Assembly (NCBI GenBank): GCA_009692945.1
Contig: SHYD01000001.1
Location: 77,898 to 136,494 of the forward strand
Length of the DNA: 58,597 nt
Direction of reading: 5' to 3'
Source of the DNA: Dehalococcoidia bacterium
GTDB lineage: Bacteria > Chloroflexota > Dehalococcoidia > SHYD01
The notes under the pieces were generated by a model. The model was given only the letters and a program-made list of their open reading frames with translations, did not search any database and was not told the origin of the DNA. This document shows, piece by piece, positions 1 to 58,597 of the stretch; positions within the stretch are counted from its first letter, which is position 1, and every line of letters starts with the position of its first letter. Both the position numbers and the translations under genes were made by a program.

Positions 1-293
1 TGGGCGTCGGCGCGGTGGTCATCACCCGCGGGAGCGAGGGGATGGTGGTCCGGGACGCCGGCGGGGACATGCAGCACATCCCGGCGAGCAACCCCAGCGA
101 GGTGTACGATGTGACCGGGGCCGGCGATACCGTGATCGCCATCCTCACCTTGGCGCTGACGGCGGGGGCGCCGCTCTCCATCGCAGCCACCCTGGCCAAT
201 CTGGCCGCGGGCGAGGTCGTCAAGCGGCTGGGGAACGCGACCCTAACCCCGGAGGAATTCGCCGCAGCCATTCGAAAGGCTGAGACGGCTTGA
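1..293 (+). CDS. PfkB-family sugar kinase (RfaE/HldE domain I-like), 5'-truncated by window edge
   Basis: ITRGSEGM and EVYDVTGAGDTV (PfkB C-terminal signature), then LANLAAGEVV..LG as in HldE kinase domains. Confidence 0.8.
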   Translation, partial: GVGAVVITRGSEGMVVRDAGGDMQHIPASNPSEVYDVTGAGDTVIAILTLALTAGAPLSIAATLANLAAGEVVKRLGNATLTPEEFAAAIRKAETA

Positions 294-367
294 TCCGAGT
301 GATCCCGAACCTATCGCGCCCGTAGCTGGGCTTGCCGGACCGGTGTCAACCCGGCCAAGAACGACGA

Positions 368-399
368 ACGACGGCACACCCTCTAAGGCGTGCCGTCGT
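368..399. terminator. Hairpin between convergent genes, probable terminator
   Basis: ACGACGGCAC(368-377) and GTGCCGTCGT(390-399) form a perfect 10-bp stem downstream of rpoC and the kinase; no clear U-tract. Confidence 0.55.
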
Positions 400-440
400 C
401 CTATCTCACCAGACTGTATCCCCGGAGCGGCCGGTGGGAG

Positions 441-4781
<4,341 letters not shown>

Positions 4782-4782
4782 G

Positions 4783-7700
4783 TTAGAACTCTCCCTTTTC
4801 CATTCCGGTCAAGTCGATGCCCAGATCGGGTACCTCCAGCCCTGCATCTTCGATGAAGGTGACGGATTCCTCGTCATCGTTCAGGACTTCCACTGACAAG
4901 CCCAGGCTCTGGAGTTCCTTCACCAACACTTTGAACGACTCCGGAACGCCGGACTCCATGATGCTTTCGCCTTTAACAATGGCCTCGTAGGTCTTCACCC
5001 GGCCGACCACGTCATCGGACTTCACCGTCAACAACTCCTGGAGGATGTGGGCCGCGCCGTAGGCTTCCAACGCCCACACCTCCATCTCGCCGAACCGTTG
5101 CCCGCCAAACTGAGCCTTGCCACCCAACGGCTGTTGGGTGATGAGGGAGTACGGGCCGGTGGAGCGGGCGTGGATCTTATCCTCCACCAAGTGGACCAGT
5201 TTCATCATGTAGATCTGGCCCACGGTCACCGGATGGTCGAAGGATTCCCCGGTGCGGCCGTCATACAACGTCACTTTGCCGGAGGGCGGCGCCGCAAGCT
5301 GTTCCTCGTCGTACATCCGTTGGACGATACCCGTCAGTTCGTCCGCAGTCGGCGACCGCCCGTCGCGTCCATGGTGGTTCAGCCACAACCGGAGACATAC
5401 CTCCTTCGCATGGCCATCTTCCGTGTCGTCGAACACCCGGCGCGGGTCGAACCCCTGCTGTTCGATCCAACGGCGGGTGATAGCCATCCGTTGCTCCTGC
5501 GGCAGGTCGTGGGACAACGATGTCGGGTCGGCTGCCACCGCCTGGTCCACCATCCACGAGCGGGAGAGCGCATCTTCGATCGCCTCGCTGGTGGCCCCGT
5601 CGAACACGGGCGACAACACCCTGAAGCCGAGGTTCTTGGCGGCCCACCCCAGGTGGGTTTCCAGCACCTGGCCAATGTTCATGCGGGACGGCACGCCCAG
5701 CGGGTTCAGGATGATCTCAACCGGAGTCCCGTCCTCCAGGCGCGGCAGGTCCTCCACCGGCAGGATGCGGGCGATGACACCTTTGTTTCCATGGCGGCCC
5801 GCCATCTTGTCACCTTCGGAGAGCTTGCGGCGCTGGGCGATGCTGACCTGCACCAGCTTGATAACGCCCGGCGGCAATTCCGAGTGCTCTTCCCTGGAGA
5901 ACACTTTTACATCGATGATCTTGCCATGTTCGCCGTGGGGAACCCGTAGCGAGGTGTCCTTCACCTCCCGCGCCTTCTCCCCGAATATCGCCCGTAGGAG
6001 TTTCTCTTCAGGCGTCAGTTCCGTCTCGCCCTTGGGTGTGATCTTGCCCACCAGGATGTCGCCCGGGCCGACTTCGGCGCCGATGAGGATGATCCCTTCT
6101 TCATCCAGGTCCCGCAGACTCTCCTCACCCACGTTCGGGATGTCCCTGGTGATCTCCTCAGGACCCAGCTTGGTTTCCCGGGCTTCGATCTCATGCTTCT
6201 CGATATGGATCGAGGTGAACTTGTCCTGCTGGGACACCCGCTCGCTGATGATGATCGCGTCTTCGAAGTTGTATCCCTCGAAGCTCATGAACGCACAGAG
6301 CAGGCTCTGACCAAGCGCGAGTTCGCCTTGGTCGGTGCTGGAGCTGTCGGCAAGGGGCTGGCCCTTGCTGACAGTGTCACCTTTGGACACTATGGGCCGC
6401 TGGCTGATACAGGTCCCCTGGTTGCTGCGGCGGAAGCGAACGAGGTCACTGTTGTGACGCTGGCCGTCCTCCCCCTCAACCACAATCCGGGTCCCCGTCA
6501 CGCTGGCAACCACACCGTCAACCGGCGCCCGGACCACGTGGCCCGAGTCCCAGGCCGTCCGCAACTCCATCCCAGTACCCACCAAGGGAACTTCCGGACG
6601 CAGCAGCGGCACCGCCTGGCGCTGCATGTTGGAGCCCATCAGCGCCCGGTTGGCGTCGTCGTGCTCCAGGAACGGGATGAGGGAGGTGGCCACGCTGACA
6701 ATCTGCTTGGGCGACACATCCATGAAGTCGATCTTGTCGGACGGCTCCACCACGAACCGGTGCCCATGACGACCCTCGATGCGCGCCTGGATGAACTGGT
6801 TCTTCCCGTCGAGCAGCGCGTTGGCCTGGGCCACAATGTAATTCTCTTCCACGTCAGCCGATAAGTATTCGAATTCGGCCGAGACGAAGGGCGCGATCTT
6901 AACCAGGTGGTGGGGCAGTTGGACAATGGCCTGCGCGATGGCATCGGTGACCACGTCTCCCTTCCCCGCGATGGCCTGCCCCTCATTCCCGATCACGATC
7001 TCGCGCAGCGTCCGTCCGAGGAGCTGCGGTGCATCATTGGGCAACTCTTTGACGACCGGACGGTAGGGCGTCTCGATGAAGCCGTATTCGTTGACCCGTC
7101 CGTAGGTGGCCAGGGAACCGATGAGGCCAATGTTGGGGCCTTCCGGCGTCTCGATGGGGCAGATGCGGCCGTAGTGCGAATGGTGCACGTCGCGGACTTC
7201 GAATCCGGCCCGGTCGCGGGAAAGACCGCCCGGTCCCAGCGCCGAAAGGCGCCGTTTGTGGGTCAACTCGGCCAGCGGGTTGGTCTGGTCCATGAACTGC
7301 GAAAGCTGCGAGCCCCCGAAGAACTCTTTGATCGAGGCCACCACCGGGCGGATGTTGATCAGCGCGCTGGGCGTCACCTGCTCTGGATCGGTGATGGTCA
7401 TGCGCTCCCGGATCACGCGTTCCATCCTGAGCAGCCCGATGCGGAACTGGTTCTGAATCAGTTCTCCCACCGCGCGGATGCGGCGGTTGCCGAGGTGGTC
7501 GATATCGTCGGGATGTCCAACGCCGTTGTTGAGCTGGACCTGATGGCGGATGATCTCCACAAGGTCGTGATTGCTCAGGGTCCGGACGGTGTTAAGGGGA
7601 TCCAGTCCCAGACGTTTATTGATCTTATAGCGGCCCACCCGGCCGAGATCATAACGGCGGGGGTTGAAAAACAGCGCATTCACCAATGCCTGGGCATTAT

Positions 7701-8484
7701 CCAGGTTGGGAGGGTCGCCGGGGCGAAGCCGGCGGTACAACTCCACCAGCGCCTCATCGGTGGTCTTGGTAGGCTCGCGCTCCATGGTGGTGCGAATGTA
7801 GTGGTGATTGTCATCAGTGTCCACATCGGCGAACAGGCCCATCAGGTCGTCGTCCGAACCCAACCCGACGGCCCTGAGCAACATGGTGACCGGGATCTTG
7901 CGGCGCCGATCCACCTTGACGGACAGCACGTCGCGGTTGCTCGTTTCAAATTCCAGCCAGGCGCCCCGGTTGGGAATCAACTTGGCGTAGGCCAGCTTAC
8001 GCCCGCTGGCGGGGTCGTCTTCCAAGGTGAAGTAGACCGACGGCGAGCGCACCAACTGGCTGACCACCACCCGCTCGGCGCCGTTGATGATGAAAGTGCC
8101 GCTGGTGGTCATCAGGGGGAAGTCGCCCATGAAAATGGGCTGCTCGATGTGCTCGCCGGTCTCCTTGATGCTGAGCCGCACGTTGACGAACAGCGGCGCG
8201 GCAAAGGTGAGGTCGCGGGCGCGGCATTCGGCCTCGGGGTGTTTGGGGGTCCGGAACTCGTAGTCCTGGAACCACAATTCCATCCGGGAGCCACTGAAAT
8301 CTGTGATAGGATTTATTTCGTTGAAGAGTTCACGCAGGCCCTCGCGTTTGAACCACCCAAACGAATCGACCTGGATCTGGATGAGATCGGGGACTTCAAG
8401 TACGTCCGGGATGCGGGCGTAGGACTTGCGAGTCCGGGGGACGACACTGCGCTGCAAGGCGGAAGGCAGAGCCGTTAACGTCAT
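4783..8484 (-). CDS. rpoB: DNA-directed RNA polymerase subunit beta
   Basis: [44 protein letters not shown]; start set at ATG 8484 behind a GGAGGAGG RBS. Confidence 0.99.
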
Positions 8485-8626
8485 ACGGTAATCCTCCTCC
8501 CCGCACAAGGCGGGATGCGAAAGTGGCACGGGCTCGAACGCCGCGCGCCACCGTGCTGCTGGTTGGGACTTGGACGGAGAAAAGAGTCCGGCGCAATACT
8601 TGGGTACGCATACGCCGTAAATAAGA

Positions 8627-8655
8627 ATTCTACTCCGCCTCTCTCATATTGTCAA
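8627..8655 (-). promoter_or_regulatory. Sigma-70-type promoter of rpoBC
   Basis: Minus strand TTGACA-17 nt-TAGAAT. Confidence 0.8.
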
Positions 8656-8709
8656 CAACACGGAAACCGCGATTTTGCAACACCATCGAGGCACATCGGA
8701 GGGAGTTCA

Positions 8710-9198
8710 ATGGCAGACACGTATATCACCGAAGACCTGCGGGCCCAGGTGGGCAAAGAACGAGACCGCGTCGTGTCGTTCCCAGTCGACAGGAGTCTCA
8801 TCCGTCAGTGGGCCATCGCGGTTCGCTGGCCGGAACCGCCCGAGCGGCTCTATTGGGACGAGGAGTACGCAAAGAAGACCCGGTTCGGCGGTATCATCGC
8901 CCCCCCCTACTTCAACCCCTTCGCCTACCACATCGATGAGGCGCGAATGAAGGGTCCCTCCACTTCGGGCGTTCTCTCGTCCTTACCGGGCACCCGGCCC
9001 CTCAACGGTGGCGGCGAGGCGGAATACTACGAACCCATCCGTCCCGGCGACGTCATCACCTCAGTCTCCAATATCGCAGAATTGTACGAGCGCCCGGGAC
9101 GGCTCGGCGTCATGATGTTCACCATCACCGAAACCCGCTGGACCAACCAGCGGGGCGAACTCGTCCGCATCTACCGCGCCACCAGCATTCGCTACTGA
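8710..9198 (+). CDS. MaoC-family (hot-dog) dehydratase, N-terminal-type subunit
   Basis: YAKKTRFGGIIAPP and NGGGEAEYYEPIRPGDVI; ATG 8710 with GGAG RBS. Confidence 0.85.
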   Translation: MADTYITEDLRAQVGKERDRVVSFPVDRSLIRQWAIAVRWPEPPERLYWDEEYAKKTRFGGIIAPPYFNPFAYHIDEARMKGPSTSGVLSSLPGTRPLNGGGEAEYYEPIRPGDVITSVSNIAELYERPGRLGVMMFTITETRWTNQRGELVRIYRATSIRY

Positions 9199-9214
9199 TC
9201 CGGAGGTCTGACAG

Positions 9215-9643
9215 ATGGCCAAGCTCTACTTTGAAGACGTGCAGGTGGGCGATCGGGTTCCCGAGTTCCGGCGCCAGACCGGCTACATGGAATGGGGACG
9301 GTTCGCCGGCGCCAACGAGGAGTACGTGGCGATCCACGAGGACGACGATGCCGGGACAAAGTCAGGGTTGCCGGGCGGCATCGGCATGGGGAACCTCCGC
9401 TTCTGCTACGTCCAGAACATGCTGAACGACTGGATGGGCGAGGATGGCTGGATCAAAAAGGTCTCGCTGCAATACCGGGGCCTCAACCTGAAAAACGACT
9501 GGATCATCACCAAGGGGACTGTCACCGGCAAGCAGAAGCAGGACGGGGAATGCCTGGTCGAACTGGATGTGCAGGCCGAGAACGGCAAGGGCGAGGTGAC
9601 CGCGCCAGGCAAAGCGGTGGTGTTGCTGCCCTGCCGGGGGTGA
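9215..9643 (+). CDS. MaoC-family dehydratase, partner subunit
   Basis: LYFEDVQVGD, AIHEDDDA..SGLPG; forms the usual heterodimeric hot-dog pair with the upstream gene. Confidence 0.85.
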   Translation: MAKLYFEDVQVGDRVPEFRRQTGYMEWGRFAGANEEYVAIHEDDDAGTKSGLPGGIGMGNLRFCYVQNMLNDWMGEDGWIKKVSLQYRGLNLKNDWIITKGTVTGKQKQDGECLVELDVQAENGKGEVTAPGKAVVLLPCRG

Positions 9644-9689
9644 AAACGGGGAGTGCCTTTCCCCAAACACAAGGCGCCGCGCATGCACG

Positions 9690-9775
9690 CCCCCTCTCCT
9701 CAATCCTCTCCCACCAGGGGAGAGGAAGCCTCAGGTTCCCTCGCCCTTGATGAGAGAGGGTTAGGGAGAGGGTGA
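9690..9775. repeat. CCCTCTCC/GGAGAGGG nested palindromic intergenic element
   Basis: cccctctcc...cctctccc-accag-gggagagg...gggagagggtga between convergent genes. Confidence 0.6.
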
Positions 9776-9783
9776 TAACAGCA

Positions 9784-11163
9784 CTACTTCCCGATGCAGA
9801 ACTTGCTGAAGATGGCGTCCAACAGGTCCGGCTGCGCCGCCTCCCCGGTGATATCGCCCAGCGCCTCCACGGCGCTCGTCAGGTCGATGGTAATGAAATC
9901 CGCGGGCAACCGGTCGTGGTGCGCCCGGAGCGCATCGCGCACGTGGCCCGCGGCCCGCTCCAGCGCCGAACGGTGGCGAACGTTGCACACCACCGGCTCG
10001 GACCCATCGAAAACCGCCGCACCCAGCACGAACCGGCGCAGACTTCCCGCAAGTTCATCGATCCCGTCGCCGGTCAGGGCTGAAACGCGTTGCCCCGGCC
10101 AACCGGCAGCCCCGGCAGGAAGCGCCAGTTCCTGGCTTTCCCCTTCGCTGGGCACAGCCCATGGGGCAGGCGGCAGGTCGGCCTTGTTGCCAACCACAAA
10201 AACCCGTCTGCCCGCCAACTCCCGCGCCAGCTCGCTATCCTGCGTATCCCAGCCCCGGCTGAGATCGACGACGAACAGCACCACGTCGGCGGTGTCAGCG
10301 GTCGCCCGGCTGCGCTCGATCCCCATCCGTTCAATCTGATCGACGGTGTCCCCTATCCCGGCGGTGTCGACAAAGACAAAGGGGATGTCCCGGAGGTTGG
10401 CCACTTCTTCCAGCGTGTCCCGAGTGGTCCCCGGAACGCTGGCCACGATGGCCCGGTCCCGCCCGAGCAACCGGTTGAGCAGGCTCGATTTCCCCGCGTT
10501 GGGACGCCCAATGATTGCCGTCCGCACCCCATCCCGGTAGATGATCCCCTGTCCAGCGGTGGCGACCAGCGCTTCGATCCCGTTCAGGGCTTGCTCCATC
10601 GCGGGAGCCACATCTATGGTCCCAACCTCGTCCTCCGGGAAATCGACCAGCGCGGTGAGGTAGGCGAGGGGCTCCAGCAGCGACCCCCGCAGCGCCCGCA
10701 CCCGCTCCGACAACGCTCCCGATAGGCCATCGACAGCCAGCCGCAGACCCGCGGGTGTCTTCGATATGATCACATCCAGCACCGACTCCGCCTGGGCTAG
10801 GTCCAGACGGCCGTTCAGGAAGGCCCGCAGCGTGAATTCGCCGGGATCGGCCAGCCTGGCCCCCTGTCGCAGCAGCAGCCCCAGGACCGTCTGGACCACC
10901 AGGGGGCCGCCGTGGCAGGTGACCTCCACCATGTCCTCGCGCGTGTAGCTGCGGGGAGCGCTCAGCAGCAACGCCATCACCTCGTCCACCCTCGACCCCG
11001 TCTCCGGATCGGTCAGGTGGCCGTAGACAGCCCGGTGGTCCTGCAACGGCCGGGTAAAGAGCCCCGCCACGATCGACTCGCTACCGGAACCGCTGAGACG
11101 GACGACACCCAGCGCGCCCACCCCCAGCGGCGTGGCGATGGCGGCGATGGTGTCTTGGTACAC
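9784..11163 (-). CDS. mnmE: tRNA modification GTPase MnmE
   Basis: DTIAAIATP, GRPNAGKSSLLN, GTTRD, DTAG, NKAD, C-terminal FSKFCIGK. Confidence 0.98.
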   Translation of the reverse strand: MYQDTIAAIATPLGVGALGVVRLSGSGSESIVAGLFTRPLQDHRAVYGHLTDPETGSRVDEVMALLLSAPRSYTREDMVEVTCHGGPLVVQTVLGLLLRQGARLADPGEFTLRAFLNGRLDLAQAESVLDVIISKTPAGLRLAVDGLSGALSERVRALRGSLLEPLAYLTALVDFPEDEVGTIDVAPAMEQALNGIEALVATAGQGIIYRDGVRTAIIGRPNAGKSSLLNRLLGRDRAIVASVPGTTRDTLEEVANLRDIPFVFVDTAGIGDTVDQIERMGIERSRATADTADVVLFVVDLSRGWDTQDSELARELAGRRVFVVGNKADLPPAPWAVPSEGESQELALPAGAAGWPGQRVSALTGDGIDELAGSLRRFVLGAAVFDGSEPVVCNVRHRSALERAAGHVRDALRAHHDRLPADFITIDLTSAVEALGDITGEAAQPDLLDAIFSKFCIGK

Positions 11164-11217
11164 GAGGTATCGCCTAAACGCCAGTTCGCCAACATGGGGA
11201 CGGGCTACATCCGGGTG

Positions 11218-14200
11218 TCAAAGCCTACGGACCGTAACGCGAAAGCGGTGTCCGTCCATGTCCAGGTCTTCACTGTAGGCACCCGGCTGATCCCCACCCT
11301 CCACAATGACGTTTGGCCGGCAGGTTGTCAGTTTGAGGTGAGCTGTGGCAGGGGTCACCCCGATCGATCGCGACAGTGTCTCCTGCTTAATGTATTCCCC
11401 GTGAAACTCCACGACCCCCACAATTTCATCGTCGACTCCGGCCAACTCGGTCTGGATCGCGTCGGCGATGTCAAAGTCAGCGGTTCGCCGCATGGTCTGG
11501 AGACTATGCACCAGCTCCCGTGCCAGCCCCTCTCTCTTCAACGCCGGCGTGACGGTGCTGTCCACCGCCACCACGTAACCCCGCTCCTCCTGCAACACCC
11601 ATGGCTTCGCAATCTCCACGATCAGGTTCAGTTCGTCGCCCGACAGCGCGGCCTCCCGCCCGTCGTCGAGCCGGACGAGGACCGGTTGCCCGGCCGCATA
11701 CGCTGCATACCAGCCGGCGCGCTCGGCACCTGTCGCCCGGGCCACCGCCACCTTGATGCGCCGCAGGCCATCGCCGTACTTAGGACCGAGCACTTTGTCG
11801 TTGGTGGCGAACCGGCGGTCGAGACCCGGCGGGTCGCCCACAACGACAGCTTTGACGTTCAGTTCATCCTCCACCTGGCGCCGCAGCCGGTCGAGTACGG
11901 CGCGTTCCTGCTCGGTGCGGGGCGATAGGTACACCGTACCCAACGGCTGCCGGACCTTCACCGCGGCCTTGCTGCGGGCGGCCCGCCCCAGGCTCACCAT
12001 CCGCATCACCAGTTTGGTGTCCCGGTTCAGCGTCTCGTCCACCTCGGCGTAGTCCGGTTCCGGGAACTGGGTCAGGTGCACGCTTTCCAGCGCGTTGGCG
12101 TCCACCGAGCGCACCAGGTTCTGGTACAGCTCCTCGGCTACGAAGGGCGTGAAGGGCGCCAGCAGCTTCGAGAGCGTGGTCAGGCAGGTGTACAGCGTGT
12201 CGTACGCCGCGAACTTGTCGCCGTCGTTCTCGCTCTTCCAGAAGCGGCGGCGGGAGCGCCGCACGTACCAGTTGGAGAGGCCGTCCACGAACTCCTGGAT
12301 ACGGCGGCCTGCATCGGTGGGGTTGTAGGCCTCCAGCGCGGTGGTGACCTCCTCCACCAGCGTGTGCAGTTCGGAGCGGATCCAGCGGTCGAGGTCCGAG
12401 TACGGCAGCGGGCCGTCTGCTGTGGTGGGGTCGTAGCCGTCGATGTTGGCGTAGGTGACGAAGAAGCTATAGGTGTTCCACAGCGTGAGCAGGAACTTGC
12501 GCAGGCTCTCGCCCACCAGGTCCACCGAAAAGCGGCGGGGGTTCCCGGCGGGCGAGGCGGTGTAGAGGTACCAGCGCAACGCATCGGCGCCGTGGTTGTT
12601 CAGCACGCTCCAGGGGTCCACCACGTTCCCCTTGGACTTGCTCATCTTCTCGCCCTTTCCGTCCAGGATGTGGCCGAGGCTGATGACGTGCTGGTAGGCG
12701 ATAGAATCGCCCACCGACTCGGGCGCAGCGGCATGGAGCAGCGTAGCCAGCGCATGCAGGGTGTAGAACCAGCCCCGGGTCTGGTCCACCCCCTCGCAGA
12801 TGTAGTCCGCCGGGAACCAGGTCTTGAAGGTCTCCTGGTTTTCGAAGGGGTAGTGCCACTGAGCATAGGGCATCGCTCCCGAGTCGAACCAGGCGTCGAG
12901 CACTTCGCTGACACGCCGCATCGGCGCGCCGCACGCAGTGCAATCGAACAGCACGGCGTCGACGAAGGGGCGGTGGAGGTCGAGGCCGTCAGGAAGGCCG
13001 CGCACCCCGGGTTTCGCCGCCAGTTCCGCCCGGCCCCCGATGCATTCGTGGGCCCCGCAGCGCTCACACTGCCACACCGGCAGCGGGGTGCCCCAGTAGC
13101 GCTCCCGCGAGATCGCCCAATCGACGTTGTTGTCCAGCCAGTCGCCGAACCGGCCCTCCCGGATGTGGGCGGGGTACCAGTGGATGCGGGCGTTGCCGTC
13201 CACCAGCTGCTGCTTGACCATGGTCGTCCGGATGTACCACGAGGTCTTCACGTAGTACAGCAGCGGCGTGTTGCAGCGCCAGCAGAAGGGGTAGGTGTGG
13301 GTGATCGTGCCGACGCGGTGCACCAGACCCCGCTCCCGCAGGTCCCGCATGATGAGTGGGTCCGCCTGTTTGACGAACATCCCGGCGAACTCCTTTGGGC
13401 AGGGCTGGATCTCGCCCTTGAGATCGACGTGCTGGACGAAGAACAACCCCTCCGACTTCCCGAGTTCGAAGTCGTCAGCGCCGAAGGCGGGGGCGATGTG
13501 AACGACGCCGGTCCCGTCGTCCATCAAGACGAACTCGCCCGCCACCACCGGATAGGTGAGGGCCTCGCCGTCGGGGTGCTGATAGTTCGTCAACTCCACC
13601 GACCCAGCGCCGCCGAAGCGCTGCACCTGGAACCCCATCTCGACGGGGTCGAACAGCGGGTGATAGCGATGTCCCACCAGGTCGCTCCCCTTCACCGTCC
13701 CAGCGATGGTGTACTCCTCGCCCTTCAGCGCCTGCTCCGCCAACGTCCGGGCCAGCACCACCCGACCCGTCGCGGTGTCCGCCACCACGTAGTCCGCCTC
13801 GGGCGCCACCGCAAGGGCGGTGTTGCCGGGCAGCGTCCACGGCGTGGTGGTCCAGGCCATGATGGTGGCCGGAGTCTCCGGGGCGGACAGCAGCCGGTCG
13901 ACCTCAGGATTGCCGGGATGACGGCCCCCGCCCGGGTGCGCGGCGAGTCGGAACTTGACGTACACCGAGGGATCAACCGTCTCGTCGTTGTAACCGAGGG
14001 CCACCTCGTGAGAACTGAGCGAGGTGCCGCAGCGCGGGCAGTGGGGCGTGGTCCTATTGCCCAGGTACACCAGCCCCTTGTCCCACAGCTGTTTAATGAT
14101 CCACCAGCCGGTCTCGATGTAGTCGTTTCGGAAGGTGACGTAGGCGTTGGGGATGTCGATCCAGAAGCCGATGCGGTCGGTGAGGTTCTCCCACTCCTTG

Positions 14201-14583
14201 ACGTAACGGAACACCGATTCCCGGCACTTCTGGTTAAACCGCTCGATGCCGTACTCCTCGATCTCCCGTTTGCTGGCGAGCCCGAGTTCGCGTTCGACCT
14301 CCAGCTCCACCGGCAGACCGTGGGTGTCCCAGCCGCCCTTGCGGGGCGCCTGGAACCCCTGCATCGTCTTGTAGCGGGGGATGACATCCTTGAACACGCG
14401 GGCGAGCACGTGATGGATGCCGGGCATGCCGTTGGCGGTGGGCGGCCCCTCGAACATGATGAACGGGGGACTGCCCTCCCGCTGGGCGACGCTCTTGCGG
14501 AAGATGTCGTGCTGTTTCCAGAACGCCAGCACCCCCTCCTCCAGCGCCGGGAAGTTCACCTTGCTGTTGACCGCTTTGAACAT
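11218..14583 (-). CDS. ileS: Isoleucine--tRNA ligase, type 2
   Basis: EGPPTANGMPGIHH, GWDTHGLPVE, WTTTPWTLP, DWAISRERYWGTP, KMSKSKGN; upstream Ile T-box; start at ATG 14583. Confidence 0.98.
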   Translation of the reverse strand: MFKAVNSKVNFPALEEGVLAFWKQHDIFRKSVAQREGSPPFIMFEGPPTANGMPGIHHVLARVFKDVIPRYKTMQGFQAPRKGGWDTHGLPVELEVERELGLASKREIEEYGIERFNQKCRESVFRYVKEWENLTDRIGFWIDIPNAYVTFRNDYIETGWWIIKQLWDKGLVYLGNRTTPHCPRCGTSLSSHEVALGYNDETVDPSVYVKFRLAAHPGGGRHPGNPEVDRLLSAPETPATIMAWTTTPWTLPGNTALAVAPEADYVVADTATGRVVLARTLAEQALKGEEYTIAGTVKGSDLVGHRYHPLFDPVEMGFQVQRFGGAGSVELTNYQHPDGEALTYPVVAGEFVLMDDGTGVVHIAPAFGADDFELGKSEGLFFVQHVDLKGEIQPCPKEFAGMFVKQADPLIMRDLRERGLVHRVGTITHTYPFCWRCNTPLLYYVKTSWYIRTTMVKQQLVDGNARIHWYPAHIREGRFGDWLDNNVDWAISRERYWGTPLPVWQCERCGAHECIGGRAELAAKPGVRGLPDGLDLHRPFVDAVLFDCTACGAPMRRVSEVLDAWFDSGAMPYAQWHYPFENQETFKTWFPADYICEGVDQTRGWFYTLHALATLLHAAAPESVGDSIAYQHVISLGHILDGKGEKMSKSKGNVVDPWSVLNNHGADALRWYLYTASPAGNPRRFSVDLVGESLRKFLLTLWNTYSFFVTYANIDGYDPTTADGPLPYSDLDRWIRSELHTLVEEVTTALEAYNPTDAGRRIQEFVDGLSNWYVRRSRRRFWKSENDGDKFAAYDTLYTCLTTLSKLLAPFTPFVAEELYQNLVRSVDANALESVHLTQFPEPDYAEVDETLNRDTKLVMRMVSLGRAARSKAAVKVRQPLGTVYLSPRTEQERAVLDRLRRQVEDELNVKAVVVGDPPGLDRRFATNDKVLGPKYGDGLRRIKVAVARATGAERAGWYAAYAAGQPVLVRLDDGREAALSGDELNLIVEIAKPWVLQEERGYVVAVDSTVTPALKREGLARELVHSLQTMRRTADFDIADAIQTELAGVDDEIVGVVEFHGEYIKQETLSRSIGVTPATAHLKLTTCRPNVIVEGGDQPGAYSEDLDMDGHRFRVTVRRL

Positions 14584-14607
14584 GATGCGCTCCTGGAAAG
14601 CTGGAAG

Positions 14608-14637
14608 ATCCACAGATTACACAGATTTTCACAGATT
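14608..14637 (+). repeat. CACAGATT triple short repeat, copy 1
   Basis: ATCCACAGATTACACAGATTTTCACAGATT; near-identical copy at 15158-15187. Confidence 0.75.
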
Positions 14638-14654
14638 GGGAGATCGGGGTCAGG

Positions 14655-14768
14655 GAACGTACGAGTTCACATTCGAGGGGCATTTCGGGATGGGAAGCGG
14701 GAGTGCACGAGGGCGGCCGCCCTCTGCTTGTCCTGAGCTCGCCGAAGGGCCGGGGGCGTGGGGGTTCA
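14655..14768 (-). repeat. Dispersed structured repeat family A, copy in ileS leader with a ~21-bp insert
   Basis: Reverse complement reads CCCCCACGCCCCCGGC[insert]GCAGAGGGCGGCCGCCCTCGTGCACTCCCGC...TGAACTCGTACG, matching 20308-20409. Confidence 0.75.
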
Positions 14769-14812
14769 TGTCGATGGCCCCCTTAGTGTGAATTGATACC
14801 AGTGAACCGGTA

Positions 14813-15095
14813 CAAAAAAGCCCGTCCCCTATTCAAGGGACGGGCAAAACCCGCGGTACCACCCTCATTGCCGCAGCGTGCGGCCGCTCGATTTTTTGAG
14901 GCGCCTTGGCGCCCCTGCCCGGATAACGGGGGGCGGTCCCGGCCAGATCTACTCGGCCATGGCCCGCTCGCGGCGGACCCCGCCTTTCGGCTGGCGGCTC
15001 AGGAGGGATGTTCACCACCGCTCGACGTGTCCGCTCCCACCATGCCGGACTCGCTGGACGCCACCCGCGGGGCTACTCGTCTCCGTCTCAGCCTT
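14813..15095 (-). promoter_or_regulatory. T-box riboswitch (Ile specifier AUC) with intrinsic terminator
   Basis: Minus strand: GAGTAG, AGCGAG and GGTGGGA stem-I motifs; specifier GAAC-ATC (15009-15007); T-box AGGGTGGTACCGCG; terminator GCCCGTCCC-N8-GGGACGGGC-TTTTTT. Confidence 0.93.
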
Positions 15096-15157
15096 GTTCG
15101 TTATCGAACATAGCAAGAGGGAGGGGGAAGGTCAAGGGGGAGAACGAACCGGAGGGT

Positions 15158-15187
15158 ATCCACAGATTACGCAGATTGGCACAGATT
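15158..15187 (+). repeat. CACAGATT triple short repeat, copy 2
   Basis: ATCCACAGATTACGCAGATTGGCACAGATT. Confidence 0.75.
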
Positions 15188-15243
15188 GTGAGGTAACGGG
15201 AATTCGCAGGGACCGTCAAGGGGTAGGCGGACGCAGAATCGGG

Positions 15244-15269
15244 GTAGGGGCGGGTTTCAAACCCGCCCT
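15244..15269 (+). repeat. GTAG-type REP downstream of RAYT
   Basis: GTAG+GGGCGGGTTT-C-AAACCCGCCC hairpin. Confidence 0.9.
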
Positions 15270-15282
15270 CGAGCCCTCGCCA

Positions 15283-15834
15283 TCACACCATCAGCCGCTG
15301 CGGATTCTCCTCATCCGTTTCCCATTGCGCGGGGTTCCCCTCGATGTACCGCCGAATGCGGTCCAACTCCGGTTCGTCGCGGCTGATGCGCTCGTGGTAA
15401 CCGCGCTGCCACACGGCGGTCCCCGGCGCGTTGCGTGCCGCATTGATGCGCCTCGCCGAGAAGGTTTTCAGGGCGCGTACGATTCCCGGCAGGGCGGGTC
15501 GGGCGTTCGGGGCCAGGGCGGGTTTCAAACCCGCCCCTACGTTCGGCACCGTGTTGACGTCCGTATTCGTGATCACCACGATCCCGTGGATGTGGTTTGG
15601 CATGACCACGAAGGCATCCAATTCGACCTGGGGATAATGCGCCGGCAATCCATCCCAAATTGCTGCGACCATCCGATCGGCAACGCTCAGGAAGATCGAC
15701 TCCTCGACAACTTCACCGAACAGGCACTCCCGGTCCTTGGCCACGATGGTCACGAAATAGGCGCCTGCCTGACGGTAGTCATAATTCCGCAGACGGACTG
15801 AGCGCCGGTGGTGGCGTTCAGGGTCGAATAGCAT
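15283..15834 (-). CDS. REP-associated tyrosine transposase (RAYT, Y1 HUH family)
   Basis: RRSVRLRNYDY..AGAYFVTI, VVMPNHIHGI (HUH), VWQRGYHERI, YIEGNPAQW; flanked by GTAG REPs. Confidence 0.92.
   Translation of the reverse strand: MLFDPERHHRRSVRLRNYDYRQAGAYFVTIVAKDRECLFGEVVEESIFLSVADRMVAAIWDGLPAHYPQVELDAFVVMPNHIHGIVVITNTDVNTVPNVGAGLKPALAPNARPALPGIVRALKTFSARRINAARNAPGTAVWQRGYHERISRDEPELDRIRRYIEGNPAQWETDEENPQRLMV
15515..15540 (-). repeat. GTAG-type REP inside the RAYT coding sequence
   Basis: Reverse complement GTAGGGGCGGGTTTGAAACCCGCCCT, translated in frame as VGAGLKPA. Confidence 0.9.
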
Positions 15835-15889
15835 CAAGCCGCAACCCAACTTCGCCCGTCAGCCCCAGCCCTAGCGGGGCAAGATTGGG

Positions 15890-15915
15890 GTAGGGGCGGG
15901 TTTCAAACCCGCCCT
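15890..15915 (+). repeat. GTAG-type REP upstream of RAYT
   Basis: GTAGGGGCGGGTTTCAAACCCGCCCT, identical to 15244-15269. Confidence 0.9.
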
Positions 15916-15950
15916 GAAACCTCCCCGCCCCGGGTTCTCCTCCTCGTCCC

Positions 15951-18016
15951 TCAATTCTTGTGGATGATGATGCTCCCCTGTGCCAACTGGGTAGCCTCCA
16001 GGCTGTAGCGGTCGCCGCCACCGCCGCAGGAGAATATCTTCAGGCCAAAGGCATCCTGTTTGCTGGCTGAGAATGACCCATCCCAGGCATCGACCTCAAA
16101 CTTGCAGACGGTCCCCCCGTTGATGGTCCCAGAGCCTTGGAATTTGGCACGGGGTTCGCCGGTCACCACCAGCCATTCCATGCTCGTGCTCTTGAAGTTC
16201 AGGTTCCCCGCCTTGAATTGGAACTCCAGGTCGCCGTCAGGGGTGGACCTGCCCGGCAGGTACTTCGAGACGAATCCGAAGGTGGCGGGTCCGGCGAGGG
16301 CATTGGTCAAGTCAGCGTCGGCTGGTGAGTTGACCGCCCCGCCCCCGGTAACGAACCCACCTACGGGGTCATAGACCACCACCGTGATGCATTGGAACCC
16401 GCCTACGTTTCCTGGGGCGTCGGTACCTCGAACGCACACCGTGTGTAATCCAGCTGTGGTCGCCGGAAGACTAGCAGTGACATTCTCCGTCACTTGATCA
16501 AAGGCCCCATCCAACGCGGTCATTGGGGTGAACGGGCCGCCATCAACTTTGTAGCTGGCCGAGGCGATGGTGGAGCCGCCCGTTGTGACATCACTCACGG
16601 TCGCCGTCCGCGTGATGCTCGTACCGATTGCTACCGGGTTGGGACCGGCAGACACTACAGAGACGATTGGGCCAGTGATGTCCGGCGGCGGCACCAGTTC
16701 AAAAGCCCCGATGTCGCACGCGATGCCTTGCGGCCGCGTCACACCCCGCTGGTCCAGGTTGTTCACCGGCGCTGCTCCGCAAATGGCATCAAGGCCCGCG
16801 TCGATGGCGGCACTGCCTGCGAGCAGGCCCATGGTCTGGGTCGGGCCGCCGTTCCTGGCTAAGGGGCCCAACTTGGGGTCGCCCAAGGTGCCGACACAGG
16901 CCGGATCGGTGTTGGGCCAGCGCAGGTTGCCGCCACCGTCGGTGATGGTGGCGGCAACAGTTGCCTCCAGATGGGCTATTAGCCACGGTCGTGTTACGCA
17001 GCATCGTTTTGCTACCGAAGAAGTCGACATTGGCTATGGCACCGCCGCCGAATGTGGCAGAGTTACCGGAAAGGGTGGTGTTGGTGAGGGTCGCCGTTCC
17101 AAGGTTCCGGATGCCGCCGCCATAGAAGGGGGAGGAGTTACCAAAGAGGGTGCTGTTAATGAGCGTCAAGGTGCTGCCTACGTGGTTCCAGATGCCGCCG
17201 CCATGTGTGGCAGAGTTGCCGGAAAGGGTGCTGTTACTGAGGGTCAGCGTTCCGGCCTCGCTAAAGATGCCGCCACCGCCGCCGTTCGTAGAGGAGTTGC
17301 CAGAGACGGTACTGTTGGTGAGCGTCAGCGTGCCGTAGTTGTAGATGCCGCCACCGCCGTAGGCGGCCGAGTTGCCTGAGAGCGTGCCGTTGGTAAAGGT
17401 CAGTGTGCCGTTCTGGTTGAAGATGCCGCCGCCCCAGCCGTTCGCAGAGGAGTTGCCAGAGACGGCACTGTTGGTGAGCACCGCCGTTCCCCAGAAGTTG
17501 AGGATGCCTCCGCCACTACCCTCAGAGTTGCCGGAGAGGGTGCTGTTGCTCAGGGTTAATGCTCCGGCGTTGAAGATACCGCCGCCGTAGGAGGCGCCGG
17601 CGCTCCCGCTGTGGAAGGTCAACCCGGAAATGACCACGGAAGCCCCACTGCTAATGTTGAAAACCCTAGACGCTGAGTTCCCGCTGATCGCCAGGCTGGC
17701 AGCTCCGGGGCCGGTGATCGTCAAGTTCTTGGCAATGGCGAGCTCGCCGCTGGTCAGCGTGATGGTGCCGGTGACGCTGCTACTGAAGTTAATGGTATCG
17801 CCGGATGTTGCGTTTGCAATCGCCGCCCTCAGCGAGCCAGCGCCGTTGTCATTCGTGTTGGTCACCGTCCATGATGTCGCTAGCGCGGGCAGGGCAGGGA
17901 ACAGCGCCGGGACCACCAGCATCGCCAACACGATCAACTTTATGGCTGGGATTTTAAGTGGGCTGTGCGGGGGGGGGCAATAGGCGGGTGAACCATTTCG
18001 ACTTTACGGCAAACAT
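15951..18016 (-). pseudogene. Secreted beta-helix / choice-of-anchor Q-type surface protein with Ig-like C-terminus, two +1 frameshifts
   Basis: VTNTNDNGAGSLRAAI, many GGGI.N.GTLTLTNST.SGNS repeats, DPKLGPLARNGGPTQT, DQRGVTRPQG..CDIGAFE; frame breaks at C9 (17969-17977) and about 16956. Confidence 0.8.
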
Positions 18017-18146
18017 TTGATGAATACCTTTCGTTATCAGGGGGCCTTCAACGCGAAAGGCCGTGCCCTGGTTTCGAGGAGTATAGCAGGTGCTGCACGG
18101 ATGAACTGTGATCTTGATCACACTTATCCACTGATTAGCCCTCCCC

Positions 18147-18926
18147 CTACCTCCGCCCCCGCGCCAAACAGAACACCGAGACCCCCACCGGCAGGTCGAT
18201 CGTCCGCAGCGCCGCCGCCTCAGCCTGGAGCAGCAGGAGAAGCGCACCGTTGACCAGCGGGCTCGCCGGGCGCACGTCGGACTCGGCGGCGGCGGCGTGG
18301 CCCCGCAGCCGCTGCCAGAGGCGGCTCACGGCGGCGACCGGAAACAGCAGGGTGTTGGCGTAGGTCAGCCGCACGATCTCGAACCCGGCGGTCTCCAGCT
18401 TCGACCGCAATTCGCCGGCGGTGTAGCGGTGGCGGGTGTGGACCATGGCGTCGTGCGAGGAGCGGAGCCACTCGAAGGCGGGCAGCCGCAGCAGGAGGAG
18501 GCCGCCGGGCCGCAGCACCCGGTGGAACTCCCACAGCGCGTCCCGGTCGTCGGCGACGTTGAGGTGGTACAGCACGTCGAAGCAGGTGACGAGGTCGAAC
18601 GCGCCGTCCCGGAAGGGGAGGCTGGTCACCGAGGCCTGGGCGATGCGTTTGAGACCACGCCGACGGGAGAGGGCGAGGGCGAGGGGCGAGAAATCAATGC
18701 CGGCGGCACGGCCGAGGCGGCCGAGGCTCAGCAGCATGCCGCCGGCGCCGCACCCGGCGTCGAGCACCGAGAGGCCGGCCCGATCCTCTCGTAGGGGCGG
18801 CCCCCCGTGGCCGCCCTGGCGGGGCAGGTGCGGGGCCAGCAGCGCGAGGCTGATGTCCCGCATCCCGGTGTACCACCAGTGGGTGAGTTCGAGGTCGTAG
18901 ATCGTCTGGTATTCTTCAGCTTCCAC
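18147..18926 (-). CDS. Class I SAM-dependent methyltransferase
   Basis: VLDAGCGAG, LPFRDGAFDLVTCFDVLYH, RVLRPGG; start set at GTG 18926 because the upstream extension runs through a repeat. Confidence 0.88.
   Translation of the reverse strand: MEAEEYQTIYDLELTHWWYTGMRDISLALLAPHLPRQGGHGGPPLREDRAGLSVLDAGCGAGGMLLSLGRLGRAAGIDFSPLALALSRRRGLKRIAQASVTSLPFRDGAFDLVTCFDVLYHLNVADDRDALWEFHRVLRPGGLLLLRLPAFEWLRSSHDAMVHTRHRYTAGELRSKLETAGFEIVRLTYANTLLFPVAAVSRLWQRLRGHAAAAESDVRPASPLVNGALLLLLQAEAAALRTIDLPVGVSVFCLARGRR
18791..18817 (+). repeat. GTAG REP variant inside the methyltransferase gene
   Basis: GTAG+GGGCGGCC-CCCCGT-GGCCGCCC hairpin. Confidence 0.7.
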
Positions 18927-18996
18927 GGCGGGGATCAGGCTCTTGGGGGCGGAGGTGTGCTCGGGCGGCCAACTCCCACCGGATCTGTCGCCCGGA

Positions 18997-19087
18997 CCCC
19001 ACCCCAAAAAATAAATATGCTTGTTGGGGGGCACCCCCAACGCCCCCCGGCAAAGGGCTGCCGCCCTCTGCACACCCGCTCCCAAAG
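18997..19087 (+). repeat. Repeat family A copy
   Basis: CCCCACCCCAAAAAA...GGGGCACCCCCAACGCCCCCCGGCAAAGGGCTGCCGCCCTCTGCACACCCGCTCCC. Confidence 0.8.
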
Positions 19088-19104
19088 CTGCGTACTCTTC
19101 AACC

Positions 19105-20268
19105 TCAACCCCTCGGACTCCCACCGGCCGCTCCACCCGGCGCCTGAATCAACTGGTCGAACTCCCGCAGCGCTGCGATGACCTCATCGGCCTGGTCGTC
19201 GGTGAGCCAGGGGTGGAGCGGGAGCGAGAGGATCTCGACGGCCGCTTGCTCCGCCTGGGGGAAGGAGCCGGGGCCGTGCCCGAGTTCGCGATAGGGCTCC
19301 TGGAGGTGGATGGGGTGAGGGTAATGGACCAGCGAGCCGATGTCCCGCTGCGCCAGGAAGTCCCGCAGCCGGTCCCGCTGAGGGCTGCGGACGACATAGA
19401 GGTGGTAGACGTGGCCCCCGTCCACCGCGGCTTCGGGGGGCCGGACCGATGCCAGTCCGCACAGCGCCTCGGTGTAGCGGGCTGCCAGGGCACGGCGCCG
19501 CGCCGTCCACTCGTCGAGGTGGCGCAACTTCACGCGCAGGATGGCCGCCTGGAGTTCGTCGAGGCGGCTGTTCATGCCCTTCAGCACCGAGCGGTCCCGT
19601 TCGGCCCAGCCGTAGGTCCGCAGCAACCGCAGCCGCTCGGCCAGCGCCGGGTCGTTGGTGGTGACCATACCGCCGTCGCCCACGCCGCCCAGGTTCTTGG
19701 TCGGGTAGAAGCTGAAGCATCCGATGTCGCCCCAGCCGCCCACCCGGCGGCCGTGGTAGGACGCCCCGTGGGCCTGGCAGGCGTCCTCGATGATTCGGAG
19801 CCCATGCCGCCGGGCGATCTCGATCAATGGGGCCATCTCAGCGGACCGCCCGTAGAGATGCACGGGCAGGATGGCCCTGGTGCGAGAGGTGATGGCGGCC
19901 TCGACCAGAGCAAGGTCGATGTTCAGCCCGTGGGGCGCGACATCGACCAACACCGGAGTGGCGCCCGACAGTTCGATGGCGGCGATGGTGGCGACCGCCG
20001 TGTTGGGGACGGTGATCACCTCGTCGCCCGCTCCAATGCCGCAGGCGCGCAGCGCCAGATGCAGCGCATCGGTCCCCGAAGCCACGCCGATCGCGTGGGC
20101 CACGCCGAGATACCCGGCGAACTCCCGCTCGAAGGCCGCCATCTCGGGGCCGAGGATGTACTGACCCCGATCGAGCACCTGAGCGACGGCGGCGTTGATC
20201 TCGGGGGCAAGCGCGGCGTGCTGCTCCCGAAGGTCGAGGAAGGGGATCCGTAGGGGTTCAGCGTTCAT
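19105..20268 (-). CDS. DegT/DnrJ/EryC1/StrS PLP-dependent aminotransferase
   Basis: SGTDALHLAL, PVHLYG, IIEDACQAHG, FSFYPTKNLG, NSRLDELQAA. Confidence 0.95.
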   Translation of the reverse strand: MNAEPLRIPFLDLREQHAALAPEINAAVAQVLDRGQYILGPEMAAFEREFAGYLGVAHAIGVASGTDALHLALRACGIGAGDEVITVPNTAVATIAAIELSGATPVLVDVAPHGLNIDLALVEAAITSRTRAILPVHLYGRSAEMAPLIEIARRHGLRIIEDACQAHGASYHGRRVGGWGDIGCFSFYPTKNLGGVGDGGMVTTNDPALAERLRLLRTYGWAERDRSVLKGMNSRLDELQAAILRVKLRHLDEWTARRRALAARYTEALCGLASVRPPEAAVDGGHVYHLYVVRSPQRDRLRDFLAQRDIGSLVHYPHPIHLQEPYRELGHGPGSFPQAEQAAVEILSLPLHPWLTDDQADEVIAALREFDQLIQAPGGAAGGSPRG

Positions 20269-20307
20269 GGGATGTGTTTTTGCTCAGGGCCGGGGGCATG
20301 AACCCGT

Positions 20308-20409
20308 CCCCCCAACCCCAAAAAAAGAGAGAGGAATTCTTTGTGTGGGGCACCCCCACGCCCCCGGCAGAGGGCTGCTGCCCTCGTGCACTCCCGCTCC
20401 CGAGCCCGA
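20308..20409 (+). repeat. Repeat family A copy (uninterrupted core)
   Basis: CCCCCAACCCCAAAAAAAGAG...GGGGCACCCCCACGCCCCCGGCAGAGGGCTGCTGCCCTCGTGCACTCCCGCTCCCGAGCCCGA. Confidence 0.8.
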
Positions 20410-20422
20410 AAGGCCCAACCCG

Positions 20423-20457
20423 AGGGCGGGTTTGAAACGTTTGAAACCCGCCCCTAC
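20423..20457 (-). repeat. GTAG REP with internal 9-bp duplication
   Basis: AGGGCGG-GTTTGAAAC-GTTTGAAAC-CCGCCCCTAC. Confidence 0.8.
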
Positions 20458-20609
20458 GGCCGGATCTCTCGGGCTGCGGCCAACGTGCGTCCCCGCCCTC
20501 GGGAAGGGCCAATGGCCCGCGCCATCCCAACCTGGGGCGCCGCCCCAGGAATATCGCGGTTGCAGTGCAGGTGGTAGGGCCAGCACCCCATGTCTGGTAT
20601 CGGAGGCTG

Positions 20610-20637
20610 GTAGCGGCACGTTGCAACGTGCCCTTAC
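20610..20637. repeat. GTAG REP-like palindrome
   Basis: GTAGCGGCACGTTGCAACGTGCCCTTAC with perfect core GGCACGTTGCAACGTGCC. Confidence 0.65.
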
Positions 20638-20700
20638 AACGTAGCGTGCTGCCGCGCGCGCCCACCACGGGCGTTGCTTCCCACCCGCCCATGTCGTTGG

Positions 20701-20756
20701 TGTGTGGGGACACCCCACGCCCCGGCAGAAGGGGCTCCGCCCCCTCATGCACTCCT
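20701..20756 (+). repeat. Repeat family A partial copy
   Basis: TGTGTGGGGACACCCCACGCCCGGCAGAAGGGGCTCCGCCCCCTCATGCACTCC. Confidence 0.7.
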
Positions 20757-20807
20757 CCGGTTCGACCGACCGCTCCCCTCGTTCCCAGCGGTAACAGGAC
20801 AGGCCGA

Positions 20808-21812
20808 TCATGCCCGGCTCCAATACTGGTTGCGGTGCTTGCGATAGTAAGCGGTACTCCGGGAGAGCCCGTCCTCCAGCGCGATAGTCGGCCGCCAACC
20901 AAGCGCTGACTCAATCTTCGCGTAGTCTGCGTAGAAATCGCCGATATCGATGCGCCGCCGCTCCTCGGGGAAAGGGACGATCCGGTAGCGGCCGGACCCC
21001 GCTGCCCGCACCAGCGTATCGACCAACTCAATCAGGTTCACTGGTTCGGCGCCGCCGAGGTTGAACACCTCACCGTTGGCGGCATCGCTGGCCCCGGCCA
21101 GCATGAAGGCCTCGATGGCGTCGTCGATATACGTATAGTCCCGGACCTGGCGTCCGTCGAAGATGGTGATCTCCTCATCGTCCAGCGCCTGCCGGACGAA
21201 CCAGCCCAGCGCCGTCTGGCGGCTATGGCGCACCAGCATGCGGGGGCCGTAGGTGCGGGTCATGCGGATGGCGCAGGCCCGCAGGCCGTAGATGTTGTTG
21301 TAGAGGATGTGGTACCCCTCACCCGCCATGGTGTTGATGCCATTGACGTCGATGGGTTTGCGAAGGTGCAGTTCGGTGACCGGGAGCGAAGCGGGGGCGC
21401 CGTAGATCTGGGTGGTGCTGGCATACACCAGTTTCACTGTCGGATTATTGACGCGGCACGCCTCCAATAACGAGAGCTGGGCGCGGCAGTTGATGTCCAG
21501 GTCGGTGTGGGGGTCCCGCATGCTGTCGATGTGGCTGACCTGCCCCGCCAGGTTGAAGATGTAGTCCTGGCCCCGCACCAGATAGTTCATCCCGTGCTGG
21601 TCCCGGATGTCGGCGATGTTCACCCGCACCCGGTCCTGGATGTCGTCGATGTTGAACAGGTTCCCGCCGTAATCGTCGATCAGGGAATCGACCAGCAGCA
21701 CGTGGGCGCCTGCGTCGACCAGCCGGTGGGCGAGGTTGCTGCCCACGAAGCCGAGACCGCCAGTGATGAGAACGTTCTTGCCCGAATAGGCCTCGTCCGC
21801 GGCGGCAGACAT
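20808..21812 (-). CDS. NAD-dependent epimerase/dehydratase
   Basis: VLITGGLGFVGS, FNLAGQVSH, QVRDYTYIDD; ATG 21812 overlaps the upstream stop (TGATG). Confidence 0.92.
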   Translation of the reverse strand: MSAAADEAYSGKNVLITGGLGFVGSNLAHRLVDAGAHVLLVDSLIDDYGGNLFNIDDIQDRVRVNIADIRDQHGMNYLVRGQDYIFNLAGQVSHIDSMRDPHTDLDINCRAQLSLLEACRVNNPTVKLVYASTTQIYGAPASLPVTELHLRKPIDVNGINTMAGEGYHILYNNIYGLRACAIRMTRTYGPRMLVRHSRQTALGWFVRQALDDEEITIFDGRQVRDYTYIDDAIEAFMLAGASDAANGEVFNLGGAEPVNLIELVDTLVRAAGSGRYRIVPFPEERRRIDIGDFYADYAKIESALGWRPTIALEDGLSRSTAYYRKHRNQYWSRA

Positions 21813-22627
21813 CAGGGCTTTTCCGCGGGCGAAGCCGGGGCGGCGCGATGGTCGGCGGTCTCCGAGAGGCCCAGCGAGGGGGCGGCCGAGGCATCCGGCG
21901 CCCGTCCCAGCTTCTTCAGGGCCACCAGGTCCCACCACAGTTCCAGCAGCGCCCGCAGCGTGCGGTGGATGCGGGGAACGTTGAAAAACTGCGAGCCACC
22001 ATAGGCGCGGTGGTAATGGTGAACCGGTACCTCGGCGATGGTGAACCCACCGTCCTGGACCTTTTTCATCAACTCGACGCAGATTACACCGGTGCGAGAC
22101 TTGAGAACGACCCGATCGAACACTTCCCGGCGCATCAGCCGGAAGTCGCAATCGACATCGCGCAGCCGGAGCCCGAATAACGTCTTGACACCCCAGTGGT
22201 ACGCCCTGCCGATGACGACCCGATACAGGGGATCGGACCGGCCCATCTTGTAGCCGTTCACCATGTCCACACCCGGCCGCAGTTCCGAGTAAAGCACCGC
22301 CAGCTCACGGGGGTCATACTGCGCGTCGCCGTCGGTGTAAAAAATGAGGCTCTTGGTGCAACTGGCGAACCCGACCCGGAGCGCTCCGCCATACCCCAGG
22401 GGATGAGGATAGTCAAGCACTCGCAGGGTGTCGGGGTACAGGAGTTTCAACTCGTCCAGCACCTGGGCGGTGAAATCGGTGCTGCCGTTGTGAACCACGA
22501 TGACCTCGTAGTCATCGGTGAGCGCCCGCAGCGTCTGCATGGCGTTGATGACCATGCTGGCGATGGTGCCGCCATCGTTATAGGCGGGGAAAAAAACCGA
22601 GATGCTGGCGGGCGCGCCGGACGTCAT
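21812..22627 (-). CDS. GT2 glycosyltransferase (DPM1/ArnC-like)
   Basis: SVFFPAYND, GSTD, YTDGDAQYDP, RDVDCDFRLMRR. Confidence 0.92.
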   Translation of the reverse strand: MTSGAPASISVFFPAYNDGGTIASMVINAMQTLRALTDDYEVIVVHNGSTDFTAQVLDELKLLYPDTLRVLDYPHPLGYGGALRVGFASCTKSLIFYTDGDAQYDPRELAVLYSELRPGVDMVNGYKMGRSDPLYRVVIGRAYHWGVKTLFGLRLRDVDCDFRLMRREVFDRVVLKSRTGVICVELMKKVQDGGFTIAEVPVHHYHRAYGGSQFFNVPRIHRTLRALLELWWDLVALKKLGRAPDASAAPSLGLSETADHRAAPASPAEKP

Positions 22628-22645
22628 CGCATTCCTCGTTACCGC

Positions 22646-23017
22646 CTACTGCGCGCTCTGGTACACCAGGCTGATGCCGCCCATGATCACCACCACCCCG
22701 GCCACTCTGGTCCAGGTGAGCTGTTCATTGAACAACAGCGCCGAGGCCAGGACGATGATGATGTAACCGGTGCTGAGCAGGGGATATGCCACGCTCAAAT
22801 GGATGCGGGAGATGACCGAAAGCCAGAACACCGAAGCCGAGAATATGAAGAAAAAACCAACCATCACGAAAGGATTAGTGAAAACCGTGAAAAGCGACCG
22901 GACCAGTGTCTCGGGCGCCAATTCCAGCACCCCGTGCTGGCTCATCCCGTGCTTCAGGAACAGTTCACCGGTGACCGTGAGCAACACGGCGATGATCAGG
23001 AGGATGTAGGGGAGCAA
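22646..23017 (-). CDS. SMR/EamA small membrane protein (ArnE/F-like)
   Basis: Four hydrophobic helices, LSVAYPLLSTGYI, LFNEQLT. Confidence 0.8.
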   Translation of the reverse strand: MLPYILLIIAVLLTVTGELFLKHGMSQHGVLELAPETLVRSLFTVFTNPFVMVGFFFIFSASVFWLSVISRIHLSVAYPLLSTGYIIIVLASALLFNEQLTWTRVAGVVVIMGGISLVYQSAQ

Positions 23018-23105
23018 GGGGTAGTCGCTGGAACCTTTGGCCCTGAGTGCGGCTTTCTTGCAGTGTAGCCAGCGGGCTGACCACCGTCAAGGAATCATTC
23101 CTGTT

Positions 23106-24059
23106 TCATTCCTGTTGAAACACGCCGCTCTTGCCGCCCGCCTTATAGGTCACCCGCAACCCTCCGATCTGCATGCTGCGGTCCACCGCCTTGCACATGT
23201 CATAGATGGTGAGGGCCGCCATCGACGCAGCCGTCAGCGCCTCCATCTCCACCCCGGTCTTGCCGATGGTACGGACCGTCGCCCGGATCTCGACGCAGGA
23301 CCGCGCCACGTCGGGGGTGAACTCCAGTTGCACGTTGCTGAGCGGCAGGGGGTGGCACATCGGAATGAGGTCGCTGGTCTTTTTGGCGCCCATAATCCCT
23401 GCGATCTGGGCCACCGTGAATACGTCACCCTTCTCGATCCCACCCTGCTGGATCAGCCGCAACGTTTCGGGCTGCATGTGGATGGTGGCCCTGGCCTCGG
23501 CATCCCGCGCCGTATCCGCCTTGCCCGAGACGTCCACCATGCGGGCGTTGCCGTGTTCGTCGAGGTGGCTCAGCTGAAGTTGCGGCCCGGCAGGTTTTGA
23601 AACGGGGTCCGGGTTAGCGGCGGCAGCCGGTCCCTCGGAAAAAAACCCGCTGCGCTCACCCCACGCGGGGTCCAGCGAGGCGGCGCGGGCCAGGCGGTCG
23701 GCCTCCTCGTTCCAGTGGTCGCCATCGTGTCCCCGCACCCACTCCCACCGCACCCGGCGTCCGGTCACGGCTCGGTCCAGCGTCTCCCACAGGTCCTGGT
23801 TCACCTTGCGCTGCCAGCCCTTGGTCATGGTGTTCACCAGGTACTGGCTGTCGGAGTAGAGCACGACGTTGCTGCCTGGTTCGGTCTGACCCAAGCCTCT
23901 TATCGCCGCCAGCAGTTCCATGCGGTTGTTGGTGGTGCGATCCTCCCGGCCGGCGTGCCAGGCGGTCACCTCGCCGCTGGCGACCACCGCCGCCCACCCA
24001 CCCGGGCCGGGGTTGCCGGAGCAGGCGCCGTCGGTATAGATCGTCGCATTGTTGGCCAT
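23106..24059 (-). CDS. moaC: Ribonuclease HI - MoaC (cPMP synthase) fusion
   Basis: N-terminal IYTDGACSGNPGPGG, TTNNRMEL, DSQY, WVRGHDG..NEEAD; C-terminal LSHLDEHGNARMVDV, LIPMCHP, TGVEMEAL, YDMCKAVD; one open frame. Confidence 0.92.
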   Translation of the reverse strand: MANNATIYTDGACSGNPGPGGWAAVVASGEVTAWHAGREDRTTNNRMELLAAIRGLGQTEPGSNVVLYSDSQYLVNTMTKGWQRKVNQDLWETLDRAVTGRRVRWEWVRGHDGDHWNEEADRLARAASLDPAWGERSGFFSEGPAAAANPDPVSKPAGPQLQLSHLDEHGNARMVDVSGKADTARDAEARATIHMQPETLRLIQQGGIEKGDVFTVAQIAGIMGAKKTSDLIPMCHPLPLSNVQLEFTPDVARSCVEIRATVRTIGKTGVEMEALTAASMAALTIYDMCKAVDRSMQIGGLRVTYKAGGKSGVFQQE

Positions 24060-24067
24060 CCTGCGGG

Positions 24068-25078
24068 TCACCCTCCGATGTAGGACATCTCGACCTTGCG
24101 GTCGGGCGCGGTCGCCTCGGAACGCAGTTCTGAATAGCGGTCGCGCCGATCACCCCACAGCCCGACCAATACTGCACGCAGTTCATCGTCGGAGGCGCCG
24201 CTACGGAGCGGCCCTCGCAGATCGGTCCCGGTGGTGGCAAATAGGCAGGTGTAGAGCGACCCGTCAGCCGAAAGCCGGGCGCGGGTGCAGGAGCCGCAGA
24301 ACGGCTGGGTGACCGATGTGATGACGCCGGTCTCGCCCGATCCGTCGCGATAGCGGAACCGCCGGGCCACCTCGCCCGGATACCGCGAAGGAATGGGTTC
24401 CAGCGGCATCTCGGCGTCGATCATGGCCGCGATGGCCTCTCCCGATACGACGTCGTCCATCCGCCAGCCATTGGTGGCGCCGACATCCATGAACTCGATG
24501 AACCGCAGGATGTGCCCGCGGTCCCTGAAATAGCGGGCCATAGGCACGATATCGGCGTCGTTGAGGCCCCGTTTCACCACCATGTTCACCTTGATGGGGT
24601 GGAGGCCCGCGGCCTCGGCAGCAGTGATGCCGTCCAACACGCCCTGGACCGGGAAATCGACGTCGTTCATCGCCTTAAAGACATCGTCCCGCAACGAGTC
24701 CAGACTCACCGTGATCCGCTGCAACCCGGCATCTTTGAGGGGCTGCGCCTTGCGCGGCAGCAGCGCGCCGTTGGTCGTAAGCGTCAGGTCCTTAACCCCG
24801 GGCACGCCTGCCAGCATGCCGATCAGCTTCTCGATGTCCCGGCGGACCAGCGGCTCACCGCCGGTGATCCTCAGCTTCTCCACACCGAGTCCGACGAACA
24901 CCGCCGCCAGCCGGACGATTTCCTCGAACTTGAGCACGGCGCCGTGGGGGAGGAACTCGAAGTCGCGCCCGAACACCTCTTTGGGCATGCAGTAGGTGCA
25001 CCGGAAATTGCACCGGTCGGTCACCGAGATCCGGAGGTCGTGGAGCGGGCGCTGGAATTGGTCGGTAGGTTTGTTCAC
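24068..25078 (-). CDS. moaA: GTP 3',8-cyclase MoaA (radical SAM)
   Basis: [37 protein letters not shown]-terminal MSYIGG. Confidence 0.97.
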
Positions 25079-25146
25079 TGGTAAGCGTCCCTTGGGGGAA
25101 ACGAAGGACTACCACCAGTGTAGCCTACCCGAGGATCAAGGGTCGA

Positions 25147-25178
25147 TACGTACAGGCGAACGTACGTACAGGCGAACG
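25147..25178 (+). repeat. Perfect 16-bp tandem duplication
   Basis: TACGTACAGGCGAACG twice, between rdgB and moaA. Confidence 0.85.
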
Positions 25179-25190
25179 CCGCTGGCCACA

Positions 25191-25793
25191 CTAATCGCCG
25201 TGCGCCAGACCAGCCAGATAATCCCGCATCGCCCGGGCCGCCCGGCCCCGGTGACTCAGGGCGTTCTTCTGTTCCGGTGGCAGTTCCGCCGTGGTCAGCC
25301 CGAGGGACGGTGCCAGGAATACCGGGTCGTAGCCAAACCCGTTGGTCCCGCGGGGCTCGCGGGTGATGAGCCCTTCGACCTCGCCCCGCAGCGTGTGGAT
25401 CGTGGCTTGCGGGGTCGCCAGCGCGATCACGCAGACGAACCGTGCGGTCCGCTGCGCGTCCAGCACTCCCTCAAGATTGCGGAGCAGCAACACCACCCGC
25501 TCTGCGTCCGTCAGGTTCGGCCCGCCATAGCGGGCCGACAGCACGCCGGGCGCCCCGCCCAGCGCATCGACGGCGAGGCCGGAGTCGTCCGCCAGCGTCA
25601 GCAGGCCGCTGACTCGAGCGTAGGCTTCGGCCTTGAGTCGGGCGTTCGCTTCGAACGTGCCGCCCGTCTCCTCGACTTCGATGTCGATCCCCTGGTCCCG
25701 GAGGCTCACCAACCGGTAGGGGATATCGCCGAGCAGTTGGGTGAACTCCCGGAGCTTGCCGGGGTTACCGGTGGCAATCAGCAATTTTTCCAT
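25191..25793 (-). CDS. rdgB: Non-canonical purine NTP pyrophosphatase (RdgB/HAM1)
   Basis: LIATGNPGKLRE, ADDSGLAVDALGGAPGVLSARY, GFGYDPVF, KNALSHRG. Confidence 0.95.
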   Translation of the reverse strand: MEKLLIATGNPGKLREFTQLLGDIPYRLVSLRDQGIDIEVEETGGTFEANARLKAEAYARVSGLLTLADDSGLAVDALGGAPGVLSARYGGPNLTDAERVVLLLRNLEGVLDAQRTARFVCVIALATPQATIHTLRGEVEGLITREPRGTNGFGYDPVFLAPSLGLTTAELPPEQKNALSHRGRAARAMRDYLAGLAHGD

Positions 25794-25913
25794 GAAATCA
25801 TGCAGCCTGGGCGACATCTCGCTCAGCCTGAATTCCCCCGTTGATGCAGGGGCCTAGCTTCCAGTAGCGCGACCCATGGTGGGCTGCACCACTGGGCTCT
25901 CACATCGGCTGTT

Positions 25914-25962
25914 GCTGGCATTACTGGCATTACTGCCACTGGCATCACTGGCGTCACGGGCA
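25914..25962 (-). repeat. Degenerate 9-bp tandem repeat after vgrG
   Basis: About five TGCCAGTRA-like units directly after the vgrG stop. Confidence 0.65.
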
Positions 25963-27804
25963 TCAATTGATGTTGACCACCGCACCCTTGAGGGTGAGTG
26001 GGCCGTTTGCTTTCACCGACATCGTGCCCTGCGCCTCGATGTTCACCGTCGATCCCTTCAACTCCAGTGTCCCGGTGGCGCTCACCGACGCGTTGCCGCT
26101 GGCCGTCACCTCGGCGTTCCCGCTGGCGGTGACCGTCACGTTTTGGCTGGCTTTCACCGTGGCGTTGCCCTTGACCTCGACAGTCGAGTCCTTCTCGGCC
26201 GACACCGTGGCATTGCCTTTGGCAATGATGGCCACGTCGGCGTCCGCCTGGATCGTGATCTTATTGGTGCTGGAGTCGATGGTGATCAGGTTTTTGCCGG
26301 TCTTGTCGGTTATGGAAATCTTTTCGGCGTTCTCGGTATCGTCCAGGCTGATGATGTGGCCGGAACGGGTCTTGATCATCCGCTCGTTGACCTTGCTGTT
26401 GGCCACCACCGCGCTGTTGGCCTTGGGCGGCTTGTCCTGGCCGTTCCAGAGCGAGCCCAGCACGTAGGGGCGGGTGACGTCCCCATGTTCAAAGGCCACC
26501 AGCACTTCGTCGTCCACCTCGGGCAGGAAATAGAACCCCCGTTCCCTCCCGGCCATCGGACTCGCCACCCTGGCCCACCAACTCTGCTCGTTGTCGGCCA
26601 GCCACGGAAACTTCACTTTGACCCGGCCCAAGCCCTTTTCAGCGTCGGTGTTGTCGGTCACAACCCCCACCACCACGCTGGGAAGCGACCATGAATCCCT
26701 CCTCAATCCCACCAACTCCAGCAGGGAATCGCTCTGCCTGCCTGTCACCTGAAACGTGGTGAGATAGCCCTCCGGGCCGCTGACCCGGTGCGTGGCGCCC
26801 GTCACGTAGTAGGTTCCGGACACCTTGGCCCCGACATCACCCAGTGCGATCTTGACCCCCGGTTTGATCGCAGCGTCCCCGAGGGAAACCCCCTCCGCCT
26901 GAACGTAAGAGCCGTCGAGGCTGTCAAAAGCCGCCTTGGCAAGCGTTTCCGCCTCCGCGCTGTCGGCGACGACGCGGTTGACCACCGAGAACTTTGCCGC
27001 GCCAAACAACTGAGCCACCTGTTTCCCGTTCTTTGCGAGGCTGGTAGCGGGCTCGGCCTGGGGGGTGGTGGCGGTCCCCACGATCGCCTGCTTCTGCTCC
27101 ATGTCCCAGCCGCGCACTTCCACCTCTTCCACCTGGTGTGCGGCCGATATTTTGACCCGGAAGCTGACGAGGTTCTCCCCAAGTTTCTGTTCCGGTCCGG
27201 TGCGGCCGCCGGTCTGCGGCTTTTGGAAATACAGCGTGGAGCCGTTCGCGTAGAGATCATAGCCAATGCGAGTGGCCCGTTCCTTGAGGAATTCCCAGTT
27301 GGTCTGGTTGTTCTGAAACAGATACGGGTAGACGTGCGATGTGGTATCCGCCGTGGCGGACATGCCCGCCTCCCTAGCCAACTGCGAGGCGATGTCGGAG
27401 TCCTTGATGTTCAGGAACGAACGGCTCTTCCTCCCGCGGTGCAACCGATGGGAACGGTCGTAGCCCCGCACGGTCAGGATCGGGGTGCCGTCTGGGGCCG
27501 CATCCACTTCGAGCGCGGTCACCTCGCCCTTGGTGACCTGCGAGAGCGTGGTCCCATACCCCATTTCGATGTTGACCTCCGCTCCCATCGGCAGCGTGTC
27601 GGCTTCGAAGATTTCGTAGGGGGTGACGGCTCCAGGATCGCCGGCGCTGCTGATATCGTGGAACCGGATCACAAACATGTCCGGCAGGTGGAGGCTCTGC
27701 TCGACCGAGACCTCGGCGACCCGTTCGTCGTCCTTGACCTCCAGTTCTGTGCCGTTGACCTTGATGCGAAACGACGGGACCCCGGCAATGGTTTCAGTTA
27801 CCAT
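25963..27804 (-). CDS. vgrG: eCIS spike protein, VgrG/Afp8-like
   Basis: Q.NQTNWEFLKERA hub, GRVKVKFPWL..SWWARV, GFYFLPEVDDEVLVAFEHGD OB fold, C-terminal beta-helix repeats. Confidence 0.93.
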   Translation of the reverse strand: MVTETIAGVPSFRIKVNGTELEVKDDERVAEVSVEQSLHLPDMFVIRFHDISSAGDPGAVTPYEIFEADTLPMGAEVNIEMGYGTTLSQVTKGEVTALEVDAAPDGTPILTVRGYDRSHRLHRGRKSRSFLNIKDSDIASQLAREAGMSATADTTSHVYPYLFQNNQTNWEFLKERATRIGYDLYANGSTLYFQKPQTGGRTGPEQKLGENLVSFRVKISAAHQVEEVEVRGWDMEQKQAIVGTATTPQAEPATSLAKNGKQVAQLFGAAKFSVVNRVVADSAEAETLAKAAFDSLDGSYVQAEGVSLGDAAIKPGVKIALGDVGAKVSGTYYVTGATHRVSGPEGYLTTFQVTGRQSDSLLELVGLRRDSWSLPSVVVGVVTDNTDAEKGLGRVKVKFPWLADNEQSWWARVASPMAGRERGFYFLPEVDDEVLVAFEHGDVTRPYVLGSLWNGQDKPPKANSAVVANSKVNERMIKTRSGHIISLDDTENAEKISITDKTGKNLITIDSSTNKITIQADADVAIIAKGNATVSAEKDSTVEVKGNATVKASQNVTVTASGNAEVTASGNASVSATGTLELKGSTVNIEAQGTMSVKANGPLTLKGAVVNIN

Positions 27805-27876
27805 GATGCAACTCCGTTTTACGTGTGCGTGGTCTGTGGCGATTCATGTATGGGCCGCCGAAGGTCGCAGTCCGTA

Positions 27877-28542
27877 CTAGAGTCCGGGAGGGAGCGCCAG
27901 CCGTTGCCCCGGGTGCAGCCGCAGCGGGTCTTCCAGGCCGTTGAAGTCGGCGATCGCCCGCCATTTCATCGGATCTCCGTACTCCTGATAGGCGATGGTG
28001 TCCAGCGTCTCCCCCTGGAGCACGGTCCTCACCTTGTACGACCGTGCGAAAGACGTCGGATTGGTTCCGCGCGTAGCGTCGCTCCCCTCCTCGACCATCC
28101 GGAACTCGAGGCTGAGCTTGGCCCGCACCGGAGTGCCGTCGGACAGGAACATGGTGAGCGCCTGGGTCACCGAGGTGATGACGGCGCGGAAATAGCCGCC
28201 CTTCCAACGGAAGCTGACCTTCTTGGGCCGCCCCAGCCTGGGTACGATCTTCATCAGGTTAAAGACCTTGCCGGTGTGCTCCCGGACGTCCGTGGCCGGG
28301 GTGGCCCCGTAGGTATCGAAGTGGAGGTCGTTCAGGGACAGCGTGGTGTCGCCGCCCGAGCCAAACACCACCAGCGGGATGTCCCGTTCGCGCTGTGACT
28401 CACTGGTCCAGTTGTTTGTCTTCTTGACCGTGTATTGTTCCGGGTTGAACATGAAGGTCACCACCGGCGCCGGTCCGGGGTCGTCCTCATCGAAGATGCC
28501 CGCCTTCACCGGGTGGGCATCCCCTCCGCCGCTCGTCGTCAT
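27877..28542 (-). CDS. eCIS tube initiator with C-terminal LysM (Afp7-like)
   Basis: FMFNPEQY, MFLSDGTPVRA, GETLDTIAYQEYGDPMKWRAIADFNGLEDP. Confidence 0.9.
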   Translation of the reverse strand: MTTSGGGDAHPVKAGIFDEDDPGPAPVVTFMFNPEQYTVKKTNNWTSESQRERDIPLVVFGSGGDTTLSLNDLHFDTYGATPATDVREHTGKVFNLMKIVPRLGRPKKVSFRWKGGYFRAVITSVTQALTMFLSDGTPVRAKLSLEFRMVEEGSDATRGTNPTSFARSYKVRTVLQGETLDTIAYQEYGDPMKWRAIADFNGLEDPLRLHPGQRLALPPGL

Positions 28543-28572
28543 CGATATGCTCCTGAGTTCATCGCCGGGCTG

Positions 28573-31500
28573 CTACCAACCGTTCAAGCCACGGTTCGCC
28601 CCAAGCCGCTCTCGCTCCACCACCAACCGTTGCTTGATCAGAGCATAGACCTGCCGGGCCAACAGGTCGACATTCGGGGCCGAGGCTGCCTCTGCCTGCG
28701 GCCCACTCACTTCGTTCGTCACCATCCCGGGATAGGAACCGGGAGCCACCGCCTGAACCCCTGTGCGGCCGGTGGCGGCCAGGGCAACATCGCTCCGGCC
28801 CAATGGTGGCAGGGTCATCGGCCCAGCTGCCGTCGCGGCGGGTGAAGGTCCGGAACTCATGCCAGAAAGGGACGGGAAGCCGGACCGAAACGCGCCGCTG
28901 GCGGTCGCCCCGCCAGGCCCCAGATCGAAGCTGCTCATGGCAGTGGCCGGCGACGAGACGCCGGCGCCCTGGCCTGCGAACTCGAGTGCGGGGCCCTGGG
29001 GCCACCCCTCCACCTCAAATACGTCGATCCTGACCTGGGCTGCCGCCATTCCAAGGCCGGTCATCGCAGCTGGTCCCATCGCGTCCCTACCGGGCATGGC
29101 CAGAGCCACAGGTCTCAGATCGGTCATCTGGGGACCGCGGGGCAAGAACGGGGACGCGGCTACCGGGGAATCGGTGGGCCGGTGATCCGAAAACGCCGCC
29201 GGGGGCAGCAGGAGCCGGAGTTGCCCGGGCCTGTGAGCGATGGGGACCGCGCCGTTCAACCATGGCAGGTCTGCTAGGGAAACCGGCCCTTGCGGACCAC
29301 CGACGCTGAGCACGCCCGCTTCCATGGCCAGGTCCGGCTCGAACCTCGATGCCGGAACCGGTTCCCCTCGTACCCACTCGATGTGCAGTCCCCGCTCCTC
29401 GAGTTGGCGGATCAGCCCGGGATCGAGGTCCCCAGGCTCTGGGACAGGCGCTGGGGCCTCCCCGGCGACCCAGTCAAGGATTATCCGGACCGGCTCCACC
29501 GGGCCAGGGCGGCTATCAAGTCCCGCTGCACCCTCCAACGAACCTGCCATGGTTGCGCCCGGACGTAGCAGGAACCGCATCCCCGCGGGGCTCTCGGATC
29601 TCACCACAGCCCCCTCCAGAATGCCGAGGGCGCCCAGTGAGACCGGCCCATGGGGGCCTCGCACCGTTAACTCAGCGGCCCTCCGTCCGTGGTCCGAGGC
29701 CCTCGCTCCCAACGTCACCTCGATGCCACGTTCCAGGATTACGGGAAGTCCCGCTCGTTCCAGGCGGGCGAGCGCCGCTTGGATGCCCTCCCAAACGTTC
29801 GGGGTCGCCCAGGGGTCGTGACCACGGACCCAATCCAGCGTTAGGCGGACCGGTTCCGGCCGCACCGGCTCTGCTTCGGGGCCGAGGGAGAGTCCGCCGC
29901 CGTCGCGGCCCTCGGCCCGGTCTGTCCCAGCGCTCGCCGGGAAACCCGGTGAGAGTGGTCCGGTTGCTGACGGACGGTTCTCAGTCATCCAACGGCCCAG
30001 TTGCTCCCGGCCCGCTCCCTCCGTGGCCCAGGTGGACGCCATCGGGGTATCAAATTTAAGGGGCAACAGGTCGGACAAGACCGATACCGGCGAAGCGGCG
30101 CCACCCGCAGCGCCGGGCGACAGGCCAAACCCGGTTTGCTCAGCGGCGATCTGCTCCTCCGCGGCCCCGGCGAGCGCCCCCAGCCAATGCTGCTGAATGC
30201 CGGCGTCTGGCGATGCACCGGGCATGTTCAATCCCGCATCGCCGTGGTCCGCCTCAATCGGCGCTCCCGCGGTTCCGAGGAGGATTCCCAACCACTGCTG
30301 AATGCCGAGGTATGGGAGCGCACCGGCCCGGCCCGAACCGGCGTCGCCGGCTTGCCCCTCCGTCTTGTCTTCCTCGATTCCGGCGAGCGCCCCCGGCCAA
30401 TGCTGCCGAATACCGGCGTCTGGTGGTACGCCGGGCCCGCCCGATACGGCCTCGCCGGGGTCCGCCTCCACCCGAGCTCCCGCGATTCCAGGGAGGATTC
30501 CCAGCCACTGCTGCTGAAGACCAACATGCGGCCACGTTCCGGCCATGGCCGATCTGGCGTTGCCAGCGGTAGGGGCGCCCTGTACCGCCGGTGTTGGGAT
30601 CCCGACAAAGTCCATACCCAAATGGGCAGATGACGCCGCTCCGAGGTGAGCGATTGAGAATGGCTCAATCGCTTCCGCGCTGACTCGATCCCCCGATTGA
30701 ACCTCCTGCGCATCTCCTCGTTGCTGCCCGCCGGCGGTGGGAGGCCCGGGGGATTGATCAGCGCCGGCCAGCACCTGAACCGCCCCGGGGCGGTGGGCGA
30801 TGAGACCGGAGCGCTGCAACAACTCCACCCCACTCAATGGCGCCGGGCCGGACTCACCCAGGAGGATCAACCCAGAGGCCGGACCGCCCAGGCCAGGGGA
30901 CACGGCGGACTCACGCCCCCGTTCAAGTTCAACCCGCAGGCCGAACTGTTCCAATCGCCGCAGGGAGCGCCGGGTCTCGGCCAACTGCTCCGGGTGCTGC
31001 CAGGGGTCGTGCCCAGCCACCCAATCGACGGTAATGCGGACTGGCTCAAGGGAACCGGTGCGCCCGCCAGCGTTGGGTGGCTGCCTCTCCTCCGCCACGG
31101 GGGCTTGGGGCGCACCGGTAGCCGCGCCGCCATGCTGCGCGCTCGAAGCCATTCCAGCGTCACTTCCGCCGCCCGCTGCGTCAGCGGGCGTGCCTCCTGC
31201 GGGCCTGGCTGCCGGTGCGGCGTCGGTTTGTACGAGGTCCATTGTCAGCGGATCTCCCGCGCCGCGCAGCGGCGACCAAACCGCTGCGCCATCGTGCCAA
31301 TCCCATCGAGGAGCGGTTTGCAGGTTCCCAAGGTTAAGGATGGCGGGCCCCGGATCAGCGGCGCCGCCGGAATCCAATACCTCGCTCATTGCGGCTGCGT
31401 GGGGGAAATCGACATCTCGGTGTGTCAATAGCGCCGGTGCGCCCCCCGCGATTGCCGGACCCGGCAGCCACCGCCAGCCGGCGGTCTCACCTGGTTCGAA

Positions 31501-34263
31501 CGGGGCGCCAATCCCGGCGCCAGAAGAGGAGCGCGGGCGGCGGGAGGCCGGGGAGCCGGTTGCAGCGGGAACCCGGGAAACTTCGCCAGAGAACGACCCG
31601 GCGTCGCCCCGGATGGGGGCGATACCGGGTGGAGAGGACGGGGTGGCGGCATCCGGCGACGGGCCTTCCTGAGGCTCAAAGGCAAGCGCCCCGGGCGTCG
31701 CCCCGATTGGCCCGGCTGGGACGGAGTTCGGGGGATCCGGCATGGGGCCTCGTTGCTCCGGGCCGGAATCCCCGGACATAGCGGCCGCCTCGCCATCCCC
31801 TTCAGACGTAAAGACGAAGGGGTCCTGGACGAAGGGCGTATCCGTGGGATAGCCACCCGGTGGCAGCACCACCTGGAGCAAGCCCGGTCGGTCGCCGATG
31901 ACCATCACGGCATCGCCAAAGCCGCCCAGGTCCAAGGCCACCGGGCCCGCGGCGGTCATTACCCGGAGCGCCCCAGCCGGGTGCGCCGCTCCGGGATCGA
32001 ATTGCGCCACAGAAACGCCCCGGCCGGGAGCCAGGCGCAGATGGATCCCCTGAACCCGCAGGGCCTCAACCAACCGGTCCGCTCGCTCGGGAAACCCGGG
32101 TGTCTGCCAGGGATCGCTGCCGGCAACCCAGTCCATCACGAGCACGATCTCTTCCCGTGCCGCGCGGGCGCCCGCCGGTTCCGGGGCGCTGAGGGGAGGT
32201 TCAGTGAGCGGCTGATCGGTGGCGCCCGGTCCCGCAGGTGTTCCGGGGCCTGGCCTGGCCCCGGATTCGCCGCCCGCCGCCACCGCACCCCAGTCCGCTG
32301 CCCATGGCTCCACGGCGGCCGTGGCAGATGTCGCCGCCTCTTCCGATCCGGGGGGTGACGTCAGATTAAATGGCTCGATGGAGGGAGGACCCGATGGCTC
32401 CGTAGCGTCCTGGGGGGCGATGGACGGACCGCGAGCCGCTGGAACCCGTCCCACCGTGGCTGCGGCGGTCGAGCTTCCCCCGCCCTCATTCGGCCCCTCC
32501 GGGGTCGCCGCCGGTGCAAACGTCATTCCGGATGTCGAACTAGGGCCGCCTGTTGCTGGACCAGGCTCTGGGGCGCCACTCCCAGCGCCCACAGGGGTGG
32601 CGGTGGAGGTTGTGGTGGGTGCACTGCCAGATTCTGGCCTCGTAATTGCCGGTGGCGGGTGCCCAGGCTCGTTCGGTCCGGCGCCGAGGAGGTCCGGAAA
32701 CGGCGGAGCTGAGAGCTCCGTGCCGCCCGGGGGAAAGGAGCCCGGTACGTCATCCGCCCTTGTCACGGCGTAAACCGGGCCCATCCTTATGAGAGCGGGA
32801 CCCACCGTTGCAGGCGGGGCGGGCCCAGCCGTGGGAGCAGAAGGCAGCATCGCCGGCGCGGGGGGCGACGCCGCCGGTGGCCCACCGATTGGCGTGGCCT
32901 GCGGTCCGGCGACAGAGGCTCCCGGCGGTTCTTGCCTCGATCCCGAGGCGCTGACCCCAGGGGAACCCGCTTGTTCCACTCTGGACGGCAAGGGTTCCTT
33001 TTGCTCGGGGGCCGGGCTCCCCATCGGCCCCGCCTGGCCCCTCGGAGCGTCGACCGGCGCGCTCGGACTCTCAGGCAGGACCAGGTCGAAGGCCGGCGAC
33101 ATTGGCGCATCGAACGCCTGATGCAAACTGCCGGGGCGATCCCCAGATGGAACGCTTGCGGGAACGGGTCCCCGGGGCGGCGCACCCCGCTGGGCAACCA
33201 CCGATTGAGCCAGCGGTACCGGCCTGGAGATGGAAATGGCTGGGCTGGGTTGGAAGGGCGACTCGGAGCCGCCCAGGCCGCCTTCCGGCGTACGCTCCGC
33301 CGGTGTGGCCGGACGCGCCGTTCCCGGCGGCGCTGGGGTCCGTACACCCGCAACACCCTCGGCGTCGTCAGCCGAGAACCCCTCCCCGGACCCGGACCTT
33401 TGGCGGACCTGCGGCTCAGTCGAAGGCGAATGTGCCGTGTTCCCCTCACGGTCTGATGTCAGCAGGGGCAGGCCGGGAAGGGGATACCCCACCCCGGCAG
33501 CCGCGGTTCCGCTCAGCCAGTCGAGCCAGTTGGTGGTCCGGACCGCGTGCCCTTCGAGCAGCTCGGGAATCCCGCCCAGGGCGCCGGCCATCCGCAGCCT
33601 CGGCTGGGATGCCGTCGCGGGAAAGAACGCCGTCGCTGCCCCGCCGGCGGCGCGCTGGGCGGCCCGGAACGGGGCAACGTGCGCTCCGTCCCGGGCCCCA
33701 CGGTTCGCGACGACCGATCGAGCCAGCGACCGGGGGCGGGCGCCGGCGGTGCCGGAAACCGGCGACCCCGCAGCTCCCGGCGCTGCGGGGGACGCTTCAA
33801 AGGTTGGACCGTGCTCTGAGGCGGGTGTCGCTCGATCGCCAGGCCGGGCCTGGGTGCGCCGCGCGGCCCGCACCCCAGCCCAAAGGTCAAGGGGGTCGCC
33901 CGAACTGGCCACGGCCTCGACCGCGTCGTCTTCGTCCCATGCGACGAAGGGCATGTCCAGCGGGGAATAGTGGTCCCCACCCCCGTCATCGAGGGCTAGC
34001 CAGTCGAGCCAGCCCAGTCCCCGCTGAGCGATTTCGCCGAGGAAATCGAGGGTGCCGGCCAGACCGGCCGTCAACTCGGCCGACCGCTGGGACAATCGCT
34101 CGGCGACGGTGGGGGCCGCCACCCTGGAGGCGATGGTTGCGGCGAACCCCCGCCGTGCCGTTAGCGCCGGGTCACCGGACAGTTCTAGCGCGGCTGCGCC
34201 GTCGGCCGGGAGGTGGCTTTGCCGGCTCGGTGGGGACGCCTGGCCCCCCTCGGGCTCAGCCAT
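28573..34263 (-). CDS. Giant Pro/Ala/Gly-rich eCIS-associated protein (1896 aa)
   Basis: Single ORF co-oriented inside the operon; four ~90-aa repeats; C-terminal helix VDLLARQVYALIKQRLVVERERLG. Confidence 0.8.
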   Translation of the reverse strand: MAEPEGGQASPPSRQSHLPADGAAALELSGDPALTARRGFAATIASRVAAPTVAERLSQRSAELTAGLAGTLDFLGEIAQRGLGWLDWLALDDGGGDHYSPLDMPFVAWDEDDAVEAVASSGDPLDLWAGVRAARRTQARPGDRATPASEHGPTFEASPAAPGAAGSPVSGTAGARPRSLARSVVANRGARDGAHVAPFRAAQRAAGGAATAFFPATASQPRLRMAGALGGIPELLEGHAVRTTNWLDWLSGTAAAGVGYPLPGLPLLTSDREGNTAHSPSTEPQVRQRSGSGEGFSADDAEGVAGVRTPAPPGTARPATPAERTPEGGLGGSESPFQPSPAISISRPVPLAQSVVAQRGAPPRGPVPASVPSGDRPGSLHQAFDAPMSPAFDLVLPESPSAPVDAPRGQAGPMGSPAPEQKEPLPSRVEQAGSPGVSASGSRQEPPGASVAGPQATPIGGPPAASPPAPAMLPSAPTAGPAPPATVGPALIRMGPVYAVTRADDVPGSFPPGGTELSAPPFPDLLGAGPNEPGHPPPAITRPESGSAPTTTSTATPVGAGSGAPEPGPATGGPSSTSGMTFAPAATPEGPNEGGGSSTAAATVGRVPAARGPSIAPQDATEPSGPPSIEPFNLTSPPGSEEAATSATAAVEPWAADWGAVAAGGESGARPGPGTPAGPGATDQPLTEPPLSAPEPAGARAAREEIVLVMDWVAGSDPWQTPGFPERADRLVEALRVQGIHLRLAPGRGVSVAQFDPGAAHPAGALRVMTAAGPVALDLGGFGDAVMVIGDRPGLLQVVLPPGGYPTDTPFVQDPFVFTSEGDGEAAAMSGDSGPEQRGPMPDPPNSVPAGPIGATPGALAFEPQEGPSPDAATPSSPPGIAPIRGDAGSFSGEVSRVPAATGSPASRRPRSSSGAGIGAPFEPGETAGWRWLPGPAIAGGAPALLTHRDVDFPHAAAMSEVLDSGGAADPGPAILNLGNLQTAPRWDWHDGAAVWSPLRGAGDPLTMDLVQTDAAPAARPAGGTPADAAGGGSDAGMASSAQHGGAATGAPQAPVAEERQPPNAGGRTGSLEPVRITVDWVAGHDPWQHPEQLAETRRSLRRLEQFGLRVELERGRESAVSPGLGGPASGLILLGESGPAPLSGVELLQRSGLIAHRPGAVQVLAGADQSPGPPTAGGQQRGDAQEVQSGDRVSAEAIEPFSIAHLGAASSAHLGMDFVGIPTPAVQGAPTAGNARSAMAGTWPHVGLQQQWLGILPGIAGARVEADPGEAVSGGPGVPPDAGIRQHWPGALAGIEEDKTEGQAGDAGSGRAGALPYLGIQQWLGILLGTAGAPIEADHGDAGLNMPGASPDAGIQQHWLGALAGAAEEQIAAEQTGFGLSPGAAGGAASPVSVLSDLLPLKFDTPMASTWATEGAGREQLGRWMTENRPSATGPLSPGFPASAGTDRAEGRDGGGLSLGPEAEPVRPEPVRLTLDWVRGHDPWATPNVWEGIQAALARLERAGLPVILERGIEVTLGARASDHGRRAAELTVRGPHGPVSLGALGILEGAVVRSESPAGMRFLLRPGATMAGSLEGAAGLDSRPGPVEPVRIILDWVAGEAPAPVPEPGDLDPGLIRQLEERGLHIEWVRGEPVPASRFEPDLAMEAGVLSVGGPQGPVSLADLPWLNGAVPIAHRPGQLRLLLPPAAFSDHRPTDSPVAASPFLPRGPQMTDLRPVALAMPGRDAMGPAAMTGLGMAAAQVRIDVFEVEGWPQGPALEFAGQGAGVSSPATAMSSFDLGPGGATASGAFRSGFPSLSGMSSGPSPAATAAGPMTLPPLGRSDVALAATGRTGVQAVAPGSYPGMVTNEVSGPQAEAASAPNVDLLARQVYALIKQRLVVERERLGANRGLNGW

Positions 34264-34294
34264 TGGGGAAGATCATGGCGATGCGCCGCCTACG

Positions 34295-34765
34295 CTACCG
34301 GACAGCCTTATTGATACGCCAGCCGCTGTGGGCCAACTCCAAGGCTTCCACCGCGATCCCGTTGCCATCGGCTCGAAAGTCAGGACCGGTCCATTTGACG
34401 GGGAAGGCTTTTTCCAGGTCCCACGAGAACCGGCTGTCGGTCGTGCTGACACCCCGGTTCGGGAACGCCAGGATCGAAACCGGCTTGGTCTCAAGCTTGC
34501 CCTCAATAATCTTCAGGTACCAGCTCCACAGTTCATCCGTTGCGGTCCAGCCACGTTTGAGGACGATGTTGTTCCATTTGGTGGTCTTGATCAGCTGCCG
34601 CATCCCGGAGTTGTAGCCACCCTCCTTGAACGACTCCACCTCCGTCTGAACGGTGAGGCCGGTGCATTCGGTGAACGACGCAACGGCGATCCCGTTGATC
34701 TCCACCCAGAACTTGCCCTGGCTGAAGGGGTCCACCAAGCGCCCACCGGCCGGTTGCGACGTCAA
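34295..34765 (-). CDS. Tail tube protein 2 (T4 gp19-like)
   Basis: FTECTGL, KEGGYN, NIVLKRG, AFPVKWTGPDF, IAVEALELAHSG; TTG start overlaps the upstream stop. Confidence 0.9.
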   Translation of the reverse strand: MTSQPAGGRLVDPFSQGKFWVEINGIAVASFTECTGLTVQTEVESFKEGGYNSGMRQLIKTTKWNNIVLKRGWTATDELWSWYLKIIEGKLETKPVSILAFPNRGVSTTDSRFSWDLEKAFPVKWTGPDFRADGNGIAVEALELAHSGWRINKAVR

Positions 34766-35739
34766 CGCTGTCCCGCCTGCGACCGGACCGCCTGAGCGAT
34801 GGCCCCGGCCCACCTTGCGGCGGCCTGCTCATCGGATAGTCCGGCGAGGTCCATGCTCAGGGCTACCCGAACCTCGGCGAGTTCCGAGAATCCGGCCCCG
34901 GGGGTCTCGACCGCCAGCAACTCTTCGCTGCGGGCCAGTGCCCTGATCGATATATGGTCGAGCCGGGCCCGCTCCAGCGGCGTCAGCGGGCCGCCGCCCG
35001 CGGCCGCGTAATTGCGCACAAAATGGTCCACCATGAGATGGGGCGCGGCCGGGCCGGCGCCCCGCGCCAGCACCAATGCTTCGACGGTCCGGGCCTCGCG
35101 CTCCTGATCTTCCGAGTCCGCCCGCCCCGAGTCCTCGGGCGTCGCCTCCCGAGCGGCCTGGGCGACATGGGTCAACTCATGAGCGACAAGCGCCTGCCCG
35201 CGTGGGCTGAAGGGATCGAAACGGCCTTCGGCGAAAAAGACCTCTCTCCCGATAGTGAACGCTTCCGCTCCTCGTGCCTGGGCTGCTGAATCCGCCGCAG
35301 GCCCGGTGTGAAGCCGCACGTCCTCCAGGTTGCGCCCGGGTCCGTCCAGCACTGCGCCGGCCGCGTCCGGGAGTGCAAACCCGCCGCGGCCCATCAGTCC
35401 GGACAACTCAGTCCGGACAGCCTCGCCCTGTCCTGGGCGGTGCGGCGGGGGTGGGGCGCCCCTCCGCACCGGTTTGATAAAGGCCAAGACTTGCCCTCGG
35501 TCATCCGGCGGCAGCTTGAATGGGGCCGGCGCCGGTTCGGCCTCCTCAAGCACTCCTGGGATGCGTTGACGCAGGTCCCGCAACAAAGCCGCCGTAGTTC
35601 CGCCGCTGGAGGATTGCAGTCCGCTTGGAGGGGAGATGGCACCGGCCACTGGAACAATCAAAGAACGCGAGAGGCTGGCGAGAAACTCGTCTCCTCCGGC
35701 CGCGTCGCCCACCCCTGGCCCGCCCGCTGGTTCGCTCAT
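34762..35739 (-). CDS. DUF4157 (eCIS core domain) protein
   Basis: DVRLHTG..A..AEAFTIG.EVFF..G.FDP....GQALVAHELTHVAQ with HExxH, EREA. Confidence 0.88.
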   Translation of the reverse strand: MSEPAGGPGVGDAAGGDEFLASLSRSLIVPVAGAISPPSGLQSSSGGTTAALLRDLRQRIPGVLEEAEPAPAPFKLPPDDRGQVLAFIKPVRRGAPPPPHRPGQGEAVRTELSGLMGRGGFALPDAAGAVLDGPGRNLEDVRLHTGPAADSAAQARGAEAFTIGREVFFAEGRFDPFSPRGQALVAHELTHVAQAAREATPEDSGRADSEDQEREARTVEALVLARGAGPAAPHLMVDHFVRNYAAAGGGPLTPLERARLDHISIRALARSEELLAVETPGAGFSELAEVRVALSMDLAGLSDEQAAARWAGAIAQAVRSQAGQR

Positions 35740-35749
35740 CGTGGGGTTT

Positions 35750-36034
35750 TCACTCCCGTTCCAAGGCAATGGTCAGCTCGTCGCGCATGAGCCGGTATAC
35801 CCGGTCTGTGAGGGCGCGCAGGACGGCGGCTTCGTCGGAGGCCGGACGGGGTGACGGAGATTGGCCTGAAGTGCCACCGGATACGGGTTCGGACGGTTCG
35901 GGCGGCGCCACGTGGGCGAGGGATTCTGGCGCGGGGACGGCGAGTGCCGCTGGTGAAATGAGTTCGAGGGTGGGTGCCGCGTTTCCGCGTTCGACGGAAA
36001 CATAGCTTACCAAGGTGCCAATGCGGACCGGCAT
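35750..36034 (-). CDS. Small eCIS protein with conserved C-terminal helix
   Basis: MPVRIGTL start 1 nt after the upstream stop; C-terminal LRALTDRVYRLMRDELTIALERE. Confidence 0.75.
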   Translation of the reverse strand: MPVRIGTLVSYVSVERGNAAPTLELISPAALAVPAPESLAHVAPPEPSEPVSGGTSGQSPSPRPASDEAAVLRALTDRVYRLMRDELTIALERE

Positions 36035-36035
36035 G

Positions 36036-36203
36036 CTAGCGCCCGCTGCTGATCTGGCGGTTGATGCTGCCGATCTCCTCGACCCAGCGCCTCCGGTCTC
36101 CGTGCTCCATCATCAGGATGTCCTCTGACGGCCAGTGGAAGTGGTATGCGATGTAGGCTACCTCCTGGTAGAGGCGTTCCAAAGGGTAGCCTACGATCCC
36201 CCC
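36036..36203 (-). CDS. DUF6760-like ORF, probable -1 frameshift extension of the tail assembly chaperone (not in ORF track)
   Basis: Hand translation GGIVGYPLERLYQEVAYIAYHFHWPSEDILMMEHGDRRRWVEEIGSINRQISSGR*; no ATG/GTG before the conserved core. Confidence 0.82.
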   Translation of the reverse strand, partial: GGIVGYPLERLYQEVAYIAYHFHWPSEDILMMEHGDRRRWVEEIGSINRQISSGR

Positions 36204-36571
36204 ATGGCGGCCACCGTATCAACCTCGAACTTGTGGCTGCACTCCGGACAAGTGGCCGTGATGGCGGTGCTGGCGTTTTCGTTGATGCGCCGGTAAAACG
36301 TCTGCAGGTAGGAGAGGTCGGTGGAGAAGATGTCCTCGATGACCGAAGGGTTCACGTCCGAAACAGAGCCCAGTTTCGTGATCACCCGTGATAGCAGGAT
36401 GATGGTGAGGTACGCTTGGTTTTGGCGCACCCTTGGGTCCCGCAGCGGCGCGATCTCGTCCATAGCAGTAGCGAGGCGCATAACGCCTCGCTTGTGCAGA
36501 TTGCCCTCACGGTCGACAAAACCCCGCGGGAGCACGAATTCAAAGTCGGTCTGGAGCTTCTCCATCAGCAC
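36191..36571 (-). CDS. Tail assembly chaperone-like eCIS protein
   Basis: FEFVLPRGFVD, GVMRLATAMDE, LLSRVITKLG, DLSYLQTFYRRIN, CPEC; directly follows the tube gene. Confidence 0.82.
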   Translation of the reverse strand: MLMEKLQTDFEFVLPRGFVDREGNLHKRGVMRLATAMDEIAPLRDPRVRQNQAYLTIILLSRVITKLGSVSDVNPSVIEDIFSTDLSYLQTFYRRINENASTAITATCPECSHKFEVDTVAAMGGS

Positions 36572-36612
36572 GGTCCTGTGGGTCCAACGCTACCGTCACG
36601 GCTGGCCCGATC

Positions 36613-37062
36613 TTATCCGGTCGCTCGCTCCAAGCCCTCGTGGACGATCTCGATCTCCTCGATGATCACCTCGTTGCCCTGGGCGTTCACGCCGGACGCG
36701 GTCCATTTGCTCGGCCATCCCCGCACAAAGTTGTAACGGATCACCTCGGCCCCGTCCTCGTTGTAGGCGACGACCGACCCGTTGATACGGGCATCCTCGA
36801 TCTTCCCTTGGATAACCTTCTGCCGCCAGGCCCACAGGTCGGTGTTGTCGGTGATGCCGCGTTTCAGGTTGATGTTCTGCCATTTCAACAGACCGGGCAT
36901 CTTGTGGATCATGGTGACCCCTTTGGGCCCCGCCTGCTTGTATTCAATGACATCGTTTTCGGAACCGAATCCGGAAGCCTCGCGGAAAAACGCCTCGGTT
37001 ACGCCCTTGACTTCAAGGGCGAACGCAAATCCCTGAATTGGATCCATTGGCCGGTCAGCCAT
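36613..37062 (-). CDS. Major tail tube protein (T4 gp19-like, Afp1)
   Basis: KMPGLLKWQNINLKRGIT, GWPSKW, IEEIEIVHEGLER. Confidence 0.93.
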   Translation of the reverse strand: MADRPMDPIQGFAFALEVKGVTEAFFREASGFGSENDVIEYKQAGPKGVTMIHKMPGLLKWQNINLKRGITDNTDLWAWRQKVIQGKIEDARINGSVVAYNEDGAEVIRYNFVRGWPSKWTASGVNAQGNEVIIEEIEIVHEGLERATG

Positions 37063-37105
37063 GCCTGTTCACCTCCATGTGTCGATTTCGAACCAAGCTG
37101 CTCCG

Positions 37106-38635
37106 CTATCCGCCGGTCGCCAGTTGCTGCACTCGGAACACCACGAATTCAGCCGGTTTCACCGGGCACATCCCGATCTCGCACACCACCATGCCCGCGT
37201 CGATCTGGTCCGGCGGATTGGTCTCGGCGTCACACTTCACGTAGAACGCCTGGTCCTGAGTTGCGCCGAATAATGCGCCGTTGCGGTACGGCCCCATGAG
37301 GAACTGGGTGATGTCCCGCTTGAGCCGCTGCCACAGGCCGAAGTCGTTCGGTTCGAACACGGCCCAATTGGTGCCACCCTTGATGGAGGCCTCCACGTAG
37401 TTGAAGAAGCGGCGGACGTTGATGTACTTCCAAGAGGCGTCGGTGATGGCGAGGGTGCGGGCGCCCCACACCCGGATACCCATTGCGCCGAAGGCGCGGA
37501 TGCAGTTGACCCCGATGGGGTTAAGCGTCCCCTGCTCGCCGGCGGTGATGTCTTGCGTCAACTCGACGGCACCCCGCACCACCTCGTTGGCCGGCGCCTT
37601 GTGGACGCCTCGCTCGGTGTCGGTGCGGGCCCAGATGCCGGCCATGTGGCCGCTCGGCGGCACCGACATCAACTTGCCATCGGGCCCCAGCACCCGAATC
37701 CAGGGGTAGTAGAGGGTGGCAAAGGGCGAGTCCACCATCAGTTTCTGTTCCCGCCACTCCTTGACCTCCTGGGGGTCGAGGCCGAGGGGCGAGTCGATGA
37801 TGCACACCCGGTTCCGCATCAGTTCGCAGTGGTCGACCATCGCCTTCTGGAGGGCGATGAGCGCCTCTTCTTCGATGAGGCCGCGCTGGTAGGCGCTCAT
37901 CAAGTCCGGAGCGCAGACGATGGTCACGTTCTCCACCGCCTCTAGTCCCGCGATCCCGGAGCGGCTTCTCAGGTCGCCCTGGACCTGGGTGGTGTCCAAG
38001 CGCAAATCGCCAGCGGCCGGCGCCGCAAGGGCATAGGACCCTTCGGTCGGGGCCGGGAGCAGGGGCGCTTTGCCCATCGGGATATCGAGCCAGACGTAGG
38101 TCGATGTCCCGTTGACCACGGTCTCGACGAAGCGGGGGCTCTCCCGGTTCATGGTCACGTTGGCGAAGGACTCCACCGCCTTGCCGCCTGCCTTCACCGA
38201 CACGGTGAACATCGGGGCTGCGGGGTCGGCCGGCAGGTTGTCATCCCCACCCTTGGCGGGTCCGATATCCACCGAGACGCTGGCGGCCGCTAGGCCGTCT
38301 TTGATGGCGTAGGCTTCCAGGGCGGGTTTGTCGCCCTCAGCCGCGGGGACCTGTACCCGGGGCGCAAGGGGCGAGGCCACATTGACGATGTAACAGACGC
38401 CGCCGCCGTTGTTGAAATACCCGTACACCGCGTGCCCGAGGTAGTACTCCTTGCGGATCCCACCGAACTTCTGCTGGAACTGGGACCAATTGGTCACCAG
38501 CACCGGTTTGTTGCGAGGGCCCATTTCGGCGAACCCGATGAACGCCGCTACCGACGTCCCCACCCCTTCGATAGGCCTGCCGGCCGAAGGCAGCTCCTCA
38601 ACGTAGACTCCAGGCGTTAGATACGAAGGCGCCAT
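37106..38635 (-). CDS. Contractile tail sheath protein
   Basis: YLTPGVYVEE, YYPWI, PPSGHMAGIWARTD.ERGVHKAPANE, RVWGARTL, VFEPND, PVKPAEFVVFR; ATG 38635 with AAGGAG RBS. Confidence 0.96.
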   Translation of the reverse strand: MAPSYLTPGVYVEELPSAGRPIEGVGTSVAAFIGFAEMGPRNKPVLVTNWSQFQQKFGGIRKEYYLGHAVYGYFNNGGGVCYIVNVASPLAPRVQVPAAEGDKPALEAYAIKDGLAAASVSVDIGPAKGGDDNLPADPAAPMFTVSVKAGGKAVESFANVTMNRESPRFVETVVNGTSTYVWLDIPMGKAPLLPAPTEGSYALAAPAAGDLRLDTTQVQGDLRSRSGIAGLEAVENVTIVCAPDLMSAYQRGLIEEEALIALQKAMVDHCELMRNRVCIIDSPLGLDPQEVKEWREQKLMVDSPFATLYYPWIRVLGPDGKLMSVPPSGHMAGIWARTDTERGVHKAPANEVVRGAVELTQDITAGEQGTLNPIGVNCIRAFGAMGIRVWGARTLAITDASWKYINVRRFFNYVEASIKGGTNWAVFEPNDFGLWQRLKRDITQFLMGPYRNGALFGATQDQAFYVKCDAETNPPDQIDAGMVVCEIGMCPVKPAEFVVFRVQQLATGG

Positions 38636-38731
38636 GTGGTGCAACTCCTTCTGAAGACTTGACCGCCGAAGATGACGCGATCACGCGTCCAGCCGCGGGG
38701 CGACCGGCCCCACCATGCCTCAACCGGGTAG

Positions 38732-38775
38732 AGCGTAACAGAGCCAAGGTTAACCCCCGGTTATGTGCCGGTTAA
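38732..38775 (-). promoter_or_regulatory. Sheath-operon promoter: three TAACC repeats at 11-bp period plus extended -10
   Basis: GGTTA on + strand at 38748, 38759, 38770; minus-strand TGtTACGCT at 38740-38732. Confidence 0.7.
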
Positions 38776-38793
38776 ATTGGTCGGCGGCTGCTC

Positions 38794-39624
38794 TCACAAC
38801 TCGAGGATGACGTCCTCCCCCGGTATCGTCACGCTCACCTTGGCCTCCGTCCGGTCCTGCGCCCGCAACACGAGAACCGCGCTGCCCCGCCTGGGCGCGG
38901 GCAATCGGAACCAACCCTGCTCGTCGGTGGTGGTGCGGGCGCCGGTCTCCTCCACCATCACCACCACGCCCGGCAGTCCTTCAACGACGTTGTCCCGGTT
39001 CCGCACCCAGCCCCTCACGTCGAATCCGGAGCGGGCATCATCCGGCGTGATCTGCCGAATGCCTATCTGCGGCGCCCTGAGCACCAGCGGCGCCTGGTAT
39101 GCCACCTCAGGATCCAACACGAGGGTCACCACGTAGGTGAGACCGGGACGGACCCGGTTCTCAAGCCCCTGCCAGAGGTCGGCGAAATTGGACGGCATCT
39201 GATCCGGCTGCGCCACCGAGGTGGTTACCGGTCCCGGTTGGTCAACCAGTCCACCCCTCAGCAGGTCACGCGGCAACGGGTTGCTCTTCACCAGCGCCGC
39301 CAGCACTCTCCAGAGCAGCCGGTGCTCATCCTCCGGCGCTCGGGCCCAGGTGGTCACTTGGTAGGTGGCGTCGATGCGCAGGGGGGCACGCTGCCTGCTA
39401 CCCAGGTTGTTTTCTCCGCTCCTCTTGACTTCCCACCCCACCGTCCGCATTTTGAGGTTCTCCCGGAGGTCGAACAGGAAACAATTGACGGCGGGCCGGG
39501 TGAGCCGGCCGGACCAATCCCGGTCAGGAGTATCGAAGGCCAGCTCGACTTCGGTGGGGTCGAGCGGAACGGTGCGCACCAGCAACTCGCGGATGGTGTC
39601 GTCCAGGTCAGCCAGCACGGTCAT
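38794..39624 (-). CDS. DUF4255 (Pvc16/Afp16 cap) protein with C-terminal carboxypeptidase-regulatory-like domain
   Basis: LAFDTPDRDW, VNCFLFDLREN, YQVTTW...EDEHRLL, RPGLTYVVT; C-terminal TTTDEQGWF. Confidence 0.88.
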   Translation of the reverse strand: MTVLADLDDTIRELLVRTVPLDPTEVELAFDTPDRDWSGRLTRPAVNCFLFDLRENLKMRTVGWEVKRSGENNLGSRQRAPLRIDATYQVTTWARAPEDEHRLLWRVLAALVKSNPLPRDLLRGGLVDQPGPVTTSVAQPDQMPSNFADLWQGLENRVRPGLTYVVTLVLDPEVAYQAPLVLRAPQIGIRQITPDDARSGFDVRGWVRNRDNVVEGLPGVVVMVEETGARTTTDEQGWFRLPAPRRGSAVLVLRAQDRTEAKVSVTIPGEDVILEL

Positions 39625-41756
39625 GACTCCAACAGAAGCGAATAGTACGGCTCAAAATCGTTCTGTGCCACCAGTTTCCCCAACTTTTGATATTCCCGGC
39701 GAGTACCTCGGATGAGGTGCCGCATCGCGATCCGGTCGCCTTCCTCCGCGGCCAGGAAGGCCCCGGTCAGGCAGATATTGCGGATGTGGCCGCCTGCCAG
39801 CCGGAACTTCCGCGCCAGGAAGGGCAGGTCCACATCCCCGTCCAGCGGCGCCTCGTTGGGCAGCGAGCCGCGCCAGATGCGGAGCCGCTCCGCTTCCTCA
39901 GGCATCGGGAACTCGATCACAAAGTCCAAGCGACGCAGGAAAGCATCGTCAAGATTGCCCCGTAGGTTCGTGGTCAGCACCGCCACCCCGTTGTAGCCCT
40001 CCAGCCGCTGGAGCAGATAAGCCGTCTCCACGTTGGCGTAACGGTCGTGGGCATCCCGCACCTCGGATCGCTTTCCGAACAGGGCGTCGGCCTCATCGAA
40101 CAGCAGGACGGCGTCGCCCTTCTCGGCAGCGCCGAATATGGCGTCCAGGTTCTTCTCCGTCTCACCAATATATTTGCTGACGATGGACGCCAGATCGATG
40201 CGGAACAGTTCGAGGCCGAGCACGCCCGCGATGATCTCCGCCGCCATCGTCTTGCCGGTGCCGGGTTGCCCAACGAACAGGGCGGTCAAACCGCTGCGCC
40301 CGGCCACGGCCCGGCCGAATCCCCAGGTCTCCAGCACCCGCAGTTGGTGGCGGGCCCTGGCCGCGATCTCGCGCAACTGCGCCAAGGCATCGCCCGGCAG
40401 GACGATATCGTCCCAGCCGTGACGCGGCTCCACGCGCCGGGCCAGTCCGTTCATGGGCGGGGCGCTGATGGCGCGGGCCGCCGCTCGCAGTTCAGACATC
40501 CCGGCCTGGTCCTCACCGGCAAATTGAGCACGGAGGCCGCCGGCCGCGGCGACTGATTCGATGCTTTCCTGGTCCAGATTGTACCGGTTAGCGAGTTCCA
40601 CCACTCCATCGGACCCTATCGGACCGCTCAACACCGATTGCCACATCCTCAACCGTTGTTCCAACGCCAACGGCGCCAGTTCCAATCGGATGGAAGGGAC
40701 CGAGGCGATCCAGGTGCTGGGCTCCCAACGCGCCTCACCCAGCAGCAGCGTCGGGCGAATTCTGCGGACCAGGTCACGATGCAGTTGCGACATCAATTGC
40801 GCATGGCCGGCCTTGTCCGGGGTGAACAGCACGTCGAACTCGTCGAATGCTAAGACCGCATCCTGCAGGGTAGCCTCCTGCACCAGCAGATGAACGTTTC
40901 TGGCGAGATTGCCCGCGGCCAGGAGATCCGAGACGCGGGCGACCAGGAGCGAGACCCCGGCCTGAAGGCAGGCCGCGCGCGCGGCGGCCAGGCGGGCAGG
41001 CCCGGTTTGGCCATGGAGGTACACCACGGGAGAAGCCGAGCCGGTCTGTTGAGCCCCAACCAGGTGAACCAGCCCCTCGACCAACGCCTGGTTGAGGCCG
41101 AGGGCTGGCGGTGGTGGTTCTGGTTCTGTCCGGTAGAACGAGGCGAAACCAGTGAGCCTCCCATCGATCCGGTCGGAACCGAGCAGGAATTCGGACACCC
41201 GATCATCCAGTTTCAACGGCCGGCTCAGGAAGGGTAGCCGTTCCGCCGATTCTTCGGCCAGCGTCACGATACCCGAGGCCAGCAGCGAACCCTGGAGCCC
41301 TAACCGCACCCTTGCTTCGACCCGGTCGGCCAACCCCGGGGCCAGCAATTGCAGCACCAGGTTTGCGGTGGGACGGCGGCGGGACACATCGTCCTGGAGA
41401 TAGCCATACAGCCGCTCATAACGAATGTCCAGTTCCGGCGCCAGGATAATGAGCACCGCTTCCTGCTCGAAAGCATCCAGACCCCACTGCGCCGCCAAGT
41501 GCTGGAGGCGTTCCGGTATGACCGCTGGGGCCAACTCCAACAGCTTCCGTGCTTCCCAGGGCTGCGGAGTTTCGGCAAGCAGCGCGTCAATCTCGCCGTC
41601 TGAGATGTACAGTCCGCGCAGGGGGTCCGCCGCCCGTGCCGCTATCTCGTCCCGCAGCCCTTCGACCGCGATCCGAAGGCGGAGGTCGAGCCGCAGGAGG
41701 GCTCGCCGCAGCATATCAAAAGACGCTGTTGCCAACGGGGCGCCGGCGGTTTCCAT
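39621..41756 (-). CDS. AAA+ ATPase (Afp15-like)
   Basis: YGYLQDDVSRRRPT, GQPGTGKT, SKYIGETEKNL, LLFDEADALFGKRSEVRDAHDRYAN. Confidence 0.94.
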   Translation of the reverse strand: METAGAPLATASFDMLRRALLRLDLRLRIAVEGLRDEIAARAADPLRGLYISDGEIDALLAETPQPWEARKLLELAPAVIPERLQHLAAQWGLDAFEQEAVLIILAPELDIRYERLYGYLQDDVSRRRPTANLVLQLLAPGLADRVEARVRLGLQGSLLASGIVTLAEESAERLPFLSRPLKLDDRVSEFLLGSDRIDGRLTGFASFYRTEPEPPPPALGLNQALVEGLVHLVGAQQTGSASPVVYLHGQTGPARLAAARAACLQAGVSLLVARVSDLLAAGNLARNVHLLVQEATLQDAVLAFDEFDVLFTPDKAGHAQLMSQLHRDLVRRIRPTLLLGEARWEPSTWIASVPSIRLELAPLALEQRLRMWQSVLSGPIGSDGVVELANRYNLDQESIESVAAAGGLRAQFAGEDQAGMSELRAAARAISAPPMNGLARRVEPRHGWDDIVLPGDALAQLREIAARARHQLRVLETWGFGRAVAGRSGLTALFVGQPGTGKTMAAEIIAGVLGLELFRIDLASIVSKYIGETEKNLDAIFGAAEKGDAVLLFDEADALFGKRSEVRDAHDRYANVETAYLLQRLEGYNGVAVLTTNLRGNLDDAFLRRLDFVIEFPMPEEAERLRIWRGSLPNEAPLDGDVDLPFLARKFRLAGGHIRNICLTGAFLAAEEGDRIAMRHLIRGTRREYQKLGKLVAQNDFEPYYSLLLES

Positions 41757-41831
41757 CTTAAGGTCTGCTTAAGCGGGCCCGGAGACGGCGGCCCGGACCT
41801 GGGAGAAATCCCCAAAAAAAGCGCCGGGTGG

Positions 41832-42815
41832 TCATTCGGCTTCTTCGACGGTGTCCATCGCTTCCATCGCTTCGACCGCTTCGACCGGACCCGTCCCGCC
41901 GAGCACCGCCTGGATGCCGGGCAGGTAGGTGTCGAATTGCGTCGCGTTGTGGGTCACGAGTTGCTTGAGCATCGGCGGACTCAATTTTTCGCCCGCCGTA
42001 TCCAGGCTGGTGCGGTAACGAACCTCACCGTCTTCGCAGTCCATCTCGAAATTGCCGATTCGCAGACCATAGTTGGCGCGGGTGAGGAACTCGGCCATCG
42101 GCGGGCGCCGTGCGGCCGGCACCTCACCGGTGAGATACGAGAACACCATGCATTGATTGAGCCCCTCCTCCGCCATGATGACCGCAAGCCACTCCCCATT
42201 GTCACCCTTCAGCGGTACACGCACCGCGCTGCCGGCTTCTACCACCTCGTATGGCCACCCGCTGTCCTTGGCAAACGTGACAATCACGTCGAACATCTCA
42301 CCTGCTCCGTTCTCATCCCTCGCCAGGCCCGCATCGTGCGGCGCGGGGTTGGCCCAGATAGTGCTGTAGCCCTGCTTGACGGCGCCTCCCGCCAACTCTG
42401 GGGGAAGCGGCACCTCTTGGACCACCTGGAGCGCGATCCAACTCTCCGACTTCAAGAGGACGTGGGGTCGTTTGCTGGCGGCCAGGCCCTGCAGCCACGA
42501 CTGCACTTCCTCGGGTGTGGAATCGTGCCCGGTCAAGAGGTGTTGTGCGTCCGCTGCCAACCGCGCTTCCACTTCTATGAGACGGGCTGGGTTGAAGGCG
42601 ATGTTCCCCCCGTTGCGCCTGACCTCGGGGGCCAGCCGGAACAAGCCCTCAGCATCGATGCGCCTGTAGGCAGCATCGTCCACCGTGAAAACCGCACGGC
42701 ACTCGCTCAGGCGGTCCCCGGATCGTCGCAGCTTGACCCTGGACACCCCCACCGGAAGCCCCATACCAGAGGGCGTCTGCAATTCGATATTCAACGGCGC
42801 GTTGCGGCCCTGCAT
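41832..42815 (-). CDS. YbjN domain-containing protein
   Basis: C-terminal MAEFLTRANYGLRIGNFEMD.EDGEVRYRTS is YbjN-like. Confidence 0.75.
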   Translation of the reverse strand: MQGRNAPLNIELQTPSGMGLPVGVSRVKLRRSGDRLSECRAVFTVDDAAYRRIDAEGLFRLAPEVRRNGGNIAFNPARLIEVEARLAADAQHLLTGHDSTPEEVQSWLQGLAASKRPHVLLKSESWIALQVVQEVPLPPELAGGAVKQGYSTIWANPAPHDAGLARDENGAGEMFDVIVTFAKDSGWPYEVVEAGSAVRVPLKGDNGEWLAVIMAEEGLNQCMVFSYLTGEVPAARRPPMAEFLTRANYGLRIGNFEMDCEDGEVRYRTSLDTAGEKLSPPMLKQLVTHNATQFDTYLPGIQAVLGGTGPVEAVEAMEAMDTVEEAE

Positions 42816-42836
42816 GTCAGACTCCGGCAGGACCGG

Positions 42837-44876
42837 CTACGAAGGCCACTTCTTGATCACTTTACCCTGTTCAAAAGTTGCGGTGAGCACCGGCGTCTCA
42901 ATACCCCGGGATTGTTTCGCGGTGAGCTTGACCTCCCACGACTTGAGCTTCCCTCCCGCCTCGGTGAGAGTCACCGACGCCTCGATCCCGATGGCGGAAG
43001 TCCGTGAGGTTTCGACCTCCTTGCTTGGGTCAAACTTCTCGAACTTGATCTGAGGGTCGCTCTTGACGGCAGTTTTGACGGTGTCTACCATCGACGCAAA
43101 ATCTCCCACCATGTTCGCTCCGGTGGCCGCCGCGTTGGGGTCCTCCTCAGCGGCGGATTCGGCCTTTTCTGCCAACAGCGGTGTCATGCGGGTCGCCATA
43201 TTGCCAATATAGGCGACGAGTGCCGACCCGGCGCCACCGCCCCCCAATTCCAACAGATTGAACATGGCGCTGGCGCTGATTTCCAGTTCCCGTTCTTCCG
43301 ATCCGATTGTGTATTCCGCCGACCCCGAGAACGGCCCGAACTCGGCCTCGAACCCAAGCACGCCCTCCATTTTGGTCTGACCCGACGACTTGCGCGCGCC
43401 CCGGGCCTTGGGCATCCGCAGCGCCGCCAGTTCCTTCACCGACAGTTCATCCAGCTTCTTGCCGCCGGTCTGTTTGTGGATGGACGCCTCGACAGACTCC
43501 TTGTTGTACTCGGTGAAATGCCGCGCCTTGGCAGACCCGCCCAATTTGCCACCCGTCACACCACCCTCTGCCTTGATCGATGCATAGGCGCCCCTCCGGA
43601 CAAACCGCTCGCGGTCGTCGGTGCCCTTCGCCAGAACGCCCTTTTCAACCTTGGACGCCCAGCGCTCAGCGAGCTTGTAGCCCTGCCGGGACATGGTGCC
43701 GCCCCACATATAACTGGCCACCTCCCGCGGCAGCACGGAGGACTCCCGGAACTTCTGATACATGGCATAGGAGATGAGTTTCATCACCTCGACACCGGAC
43801 CCACCCTTGGCCTCGATGAAGCCGCCGAGTTCGCCCTGGAGTTTGGCCACGCCGATCGAACCACCGGCCGTCACTCCCAGTTCATTGCCGACCTCGACAT
43901 CGTTTTTATCGTCCTTTTCCGCGCTCATGGTGAGATGGAACCCTATCTCTACACCCGAGGGCGGGATCGGGATGGCCAGATCGAACTCGAACTCGGCAGT
44001 GGTGTCCGGCTGAGGTACGGCCAGGTCGATCAGACCCGCCAACCGCTCCGACGCTTGTTTGAAGTCTCCGGTCAGTTTGTCCTGGACCTTTTTGGTCTTG
44101 GCGTCCGGGGCCACCACCGCGGCCTGCTGCCCTTCCGGGAACTTGACCGCCTCCAGTTTGGCCTTCTCGGCCAGGGCCATCGACTCGAGGTTCTTGACCC
44201 CAGGTGTCCGTTTCGCCACCGCATCGGACGTTCCGTCGGCGTTCTCCTCCCGCCACTGTGCTGTTACGTCCAGTATCTCTTCGAGCACCGCCACCAGCGT
44301 GTCCCGCTGGCTGGAGTTTTCCGGAGGAGCGGTGAGGCCGTGGTACTCGTCCAGCCACTGGTCGATCTCGGTCAGGGTCCCGCCCCGCACGCTGGTGCGG
44401 TCCACATAGGTTGCTGCAGAGAACGTTTCGGCCGTGATCAGCCGCTGGACGGCCGGTGCCTCAGGATAGATAAGCCGGATATTTTCGTTGCCGCGGGCGG
44501 GGTCCGGCAAAGCAAGCCTCGCCAGCTTGGGAAGCGCCACCGAACGGGCTCGACTCGGCGCAGTCGCAGCAGCCGAGGATTGGGAACGGGGACTTACTCC
44601 CCCCGGAACGCCCGCGCCAACACGGGCGACACCGCCGGTCTGCGCCATGCGCTGCAACGTCTGGTTTCCCAGCGTGCGCTGTAACGCCAGGATGGCTGGA
44701 GAGGATATTCCCCGTCCTACGGCCATGGCCGTTTGCAGTGAGGCTACCGCAATCGCAGGACCCATGGCGCCGGCTTCCGGAAACCTTGCCTCGGCCTCGG
44801 TCTGGGAGACCGTCGCCGGGCGTGGCGCCGGGTCTTTATCCGAACGCTGGCTGCGAAGTTGAGAATTCTTTGCCAC
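42837..44876 (-). CDS. Putative eCIS cargo/effector protein
   Basis: ILALQRTLGNQTLQRM and PAVQR leader motifs followed by unrecognised domains; start uncertain (GTG 44876 behind GAGGAG; frame open to 44969). Confidence 0.65.
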   Translation of the reverse strand: MAKNSQLRSQRSDKDPAPRPATVSQTEAEARFPEAGAMGPAIAVASLQTAMAVGRGISSPAILALQRTLGNQTLQRMAQTGGVARVGAGVPGGVSPRSQSSAAATAPSRARSVALPKLARLALPDPARGNENIRLIYPEAPAVQRLITAETFSAATYVDRTSVRGGTLTEIDQWLDEYHGLTAPPENSSQRDTLVAVLEEILDVTAQWREENADGTSDAVAKRTPGVKNLESMALAEKAKLEAVKFPEGQQAAVVAPDAKTKKVQDKLTGDFKQASERLAGLIDLAVPQPDTTAEFEFDLAIPIPPSGVEIGFHLTMSAEKDDKNDVEVGNELGVTAGGSIGVAKLQGELGGFIEAKGGSGVEVMKLISYAMYQKFRESSVLPREVASYMWGGTMSRQGYKLAERWASKVEKGVLAKGTDDRERFVRRGAYASIKAEGGVTGGKLGGSAKARHFTEYNKESVEASIHKQTGGKKLDELSVKELAALRMPKARGARKSSGQTKMEGVLGFEAEFGPFSGSAEYTIGSEERELEISASAMFNLLELGGGGAGSALVAYIGNMATRMTPLLAEKAESAAEEDPNAAATGANMVGDFASMVDTVKTAVKSDPQIKFEKFDPSKEVETSRTSAIGIEASVTLTEAGGKLKSWEVKLTAKQSRGIETPVLTATFEQGKVIKKWPS

Positions 44877-45001
44877 GCTTCTCCTCACCGATTCCTCCCG
44901 CCGCCCGCTCCAATGGGCGACGATCTGGGACAAATTACCCCAACCCATCATCCCAACAGGCTGGGCCAACGGGGTGATCCCGCGTCGGTTTGGCCTTCGA
45001 G

Positions 45002-45817
45002 TTAGCCCTGAAGCAGCTCCTCCTCGGGGCCTGCCCGCTGGACGTAGCCCTGAAGCAGCTCCTCCTCGGGGCCTGCCCGCTGGACGTAGCCCTGAAGCAG
45101 CTCCTCGTCCTCGGGGCCTGCGCGTTGGATAGGAGAAGGGCTCGCAGGCGCGGACGCCGAGGTGGGTTTGGCGCCATCGGCCGTGGAGCCAACCAACCGG
45201 TCCGCCTGATGCACCGCAGCCCGCTCGTAAGGATCGCCGGGGCTGCTGATCGCCACGCCGCCGGCAACCGGCGTTCCGGCGACCGGCCCCGACCTTTGCT
45301 GCACCACATGGGTGGCCTCGTGGGCCAACATTCGGATTCCTTCCGGCGCGTCCGGCTGGTAGTTGCCGGACCTGAAAAAGATATCGGACCCGGTGGTGAA
45401 CGCTTCTGCGTTGACGGCCTGCGCCAGCCGATCCGCCTCGGAATCGGCATGGACCCGAACACCTGAAAGGTCGGCCCCCAAGCCAGACTCGAGGCTACGC
45501 TGGAGCGGCGCCGCCAGCGGTTGACCACTTCCGGCAGCATTCTTGATCTGGCGGCCGAGGTCGGGAGTGGGTCGCCCCTCTTCTTTGGTGGCGATGGCCA
45601 GGCGCTGGATCGCAGCGTTTCCCAGGCCGTGTACGCCGCCGCTCAACACTGCTGCACGGGCGCCGAGTTCTGCGGCTACTTGCTGCAAGGCCTGATTGCC
45701 CAGCGAAGGGGAAATATCCGATGCAGCAGACGATCGATCAGCCTCGACCTGCTCAGCGGCGATAGGCCTGGGCAATTTGCGGGCTAGCCGCTCAGAAATG
45801 TTGGCCGAACCTTCCAT
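45002..45817 (-). CDS. DUF4157 protein ending in QRAGPEEELLQGYV repeats
   Basis: LGNAAIQRL, GADLSGVRVHAD, AEAFTTGSDIFF, LAHEATHVVQQ, SSPGDPYERAA; ATG 45817 with GGAGG RBS. Confidence 0.9.
   Translation of the reverse strand: MEGSANISERLARKLPRPIAAEQVEADRSSAASDISPSLGNQALQQVAAELGARAAVLSGGVHGLGNAAIQRLAIATKEEGRPTPDLGRQIKNAAGSGQPLAAPLQRSLESGLGADLSGVRVHADSEADRLAQAVNAEAFTTGSDIFFRSGNYQPDAPEGIRMLAHEATHVVQQRSGPVAGTPVAGGVAISSPGDPYERAAVHQADRLVGSTADGAKPTSASAPASPSPIQRAGPEDEELLQGYVQRAGPEEELLQGYVQRAGPEEELLQG
45003..45125 (-). repeat. 42-bp coding tandem repeat, about 3 copies
   Basis: + strand unit GTAGCCCTGAAGCAGCTCCTCCTCGGGGCCTGCCCGCTGGAC. Confidence 0.9.
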
Positions 45818-45876
45818 TTGAGGGGCCTCCCTTAACTCCAAGGCGTTGTCTTGGGTGCACTCCAAGGCATCCCGGA

Positions 45877-45908
45877 ACGGTAGCATTGGCCGGTTAATAT
45901 TTGGTTAT
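45877..45908 (-). promoter_or_regulatory. Effector/ATPase-operon promoter: two TAACC repeats at 11-bp period plus extended -10
   Basis: GGTTA on + strand at 45892 and 45903; minus-strand TGcTACCGT at 45885-45877. Confidence 0.65.
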
Positions 45909-45925
45909 TTAGACGCCGATTTCCA

Positions 45926-45955
45926 TTGACGCAGGCACAAGCCGTCCGCTATGCT
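45926..45955 (+). promoter_or_regulatory. Sigma-70-type promoter of the FHA-SARP-kinase operon
   Basis: TTGACG-18 nt-TATGCT. Confidence 0.6.
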
Positions 45956-46019
45956 TAACCGCGTTCGGCGGACTCTGGAGAGGGCGATCCGAGCTAACCG
46001 GCTGCGGAGGTCAGATCGA

Positions 46020-46634
46020 TTGCCGAAACATTCCTGGGCCGTGTTGCTCGCCATCGTGTTGGCCGCCACGGTTGTGGACCGGACCGAGGCGGCGAATCAG
46101 GCTGCGGCGGCGCCCGAATCGCCCCAATCGGCGATGCTCACCGTGGCGGTGCTACTCGGGATCGGCCTGTTGGCCGGCTTGCTTGTGTTCCGCCATGGCG
46201 GCCCCCCCGCCCAATCCGAGGTCGAGGAGATCGAGGCCGACCCTGATGAGACCGAAACGCTGACGGAAGTGGCCAGCGCAGGCTCGGATTCGGCGCCCCT
46301 CGCCGCACAACTGATATTCGATACGCCGGAGGGCCGGAGCCAAGTACTGCTGCACGGCGAGGAGTCGATTCTGGGGCGGGACCCCCTGGCGACCGTGGTG
46401 TTGACGGACCCCTTGGCCTCCCGGCAGCATGCCCGCATCACCCGGCACGAGGGCGAGTACTGGATCGAAGACCTGCGAAGCATGAATGGGACCCTGGTGA
46501 ATGGGACCGCCCTGAGCCGGCAGCGCCTTGAACCCGATGACCTCATACAGATCGGACAGGCCAGGATCACGTTCGCTTTGGAAAGCCCGGCGGCCAGCGG
46601 AGCGCCCGCCGCTCCCCCCCCGGTCCATGACTGA
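46020..46634 (+). CDS. Membrane-anchored FHA domain protein
   Basis: Two N-terminal hydrophobic segments; LGRD, ASRQHARI, DLRSMNGTLVNG FHA motifs; TTG 46020 behind GGAGG. Confidence 0.88.
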   Translation: MPKHSWAVLLAIVLAATVVDRTEAANQAAAAPESPQSAMLTVAVLLGIGLLAGLLVFRHGGPPAQSEVEEIEADPDETETLTEVASAGSDSAPLAAQLIFDTPEGRSQVLLHGEESILGRDPLATVVLTDPLASRQHARITRHEGEYWIEDLRSMNGTLVNGTALSRQRLEPDDLIQIGQARITFALESPAASGAPAAPPPVHD

Positions 46635-47511
46635 GGCCCAACGTACCATGGACTCAGGGCGCCGCCATCCAGTGGCGGTTGCCATGGCGCACCATCCCGG
46701 CTCGTCCGCGACGCCGGTGCCCCCCGCGCCTCTGGCAACTGACGCCGGCGGGGACCTCGCTGTGTTGGTCACCTGCTTGGGCCGCTTTCAGTTCAGTCTG
46801 CCTGCGGGCCACCCGATTGAGTGGCGGTCCACCAAGAGCCGGGCACTGCTCCAATATTTGTTGAACCATCGCGACCGTCCCATACAGCGCGACACCCTGA
46901 TTGATGCCTTATGGCCTGATCCCAGAGCCCTCGCACCGGCCACCTCCCTGAAGGTAGCGGTGCACGGGCTCCGGCACGCCCTGGCAGCAGGGGGGGGCGG
47001 TATCCCCGTCACCATTGTCGCCCACCACTCTGCCTATTCGTTGGAGGCATCCCGGATCTGGTTGGACGTGGAGGAGTTCGAACACTGCTACCAGACAGGC
47101 CGCGCCTCGGAAGCGAGGGGATTCGCCGCCGAGGCGTTGAGGTATTACGCCCGTGCGGCCGAACTCTACCGGGGTGACTTTCTGGAAGAAATAGCCGACG
47201 AGTGGCCGGTGTTCCGGAGGGAAGCCCTGAAGGACCAGTATCTCTTCTTGGCCACCGCACTGGCCCGGGCCGCGATCACGTCCGGCGATTATCAGGAGGG
47301 CGTGACCCTGTGCCAGCAGATCCTCACCAAGGACCGGTGTCGCGAAGAAGCGTACCAGATGCTCATGGTGTGCCACAGCAAACTCGGGCAGCGCGGGCGG
47401 ATCCGGTGCTGGTACAACCTGTGCGTGCGCACCTTGAAGACCGAACTGGACTGCAGCCCCGCTCCCGAAACCTCAGATACCTACCTGCGGGCCCTGACCG
47501 GCGCCCTATGA
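46627..47511 (+). CDS. AfsR/SARP-family transcriptional activator (winged HTH + BTAD)
   Basis: CLGRFQ, KSRALLQYL, RDTLIDALWP, WLDVEEF, LYRGDFLE, REEAYQMLM, ELDCSPAPET. Confidence 0.9.
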   Translation: MTEAQRTMDSGRRHPVAVAMAHHPGSSATPVPPAPLATDAGGDLAVLVTCLGRFQFSLPAGHPIEWRSTKSRALLQYLLNHRDRPIQRDTLIDALWPDPRALAPATSLKVAVHGLRHALAAGGGGIPVTIVAHHSAYSLEASRIWLDVEEFEHCYQTGRASEARGFAAEALRYYARAAELYRGDFLEEIADEWPVFRREALKDQYLFLATALARAAITSGDYQEGVTLCQQILTKDRCREEAYQMLMVCHSKLGQRGRIRCWYNLCVRTLKTELDCSPAPETSDTYLRALTGAL

Positions 47512-50465
47512 CTTTCGCTGCCGCGCCAACGGTCCCCGGGTACCGGCTCCTTCGCCGTATCGGCAGAGGTGGATCGGGCGAGGTGTATGAAGGCCGTGCT
47601 GAGGCAACCGGCGGACGCGTCGCCGTTAAGGTGCTCCACGTTGGGGCAGGAGGACGCCATGCGGGAAGTGAACTCGACCATGAATGGGACGCGCCGCACC
47701 TGGGGGAGACCCGGCATGGGGCCCTGATGCCAACATATGCTGTGGGGCAGACCGCCTCGGTCCGCTATTCGGTGATGCCCCTAGCCGAGGGGGGCAGCCT
47801 CAAACGTCTCATCAGCGCCGGGTGTCCGCTGCCGGTGGAGTGGGCCGCCGGTGTGATCGAACAGATTGCGTCCGCCCTCGAACACCTGCATCAGCACAGG
47901 CTGCTGCATCTCGACGTCAAACCCTCGAACGTGCTGCTCACGGGCGACGGCCGGGCGCTATTGGGGGATCTGGGGAACGCCCGCGCGGTCAACGGAGGGG
48001 ACCAAACCGCGCTCAGGGGACTCATCGGCGGCACTCCGGGGTACATGGCGCCGGAGCAGCGGCACGGTGGACCCCTGGACGCCCGCACTGACGTGTTCGG
48101 TCTGGCGGTGACCGCCTGCGAGTTGCTGACGGGATGCCAACCATTCCCCAAGGATTCACCCACCACCGCCCAGGCCATCCCGCAGGCCACTCTGAATCCG
48201 AGGCTCAACCAGCGGGTGGGCGCGGTGCTCCTGCGAGGCATGGCGCCAAACCCCGAAGACCGCTTCGAGTCCGCGGGCGGATTCGCAGCGGCGCTCACGG
48301 CATCACTTCGCCCGTTTCGTCATCATCCGAACTTTTGGGCGCCAGTTGGCCGGTGGGAGTCCCCCACGAACGGCGGTAAGGGTTGGGCGGATGGGAAGCT
48401 CCAACCAGCGGAGTTGAACAGCGCAGGGGGCCGTGTTACGCGCAATGCGCTGCCGCCAACACTGTTGCTGCTGCTGGTGGGGCTAGGGGGGATGCTGCTT
48501 GCAGCAAACTCCGATGCCGGGGGGGGCATGGTGGCAGTGGCCGGTTGGTTGTTGGCTGTGCGCTGGGGCATCGCCTCGGCCTCGCTCCGCTGGGCGCCCG
48601 CCCTCCTGGGCCGCCTGCTGGTGGCCGCACCCACCCTGCTGCCCCCGACCCGGACCAGGGCCTGGCAGGCGGGTTGCCGGGCCACAATCCTCCTAGTTGC
48701 GGACCTCGCGTTGTGCGCCTTTGCCACGGCGGCCTTGTTGGCCGGTCCGCTCCCCATTGACAACACCATGGAGGCCGGACGTTCCCTGACCCTGGGTTGG
48801 GCCGCCGTGCTTACCTGCCTCGTCGCGGGAGCCCGGCTGCTCCGAAGCAGTGGACTGGGAACGTTGCCCCTCGCTTTGCTGGCGGCCAGCCCGGGGCTGA
48901 TGGCGCTTCCAAACCTGTTGGGGCTGGGTCCGCCCACGGCAGGTTGGTTCAGGGCGGCGGTGGCCTTGGAGATTCTCATTGCGATCGCGCTTGGCCGTAG
49001 CGGGTGGGCGCCCTGGACCCGAGCGCTTGTATCAGCATTGCGCCGAAGCCGCCATGGGCCCGCAACTCCGGCGCACGGCCGGGCGAGTTCACCTGATACC
49101 CCCGGCCGCCAGCGCCCGGTTCGGGCGGCGGCGCTGGGATTGGTCCTGCTGTGCCTCGCCGGTTGCGCGGGAGATCAGGCTGGCCCGCAACCCGTCGCGG
49201 CCCCCACGCCGTCGTCCGGCGCGGCGGAATCGGTCCCCATAGACGCCATCGAACTGACACAGCCGGTGGAACTGGTTTTCTGGCACCAACACAGCGTCGA
49301 ATTCGACCCGTTGCAGCAGCGGATCATCGATGAATTCACCACCCGCCACCCCAACATCACGATCAAGACCGAGGCCTTTCCGCACTACAACCGCATCTAC
49401 CAAAGGGTGTTGGGAGCCATCCAGGCGGGCGGGAACTCGACGCCCGATCTGGTGGCGACGTTCGAGTCCCAGGCGGCCGAATACTATGAGGCTGGGGCGG
49501 TGGCGCCTTTCGATGACTACGTGGCGAGCCCGCGCTACGGCCTGACGGCCGCGGAACAAGCGGATTTCGTCCCATCGTACATCGACGCCACCCGGTTCCC
49601 TCAGTACGGCGGCAAACGCTTGACGTACCCCTTCACCAAGAGCGCGCTCCTGCTGTACACCAACCTGCGGGTGCTGCGTTCCTTGGGCTTCCAGCAGCCG
49701 GCCGCCACTTGGGGTGAGTTTCTGTCCCACTGCCGGAGGGCTGCGTCCTTGAACCGGGAGTGTTACGCCATGGAAGCGGACCCTTCCACGGTGGACGGCA
49801 TCATTTTCAGTTACGGCGGCGAGGTTGCCGCGCCCGACGGCACCCGGAGCCGATTCGATGAACCGGCGACGGCCGCCGCCCTCGACCTGTATGCGACCCT
49901 CGGCGAGGAACGGCTGGGCTACCTGGCGCCGGGTTCGGGACTCCAGATTGCGGACCTAGCCTCGGGCAAGGCGCTGTACCTGATGCGGTCCAGTTCGGCG
50001 CTCCCTCGACTGGACGCCCGGTTCCCGAACCCGAACGACTGGGAGGTCAGCATCATCCCTCAAGGCCGGCCGGACAAAAAGGTGACCGTGCTCTATGGCG
50101 CCAACATCACGATCATGAAGTCCACTCCCGAAAAACAACTGGCGGCATGGCTGTTCATCAAATACTTCACGCAGCCCGACGTCACGGCCCGCTGGGGATT
50201 GGACCCCTCGAACGGCTACTTTCCGCTGCGCAGTTCCGGGTTGAACACCCCCGAATCCCGCAGGATCCTCGGCGAAAACCCTCATTTCGCCAAGGCGCTG
50301 GAGATATCCCGCTTCGCGCGGGTGGAGCCCAGTGCCCTGGGGTGGCAACAAGTGCGTCTGTTGCTTCAGGAAGCCGCCACCGACGTTTTCCTAGGCAGGC
50401 TTTCGGTGGACGAAGCCCGGCGGGTCTTGGTGGAGCGCGCCAACCGGGTGCTGGGCCAGCAGTAG
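47508..50465 (+). CDS. Ser/Thr protein kinase - transmembrane - extracellular solute-binding protein (family 1) fusion
   Basis: GRGGSG, VAVK, HLDVKPSN, DLG, GTPGYMAPE; several TM helices; LCLAGC; SBP motifs LVFWHQH, FTTRHPNITIK, QLAAWLFIKY; ATG overlaps the SARP stop (ATGA). Confidence 0.85.
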   Translation: MTFAAAPTVPGYRLLRRIGRGGSGEVYEGRAEATGGRVAVKVLHVGAGGRHAGSELDHEWDAPHLGETRHGALMPTYAVGQTASVRYSVMPLAEGGSLKRLISAGCPLPVEWAAGVIEQIASALEHLHQHRLLHLDVKPSNVLLTGDGRALLGDLGNARAVNGGDQTALRGLIGGTPGYMAPEQRHGGPLDARTDVFGLAVTACELLTGCQPFPKDSPTTAQAIPQATLNPRLNQRVGAVLLRGMAPNPEDRFESAGGFAAALTASLRPFRHHPNFWAPVGRWESPTNGGKGWADGKLQPAELNSAGGRVTRNALPPTLLLLLVGLGGMLLAANSDAGGGMVAVAGWLLAVRWGIASASLRWAPALLGRLLVAAPTLLPPTRTRAWQAGCRATILLVADLALCAFATAALLAGPLPIDNTMEAGRSLTLGWAAVLTCLVAGARLLRSSGLGTLPLALLAASPGLMALPNLLGLGPPTAGWFRAAVALEILIAIALGRSGWAPWTRALVSALRRSRHGPATPAHGRASSPDTPGRQRPVRAAALGLVLLCLAGCAGDQAGPQPVAAPTPSSGAAESVPIDAIELTQPVELVFWHQHSVEFDPLQQRIIDEFTTRHPNITIKTEAFPHYNRIYQRVLGAIQAGGNSTPDLVATFESQAAEYYEAGAVAPFDDYVASPRYGLTAAEQADFVPSYIDATRFPQYGGKRLTYPFTKSALLLYTNLRVLRSLGFQQPAATWGEFLSHCRRAASLNRECYAMEADPSTVDGIIFSYGGEVAAPDGTRSRFDEPATAAALDLYATLGEERLGYLAPGSGLQIADLASGKALYLMRSSSALPRLDARFPNPNDWEVSIIPQGRPDKKVTVLYGANITIMKSTPEKQLAAWLFIKYFTQPDVTARWGLDPSNGYFPLRSSGLNTPESRRILGENPHFAKALEISRFARVEPSALGWQQVRLLLQEAATDVFLGRLSVDEARRVLVERANRVLGQQ

Positions 50466-50571
50466 CCCTGCCGTTCCAGGTGCGTGCTTCCGGGGTCATG
50501 CCAAACCGCTCACCACGAGCGGTCGCAACCACCCGATTCAAGAGTCTCCAAAAAGAGTACCGGCGCTCCCG

Positions 50572-50997
50572 CTATCCGGGTTGTTGCTGGGTCCCGGTCT
50601 CAGGCTGGCCCAAGGGAAGCACCATCCGTTCAAACAGCCGTTCCAGTTCGCCGACGGGATTGGTCGTGAGGCCGGAGTGGACGGGTGAAGTCTGGATGAC
50701 CGTGCTGCGGGGCGCCACCAGCCAGTGGAACCGCTCCGCAATCGGCAACAGCGCGATGGGTCCGCCAGCGGCAGCGCCTTCGGCAATCCGGGAAAACACC
50801 TCCAAATACGCCCGGACCTCAGGAGGAGCGGCGTCAGGTGCCAGCACCGCCAGCCTGGCGTCATCAGGGTTCACCCTTATGCCGAGGAAGCGCAGCACCC
50901 GGCAGAAGACGATGACCCCCACGTTGATGAACTCCTCCCGCTCAACGTGGGGGACAACCCGGATCAGCGCGTAGTCAAACGAGCAGCGATCGGGCAC
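50572..50997 (-). CDS. DUF3037 domain protein
   Basis: FDYALIRVVPHVEREEFINVGVI, RFHWLVAPRSTVIQTSPVHSG; GTG 50997. Confidence 0.88.
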   Translation of the reverse strand: MPDRCSFDYALIRVVPHVEREEFINVGVIVFCRVLRFLGIRVNPDDARLAVLAPDAAPPEVRAYLEVFSRIAEGAAAGGPIALLPIAERFHWLVAPRSTVIQTSPVHSGLTTNPVGELERLFERMVLPLGQPETGTQQQPG

Positions 50998-51757
50998 GGA
51001 GCGCCTCCTGAAGGAAGATGTGCGACTGGGCCGTCCGGCCAACCAGGTACTCCAGATAGCCCGATCGTGCTGCCGGGGCTCCCGGGAACGACGGGTCTCC
51101 CAGGAGCCACTCATCCGGAACCAACGCGATGATCGCCGCAAGCGCTTCACGCGTCAGCATCGGAACAAGGCGTTTATCCGCTTCACCCAGCGCTACGGCC
51201 AACCTGAGCAGTACATGGTCCTTGATGGGCACGAAGGGGTCGGGAATCCTCTCCCGGTACCTGGGCCAGTTGAAGTGGAAGTTGAGTGCGGCACCGTGGT
51301 CGATCAACCACAGCTTGCGGTGCCACAACAGCATGTTGGTGTTGCGAGGCGAACGGTCGACGTTGGTCACATACGCATCGAACCAGACGATGGCCGAGGC
51401 CATAGCGGTGTCAACTGGGGGTGGCATCGCGGCCTCGTAGGCAAAGGAACCGGGGAGGTAGTCCACCGCCAGGTTCAGTCCTGCACTTCTGGTAATCAGG
51501 TCGCGGACCTCCGAGTCTGCCTCGGAGCGGCCCAAGGCGGGGTCGAGTTGGGCGAAGACCAGTTCGGGTACCGGGAGGCCCAGGAGCCGGGCGATTTCGC
51601 CAGCCACCAACTCGGCGATGAGCGCTTTCGGGCCCTGTCCGGCGCCGCGGAACTTGAGCACATAGGTGCCGAGGTCGTCGGCCTCCACGATGGCGGGGAG
51701 GGAGCCGCCTTCTCGCAGTGGGGTAACGTAGCGGGTGATGAGAACGGTTCGGATCAT
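50975..51757 (-). CDS. HipA-like kinase
   Basis: RYVTPLREGGSLP, YVLKFRGAGQG, NVDRSPRNTNML, WLIDHGA. Confidence 0.88.
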   Translation of the reverse strand: MIRTVLITRYVTPLREGGSLPAIVEADDLGTYVLKFRGAGQGPKALIAELVAGEIARLLGLPVPELVFAQLDPALGRSEADSEVRDLITRSAGLNLAVDYLPGSFAYEAAMPPPVDTAMASAIVWFDAYVTNVDRSPRNTNMLLWHRKLWLIDHGAALNFHFNWPRYRERIPDPFVPIKDHVLLRLAVALGEADKRLVPMLTREALAAIIALVPDEWLLGDPSFPGAPAARSGYLEYLVGRTAQSHIFLQEALRARSLLV

Positions 51758-52090
51758 TCAGTCTTGCGGGCGGTTCACGGGGTTGTCCGGGCCGCGGCTC
51801 GGCATATATACCGCGTCCCACAACAACTCGCAAGCTTTGGGCTGAGGTTCAGGCTGGCCTGTGGTTCTGTCACAACAATGCCAGGTCACCCGTTTTGTAC
51901 GGCACTATGGAAATCATCTGGACCATTGCCGGTTTGGCCTTCTTGGCATATATGACCTGGGCCTACCAGGGCTACCGCCGGTCGCGGGTCGGCCGTTGGC
52001 GGTAATTCCCTAAGGATCGCGGAGTCCCGAGTCAGGGCGCAACCCGCGAGTCCCGGCAGAAGCGCCGGGCGCCCAACGAACACCCTCCGG

Positions 52091-53575
52091 GTGGGGAGCG
52101 TGGCTGCGGGCCTCTCAATGGTTGTCCCGAATAGCGCGCACTTCCCATTCGGTCGGCATCCCGATTGCCTGCCCCCGTTGAATGGGATGCCCTATCAAAC
52201 GTGCCTGCCGGTCCGCCGCCGGTACCGGGCGTGGACATGGAATCGCGCTCCCGGCCGTCGTCTGCTACACTGGCCCCGCGGGTACCCAGACCCAAGGGAC
52301 ATCGCCATTCGCAAGCCTTTTTTCGGTTGGTACCTGGTGCTGGTCATCCTTCAGGGTTTGTTCCTGGGCGCCGGCCTCTCTAGCTTCGCTCTCGGGGTCT
52401 TGCTGCCCAGGATGTCAACGGATCTCGGCTGGTCTCTCGCCACGCTGGTGGGAGCGAACAGCATCGGTTCCGTCGCCTCATCGCTGGCAAGTCCGCCGCT
52501 CGGCGGGCTGATCGACCGCAGGGGCGCGCGGGGGTTGCTGACCGTCACCACGCTGCTGACCGGCCTGAGTGTGGCTCTCTGCGGGTTGGTGCGTGAACCC
52601 TGGCAGTTCTACCTGCTGTTCGGTATCGTTCCGGGCATCTGCCGCGGCGGCATGATGAACGTGGCGCCCAGCGCGATGATCGCTCAGTGGTTCCACAAGA
52701 AACGCTCGCTGGCGTTCAGCATCGTTGCGGTGGGACCGCCTCTGGCCGGCCTGATTTTCCCGCCGGTCACCGCCGCGCTGCTGGCCTGGTTCGACTGGCG
52801 CGGGTCCTGGTTCGCCTGGGGCGGCTTCACCATGCTCCTAGCCTTGGGCCCGCTGCTGCTGGTTCGCCGCCGCCCCGAGGACATGGGATTGTTGCCCGAC
52901 GGCGAATCCGCCCCACCACCCGATTCCGGTCCTGCCGGCGGCGCGGCAGGGAGTCCCGTCCCTGACGACGACTGGACGTTTCGAGAAGCCGTTGGCAGCG
53001 CGGGGTTCTGGGTGGTGGCTGCCAGCATGGCGTTGGTCATGGTGATGCCCGCCGCGTTGTTATTGTTCCTGTTCTCCTTCTACCGTGACCTCGGCTTTTC
53101 CGAGCCTGCGGCGGCGGGCCTGCTCAGTGCGGCCTACTCCATCCAGCTCGTGGCCCGGCTCGGCATTTGGGGCCCCTTGGCGGTGCGGTTGGGCAGCGTT
53201 CGTTGGGTGGCTCCCCTCTGGGGGGCGCTCATGTTGGCGTCGACGCTCTTTTTCATGCTGGTCAACGGCGAATTGCTTGCCTTTGCCTCGATAGTCCTCT
53301 TCGGCGTGGCCATGGGCGGCAGCATGGTGGTCCACCTCCAGGTCTGGCCGGAATACTTCGGCCGCCGCTCGGTTGGGTCCATTACCGGACTGGGTTCGCT
53401 GTTGTGGGGCGTGTCCAGCGCGGCAGGACCCTTGATCGGAGCCTTGGTGTTGGACCACACCGGCAACTACAACCTGTTGTTCGCCATCGTCAGTGCGTTG
53501 GTGTTCGTTGGCGTGGCCCTACTGTTGGTGACGGGCCGGCCGGTCCGTCCGCGGCGAACACCAGCGCTGGCGTGA
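52091..53575 (+). CDS. MFS transporter (true start probably near 52300)
   Basis: FFGWYLV, GGLIDRRGAR motif A, QWFHKKR, RPEDMGLLPDG, about 12 TM helices. Confidence 0.88.
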   Translation: MGSVAAGLSMVVPNSAHFPFGRHPDCLPPLNGMPYQTCLPVRRRYRAWTWNRAPGRRLLHWPRGYPDPRDIAIRKPFFGWYLVLVILQGLFLGAGLSSFALGVLLPRMSTDLGWSLATLVGANSIGSVASSLASPPLGGLIDRRGARGLLTVTTLLTGLSVALCGLVREPWQFYLLFGIVPGICRGGMMNVAPSAMIAQWFHKKRSLAFSIVAVGPPLAGLIFPPVTAALLAWFDWRGSWFAWGGFTMLLALGPLLLVRRRPEDMGLLPDGESAPPPDSGPAGGAAGSPVPDDDWTFREAVGSAGFWVVAASMALVMVMPAALLLFLFSFYRDLGFSEPAAAGLLSAAYSIQLVARLGIWGPLAVRLGSVRWVAPLWGALMLASTLFFMLVNGELLAFASIVLFGVAMGGSMVVHLQVWPEYFGRRSVGSITGLGSLLWGVSSAAGPLIGALVLDHTGNYNLLFAIVSALVFVGVALLLVTGRPVRPRRTPALA

Positions 53576-53640
53576 ACGGGTGACCAAACCCTTCCGGGTT
53601 TCTATTCAGACATGAGGGGAGCCTCCCTATTGATCGTTTG

Positions 53641-53754
53641 CCCCACCCCAAGAAAAGAGATGGTTTTATTTCTGGGGGAACACCCCCAGGCCCCGGCAGG
53701 ATGGCTTTGCCCCCTGCACCCCCGTGCCCGAATCCCGAGTCTGAATTCGTACGG
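53641..53754 (+). repeat. Repeat family A copy
   Basis: CCCCACCCCAAGAAAAGAG...GGGGGAACACCCCCAGGCCCCGGCAGG...CCCGA...TGAATTCGTACGG. Confidence 0.75.
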
Positions 53755-53759
53755 TTGGT

Positions 53760-53986
53760 CCGTAAGAGTTCACAATTGAGGGTACTATCGGGCTCAGGAG
53801 CGGGAGTGTACGAGGGCTGCCGCCCTCTGAGTTTGTGAGTTTTTGGCGTTCTGGGGTAGTTTTAGCCGCAGGCCAGGCATGGAATGGGGGCGATTTCGGC
53901 TCGATCCAGCAAAAAGTCACAAACTCTCTGCCGGGGGCGTGGGGGTGTCCCCACAGAGAATTCTCCTCTTTTTTTGGGGTGTGGGG
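53760..53986 (-). repeat. Repeat family A copy (inverted) interrupted by a MITE
   Basis: Both halves match 20308-20409 once 53829-53926 and one TCT are removed. Confidence 0.8.
53829..53926. mobile_element. 98-bp MITE
   Basis: Terminal inverted repeats GAGTTTGTGAGTTTTTG / CAAAAAGTCACAAACTC (1 mismatch), flanking TCT duplication. Confidence 0.82.
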
Positions 53987-54088
53987 CGTGGTTCATACGG
54001 CCGGCATCTGATTCTGAACTCGTACCCATCTGGCAGGCCGTGGTTGTGCCTGGTCACATGGGCCAGACTAGAATGGTTGTCGTGCCAA

Positions 54089-54116
54089 GGGTAGAGGCCG
54101 GATCCGGCCTCTACCC
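54089..54116. repeat. Perfect 28-bp GTAG palindrome (REP-like)
   Basis: GGGTAGAGGCCGGATCCGGCCTCTACCC. Confidence 0.8.
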
Positions 54117-54148
54117 AACAGCCCTCCCTTTCGAAGGCGGATAGCAAC

Positions 54149-54909
54149 ATGGCAGACGCAACCACAGACCTCAAGGGAAAGGTCGCTCTGGTGACCGGCA
54201 GCGGCACCGGCATCGGACGAGCGATCGCCCAAGCGCTGGCCGGGGCGGGTTGCCGGGTGGTGGTGAACGCGCGCACCGGCAGCAACGTGGATCACGTGGT
54301 CCAGGAGATCAAGGGTGCGGGGGGTGAAGCGGCCGGCTTCCGTGCCGACGTGTCGGACCCGGACGGCGTCGAGGCGCTGTTTCGGCAAGCGCGGCGTGCC
54401 TTCGGGCCGGTGGAGGTCCTGGTCGCCTGCGCCGGGATCATGGGGCCCAGGGCGTTCGGCCAGGATGTGACGCCCGGAGAGTTCCTCGAGGTGCTGAAGG
54501 TGAACCTGTGGGGCACGTTCCTCTGTTGAAAATTCGCGCTGCCCTCGATGATCCAGCGACGTTCGGGACGGATCATCACCGTCACAGGAGGTGGCGCGGA
54601 CAAGCCGCTGAAGGGGGCGCTGCCCTACGCCACCTCCAAGGCCGGGACCGAGGGGCTCACCCGCAACCTTGCGCTTGAGGTCGGCCCTTTGGGCATCACG
54701 TGCAACTGCCTCAACCCGGGTCTGGTGGATACCCCCGGGTTCCCCCTCAGCGGCTACCCTCCTGAACGCCGCGCCAGCATGAAGCCGGTCAGCCCGGGGC
54801 ACGCGGCCCGCCTCACCGTCTGGCTCGCGTCGGAGGCCGCCCGCGAAGTGAACGGACAGAGCATCGATGCGCCGGAATCGATGCGCCGGAGTGGGATCAG
54901 GGGCGGTAA
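54149..54909 (+). pseudogene. Short-chain dehydrogenase/reductase pseudogene
   Basis: VTGSGTGIG and YATSK motifs; in-frame TGA 54527-54529; 14-bp tandem duplication 54863-54890 whose removal restores a stop at 54907-54909. Confidence 0.85.
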
Positions 54910-54983
54910 AGGGCGGCCCAGCAGCGCCGGTGCGCGCCATCATGGCGCTCCCCTTCCCGGCTGCCACGCGGATCACCGGCGGT

Positions 54984-55039
54984 TCAACAGTGTGAAAGCA
55001 ATCACACTGTTGACAAGCGTTGGCGCTTACGACTACGGT
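54984..55039 (+). promoter_or_regulatory. Inverted repeat containing TGTGA-N6-TCACA overlapping a sigma-70 promoter
   Basis: TCAACAGTGTGA-AAGCAA-TCACACTGTTGA; TTGACA 55010-55015, TACGGT 55034-55039. Confidence 0.6.
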
Positions 55040-55158
55040 TGGCTCCGTTGGCCCGCCACGCTCGACATGCCCCTACCATGACCCAGCGATGGTGGCCCAC
55101 CGCCGGTCGCACACCTGCCGGCCTAACCGTACTCGTATTGGGAAAAACGGAGGGAGTC

Positions 55159-56838
55159 ATGTTCGGATGGAAGTTGCTGTTCGTCTCGTTGGTCGGTGGT
55201 CTGCTGCTGGCAGGCTGCGCCAAGGCACCCTCGCCTCCACTCAGCCCAAGCCCCGAGCCCGACCTGGCCAAAGCCCAGGAGCAACGGCAGGGCGCCGTCT
55301 GCGATCCCGGCAAGGAGCACTATCGCAGTTCTGCCGCTCCCGTGCGCGGCGGCACCTTCAAACACATGCTGGCGGGCAGTTCGCTCCCCCATCTCGATTT
55401 GAGTTCGCCGCCGGGGAACGTCTACATCGCGCCACAGGTGTACCGGCGCCTCGTGTCCGGCCGGGCCTGCTATTACGAAGACGTCGTGATGGAGCCGGAC
55501 CTCGCCCGGTCCTGGCAGGTCTCGCCCGATGGCAGGGTCTGGACCTTCAAACTCCGGGAGGATGTCCGCTGGCACAATAAGCCTCCCGTGAACGGTCGGC
55601 CCTTCACGGCTGACGATGTGGCCTGGACCATCGACCATCAGAAGCGGGAAGGCGGCCTCCAATCTTACTGGGCAAGCGTCACCCACGAGCAACCGGACCC
55701 TTACACGATTGTGCTTCGGATTCCTGACCCCGACGCAGACTTTTTGGGCAAGTTGGGCCAGAACAACAATGTCATCCTCCCCCGAGAAGTTAAAGAGCAG
55801 TTCAAAGACTTCAAGAGCGTCGGCATCGGCACCGGTCCCTTCATGGTGAAGGAGTTCAAAACGGACCAGTTCGCCCTGCTGGAACGCAACCCCGATTGGA
55901 AAGAGTTAGGCGAAGACGGCAAGCCGTTGCCTTACATAGACAACATCCAGGTGTTCCTCGGTTCCGACTACGCAGCCGAGGTGGCAGCAATGCGGACCGG
56001 CGCCGTGGACTTGAACGGAGTGCAGGGCTTCCGCAAGCTGGACGCCGACCTGCTCAAGCAGTCCAACCCCAAGCTGATCGGCTACAGCGACACGGTGGCC
56101 GCTGTCTGGGGGCTCCACGTCAATCACGGCCGGCCGCCCTTCGGCGACCCGCGGGTCCGCAAAGCCCTTGCCTTTGCCATCAACGGCGACGACGTCATCG
56201 ACAACCACCGCGGAGGAGCGATCCGTTCCGGATTCCTGCCGGCCGCCATCCGGGACTACGCTTGGCCTTCCGAGAAGGTACGGGAGAAGTTCAAACCGGA
56301 CTTGGAGCAGGCCAAGAAACTCTTGGCCGACGCCGGCTACACTCCCTCCAAACCCCTTGAATTCGTCCTCAAGAGCGGGCCCAACGAACAGCAGTCGGAC
56401 GTGGAATTGCTGCAGAAGCAGATCGAGGCCGTCGGGATCAGGGCCCGCATCTCCATTGAGCAGGTGGCGAGTTCCGTGGTGGTGTCGCGCGGCGATTACG
56501 AAGTCGCTTACAACGCGATCACGCCGTCCTCCTACTTTCCCGACCGTTGGCTCGGCAGCGCGATCCGGACCAAGGGCTCCCAGAACTTCATCAACCTCAG
56601 CGACCCCAAGCTGGATGAGCTCTCGACCGCCCAGGCCAAAGAGATGGATCCGGCCAAGCGCAAGCAGATCATCGACCAGATCCAGGACCAGATGTACGAG
56701 CAGATGGCGTACGTCCCCATCATGAACCGGCTGTACTTCCGCTTCTACTCCTGCCGCACCCGGGGCATGAAACCCACCCACCAAAGCCTGGACCTGCGGG
56801 GTGTCGACCGGGCTTGGCTGGACCAGTCGGCCTGTTGA
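55159..56838 (+). CDS. ABC transporter substrate-binding lipoprotein, family 5
   Basis: Lipobox LLAGC; PDLARSWQVSPDG..WTFKLREDVRWH, GTGPFMV, PFGDPRVRKA; ATG 55159 behind GGAG. Confidence 0.93.
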   Translation: MFGWKLLFVSLVGGLLLAGCAKAPSPPLSPSPEPDLAKAQEQRQGAVCDPGKEHYRSSAAPVRGGTFKHMLAGSSLPHLDLSSPPGNVYIAPQVYRRLVSGRACYYEDVVMEPDLARSWQVSPDGRVWTFKLREDVRWHNKPPVNGRPFTADDVAWTIDHQKREGGLQSYWASVTHEQPDPYTIVLRIPDPDADFLGKLGQNNNVILPREVKEQFKDFKSVGIGTGPFMVKEFKTDQFALLERNPDWKELGEDGKPLPYIDNIQVFLGSDYAAEVAAMRTGAVDLNGVQGFRKLDADLLKQSNPKLIGYSDTVAAVWGLHVNHGRPPFGDPRVRKALAFAINGDDVIDNHRGGAIRSGFLPAAIRDYAWPSEKVREKFKPDLEQAKKLLADAGYTPSKPLEFVLKSGPNEQQSDVELLQKQIEAVGIRARISIEQVASSVVVSRGDYEVAYNAITPSSYFPDRWLGSAIRTKGSQNFINLSDPKLDELSTAQAKEMDPAKRKQIIDQIQDQMYEQMAYVPIMNRLYFRFYSCRTRGMKPTHQSLDLRGVDRAWLDQSAC

Positions 56839-56882
56839 TGATCTTCGGCGGGGTGCGGCAAAAACAACTTCGGAGGAGAGCT

Positions 56883-57911
56883 ATGACCGCTAACGGCGCT
56901 ACCAAGATCACCGGGATCATCGATAGCGATGGGCATATCTTTGAGCGGGACAACGAAATCCAGCCCTACCTGGGCGAGGGCTACCAACACGACCACCTGC
57001 TGAATTTCCCGTTCTTCCCGACCCTCGACGGCTGGAACCGCGGGGCGCTGGGCGCCCCGTCAGCGGAGCGCCTCGCCATCGGCCACCCCGATGCCGCGGC
57101 TTGGGTGAGGTTCCTCGACGCCTATGGCTTGGCGGCGACCGTCCTGTACCCGACGGCCGGCCTGGGCGCCGGTTTCATCAAATCGCCAACTTGGTTCATT
57201 GATTTGGCCAGAGGGTACAACAACTACGTTCACGACCGGTTCTTGAAGGCCAGCCCTCGTCTGAAGGCCGTCGCCCTGCTGCCCGTTCTGGACCCCAAGG
57301 CGGCGGCCGCAGAGTTGCGGCGGGCGGTGAAGGAGTTGGGGATGGTGGGTGGCCTGCTGCCTTCGATCGGACTCAGGCTCCCTTACGGGGACGCTGCGTT
57401 CGATCCGCTCTATGCGGAAGCCCAGGCGCTGGGAACCATGCTGGCGGTGCACGGAGCGCCGCAGCAGGGGATGGGGTTCGATTTCTTCGAAAGCTTCGGC
57501 CCCGGCATGGTGCTGGAGCATCCGATATCCCAGATGATCCAGTTCACCTCGATGATTACGGACAAGGTCTTCGTCCGCTTCCCTAACCTGAAGGTGGCGT
57601 TTCTGGAGGCGGGGTGCGGCTGGGCGCCCTATCTCATCGAGCGCATCGACCAGCGGGCGGGCGGAATCGCCTCAGCCCAGGTGCGCAACAGCCCGATCTA
57701 TTTCCATGCCGAGTTGAAGGAGCGGGAGGTCCTCACCTGCGCGCTGTCCGTGATCGGAGAAGACCGCTTCCTCTACGCCTCCGACTACCCCCACGAGCCC
57801 CCCTCCGAAGTCGCGGAGGCCCTCGAGGAGTTCCTGGCTCGGGAAGACGTGAGCCCCAGCGCCAAGGAGAAGATCCTCAGGGACAATATCAAAGCGATCT
57901 ACAGCATGTGA
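56883..57911 (+). CDS. Amidohydrolase_2 family metal-dependent hydrolase/decarboxylase
   Basis: IIDSDGH, VLYPT, FPNLKVAFLEAGCGW, YASDYPH; ATG 56883 behind GGAGGAG. Confidence 0.9.
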   Translation: MTANGATKITGIIDSDGHIFERDNEIQPYLGEGYQHDHLLNFPFFPTLDGWNRGALGAPSAERLAIGHPDAAAWVRFLDAYGLAATVLYPTAGLGAGFIKSPTWFIDLARGYNNYVHDRFLKASPRLKAVALLPVLDPKAAAAELRRAVKELGMVGGLLPSIGLRLPYGDAAFDPLYAEAQALGTMLAVHGAPQQGMGFDFFESFGPGMVLEHPISQMIQFTSMITDKVFVRFPNLKVAFLEAGCGWAPYLIERIDQRAGGIASAQVRNSPIYFHAELKEREVLTCALSVIGEDRFLYASDYPHEPPSEVAEALEEFLAREDVSPSAKEKILRDNIKAIYSM

Positions 57912-58054
57912 CCGGAGGGCACTGGACGCGGCGCCCATCGCGGGAGCGAGACAGGAAATGACATCTTGACGTGGCTCTCGCCAAACGCGATAAGTTGGTG
58001 CAATTCCCGGATCCAAGCCGGAAGAACCGGGGATGTTCGTCAGAGGAGGTCTGC

Positions 58055-58315
58055 CTGCAGTCCAGTCTGATCGGCAAGATCGAGAAGGCGAAACGCTACG
58101 CGCAGGAACCCGGACGGATCACCATTGACAGCCTTGCCAGCACGTTCCGGGGTGAGAACGACACCCATAACGTGTCCTTGGCTGCCGGGCACTGGCATTG
58201 CACTTGCGACTTCTTTGCCGAGCGGGATGTGTGCAGCCACACGCTGGCGCTGGAAAAAATCCTGCGTGACATGTTGCCTGCGGAATCGGTGTCGGCAACC
58301 GTGGCGCTTTTCTAG
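58055..58315 (+). CDS. Small SWIM zinc-finger protein, probable CTG start
   Basis: SSLIGKIEKAKRYAQE...WHCTCDFF....VCSH (CxC..CxH); GAGGAGG 5 nt before in-frame CTG. Confidence 0.75.
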   Translation: MQSSLIGKIEKAKRYAQEPGRITIDSLASTFRGENDTHNVSLAAGHWHCTCDFFAERDVCSHTLALEKILRDMLPAESVSATVALF

Positions 58316-58597
58316 GTGGCTGGTGTCAAATGGACCCACCCGGTAACATTTTTGCGTGAGTTGACACGACGGACCTGGTGAACTGAGCGGCGAAGCCCGA
58401 CCTGGGCCGACCCCAGCCGACCCGCTGTGGGTGTCCCCGTGCTTGGGTGCGGTCTCGTGGGGCCTCCTCCCACTGGTGCGAGGGACGGGTTTGGTGGGCG
58501 GCCTCCGCTGGCCTCGGTCATGCCGCCTGCACCGACCACCGTCCGCCCAGCGCGGTGAGCCCGAACACAGCCAGGCGGGCGAGGTTCACGGCGGCGG
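58316..58597 (-). mobile_element. Right end of a probable IS1182-family element, truncated by window edge
   Basis: Minus-strand reading AAVNLARLAVFGL...QAA* (58595-58518) resembles IS1182 transposase C-termini; ends ..GACACCAGCCAC next to CTAG. Confidence 0.5.

Follow-up and report, generated by a model that had tools for sequence, protein, structure and literature searches.

The question raised by this locus is whether a contractile injection system (CIS) can be triggered by a sensor kinase that acts through FHA proteins and a SARP-family activator. The locus lies in a 58,597-nt stretch of DNA from a Dehalococcoidia bacterium (phylum Chloroflexota), referred to here as the window. An earlier note on this DNA had described a minus-strand, Afp/PVC-type extracellular CIS cluster divergent from three overlapping FHA, SARP and kinase genes, and had proposed that these genes switch the CIS on. 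Our Pfam scans confirmed this arrangement: the CIS core is encoded on the minus strand at 25963-45886, and the tightly packed triad operon diverges from it on the plus strand at 45951-50465. The host organisms are uncultured and the evidence is genomic.

All CIS genes of the window are on the minus strand. The operon is headed by a DUF4157/eCIS_core gene (45002-45886; PF13699, E 3.1e-30), which is 47-60% identical to the head genes of the related genomes G467, G595 and G312. Its true start is likely the ATG at 45817, which has GGGAGG 8 nt upstream. The neighbouring 710-aa ORF (42837-44969) had no Pfam family and no usable match in an Atlas search (best score 0.84); toxins neighbour DUF4157 genes according to the main text of Geller 2021 (PMC8213781), and the 710-aa protein may be regarded as a candidate cargo. 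The YbjN-domain protein (41832-42815; PF10722, E 6.6e-13) is possibly a chaperone; a homolog comes after a DUF4157 gene in locus L078, and the gene is missing from the corresponding position in G497. The AAA+ ATPase (Afp15/Pvc15-like, 39621-41756; WHD E 2.5e-37, AAA E 1e-31), the cap/terminator with a CarboxypepD_reg-like C-terminus (Pvc16/Afp16-like, 38794-39624; Pvc16_N E 5e-28), the sheath (37106-38644; Phage_sheath_1 and 1C) and a tube protein (Afp1-like, 36613-37062; Phage_T4_gp19 E 2.1e-37) follow.

Two small conserved genes come next. A 126-aa CIS protein (36191-36571), with no family in the Pfam scan, occupies the same position at 55-76% identity in all related loci examined, and a 94-aa ORF (35750-36034) has positionally matching tblastn hits in G497, G595 and G019. 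They are followed by a second DUF4157/eCIS_core protein (34762-35769; PF13699, E 9.6e-23), found at the same position in G497, and a second tube protein (Afp5-like, 34295-34813; Phage_T4_gp19 E 6.5e-34). A 1896-aa ORF with internal repeats (28573-34263) sits between the second tube gene and the Afp7 gene, and this position suggests a tape measure. The Pfam scan found no family in it; several of its segments match one target segment in G497 and G141, and its final ~30 residues are conserved among relatives. The tube-initiator/LysM protein (Afp7-like, 27877-28542; CIS_tube E 2.4e-23, LysM E 3e-5) precedes the VgrG-like spike (Afp8/Cis8 equivalent, 25963-27804; Phage_base_V E 5e-29, Phage_GPD E 1.3e-8), one contiguous 613-aa ORF that is 54-60% identical to the spikes of G497, G595 and G141. 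The spike is the last CIS gene of the window locus, being followed by Ham1, MoaA and RNaseH-MoaC, and Pfam scans found no baseplate wedge gene in the window.

Contig C33 of the same assembly encodes PAAR, gp25, Baseplate_J and Tail_P2_I (Pfam). These baseplate genes are followed by two accessory proteins, each with an N-terminal FHA domain: FHA-DUF4159 and FHA-Ig, the latter a single-pass protein with one transmembrane segment at residues 373-391 (Kyte-Doolittle window). The contig ends 189 nt past FHA-Ig. A second, weak Baseplate_J match is on contig C41. In this assembly the CIS is split over two loci: the window holds the head, sheath, tube and spike genes, and C33 holds those for PAAR, the wedge and the accessory proteins. 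The split may be a misassembly, but housekeeping genes flank both break points on the same contigs. An ancestral separation of VgrG and PAAR in the family was rejected, because both genes are contiguous in G141, a genome of the same family. A 497-aa ORF on the minus strand of C33 seems to be an antisense artefact, since it matches solely antisense to PAAR genes. The FHA-DUF4159 fusion is widespread and not unique to this genome, as PF00498 was present in 52 of 68 homologs; FHA-less DUF4159 forms occur in seven same-class relatives, and three of the seven, scanned with Pfam, carried DUF4159 only.

The sheath identified the kind of CIS. It matched 8BKY and 8BL4, which are Streptomyces CIS models in the accessible text of the CIS-Sc papers (PMC10066040, PMC12237407), over its full length (residues 6-512; E 1e-155 and 1e-152). 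Its matches to Pvc2 and Afp2 (E 1e-53 and 1e-43) covered the C-terminal ~200 residues alone, and one sheath gene was found in the assembly. The genome also has a single contiguous afp8 ORF (613 aa, GPD plus Phage_base_V), one PAAR and one CIS-locus Baseplate_J, which is the subtype IId pattern of a single afp8 ORF, a single afp11 and PAAR as given in the accessible part of Chen 2019. The several sheath paralogs (Afp2-4/Pvc2-4) and the fibre gene of Afp/PVC subtype I are not seen here. The ORFs scanned at the two loci included no tail-fibre family; some ORFs there are without annotation, and C33 stops 189 nt past FHA-Ig. By sheath match and gene content, the CIS is a Streptomyces-like system of subtype IId, which replaces the Afp/PVC assignment of the earlier note.

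Because the sheath matches that of a cytoplasmic Streptomyces CIS over its full length, the system is probably not extracellular either, as had been assumed. Judged from its relatives, the particles are probably intracellular or membrane-tethered rather than released. Consistently, the accessible text of Gaisin 2026 (PMC12998442) places the particles of a Chloroflexota/Deinococcota CIS lineage inside Roseiflexus cells, and describes close cisA homologs as absent.

The triad encodes a membrane FHA protein, a SARP and a kinase-SBP fusion, and here Pfam domains and hydrophobic segments agreed with what had been proposed. The FHA protein (45951-46634; FHA E 2.3e-18) has a basic N-terminus, hydrophobic segments at residues 24-42 and 62-80 (Kyte-Doolittle window) and a C-terminal FHA domain with intact phospho-threonine-binding motifs (GR, SRQH and NG). 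The small SARP (46627-47511; 294 aa) contains Trans_reg_C (E 2.4e-7, residues 101-155 in long-ORF numbering) and BTAD (E 9e-22, residues 179-319). It ends with BTAD and has no AfsR-type NB-ARC/NOD plus TPR extension; FHA and SARP do not share one polypeptide as in EmbR, the FHA being a separate upstream gene. The 985-aa kinase-SBP fusion (47508-50465; Pkinase E 1.2e-34, SBP_bac_8 E 1.4e-27, with a further match to SBP_bac_1) carries the Hanks-type motifs VAVK, HLDVKPSN, DLG and GYMAPE, and is of the non-RD type with HLD in place of HRD. A multi-pass region separates its two domains (Kyte-Doolittle window), and the SBP domain is preceded by an Arg-rich loop, a hydrophobic segment and a lipoprotein-type LAGC. 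Its SBP part belongs to family 1, matching sugar and UgpB-type binding proteins with E 1e-16 to 1e-14.

The genes overlap, as had been claimed. The SARP gene begins at ATG 46627, inside the FHA gene, whose stop codon is at 46632-46634; the two share 8 nt. The SARP TGA and the kinase ATG at 47508 overlap as ATGA. The overlap of the FHA and SARP coding regions suggests a joint function. The comparison with a split EmbR-like pair is no more than an analogy; the FHA partner is membrane-bound, and its G497 form contains VWA and Ig domains.

The divergent spacer is shorter than the ~200 bp first described, measuring 64 bp between the longest ORFs and 133 bp (45818-45950) with the DUF4157 start at ATG 45817. 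Within it, a 10-nt sequence is repeated directly and without mismatch (at 45835-45844 and at 45859-45868; spacing 24), and we estimated the chance expectation of an exact 10-nt repeat in 181 nt at ~0.02. Known SARP sites have 11/22-nt repeat spacing. The motif occurs 13 times in the assembly, and the orthologous upstream regions of G497, G467, G595 and G312 do not conserve it. The orthologous loci have repeats of their own, such as a 9-mer at 22-nt spacing common to the congeneric G497 and G467. The 10-nt repeat is a candidate regulator site and no more than a weak lead. A promoter scan gave one weak site, overlapping the FHA start codon, to which we give no weight.

We then counted kinase, FHA and SARP domains by genome. 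The host assembly yielded a single Pkinase, a single BTAD and three FHA domains, all at the two CIS loci; because the assembly is 81% complete, statements on the only kinase and on all FHA domains are lower bounds. No PP2C phosphatase (PF13672, PF00481) was found in this 81%-complete assembly. In G497 (99% complete, one kinase), G595 (two kinases) and G467, all four FHA domains found in each genome were on CIS contigs, and the kinases of these three genomes are unlinked to the CIS. G475, by contrast, has seven of its ten FHA domains away from CIS contigs, and G312 two of its five. A further kinase-like ORF of G141, which hints at a second kinase, begins after FHA-Ig, just where C33 ends in the window genome, and no kinase was seen in the last 189 nt of C33.

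Phylogenetic trees were built for the SARP and for the kinase. In the SARP tree (31 rows), the window SARP falls within a 17-member clade with support 96/93, made up of 12 CIS-adjacent SARPs together with those of the window, G141, G497 (two copies) and G595. Besides the window SARP, 15 of the 16 members adjoin CIS genes, and all 12 SARPs labelled non-CIS lie outside the clade. The window, G141 and plus-strand G497 copies grouped at 100/100. In the kinase tree (17 rows), a clade with support 96/89 united the only kinase of G497 with those of the window, G141 and G312. The 13 "other" kinases were a convenience sample that did not include three more kinases of G312 and four more of G475. A kinase of G007 is near this clade, and no sheath or baseplate J was found in G007.

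The arrangement of these genes was compared among relatives, which are related genomes and not independent observations. The closest CIS relatives, G497, G467 and G595, belong to another Chloroflexota class and have sheaths 53-79% identical to that of the window. They keep the FHA partner and SARP at the CIS head, and FHA-DUF4159 and FHA-(FHA)-Ig at the tail. Orthologs of the FHA partner were found in G141, G497, G467, G595 and G312; it is a neighbour of the SARP in the first four of these and in the window genome. In G312, one 5.4-kb contig carries a kinase divergent from the FHA partner and the DUF4157 head gene, with no SARP on this contig.

G141 has the cassette FHA-SARP-SBP-kinase, in which SBP and kinase are encoded separately and in a different order. 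No sheath, tube or eCIS_core was found in this genome, and it could have been a cassette without a CIS, which would speak against the link. This possibility was rejected: baseplate J was found, the G141 contigs run from a tape-measure-like gene to J and from J to FHA-Ig, and the spike-to-FHA-Ig genes are 42-78% identical to ours. As J and flanking CIS genes are present in this genome of 860 contigs, the missing part is most likely an assembly gap.

The kinase-SBP fusion had one other full-length homolog (81% identical), and a whole-kinase query for related loci among genome contigs returned no relative; judged by these searches, the fusion is private to this lineage. The sister proteins P0005 and P0125 are 81-84% identical. 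Standalone SBP homologs at ~54% identity occur in G124 and G106, two genomes in which a CIS tube, eCIS_core and baseplate J were looked for and not found. In 6 of 16 same-class CIS loci, a SARP gene immediately precedes the ATPase gene and shares its strand. Among the 14 closest SARP loci on genome contigs, 11 have CIS genes immediately downstream (four in genomes already in the same-class sample and seven in new genomes), and the other three are on short contigs. No kinase or small FHA gene was found within 10 kb of any of the 14, and no relative of the window kinase in the 35 flanking stretches of same-class CIS loci. By these two results, the kinase layer is not general to SARP-linked CIS.

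Taken together, the clade of CIS-adjacent SARPs, the synteny and the domain census give good support to the view that the kinase, FHA and SARP genes are linked to the CIS in function and are more than chance neighbours of it. We propose that ligand binding at the extracytoplasmic, sugar-type SBP domain would cause autophosphorylation of the kinase, and that the three FHA domains found in the assembly would read the resulting phospho-threonines. In a transcription branch, the membrane FHA protein, presumably co-transcribed with the SARP, would relay the signal to it, and the SARP would activate the divergent CIS operon, binding at that promoter. In an assembly/firing branch, FHA-DUF4159 and FHA-Ig would link the particle with the membrane complex in its phosphorylated state and would license assembly, anchoring or firing; Fha1 in the T6SS and CisA in Streptomyces are comparable. 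From the genomic association, and by analogy with PpkA/Fha1 of the T6SS, we consider it rather likely that SARP-dependent transcription and FHA-dependent assembly or firing are both driven by the kinase. It is a more tentative suggestion that a self-contained phospho-threonine circuit of one sensor kinase with a sugar-type binding ectodomain, three to five FHA readers and one SARP is the trigger of an intracellular CIS, licensing its transcription and also, by way of the FHA domains of baseplate-distal membrane accessory proteins, its docking and firing at the membrane.

The fusion of two of the three FHA domains to CIS accessory proteins makes purely transcriptional control unlikely. Under such control, the signal would pass from ligand to kinase, FHA/SARP pair and CIS promoter, and the accessory FHA domains would lie outside kinase signalling. 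The operon with its overlapping stops and starts, its divergence from the CIS head gene, the place of the SARP inside the CIS-associated clade and the precedents of PknH-EmbR and AfsK-AfsR all fit this relay, and BTAD regulators of eCIS are modelled in the main text of Geller 2021 (PMC8213781). Against it stand the conservation of the accessory proteins that carry FHA and the presence of the FHA-DUF4159 fusion in 52/68 homologs; with one kinase found, these domains are also without another obvious writer. The switch proposed in the earlier note therefore stands as a functional tie, but probably not as transcriptional control only. Equally improbable is post-translational control alone, in the manner of PpkA/Fha1 of the T6SS, with a SARP that is constitutive or separately controlled and merely shares the operon. 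The fused FHA domains of the accessory proteins would suit it, as would the 14 closest SARP loci without a nearby kinase or FHA gene and the G312 contig, where kinase and FHA partner stand at the CIS head with no SARP on its 5.4 kb. The FHA partner adjoins the SARP in five genomes (G141, G497, G467, G595 and that of the window), however, and in the last the two coding regions overlap.

An adjacency without functional meaning, in which the kinase-SBP senses a nutrient for an unrelated purpose, is very improbable. It could draw on the standalone SBP homologs of G124 and G106, where tube, eCIS_core and baseplate J were not found, and on the single other full-length homolog known for the fusion. 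Against it, every kinase, FHA and SARP domain found in the census of the assembly is at a CIS locus, a kinase adjoins the CIS head independently in G312, the kinases form a clade as do the CIS-adjacent SARPs, and G141, which keeps the cassette, has a CIS too. We therefore retain the two-branch control of transcription and assembly or firing as the preferred reading. It would offer a compact and testable input path for triggering a cytoplasmic CIS, consisting of a ligand-binding kinase, a few FHA readers and a CIS-specific SARP, and, if true, the circuit would name the signal input of such a CIS.

The earlier note knew of no eCIS controlled in this way, which goes too far. The SARP part of CIS control is already anticipated in print: in the main text of Geller 2021 (PMC8213781), BTAD is among the domains enriched at eCIS loci, and BTAD/GerE regulators are drawn as "occasionally activated by kinases". 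The kinase named there is a histidine kinase beside GerE, unlike the Ser/Thr kinase of the window, and FHA does not occur in that main text, though the supplementary domain tables may list more. The CIS papers searched showed no link of CIS to FHA or Hanks kinases; the supplements of Geller 2021 and Vladimirov 2023 may list such domains. Within the literature searched, FHA was connected with a contractile machine in T6SS papers only.

The CIS itself is most like Streptomyces CIS-Sc, whose sheath is its closest match; both have a single sheath gene, a spike encoded by one ORF, PAAR and only one J gene. Here the cluster is split into two loci. By analogy, FHA-Ig may correspond to CisA as a single-pass membrane accessory protein encoded with the cluster. 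The accessible texts of Casu 2023 (PMC10066040) and Casu 2025 (PMC12237407) name sco4263 as a regulator and contain no occurrence of FHA, kinase or SARP. The lineage of Gaisin 2026 (PMC12998442) is of the same phylum and the same subtype IId neighbourhood; FHA, kinase, SARP and BTAD are not mentioned in the accessible text of that paper.

The control genes resemble systems known from other settings. In PknH-EmbR and AfsK-AfsR, a Ser/Thr kinase is likewise paired with a SARP-family activator, and EmbR uses an FHA domain too. Unlike EmbR, the FHA and SARP are encoded here by separate genes and the FHA protein is membrane-bound; unlike AfsR, the SARP is limited to 294 aa without the NB-ARC or TPR extension; and the proposed target is a CIS instead of cell-wall or antibiotic genes. 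The threonine-phosphorylation pathway PpkA-PppA-Fha1 of the T6SS is similar in having a Hanks kinase with an extracytoplasmic sensor and FHA proteins encoded with the contractile machine. It differs from the present system in several respects: no PP2C was found here (in an 81%-complete assembly), FHA is fused to DUF4159 and Ig/TM proteins, and a SARP is part of the module. The machine is also not a T6SS, having phage-like cap, ATPase and DUF4157 genes. If the proposed circuit is true, the PpkA/Fha1 logic of the T6SS would have been independently reinvented in a phage-tail-like CIS of Chloroflexota.

Kinase, FHA domains and SARP are associated with the lineage of contractile injection system (CIS) found in the window, and this association is well supported. 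Pfam scans placed the CIS proteins at 25963-45886 on the minus strand. In transcription order the genes encode a DUF4157/eCIS_core protein, a 710-aa protein without family, a YbjN-domain protein, a WHD+AAA ATPase, a Pvc16-type cap, a single sheath and a gp19 tube, followed by two small conserved ORFs, a second DUF4157 protein, a second tube, a repeat protein of 1896 aa at the place of the tape measure, a CIS_tube+LysM protein and, at the end, a VgrG-like spike in one ORF. The 10-nt motif ACTCCAAGGC has a third copy at 34336, inside the second tube gene and 73 nt upstream of the 1896-aa gene start. The sheath matched 8BKY and 8BL4, the Streptomyces cytoplasmic CIS models, over its whole length (E 1e-155 and 1e-152), and its similarity to Pvc2 and Afp2 was confined to the C-terminal ~200 residues. 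The spike as a single ORF, the PAAR and the one J gene agree with subtype IId as Chen 2019 describes it. CIS particles inside cells were shown in Chloroflexota of this neighbourhood (Gaisin 2026, PMC12998442). Therefore, the earlier note's reading of the cluster as an Afp/PVC-type eCIS is not the best label.

Pfam scans also identified three plus-strand proteins at 45951-50465: an FHA protein that has two hydrophobic segments, a small SARP (Trans_reg_C + BTAD), and a Pkinase protein carrying a multi-pass membrane region and, at its C-terminus, an SBP_bac_8/SBP_bac_1 domain. The FHA stop and SARP ATG overlap by 8 nt, and the SARP stop and kinase ATG by ATGA. The spacer to the divergent CIS operon is 64 bp for the longest ORFs, or 133 bp if counted from ATG 45817, which a Shine-Dalgarno sequence supports. 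The kinase retains VAVK, HLDVKPSN, DLG and APE, and the FHA domain retains GR, SxxH and NG.

Among 821 matches to the kinase-SBP fusion, only one other was full-length (81% identical, from a Chloroflexota MAG); the remaining matches listed covered the kinase domain only. The SBP part is similar to sugar and UgpB-type binding proteins, has standalone homologs of ~54% identity in two genomes (G124 and G106), and appears to be a captured lipoprotein gene. In front of it come an Arg-rich loop, a hydrophobic segment and an LAGC lipobox, so the binding domain should be outward-facing. This lipoprotein-type signal is complete within the fusion (49100-49180, kinase residues ~530-556), and if signal peptidase II cut at LAGC, the SBP domain would come free as a lipoprotein. 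In the same-family genome G141, the SBP is a gene apart from the kinase. Directly downstream of the Ser/Thr kinase, a DUF3037 gene and a HipA_2-like kinase gene overlap on the minus strand (50572-51757), and the two may be a toxin-antitoxin-like pair. An SBP_bac_5 gene lies at 55039-56838, about 4.5 kb beyond the kinase.

The rest of the CIS is encoded on another contig, C33, of the same assembly (2.5-Mb, 99 contigs, 81% complete), where gp25 and Baseplate_J were found; the window itself is positions 77898-136494 of contig C37. After FabF and Mur ligase on the minus strand, its plus strand carries PAAR, gp25, J, Tail_P2_I, a 522-aa FHA+DUF4159 protein and, last, a 945-aa protein (FHA-Ig) with an N-terminal FHA domain, an Ig-like domain and one TM segment. 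The break falls between spike and PAAR (25817-25963 in the window, 2840-4212 in the C33 stretch L004), and both sites are housekeeping-flanked; Ham1, MoaA and an RNaseH-MoaC ORF lie 3' of the spike. The two halves were contiguous in all related loci examined, including same-family G141, which makes the two-locus split a peculiarity of this assembly or genus. The RNase H domain and MoaC share one minus-strand ORF (23106-24071). A 497-aa Arg/His/Gly-rich minus-strand ORF (L004 2928-4421) is probably no gene, its sole matches being antisense to PAAR genes.

A search for the sheath gave matches in 25 of 300 other genomes of the class and in none of the 7 genomes of the same family. Window and C33 proteins were compared by tblastn with 35 flanking stretches (20 upstream, 15 downstream) taken from 21 of these 25. 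Their genes run in the order (SARP), ATPase, DUF4157, cap, sheath, tube, 126-aa protein, tube, tape measure, Afp7, spike, (PAAR), gp25, J, I, DUF4159 protein and Ig protein(s). Of the 16 loci with the ATPase gene and its flank visible, 6 had a SARP immediately upstream on its strand, and none of the 35 stretches contained a kinase relative. The DUF4159 proteins of 7 same-class relatives (371-410 aa) start at the conserved core, and the three scanned with Pfam had DUF4159 and no FHA. In four genomes, all of one family (f18), FHA-Ig proteins flank the CIS cluster instead. In one Dehalococcoidia family, ORFs of 2375-3069 aa that match FHA-Ig flank CIS clusters (L010, L011 and L019, from G099, G227 and G199); those of L010 and L011 have an FHA-like N-terminus.

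The CIS proteins of G497 and G595, from another class, were much nearer to those of the window than same-class ones (sheath 63%, ATPase 57% and spike 54% identity for G497; 53-79%, 55% and 60% for G595). The nearest CIS relatives have FHA proteins at either end of the cluster. Fusion of FHA to DUF4159 is common, with PF00498 in 52 of 68 homologs; in a phylum sample of 400 genomes, long forms were present in six genomes that were used and in one unpublished genome that was left out. In G497 and G467, of the same other class, the CIS head has a divergent SARP, a VWA+Big_7+FHA protein, a SARP (57% identical to the window SARP), an opposite-strand ABC transporter and DUF4157, and the tail runs through I to FHA-DUF4159 and an FHA-FHA-Ig protein. 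The G497 transporter, made up of two permeases and SBP_bac_5, separates the SARP from the CIS head gene (L117, contig C109, 15521-19509). The G595 head has a divergent SARP, an FHA protein and the DUF4157 head gene. One 5.4-kb contig of G312 carries a kinase and, divergently, a VWA-FHA partner and the DUF4157 head gene. A 3.4-kb G141 contig encodes FHA (truncated at the contig edge), SARP (58%), an SBP in a gene of its own (48%) and kinase (43%, cut); other G141 contigs run from a tape-measure-like gene to J and from J to FHA-Ig, after which a kinase-like ORF other than the cassette kinase reaches the contig end. This ORF (L137, contig C239, 6330-6635) starts about 190 nt past FHA-Ig and shares 37% identity with the G497 kinase over 73 aa, but only 27% with the G141 cassette kinase.

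Every FHA domain found lay in a CIS locus in 4 of 6 genomes: the window's own assembly (3/3; one Pkinase, one BTAD, and no PP2C found at 81% completeness), G497 (4/4; 99% complete, one Pkinase unlinked to the CIS), G595 (4/4; two, unlinked) and G467 (4/4; one, fragmented). The counts were 3/10 in G475 (five Pkinases) and 3/5 in G312 (four). In a 17-row kinase tree with a convenience sample for comparison, the kinases of the window, G141 and G312 grouped with the only one of G497 in a clade (96/89); the next relatives were G595_a and G007, the latter genome giving no sheath or J match.

Species-representative genomes were scanned with four CIS-linked SARPs, giving 51 loci. CIS genes were immediately downstream in 11 of the 14 nearest (49% identity or more), of which 4 genomes were already in the same-class sample and 7 were new; the other three lie on contigs that stop within about 2 kb. 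The 37 loci further away in sequence gave no CIS gene match, and 5 of them had a kinase match nearby. A tree of 31 rows placed 12 CIS-adjacent SARPs in one clade (96/93) with the window, G141 and G595 SARPs and both G497 copies. All 12 non-CIS-labelled SARPs fell outside, as did the CIS-adjacent G195 SARP and an unlabelled weak G019 copy downstream of a CIS cluster. The window SARP is a CIS SARP.

Beyond the association of kinase, FHA domains and SARP with this CIS lineage, we infer which way the signal flows, its ligand and phospho-sites, the operator of the SARP and what the accessory proteins do. FHA, kinase and SARP are unmentioned in the main texts of Casu 2023 (PMC10066040), Vladimirov 2023, Casu 2025 (PMC12237407), Gaisin 2026 and Chen 2019, and FHA in that of Geller 2021 (PMC8213781). 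Full-text searches of open-access papers for CIS together with FHA, DUF4159 or threonine kinase yielded T6SS papers alone. Geller 2021 counts BTAD among the eCIS-enriched "shell" domains and includes BTAD/GerE regulators in the model it draws, and since that enrichment was already reported, the SARP-CIS link is a confirmation of what was known and not a discovery.

Follow-up and report, generated by a model that had tools for sequence, protein, structure and literature searches.

How is a short reading frame translated when it overlaps the end of the preceding gene and has no obvious start codon? The question is raised by an injection-system locus in the window, by which we mean the whole stretch of 58,597 nucleotides analysed here, where a frame resembling the domain of unknown function DUF6760 emerges from the 3' end of a 126-codon gene. 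An earlier note on this DNA had proposed that the small frame is reached by a programmed -1 ribosomal frameshift. From the comparison of related sequences we conclude that the 126-codon gene very probably codes for a tail assembly chaperone of phage type, with DUF6760 as its -1 frameshift extension.

Reading frames at the chaperone/DUF6760 junction

The features of the locus are the following, in the order in which they are transcribed:

37106..38644, minus strand: sheath gene (PF04984, PF17482)
36613..37062, minus strand: tube gene, T4 gp19-like (PF06841, 2.1e-37), directly upstream of the chaperone
36191..36571, minus strand: 0-frame ORF of the putative tail assembly chaperone, 126 codons from GTG 36571 or 124 from ATG 36565, stop TAG 36193-36191
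36219..36221, minus strand: TGA closing the -1 frame upstream, five codons ahead of the G-run
36197..36203, minus strand: putative slippery heptamer G GGG GGA, in phase, the G-run beginning at codon position 3 of the chaperone frame
36036..36197, minus strand: putative -1-frame extension, DUF6760 / P2 E'-like domain, IVGYPLERLYQEVAYIAYHFHW..., 53 codons plus TAG (Pfam and hhalign)
36153..36194, minus strand: predicted stem-loop, core GGCUACC/GGUAGCC from 5 nt after the heptamer, with an inner helix and a 10-nt loop
36180..36182, minus strand: TTG, the sole canonical start for a separate DUF6760 ORF (36036..36182, 48 aa), not conserved
35750..36034, minus strand: gene for a 94-aa protein, starting 1 nt after the DUF6760 stop
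28573..34263, minus strand: gene for an Ala/Gly/Pro-rich protein of 1896 aa, directly upstream of the tube-initiator and spike genes

The order is thus sheath, tube, chaperone, DUF6760, 1896-aa protein, LysM tube initiator and VgrG spike, and the locus also has an AAA ATPase and a Pvc16-type cap. The 1896-aa protein had no Pfam, PHROG or NCBIfam match, the 94-aa protein no NCBIfam or PHROG match, and a 335-aa protein no PHROG match; the motif at the C-terminus of the 94-aa protein is found again where the 1896-aa protein ends.

On the minus strand (36205-36191) the chaperone ORF ends ATG GGG GGA TCG TAG, preceded by GCC GCC, with the ATG at 36205-36203 and the run of six Gs at 36203-36198. Its product from GTG 36571 has 126 aa and the C-terminal end ...VAAMGGS. 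The earlier note had placed the heptamer at this position and had counted 55 further codons in the -1 frame up to a stop 1 nt before the next ATG, and both readings hold. Open between 36218 and 36039, the -1 frame reads YGGRHGGIVGYPLERLYQEVAYIAYHFHW...SSGR after the TGA, comprises 55 codons from GGG 36203 to the stop, and closes at TAG 36038-36036, one base ahead of ATG 36034. It was likewise confirmed in the sequence that the upstream TGA lies five codons off, that no ATG or GTG occurs in the window -1 frame before the conserved DUF6760 core, and that TTG 36182 is the only alternative. The predicted product sizes of about 126 and 178 aa agree with our counts. The true start may instead be ATG 36565, which lies two codons inside the chaperone ORF and has AGGA about 9 nt ahead of it; the products would then be of 124 and 176 aa.

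Identity of the chaperone and of DUF6760

The DUF6760 likeness of the -1 frame had been noticed from the letters alone. A match to Pfam PF20546 (DUF6760) bears it out (3e-14, 53.3 bits, gathering threshold 27), and the same family was matched in all 49 aligned homologues. By profile comparison, DUF6760 is homologous to the frameshift extension E' of phage P2: the DUF6760 profile aligns with P2 E' in hhalign (93.4%, E 2.4e-7), the FHWP motif included, and phrog_1756 and phrog_10636 are common to both. The Pfam family Phage_P2_GpE (PF06528) gave a weak match in 20 of the 49 members (best E 0.0015), all below the curated cut-off. Among PDB sequences, none matched the DUF6760 profile at E up to 1.

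The chaperone body matches PHROG 508, "tail assembly chaperone" (1.2e-5), as do all 28 chaperone homologues (best E 1e-9), and carries a C-terminal CPxC motif. The window chaperone reached no Pfam family at threshold; below threshold, PF10109 (Phage_TAC_7) was matched by 3/28 members and Gp41_Mu by 4/28. The chaperone profile had no hhalign match to P2 gpE, and no solved structure is related to this part by sequence. An AlphaFold2 model built from the 28-sequence alignment (mean pLDDT 61.9, pTM 0.31) was too poor for fold comparison. A clean in-frame natural fusion of chaperone and DUF6760 was not found: six longer DUF6760 proteins in a database of 5.8 billion clusters are all singletons with scrambled upstream parts. 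One locus (L035) has the two parts in frame, with the reading frame irregular again about 40 codons on, and was not counted.

Conservation of the -1 frame relation and of the slippery motif

The earlier note had suggested aligning chaperone/DUF6760 junctions across related loci in search of a conserved G-run and -1 overlap. In our census of 133 unique analysable loci from many bacterial phyla and from archaea, 130 have DUF6760 in the -1 frame relative to the chaperone homologue, a count that overstates independence since the loci are relatives. The relation was found in 30/30 loci of the same phylum and in 79/80 loci of other phyla and archaea, the latter being the best 80 of at least 594 confirmed matches; 109 of the first 110 loci have the same layout as the window.

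An in-phase slippery motif (X XXY YYZ or NNG GGG G) occurs in the overlap of 123/130 -1-frame loci, against a background of 50/14446 codon positions (0.35%) in the chaperone body. The main forms among the 123 are GGGGGAA (59), GGGGGGG (27), GGGGGGA (18) and GGGGGAG (6). The phase of the G-run is identical in 29/29 G-run loci. Other lineages have different heptamers: T TTT TTA/G or A AAT TTT in Bacillota, G GGA AAA in L087, and C CCT TTA, in phase and without a G-run, in L003. All eight archaeal loci have G GGG GAA or GGA, and five of them are without a possible start codon.

A conserved stem-loop downstream of the putative slip site

In the window, the predicted stem-loop has an energy of -26.5 kcal/mol (z -3.27), and 0/200 shuffles fold as well. 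Across 109 loci the mean native energy is -21.2 kcal/mol, compared to -12.75 kcal/mol for synonymously recoded versions; of 200 recodings per locus, no more than 10 matched the native energy in 85/109 loci and none did in 46, while in about 24/109 the stem-loop was no better than its synonymous recodings. Synonymous sites in the arms are frozen (GGC in 45/45, TAC in 95%, GAG in 94-98%, GTA in 85%), as against GTA in 8/71 at a later Val. Stem positions pair in 86.5% of cells, compared to at most 55% with the partner slid, and compensatory changes are present (CG 30 / GC 15 and CG 64 / UA 3). As judged by recoding and pairing, the downstream stem-loop is conserved beyond the need of the protein sequence.

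A second stem of different sequence occupies the same place in other loci, with 91% of cells pairing. The two types were considered as covariation of one stem and this was ruled out, as they use different pairing registers and are two alternative stems. Stems after T/A-rich or other non-G heptamers are weak (z -1.4 to +1.6 in 10 loci, mononucleotide shuffles), and the structure is therefore not universal. Rfam had no family match in 35800-36800 at E up to 1.

Alternative explanations

Could DUF6760 instead be a separate small gene, translated from an independent start or by re-starting after TAG 36191? The G-run would then be its ribosome-binding site, for which GGGGGG is able to pair with the anti-Shine-Dalgarno sequence, and translation would begin at TTG 36182 or at a non-canonical codon such as ATC 36197. 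The TTG is present, but it sits 14 nt from the G-run and a start there loses the conserved GYP residues. It is also not conserved: 55/86 aligned loci have Leu at this codon, and the four commonest Leu codons (CTC, CTG, CTT, CTA) fill 53 of the 55, which leaves TTG in at most two. The codon after the G-run varies as well (ATC 34, ATA 19, GTA 13, GTC 9, others) and is not a conserved start. In 52/110 loci the stretch of open -1 frame ahead of the conserved Tyr has no ATG, GTG or TTG; L019, L084 and L047 (an incomplete locus) have no canonical start downstream in the DUF6760 ORF either. On the other side, an ATG or GTG lies 3-18 nt before the conserved Tyr in 43/123 motif-bearing loci, mostly as a GTG overlapping the TGA stop (GTGA, or ATGA with an ATG). 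Here the G-run is placed like a ribosome-binding site a few bases upstream, so that these 43 loci might use separate initiation. The overall pattern is nevertheless complementary, in favour of frameshifting: a canonical start within 18 nt is found in 8/10 motif-less loci, against these 43/123 with a motif. One actinobacterial subclade clearly uses its own ATG for the domain, to judge by its start codons: 7/25 actinobacterial loci, plus Brevibacillus, combine an own ATG with the lack of a slippery motif, in two cases in another frame, and DUF6760 can thus also work as a separate protein. Against a separate gene in the window also speaks that the Bacillota heptamers replacing the G-run cannot be ribosome-binding sites, and that the homologous P2 E' is annotated as a frameshift-only product. 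Moreover, across 110 loci the 0-frame stop is found anywhere between 8 nt upstream and 37 nt downstream of the conserved Tyr, a spread of 45 nt, while the G-run stays 15 nt before this Tyr in 87/110, which is not the behaviour expected of stop-start coupling. We consider a separate gene improbable.

The same fusion protein could also arise if RNA polymerase slipped on the six Gs and added a G to some transcripts, placing both parts in one frame. Homopolymer runs of at least five Gs in phase are present in 102/110 loci, as this would require, but in 55/110 the run is of 5 G, which is short for transcriptional slippage. Other lineages have G GGA AAA, C CCT TTA or A AAT TTT, which are not homopolymers and are classical sites of tandem tRNA slippage, and a structure that follows the site is conserved, as it is in ribosomal frameshifting. 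Polymerase slippage thus seems to us less probable still. The least credible account, which we would practically dismiss, is an assembly error or a decaying gene, the truth being a single in-frame gene or a pseudogene. The genome is indeed a metagenome-assembled draft (99 contigs, 81% complete), and the earlier note had named a G7 run in the reads as a sign of such an error. However, a contig from another sample of the same study (run X2) spans the G-run and reproduces 36063-36492 exactly, with 0 differences and 0 gaps; X3, X4 and X5 have no contig across the G-run of this organism. Together with the -1 layout of 109 of the first 110 related loci, the X2 contig establishes that the G6 run is not an assembly slip. 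The 130 of 133 unique loci come from independent assemblies, complete chromosomes among them, and both the chaperone and the DUF6760 frame are conserved as protein.

Proposed mechanism

The reading frame, the motif, the missing starts, the stem-loop and the homology to P2 E' all support a frameshift extension, as had been claimed, and with the PHROG 508 match they indicate that the locus keeps the recoding of phage gpE/gpE+E'. These signals, their conservation and the homology are direct observations. In the frameshift reading, most ribosomes would end at TAG 36193-36191 and yield the short form, while a fraction would slip back one base on G GGG GGA (36203-36197). The Gly-tRNA on GGG would find a perfect match in the overlapping GGG, and the tRNA in the A site would also re-pair with GGG; the stem-loop (36194-36153) probably aids the slip by pausing the ribosome. 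Slipped ribosomes would then read the -1 frame into ...AAMGG-IVGYPLER..., giving a fusion of about 176-178 aa, and the peptide expected across the fusion junction is ...AAMGGIVGYPLER. The slipping, its frequency and its role in assembly we infer from the sequences. If the analogy to P2 gpE/gpE+E' and lambda gpG/gpGT is followed, both forms would be needed in a fixed ratio to hold a tape-measure-like protein and to start tube polymerisation. The client in the window locus would probably be the 1896-aa protein, which from its place upstream of the tube initiator and spike is a candidate for a tape-measure-related protein.

Comparison with known systems

The closest parallel is P2, for which the sequence record gives E+E' as the product of a -1 frameshift and has T TTT TTG as the heptamer there. 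In both systems the pair follows the sheath and tube genes (the P2 order being FI, FII, E, E', T), the short form is accompanied by a long one that arises from a -1 shift shortly before the first ORF ends (here as read from sequence), and the extension is homologous, with the FHWP motif and PHROGs in common. The Bacillota injection-system loci even share the P2 heptamer T TTT TTG. The two differ in the chaperone body, which belongs to PHROG 508 in the window and to PHROG 103 in P2 gpE, and in the C-terminal CPxC motif of the injection-system chaperone. In contrast to P2, most injection-system lineages have a G-run right at the conserved start of the extension and then a strong stem-loop, and the pair belongs not to a phage but to an injection-system locus that also has an AAA ATPase and a Pvc16-type cap. 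Xu, Hendrix and Duda reportedly described in 2004 a general tail-chaperone frameshift of long-tailed phages, lambda gpG/gpGT included. The likeness to lambda is one of logic: ahead of the tape measure gene, overlapping frames give two products whose ratio is set. Lambda, however, is a non-contractile phage.

About a thousand tail-chaperone frameshifts of actinobacteriophages use GGGGGAA as their slip motif (PMC10885494), as does the corynephage phi16 tail chaperone (PMC5506516), and re-pairing of the second tRNA through G:U has been proposed for it (PMC10885494, PMC5506516). The identical motif is the commonest in the injection-system loci (59/123), where, unlike in those phages, it extends across many phyla and archaea and lies in cellular loci. 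Cis6 / Afp6 / Pvc6 is described as the spike plug, a small protein of injection systems encoded, like DUF6760, among tube and spike genes (PMC8894136, PMC12210884). We considered DUF6760 as this plug and rejected it; no solved-structure chain matched (0 at E up to 1) and nothing links DUF6760 to Cis6.

Distribution and significance

Beyond the window, we think it reasonably probable, with less confidence than for the locus itself, that the frameshift chaperone pair is ancestral to, and nearly universal in, one large branch of injection systems, which includes Chloroflexota, Actinomycetota, Myxococcota, Cyanobacteria, Bacillota, and methanogenic and halophilic archaea. Hundreds of "DUF6760" genes would then be mis-annotated frameshift extensions, the giant tape-measure-related protein would be assembled with a chaperone that is missing from the current Cis1-16 parts list, and the eight archaeal loci would be new cases of archaeal programmed -1 frameshifting. 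To our knowledge, few programmed -1 frameshifts are documented in archaea. Tail-chaperone frameshifting is a textbook feature of phages, and the mechanism itself is therefore not new; its retention by cellular injection systems appears to be unreported, our literature search having found no paper describing such recoding for phage-tail-like injection systems.

Under the frameshift reading, Pfam DUF6760 would gain an identity as an E'-like extension, the gene model would be corrected in at least 594 confirmed matches, and an assembly factor would be added that the usual parts list of injection systems omits. This would be of relevance to groups expressing or re-engineering injection systems for protein delivery: if the ORFs are built as separate genes, or if the G-run and stem-loop are recoded, the long form would be lost from the construct. 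The conserved site would also offer compact, naturally varied frameshift signals, with two stem types and at least four heptamer types, in bacteria and archaea.

The putative client has a possible counterpart in Tme of Streptomyces davawensis, described in the accessible part of its report as a tape-measure-related effector of an injection system (PMC11126660). Like the window 1896-aa protein, it is very large and directly upstream of the tube initiator and spike, and it is mostly disordered (PMC11126660). In that part of the report the word "frameshift" does not occur, and "chaperone" occurs once, in the reference list (PMC11126660). The actinobacterial loci in our census carry the same chaperone/DUF6760 pair.

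The proposed frameshift junction and its locus

The minus strand of the window holds a phage-tail-like injection-system (eCIS) locus with the following gene order.

Genes of the injection-system locus
45005-45886, minus: DUF4157/eCIS_core protein
42840-44969, minus: 710-aa ORF, no assignment
41835-42815, minus: YbjN-domain protein
39624-41756, minus: AAA ATPase
38797-39624, minus: Pvc16-type cap
37109-38644, minus: sheath
36616-37062, minus: tube
36194-36571, minus: 126-codon ORF (chaperone)
from within the end of the 126-codon ORF to 36036, minus: DUF6760 frame (PF20546 match)
35753-36034, minus: 94-aa ORF
34765-35769, minus: second DUF4157 protein
34298-34813, minus: second tube-family protein
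28573-34263, minus: 1896-aa ORF
27880-28542, minus: LysM tube initiator
25966-27804, minus: VgrG-type spike

The 126-codon ORF ends ATG GGG GGA TCG TAG. The -1 frame at this point is closed by TGA 36221-36219, continues as YGGRHGGIVGYPLERLYQEVAYIAYHFHW..., matches PF20546 (DUF6760) at 3e-14, and ends with TAG 36038-36036, one base ahead of the next ATG. All coordinates in the earlier note, which had proposed a programmed -1 ribosomal frameshift here, proved correct. On the strength of the sequence comparisons described below, the window site is very probably a genuine programmed -1 frameshift, with predicted products of 124-126 aa and 176-178 aa.

Housekeeping genes (Ham1, MoaA and an RNase H-MoaC fusion; 23109-25817, minus) lie directly 3' of the spike gene, and gp25-like and baseplate-J genes are found on a separate contig of the same genome (C33:4722-6832). 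The system is therefore either split between two sites or interrupted by a break in the draft assembly. The ORF at 23109-24071 (minus) is an unusual fusion, with an RNase H domain (residues 8-131) and MoaC (178-313) in one protein. Divergent from the locus, the region 45951-50462 (plus) encodes an FHA-domain protein and a 1087-aa Ser/Thr kinase fused to a solute-binding domain, which may be regulators of the injection system.

Conservation of the -1 overlap

A six-frame PF20546 search across 401 genomes of the phylum found the domain in 34, and 30 loci were fetched. In all 30, a homologue of the chaperone (52-84% identity to the 126-aa protein) lies directly upstream of DUF6760, which occupies its -1 frame. 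Of these, 29 carry a run of 5-7 G whose first base is the third of a chaperone codon (NNG GGG G), and the chaperone stop follows within 0-2 codons, except in locus L015, where it comes six codons further on. The sole same-phylum locus without the G-run, L003, has an inserted linker, C CCT TTA as an in-phase heptamer, and a GTG.

At least 594 chaperone relatives were confirmed by pattern scanning with each species represented by one genome, and the best 80 were kept. By their record titles, these come from Chloroflexota, Myxococcota, Acidobacteriota, Cyanobacteria, Bacillota, Actinomycetota, Planctomycetota, Nitrospirota, Desulfobacterota-type lineages and Proteobacteria-labelled genomes, and from eight archaeal genomes labelled Methanosarcina, Methanosaeta, Methanosarcinales (two), ANME-2, Halobacteria, Hydrothermarchaeota and Methanobacteriota. 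Of these best 80, 79 have DUF6760 in the -1 frame relative to the chaperone.

The junction comparison proposed in the earlier note was carried out on 110 loci, the 30 from the same phylum and the best 80 of the at least 594 relatives, and the -1 overlap was found to be kept. An in-phase run of at least five G was detected in 102 loci by scan, and additionally by eye in L089; in 87 loci the run begins 15 nt ahead of the conserved Tyr of the -1 frame. The 0-frame stop falls 8 or 5 nt before this Tyr in 93 loci; in the others, with L003 and the in-frame L035 excepted, its position extends as far as 37 nt beyond the Tyr. Upstream of the Tyr, the open -1 frame contains no ATG, GTG or TTG at all in 52 loci; such codons occur only at least 42 nt upstream, within the chaperone coding region, in 26 loci, and within 18 nt of the Tyr in 32. 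In the 52 start-less loci the next in-frame start, where present, mostly lies 60-105 nt inside the conserved domain, and L019, L084 and the truncated L047 have no in-frame start downstream either.

L035 (360-1150), whose record title describes a long-read metagenome bin, has the chaperone, DUF6760 and the next gene in a single frame, and its DUF6760 part diverges from the family consensus beyond ...EHGDRQR. This may reflect indel errors or a genuine triple fusion.

Sampling via DUF6760 yielded 25 loci in 22 of 401 genomes of Actinomycetota and 8 loci in 8 of 401 genomes of Bacillota. Inspection by eye placed G GGG GAA, GGA or GGG at the usual position in 18 of the actinobacterial loci. The other seven (L124, L128, L130, L132, L133, L134, L127) stand apart as a divergent subclade: the chaperone is shorter and lacks the CPxC end, the slippery motif is missing, and DUF6760 starts at an ATG or GTG of its own. 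Four have ATGA overlaps, two have DUF6760 in the chaperone's frame beyond its stop, and one lies on a short contig without a chaperone match. In this subclade it looks as if frameshifting has been replaced by a separate gene. An in-phase heptamer is present in seven of the eight Bacillota loci (T TTT TTA twice, T TTT TTG once, A AAT TTT twice, and G GGG GAA or GAG twice); the eighth, from Brevibacillus, reads GGAGGGAG and then ATG.

The pooled census started from 143 loci and analysed 133, after removal of seven that failed the anchor pattern (L013, L027, L042, L047, L049, L055, L106), L127 (no chaperone match) and the duplicates L116 and L140. Two loci from unpublished genomes, L010 (G227) and L119 (G552), are included in the tallies and in alignments A1, A2, A3 and A5; no claim depends on either. 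DUF6760 is in the -1 frame in 130 of the 133 loci, and 123 of these 130 carry an in-phase motif within the overlap, the background elsewhere in the chaperone gene being 50 per 14446 codon positions. These counts support the frameshift reading of the earlier note. A canonical start within 18 nt was found in 8/10 motif-less loci versus 43/123 motif-bearing loci, indicating that the slippery motif and an own start are largely alternatives.

RNA structure downstream of the proposed slip site

A hairpin of -16 to -31 kcal/mol, beginning 3-7 nt after the G-run, is present in about 27 of the first 30 loci. That of the window has a folding energy of -26.5 kcal/mol (z -3.27), matched by none of 200 dinucleotide shuffles, and the core of its stem starts 5 nt beyond the heptamer, a distance in the range usual for frameshift stimulators. 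As a recoding control, synonymous codons following each locus's own usage were substituted for the 19 codons of DUF6760 in the stem region, in 200 recodings. The native mean was -21.2 kcal/mol versus -12.75 for the recoded sequences (mean z -2.7). At most 10 of 200 recodings equalled the native fold in 85/109 loci, and none did in 46; the weakest loci (L017, L087, L089, L107, L092, L094 and others) were without excess structure.

Synonymous sites in the stem arms were scored over 86 loci. The preferred codons were GGC (45/45), TAC (81/85), CCC (62/71) and GAG at two positions (61/65 and 84/86). Val in the stem is encoded by GTA in 63/74 cases and a later Val in 8/71; for later Tyr, His and Glu codons (14, 27, 28) the top codon reaches just 52-61%. 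In the GGCUACC...GGUAGCC stem, aligned over 69 sequences, 86.5% of cells pair, versus 31-55% with the partners slid, and the observed covariation was reached by 0/500 shuffles. Double changes occur at 36-49 (CG 30, GC 15, UG 5), at 30-55 (CG 64, UA 3, UG 1, accompanied by a Val-to-Ile change), and at 37-48 and 25-60. A second stem type of 15 bp, GACGUACGCGA...UCGCGUACGUC, occupies the same place in another register in 15 mostly actinobacterial-type sequences; 91.1% of its cells pair, and two pairs show double changes. L033 and L046 matched neither stem group and were excluded from the pair counts. No convincing structure was found after the T/A-rich Bacillota heptamers, and an Rfam search returned no family matching the junction region.

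Contigs of other organisms from three freshwater metagenomes (runs X2, X3, X4) align to window 36130-36172 only at the conserved 3' arm and the AYHFHW codons, and their loose ends continue ...GGGGGTAGCT... on the plus strand. This suggests that, in these three samples, relatives sharing the junction are common.

Mechanism and alternative explanations

On the G-run, the Gly-tRNA on GGG would move back by one base and re-pair perfectly. If the next codon is GGA or GGG, a classical tandem slip would work as well; if it is GAA, the commonest form, the Glu-tRNA would meet GGA after the shift and need a G:U pair. The PRFect paper puts forward such G:U re-pairing at the same GGGGGAA motif, and describes this motif in about a thousand tail-chaperone frameshifts of actinobacteriophages (PMC10885494); the motif is also described for corynephage phi16 (PMC5506516).

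DUF6760 might instead be initiated separately, which is real in a minority lineage and possible in loci that have a GTG or ATG beside the G-run. As a general explanation it does not hold for the 52 loci that have no start codon ahead of the conserved Tyr or for the Bacillota heptamers, and it leaves the mobile 0-frame stop unexplained; TTG 36182, the sole candidate start in the window, is not conserved. Transcriptional slippage on the G-run is an unlikely source of the shift, as it does not fit the non-homopolymer heptamers or the downstream structure. An assembly error is excluded: a contig from another sample (X2) reproduces the junction, and the -1 frame recurs throughout the census. Ribosomal frameshifting is the preferred explanation for the window site.

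Relationship to phage tail chaperones

The chaperone matches no Pfam family above threshold; its CPxC end gives weak zinc-ribbon matches, and sub-threshold matches are to Gp41_Mu (4/28 members) and Phage_TAC_7 (3/28). PHROG 508, "tail assembly chaperone", was matched by 28/28 members (best E 1e-9; window protein 1.2e-5). DUF6760 members match Pfam Phage_P2_GpE weakly (20/49, best E 0.0015), phrog_10636 (23/49) and phrog_1756 (12/49). In the P2 record, gpE+E' is annotated with an amino terminus common to gpE, via a -1 frameshift at 19685 (GGT TTT TTG), and the E' extension itself matches phrog_1756 (1.4e-28) and phrog_10636 (2.2e-5). The DUF6760 profile aligns with E' at 93.4% probability (E 2.4e-7), G-IVGYP pairing with GAVTFP and FHWP with FHWP. 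The profile alignment and the PHROGs in common thus identify DUF6760 as the counterpart of E'. The chaperone body does not align with gpE, which belongs to phrog_103. The suggestion of the earlier note that the eCIS keeps phage-style recoding is supported: the pair very probably represents gpE/gpE+E' recoding retained in cellular injection systems.

The functional model of a short and a long form is taken from phage lambda and P2. By analogy, the short form would coat a tape-measure-like protein, the long form would connect it to tube subunits, and their ratio would follow slip efficiency. The likely client of the chaperone pair is the 1896-aa protein, whose gene immediately precedes those of the LysM tube initiator and the spike. 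Ala, Gly and Pro make up 43% of this protein. It lacks hydrophobic segments and has no match in Pfam or PHROG, and a module around ...V(R/I)(I/L)x(L/V)DWV(A/R)GxDPW... occurs in it four times. In position and character it resembles Tme, the tape-measure-related effector of Streptomyces davawensis (PMC11126660).

A full-text literature search, which covered neither subscription papers nor supplements, found no frameshifted tail chaperone in contractile injection systems among the papers listed, judged largely by title and abstract, and DUF6760 named nowhere; the passages retrieved from the Anabaena, metagenome-survey and two Streptomyces injection-system papers mention neither a chaperone gene nor a frameshift. 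Tail-chaperone frameshifting itself is textbook; its retention in cellular injection systems appears to be new. Its occurrence in both bacteria and archaea, with at least four types of heptamer and two of stem, is unusually broad. The finding also accounts for a domain of unknown function and is relevant to the assembly and engineering of injection machines.

The C-termini of the 94-aa protein (35753-35815, minus) and the 1896-aa protein (28600-28660, minus) have a common motif of about 20 residues, ...RVYRLMRDELTIALERE and ...RQVYALIKQRLVVERERLG, which also closes the L035 homologue of the 94-aa protein and is present in protein P0006. It may be a common docking or loading signal.

What the first reader, a model, noticed from the sequence alone, without database searches (positions are those of the whole stretch)
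38732..45908. The same SARP-box promoter architecture precedes both eCIS operons
Seen: TAACC direct repeats at exact 11-bp periodicity upstream of the sheath gene (three copies, 38748/38759/38770) and upstream of the first DUF4157 gene (two copies, 45892/45903). Each set is followed after 9-10 nt by an extended -10 (TGtTACGCT, TGcTACCGT), with no canonical -35. Known: SARPs bind heptamer direct repeats one helical turn apart, ending about 8 bp before the -10. Inference: these are operators of the adjacent SARP, which links the regulator to the injector at the sequence level.
Basis: partly seen in the sequence, partly recalled or inferred. Interest (0 to 1): 0.78.

Follow-up and report, generated by a model that had tools for sequence, protein, structure and literature searches.

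The report
SARP-box promoters before injector operons
Two promoters in front of a phage-tail-like injection machine carry the repeated DNA boxes typical of the activator protein encoded next door, so this machine is probably switched on by that activator, a link suspected before from gene neighbourhoods but here seen in the DNA itself.

Summary
TAACC repeats lie on the minus strand at an exact 11-bp period, three before the sheath gene and two before the first DUF4157 gene. Each array is followed after 10 or 9 nt by a TGnTAnnnT extended -10, with no -35.

The neighbouring gene is the only BTAD/SARP gene found in the assembly. It is translationally coupled to an FHA gene and a Ser/Thr kinase gene.

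Comparison gives the strongest support. In 9 of 11 assessable SARP orthologues of the same class, four ATT(A/C)ACC-like repeats at an 11-bp period, then 9 nt and a TAnnnT box, lie directly beside the SARP gene. Six of these precede eCIS operons. A matrix built only from those six relatives ranks the two window sites first genome-wide.

Not met: the baseplate operon on another contig has no box, and a third array lies at a non-eCIS locus.

The BTAD-eCIS association is already published (PMC8213781). The operator itself is the new part. Binding and transcription starts remain untested.

The parts
38748..38776 (-). Box array A: three direct heptamer repeats (TTTAACC, CATAACC, GTTAACC; core TAACC) at an exact 11-bp period. 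It lies 20 nt downstream of the Pvc16-like gene's stop codon.
   Evidence: top-scoring 3-copy array of the whole assembly with a matrix built from relatives only (27.2, next best 17.4); 0 of 60 shuffled genomes reach 27.2
38732..38740 (-). Extended -10 TGtTACGCT. The hexamer TACGCT starts 10 nt after the last TAACC. No -35.
   Evidence: read directly; one search lists no - strand sigma-70 pair here
38725..38725 (-). Predicted transcription start of the sheath operon, about 7 nt after the -10. This would give a 5' UTR of about 90 nt.
   Evidence: inference from the -10 position; not measured
25963..38635 (-). Trunk operon: sheath 37106-38635, tube 36613-37062, conserved 126-aa protein 36191-36571, DUF4157/eCIS_core 34762-35769, second tube 34295-34813, 1896-aa protein without a Pfam match 28573-34263, LysM tube-like protein 27877-28542, VgrG-like spike 25963-27804.
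   Evidence: Pfam; sheath start
45892..45909 (-). Box array B: two direct heptamer repeats (AATAACC, ATTAACC) at an 11-bp period, in the 133-bp gap between the divergent DUF4157 and FHA genes.
   Evidence: top-scoring 2-copy array of the whole assembly (22.2). Shuffled genomes reach 22.3-23.1 at best, so the score alone is not beyond chance; the location is the argument.
45877..45885 (-). Extended -10 TGcTACCGT. The hexamer TACCGT starts 9 nt after the last TAACC. No -35. Predicted start near 45870.
   Evidence: read directly
38794..45817 (-). Loading/cap operon: DUF4157/eCIS_core 45002-45817, 710-aa protein without a Pfam match 42837-44969, YbjN-like 41832-42815, AAA ATPase with winged-helix domain (Afp15/Pvc15-like) 39621-41756, Pvc16_N protein 38794-39624.
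   Evidence: Pfam
46627..47511 (+). Small SARP (OmpR-type winged helix plus BTAD, 294 aa). Its ATG lies 8 nt before the end of the FHA gene.
   Evidence: Pfam (BTAD 78.4 bits, Trans_reg_C 31.2 bits, both above cut-off); PDB (EmbR E 1.5e-10, AfsR E 1.3e-4); only BTAD match in the assembly; start read
45951..46634 (+). FHA-domain protein with a hydrophobic N-terminal stretch (my reading), first gene of the divergent regulator operon. Its start codon is uncertain.
   Evidence: Pfam
47508..50465 (+). Ser/Thr protein kinase fused to a solute-binding-protein domain. Its ATG overlaps the SARP stop codon (ATGA).
   Evidence: Pfam
45926..45955 (+). Sigma-70-like promoter candidate (TTGACG, 18 nt, TATGCT) for the FHA-SARP-kinase operon. 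Its -35 lies 16 nt from box array B.
   Evidence: consensus match only

Best explanation
The two TAACC arrays are operators of the SARP-family activator encoded 0.7 kb away. Together with the TAnnnT boxes 9-10 nt downstream, they form two SARP-dependent promoters that lack a -35 element.

Inferred mechanism, by analogy with AfsR: SARP protomers bind head-to-tail to successive 11-bp units on one face of the helix. They occupy the place of the missing -35 and recruit the housekeeping-sigma RNA polymerase to the -10.

One promoter (start near 45870) would drive the DUF4157, cargo-like, AAA ATPase and Pvc16 operon. The other (start near 38725) is an internal promoter that would boost the sheath, tube and spike genes, which are needed in many copies.

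The SARP is co-transcribed with an FHA protein and a membrane Ser/Thr kinase carrying an extracellular solute-binding domain. Its activity is therefore probably gated by threonine phosphorylation, as in EmbR/PknH and AfsR/AfsK.

Shown here: the sequence architecture, its rarity in the genome, the SARP identity of the neighbouring gene, and the conserved pairing of SARP gene with box in relatives. Inferred: binding, activation, transcription starts and the kinase input.
For: 1. Exact 11-bp arrays with a downstream extended -10 and no -35 at both sites. There are 3 window matches against 0.00 in shuffles. The full pattern is unique to these two sites in 2.5 Mb.
2. The neighbour is a SARP and is the only BTAD gene found in the assembly.
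3. I examined the 12 best non-self SARP matches in 301 genomes of the same class (E 9.8e-101 to 4.8e-47). One of them (G005) lies on a contig too short to assess. Of the other 11, 9 have four ATT(A/C)ACC-like repeats at an 11-bp period, then 9 nt and a TAnnnT-like hexamer (CATCAT in G206, the weakest), directly downstream of the SARP gene.
4. In six of these (G186, G239, G222, G242, G258, G206) the box precedes an operon with AAA, DUF4157, Pvc16, sheath and tube genes, as far as each contig reaches.
5. In G285 the box precedes an RHS-repeat protein, and in G038 a radical-SAM/SPASM cluster. The box therefore travels with the SARP gene, not with the eCIS.
6. A matrix built only from the 24 heptamers of the six eCIS-linked relatives ranks the DUF4157 site first among 2-copy arrays and the sheath site first among 3-copy arrays in the whole assembly. 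0 of 60 shuffled genomes reach the sheath score.
7. Controls: in 58 eCIS loci from other lineages without a SARP orthologue, the best 3-copy score is 15.9 or lower. In 17 loci of more distant SARP-like genes it is 11.6 or lower.
8. In relatives the motif pair TTMACY-N5-TTMACY exceeds the reversed-pattern control: 15 vs 0 in G186, 8 vs 1 in G242, 6 vs 1 in G222.
9. Extra 4-repeat arrays in G186 and G242 have the same 9-nt spacing to a TAnnnT box. They precede proteins with an LQxxxGNxxxxxL-type motif that the window's DUF4157 protein and 710-aa protein also carry.
10. The published SARP promoter rule is repeats 11 or 22 bp apart, with the 3' repeat 8 bp from the -10 and poor -35 elements (PMC10936776, passages).
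Against: - There is no binding or transcript data.
- Site B has only two repeats. Its matrix score (22.2) lies within the range of maxima from shuffled genomes (up to 23.1), so its case rests on location and on the adjacent -10.
- The spacing to the -10 is 10 nt at one site and 9 nt at the other, against 8 bp in the published rule. This depends on how a repeat is delimited.
- The Pvc16-sheath gaps of the five relatives checked (G242, G258, G186, G206, G222), and of G028, have no box. The sheath-proximal box is therefore not conserved.
- The baseplate operon (PAAR, gp25, Baseplate_J, Tail_P2_I and two FHA proteins) on contig C33 has only a TGcTATAGT box and no array; its best 2-copy score is 1.6.
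- A third array on contig C20 (GGTAACC, CGTAACC, GGTAACC, TGTAACG, TGAAAAC, then 9 nt and TACGCT) lies between hxlR and ruvC. It has no eCIS gene and no convincing downstream gene or RNA.
- Two orthologue loci (G036, G276) show no box.
- OmpR/PhoB-type response regulators also bind 11-bp direct repeats in place of a -35 (recalled, not tested).
Confidence: 0.75

Rival explanations
1. The arrays are real promoter-proximal operators, but they are bound by another regulator that recognises direct repeats, such as an OmpR/PhoB-family response regulator (pho-box-like), not by the adjacent SARP.
For: Pho boxes are also 11-bp direct repeats that replace the -35. In Streptomyces, PhoP and AfsR sites overlap and share a GTTCACC-like core (recalled from the literature, not from a call). 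The relatives' heptamers include GTTCACC and ATTCACC.
Against: The box lies directly beside the SARP gene in 9 of 11 assessable orthologue loci, whatever the downstream cargo: eCIS, RHS protein or radical-SAM cluster. It is missing from 58 eCIS loci that lack the SARP. The arrays are nearly unique in the genome, unlike a pho regulon with several operons. I did not examine pstS or phoB loci.
Confidence: 0.1
2. The SARP binds the boxes, but mainly to autoregulate or repress. Array B would serve the divergent FHA-SARP-kinase promoter 16 nt away, and the eCIS operons would be driven chiefly by read-through or by the extended -10 alone.
For: Array B lies 16 nt upstream of a TTGACG-18-TATGCT candidate on the + strand. 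Extended -10 promoters can work without a -35 (established knowledge). The baseplate operon has an extended -10 without any box.
Against: All 3 arrays in this genome and the 13 read in relatives point towards a TAnnnT-like hexamer 9-10 nt downstream on the same strand. That is the activator geometry of SARPs. Array A has no divergent gene. In relatives the SARP gene lies upstream of the box on the same strand, not divergent from it.
Confidence: 0.08
3. The arrays are chance or relict repeats without a regulatory role.
For: Site B's score alone is matched by the best sites of shuffled genomes. The C20 array has no obvious target.
Against: There are 3 window matches against 0.00 in 100 shuffles. 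Two triples occur where my arithmetic gives about 1.5e-4 expected. The phasing to a -10 box is the same at every site. The independent matrix from relatives ranks both sites first in 2.5 Mb.
Confidence: 0.03

Closest known systems
AfsR and the afs box of the afsS promoter, Streptomyces coelicolor (PMC10936776; abstract and passages read)
   Same: The activator has an OmpR-type winged helix plus BTAD. It binds 11-bp direct repeats on one strand that overlap the place of a poor -35 and sit just upstream of the -10. Assuming a start 7 nt after the -10, the two proximal 11-bp units here would span about -39 to -18, against -40 to -19 for the afs box (my arithmetic). AfsR is controlled through Ser/Thr phosphorylation (AfsK; recalled).
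   Different: Here the SARP is a small one (294 aa, no NOD or TPR domains). The repeat core is TAACC / ATT(A/C)ACC, with 2-4 repeats instead of 2. The spacer to the -10 is 9-10 nt. The host is not an actinomycete; earlier notes of this scan call it an uncultured Dehalococcoidia, which I did not test. The target is a contractile injection system, not an antibiotic pathway.
EmbR with PknH of Mycobacterium tuberculosis (PDB 2fez, best solved relative)
   Same: SARP fold (E 1.5e-10 over residues 51-281), combined with an FHA domain and a Ser/Thr kinase partner.
   Different: In EmbR the FHA domain is fused to the regulator. Here the FHA protein, the SARP and the kinase are three translationally coupled genes. 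The EmbR-PknH link itself is recalled, not from a call.
BTAD-domain genes as eCIS 'shell' regulators (Geller et al. 2021, PMC8213781; passages read)
   Same: That paper lists BTAD (PF03704) among the domains found in eCIS loci of 4-10 phyla. Its model states that eCIS operons are regulated by adjacent RfaH, GerE or BTAD genes, occasionally activated by kinases.
   Different: The passages I read give no operator, promoter or regulon; I did not read the whole text, and supplements are closed. This finding supplies the cis element, its phasing to the -10, and its conservation beside the SARP gene.
Streptomyces coelicolor CIS cluster sco4242-sco4263 (PMC10020575; passages read)
   Same: An eCIS-type cluster with several promoters in divergent regions and a putative cluster-situated regulator (sco4263).
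   Different: The control described there runs through bldA (a TTA codon in the regulator) and developmental timing. The passages read describe no SARP boxes.

Membership tests
SARP family regulator (protein 46627-47511) | N-terminal OmpR-type winged-helix DNA-binding domain (Trans_reg_C) | tested here: met
   PF00486, 31.2 bits against a cut-off of 26.2, residues 101-155 of the 327-aa frame
SARP family regulator (protein 46627-47511) | Bacterial transcriptional activator domain (BTAD) directly after the DNA-binding domain | tested here: met
   PF03704, 78.4 bits against a cut-off of 22.1, profile positions 1-142 of 146
SARP family regulator (protein 46627-47511) | Sequence relationship to characterised SARPs over both domains | tested here: met
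   EmbR 2fez, E 1.5e-10 (query residues 51-281); AfsR 8hvr, E 1.3e-4 (query residues 61-289)
SARP family regulator (protein 46627-47511) | Binds direct repeats and activates transcription | not testable with these tools
   Needs EMSA or footprinting and in vitro or reporter transcription
SARP-dependent promoter (cis architecture) | Two or more direct repeats on one strand, spaced 11 or 22 bp | tested here: met
   Exact 11-bp period, 3 copies and 2 copies; rule from PMC10936776
SARP-dependent promoter (cis architecture) | 3' repeat about 8 bp from the -10 element | tested here: inconclusive
   There are 10 and 9 nt between the end of TAACC and the TAnnnT hexamer, and 9 nt in all nine relatives read. 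This is 8 bp only if the repeat is delimited 1-2 nt further downstream.
SARP-dependent promoter (cis architecture) | Poor or absent -35 element, its place overlapped by the repeats | tested here: met
   No - strand sigma-70 pair. The hexamers 17 nt upstream of the -10 match TTGACA at no more than 2 of 6 positions (read).
SARP-dependent promoter (cis architecture) | Cognate SARP gene in the same locus, with the pairing conserved in relatives | tested here: met
   The SARP gene lies 0.7 kb from array B and 7.9 kb from array A. The box lies beside the SARP gene in 9 of 11 assessable orthologue loci.
SARP-dependent promoter (cis architecture) | Transcription start about 7 nt after the -10 that depends on the SARP | not testable with these tools
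   No run on record as RNA holds the stretch
Extracellular contractile injection system (Afp/PVC-like) | Sheath, tube, spike, Afp15-like AAA ATPase, Afp16/Pvc16-like cap and DUF4157 core genes | tested here: met
   Pfam matches above cut-off for Phage_sheath_1 and 1C, Phage_T4_gp19 (twice), CIS_tube, Phage_base_V, AAA with WHD, Pvc16_N and eCIS_core (twice)
Extracellular contractile injection system (Afp/PVC-like) | Baseplate wedge genes (gp25, gp6/Baseplate_J, Tail_P2_I) and PAAR | tested here: met
   Present, but on another contig (C33:4212-8141), not in the window and without a box. That this contig belongs to the same cell rests on the binning of the assembly.
Pho box bound by a PhoB/PhoP-type response regulator (rival) | The same box upstream of phosphate-regulon genes (pstS, phoB and others) | not tested
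   The pho regulon loci of this genome were not examined. Exact TAACC arrays occur at only three loci.

The most novel reading that the evidence does not exclude
A portable SARP-plus-box cassette acts as a kinase-gated master switch for antagonism loci outside the actinomycetes.

In this reading, a membrane Ser/Thr kinase with an extracellular solute-binding domain senses an outside cue. Through the FHA partner it turns on the SARP. The SARP then fires the loading operon and, through a newly acquired internal box, the sheath/tube operon.

The same kinase would act post-translationally on the two FHA proteins encoded in the box-less baseplate operon. That would give a two-level threonine-phosphorylation control resembling both AfsK/AfsR and the type VI secretion threonine-phosphorylation pathway.

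In relatives, the same SARP-plus-box cassette has been hooked to eCIS operons, an RHS toxin and a radical-SAM peptide cluster.
Probability: 0.25. Interest if true: 0.7.

Novelty: new member of a known kind. Interest (0 to 1): 0.55.

Why it matters
How contractile injection systems are switched on is poorly known outside a few insect pathogens and Streptomyces. Adjacent BTAD genes have so far been only a neighbourhood statistic (PMC8213781).

This finding gives a concrete, testable operator: ATT(A/C)ACC / TAACC repeats at an 11-bp period, 9-10 nt from the -10. It comes with two predicted transcription starts and a small predicted regulon, including cargo-like genes in relatives.

It would also extend the SARP activation mode, worked out structurally for AfsR, to a different phylum and a different class of target. 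This holds if the earlier notes of this scan, which call the host an uncultured Dehalococcoidia (Chloroflexota), are right.

The box could also be used to find eCIS cargo genes that lie away from the main locus.

Tried and rejected
- **RNA evidence.** No RNA holder is listed for 36900-46100. One run only guessed to be RNA (X5, contigs of a roughly 90-98% similar strain) covers the sheath gene from 36900 to 38670 and a 246-bp piece of the DUF4157 gene, with almost nothing between. Contigs cannot show starts or levels, so I draw nothing from this.
- **Close relatives for footprinting.** The sheath protein finds nothing above about 50% identity over its full length in genome contigs (28 loci) or metagenome contigs (30 loci). 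0 of 7 same-family genomes have a sheath match.
- **Closest SARP orthologue.** G005 (58% identity, with FHA and kinase neighbours) lies on a 3.5-kb contig with no promoter region, so it cannot be assessed.
- **Baseplate operon as a third target.** Rejected: there is no array upstream of the PAAR gene on C33.
- **C41 Baseplate_J hit.** This is a lone gene between alaS and yceG and is not part of the eCIS.
- **C20 array.** Rfam finds nothing (one match at E 0.7). The fold z-score is -1.09. No Pfam-bearing ORF lies downstream. The region is not conserved in family genomes apart from an adjacent 160-bp dispersed repeat.
- **TAACC pairs in five same-family genomes.** These are near the reversed-pattern control (4 vs 2, 1 vs 0, 5 vs 3, 5 vs 4, 6 vs 2).
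- **Small 77-aa ORF.** It follows the box in six relatives but has no match in this genome (tblastn, best E 2.9).
- **Literature.** Searches for 'SARP' with 'contractile injection system' (4 papers, none on this link), 'eCIS' with 'BTAD' and 'SARP' with 'Chloroflexi' (24 papers, 10 listed, none on SARP regulators) found no described operator.

Full report
**What is in the sequence**

On the minus strand, the 157-bp gap between the Pvc16-like gene (stop codon at 38794-38796) and the sheath gene (ATG at 38635) reads as follows. There are three heptamers, TTTAACC, CATAACC and GTTAACC, whose TAACC cores start exactly 11 bp apart (+ strand GGTTA at 38770, 38759 and 38748). Then come 10 nt and TACGCT, with TG two bases upstream.

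The 133-bp gap between the first DUF4157/eCIS_core gene (ATG at 45817 behind GGGAGG) and the divergent FHA gene (45951) holds AATAACC and ATTAACC 11 bp apart (45903, 45892). Then come 9 nt and TACCGT, again with TG two bases upstream.

The consensus scan lists no sigma-70-type -35/-10 pair on the minus strand anywhere in 38500-46100. The hexamers at the -35 position are CCGGGG and ACCAAA by my reading.

**Is it more than chance?**

TAACC-N6-TAACC matches three times in the window, against 0.00 in 100 dinucleotide-preserving shuffles.

In the whole assembly (2,501,484 bp, 99 contigs, 81% complete, 65% G+C) there are 1565 TAACC on both strands, so about 0.5 pairs are expected at any fixed spacing (my arithmetic). 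There are 5 pairs at N6, against 1, 2, 0 and 1 at N4, N5, N7 and N8. The five pairs are the sheath triple, the DUF4157 pair and one further triple on contig C20.

**Gene context (Pfam)**

- *Minus strand, upstream operon:* DUF4157/eCIS_core (45002-45817), a 710-aa protein without a family, a YbjN-like protein, an AAA ATPase with a winged-helix domain (Afp15/Pvc15-like) and a Pvc16_N protein.
- *Minus strand, downstream operon:* sheath, tube, a conserved 126-aa protein, a second DUF4157 protein, a second tube protein, a 1896-aa protein without a family, a LysM tube-like protein and a VgrG-like spike. Unrelated Ham1 and molybdenum-cofactor genes follow.
- *Plus strand, divergent from the DUF4157 gene:* an FHA protein, a small SARP (46627-47511; its ATG lies 8 nt before the FHA stop) and a Ser/Thr kinase fused to a solute-binding domain (ATG at 47508, overlapping the SARP stop as ATGA).

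The SARP scores above the cut-offs for Trans_reg_C and BTAD. Its best solved relatives are EmbR (E 1.5e-10) and AfsR (E 1.3e-4). It is the only BTAD match in the assembly.

**Relatives**

The eCIS is sporadic. A sheath match was found in 3 of 61 related genomes including this one, and in 0 of the 7 other genomes of the family. The nearest sheaths elsewhere are about 50% identical. Close-range footprinting was therefore impossible.

The SARP gave the lever instead. Of 301 genomes of the class, 91 have a match at E <= 1e-10 (the tally includes this genome and one unpublished genome on which nothing here rests). I examined the 12 best non-self matches (E 9.8e-101 to 4.8e-47, 37-58% identity).

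- G005 (58%, also flanked by FHA and kinase genes) lies on a contig too short to show a promoter.
- In G186, G239, G222, G242, G258 and G206, the SARP gene lies directly upstream of, and on the same strand as, an eCIS gene string. As far as each contig reaches, this runs through a small 77-aa ORF, then AAA, DUF4157, Pvc16, sheath and tube genes (sheath N-termini read).
- In each of these six loci, the stretch just after the SARP gene holds four heptamers at an 11-bp period, followed by 9 nt and a TAnnnT hexamer. For example, G186 has ATTCACC, ATTCACC, ATTATCC, ATTCACC then TAACCT, and G222 has ATTAACC, ATTAACC, ATTCACC, TTTCACC then TAGCCT. In G206 the repeats are weaker and the hexamer is CATCAT by my reading.
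- G285, G059 and G038 show the same four-repeat arrangement right after the SARP gene (3-copy matrix scores 25.5, 23.9 and 14.9). Their cargo differs: an RHS-repeat protein in G285, a radical-SAM/SPASM cluster in G038, and a contig end in G059.
- G036 and G276 have no array.

So 9 of 11 assessable orthologue loci pair the SARP gene with the box, whatever follows. This argues that the box belongs to the SARP rather than to the injector.

**Cross-validation**

I built a weight matrix from the 24 heptamers of the six eCIS-linked relatives only and scanned the whole assembly on both strands.

- The best 2-copy array of the genome is the DUF4157 site (22.2; next best 19.3).
- The best 3-copy array is the sheath site (27.2; next best 17.4).
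- In 60 shuffled genomes (30 by 5-mer block permutation, 30 by full permutation), the best 3-copy score never reached 27.2 (maxima 25.6 and 24.4). The best 2-copy score reached 22.3 and 23.1.

The sheath site therefore stands on its score. The DUF4157 site stands on being the top site of the real genome inside the one gap next to the SARP gene, with a correctly phased -10.

Negative controls:
- 58 eCIS loci of other lineages (28, 30) have no SARP orthologue (tblastn E <= 1e-5). Their best 3-copy scores are 15.9 or lower.
- 17 loci of more distant SARP-like genes score 11.6 or lower.

**Hints of a regulon in relatives**

The pair TTMACY-N5-TTMACY exceeds its reversed control in G186 (15 vs 0), G242 (8 vs 1), G222 (6 vs 1) and G206 (7 vs 3), but not in G258 (3 vs 3).

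Two of the extra hits are full four-repeat arrays with 9 nt to TATCAT or TATGAT (G186:C32, G242:C7). They precede proteins of 373 and 494 aa with no Pfam family. These carry a short LQxxxGNxxxxxL-type motif near the N-terminus. The window's DUF4157 protein and 710-aa protein carry related motifs. I take this as a hint that they are cargo-like. The motif is short and I did not test its significance.

**What does not fit**

- The baseplate genes (PAAR, gp25, Baseplate_J, Tail_P2_I, then two FHA-domain proteins) are on contig C33, behind a fructose-bisphosphate aldolase/phosphatase-like gene (my reading). Their upstream gap has TGcTATAGT but no array; the best 2-copy score is 1.6.
- The third exact array (contig C20, minus strand: GGTAACC, CGTAACC, GGTAACC, TGTAACG, TGAAAAC, then 9 nt and TACGCT) lies between hxlR and ruvC and points at the 3' end of hxlR. 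It has no Pfam-bearing ORF, no Rfam match and no unusual fold downstream. Its G at heptamer position 2 is disfavoured by the relatives' matrix.
- A GTAACC pair with 9 nt to TAATCT lies divergent from a PAS-SARP gene in the same-family genome G001, in front of a cupredoxin-like gene. The C20 array may therefore belong to a second SARP in the unassembled 19%, or be a weak site of the same SARP. I leave it unexplained.
- The Pvc16-sheath gaps of G242, G258, G186, G206, G222 and G028 have no array. The internal sheath promoter is particular to this genome among those compared.

**Mechanism**

The passages read from PMC10936776 state that SARP target promoters have direct repeats 11 or 22 bp apart, with the 3' repeat 8 bp from the -10 and poor -35 elements. 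They also state that AfsR protomers on the afs box (centred at -29.5) substitute for -35 recognition ('sigma adaptation') and contact the alpha C-terminal domain.

With a start 7 nt after the -10, the two proximal 11-bp units here span about -39 to -18 (my arithmetic). This is within a base or two of the afs box. The most likely mechanism is therefore SARP-dependent activation of two promoters that lack a -35.

The FHA-SARP-kinase operon suggests control by threonine phosphorylation, as in EmbR/PknH and AfsR/AfsK (recalled). The FHA proteins in the baseplate operon may connect to the same kinase. Both points are inference.

**Novelty**

Geller et al. 2021 (PMC8213781; passages) already list BTAD as an eCIS 'shell' domain and draw adjacent BTAD genes as regulators, sometimes with kinases. 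A 2026 review repeats this (PMC12961389).

I found no description of an operator, a promoter or a SARP-eCIS link in three searches. Supplements were closed.

According to earlier notes of this scan, which I did not test, the host is an uncultured freshwater Dehalococcoidia. This is therefore a new, well-supported member of a known kind of promoter, in an unusual host and in front of an unusual target.

Noticed in passing
G000 contig C20:48620-48680 (outside the window; L001:12604-12680, - strand): A five-unit array at an 11-bp period (GGTAACC, CGTAACC, GGTAACC, TGTAACG, TGAAAAC), then 9 nt and TACGCT, between hxlR and ruvC. It has no eCIS gene, no convincing ORF, no Rfam family and an ordinary fold downstream.
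   Followed up: partly
G000 contig C33:4212-12537 (L038): The baseplate half of the injector (PAAR, gp25, Baseplate_J, Tail_P2_I) lies on a separate contig. It is followed by two FHA-domain proteins (FHA-DUF4159, 522 aa; FHA, 945 aa). Upstream there is only TGcTATAGT and no box. The FHA proteins may tie assembly to the Ser/Thr kinase next to the SARP.
   Followed up: partly
L001:12718-12880, and 48 matches across G000, one at C37:76100-76236 just before the window: A dispersed repeat of about 160 bp, also present in same-family genomes. Earlier notes of this scan describe it as a MITE family.
   Followed up: no
L082:11019-11249 and the equivalent place in L078, L079, L081, L083, L085: A conserved small ORF (77 aa in L082, beginning MGHYSSFVIKIW) is the first gene after the SARP box in six relatives. 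It has no Pfam family and no match in this genome.
   Followed up: partly
window 36191-36571 (-): A 126-aa protein without a Pfam family is the most conserved protein of the locus. It is 51-69% identical in nearly all eCIS loci compared, across several phyla. Its C-terminus has a CPEC motif, perhaps a zinc ribbon.
   Followed up: no
window 42837-44969 (-) and 45002-45817 (-); L090:4344-5465; L091:4537-6021: A short N-terminal motif of the LQxxxGNxxxxxL type is shared by the 710-aa protein, in weaker form by the DUF4157 protein, and by the two no-family proteins that follow the extra SARP boxes in G186 and G242. It may be a cargo or loading tag. It was not tested statistically.
   Followed up: partly
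L084:10731-18403 (G285) and L086:10757-17141 (G038): The same SARP-plus-box cassette precedes a 2128-aa RHS-repeat protein in one relative and a radical-SAM/SPASM cluster in another.
   Followed up: partly
L098:120-2193 (G001, same family): A PAS-SARP gene lies divergent from a perfect 11-bp direct repeat (core GTAACC, twice), followed by 9 nt and TAATCT, in front of a cupredoxin-like membrane protein.
   Followed up: partly
window 28573-34263 (-): A 1896-aa ORF without any Pfam match lies between the second tube gene and the LysM tube-like gene, in the position where a tape-measure or large cargo protein would be expected.
   Followed up: no
G000 C60:31692, C89:23182, C13:1392, C20:14289, C20:31337: A repeated element of about 35 bp beginning (G/A)TTATCCACAGATT and containing TTTTCACAGATT, seen at five or more loci among the matrix hits. 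It includes a DnaA-box-like TTATCCACA (recalled consensus).
   Followed up: no
G000 contig C41:3563-5038 (L039): A lone Baseplate_J-like gene (491 aa) lies between alaS and yceG, away from any other tail gene.
   Followed up: no
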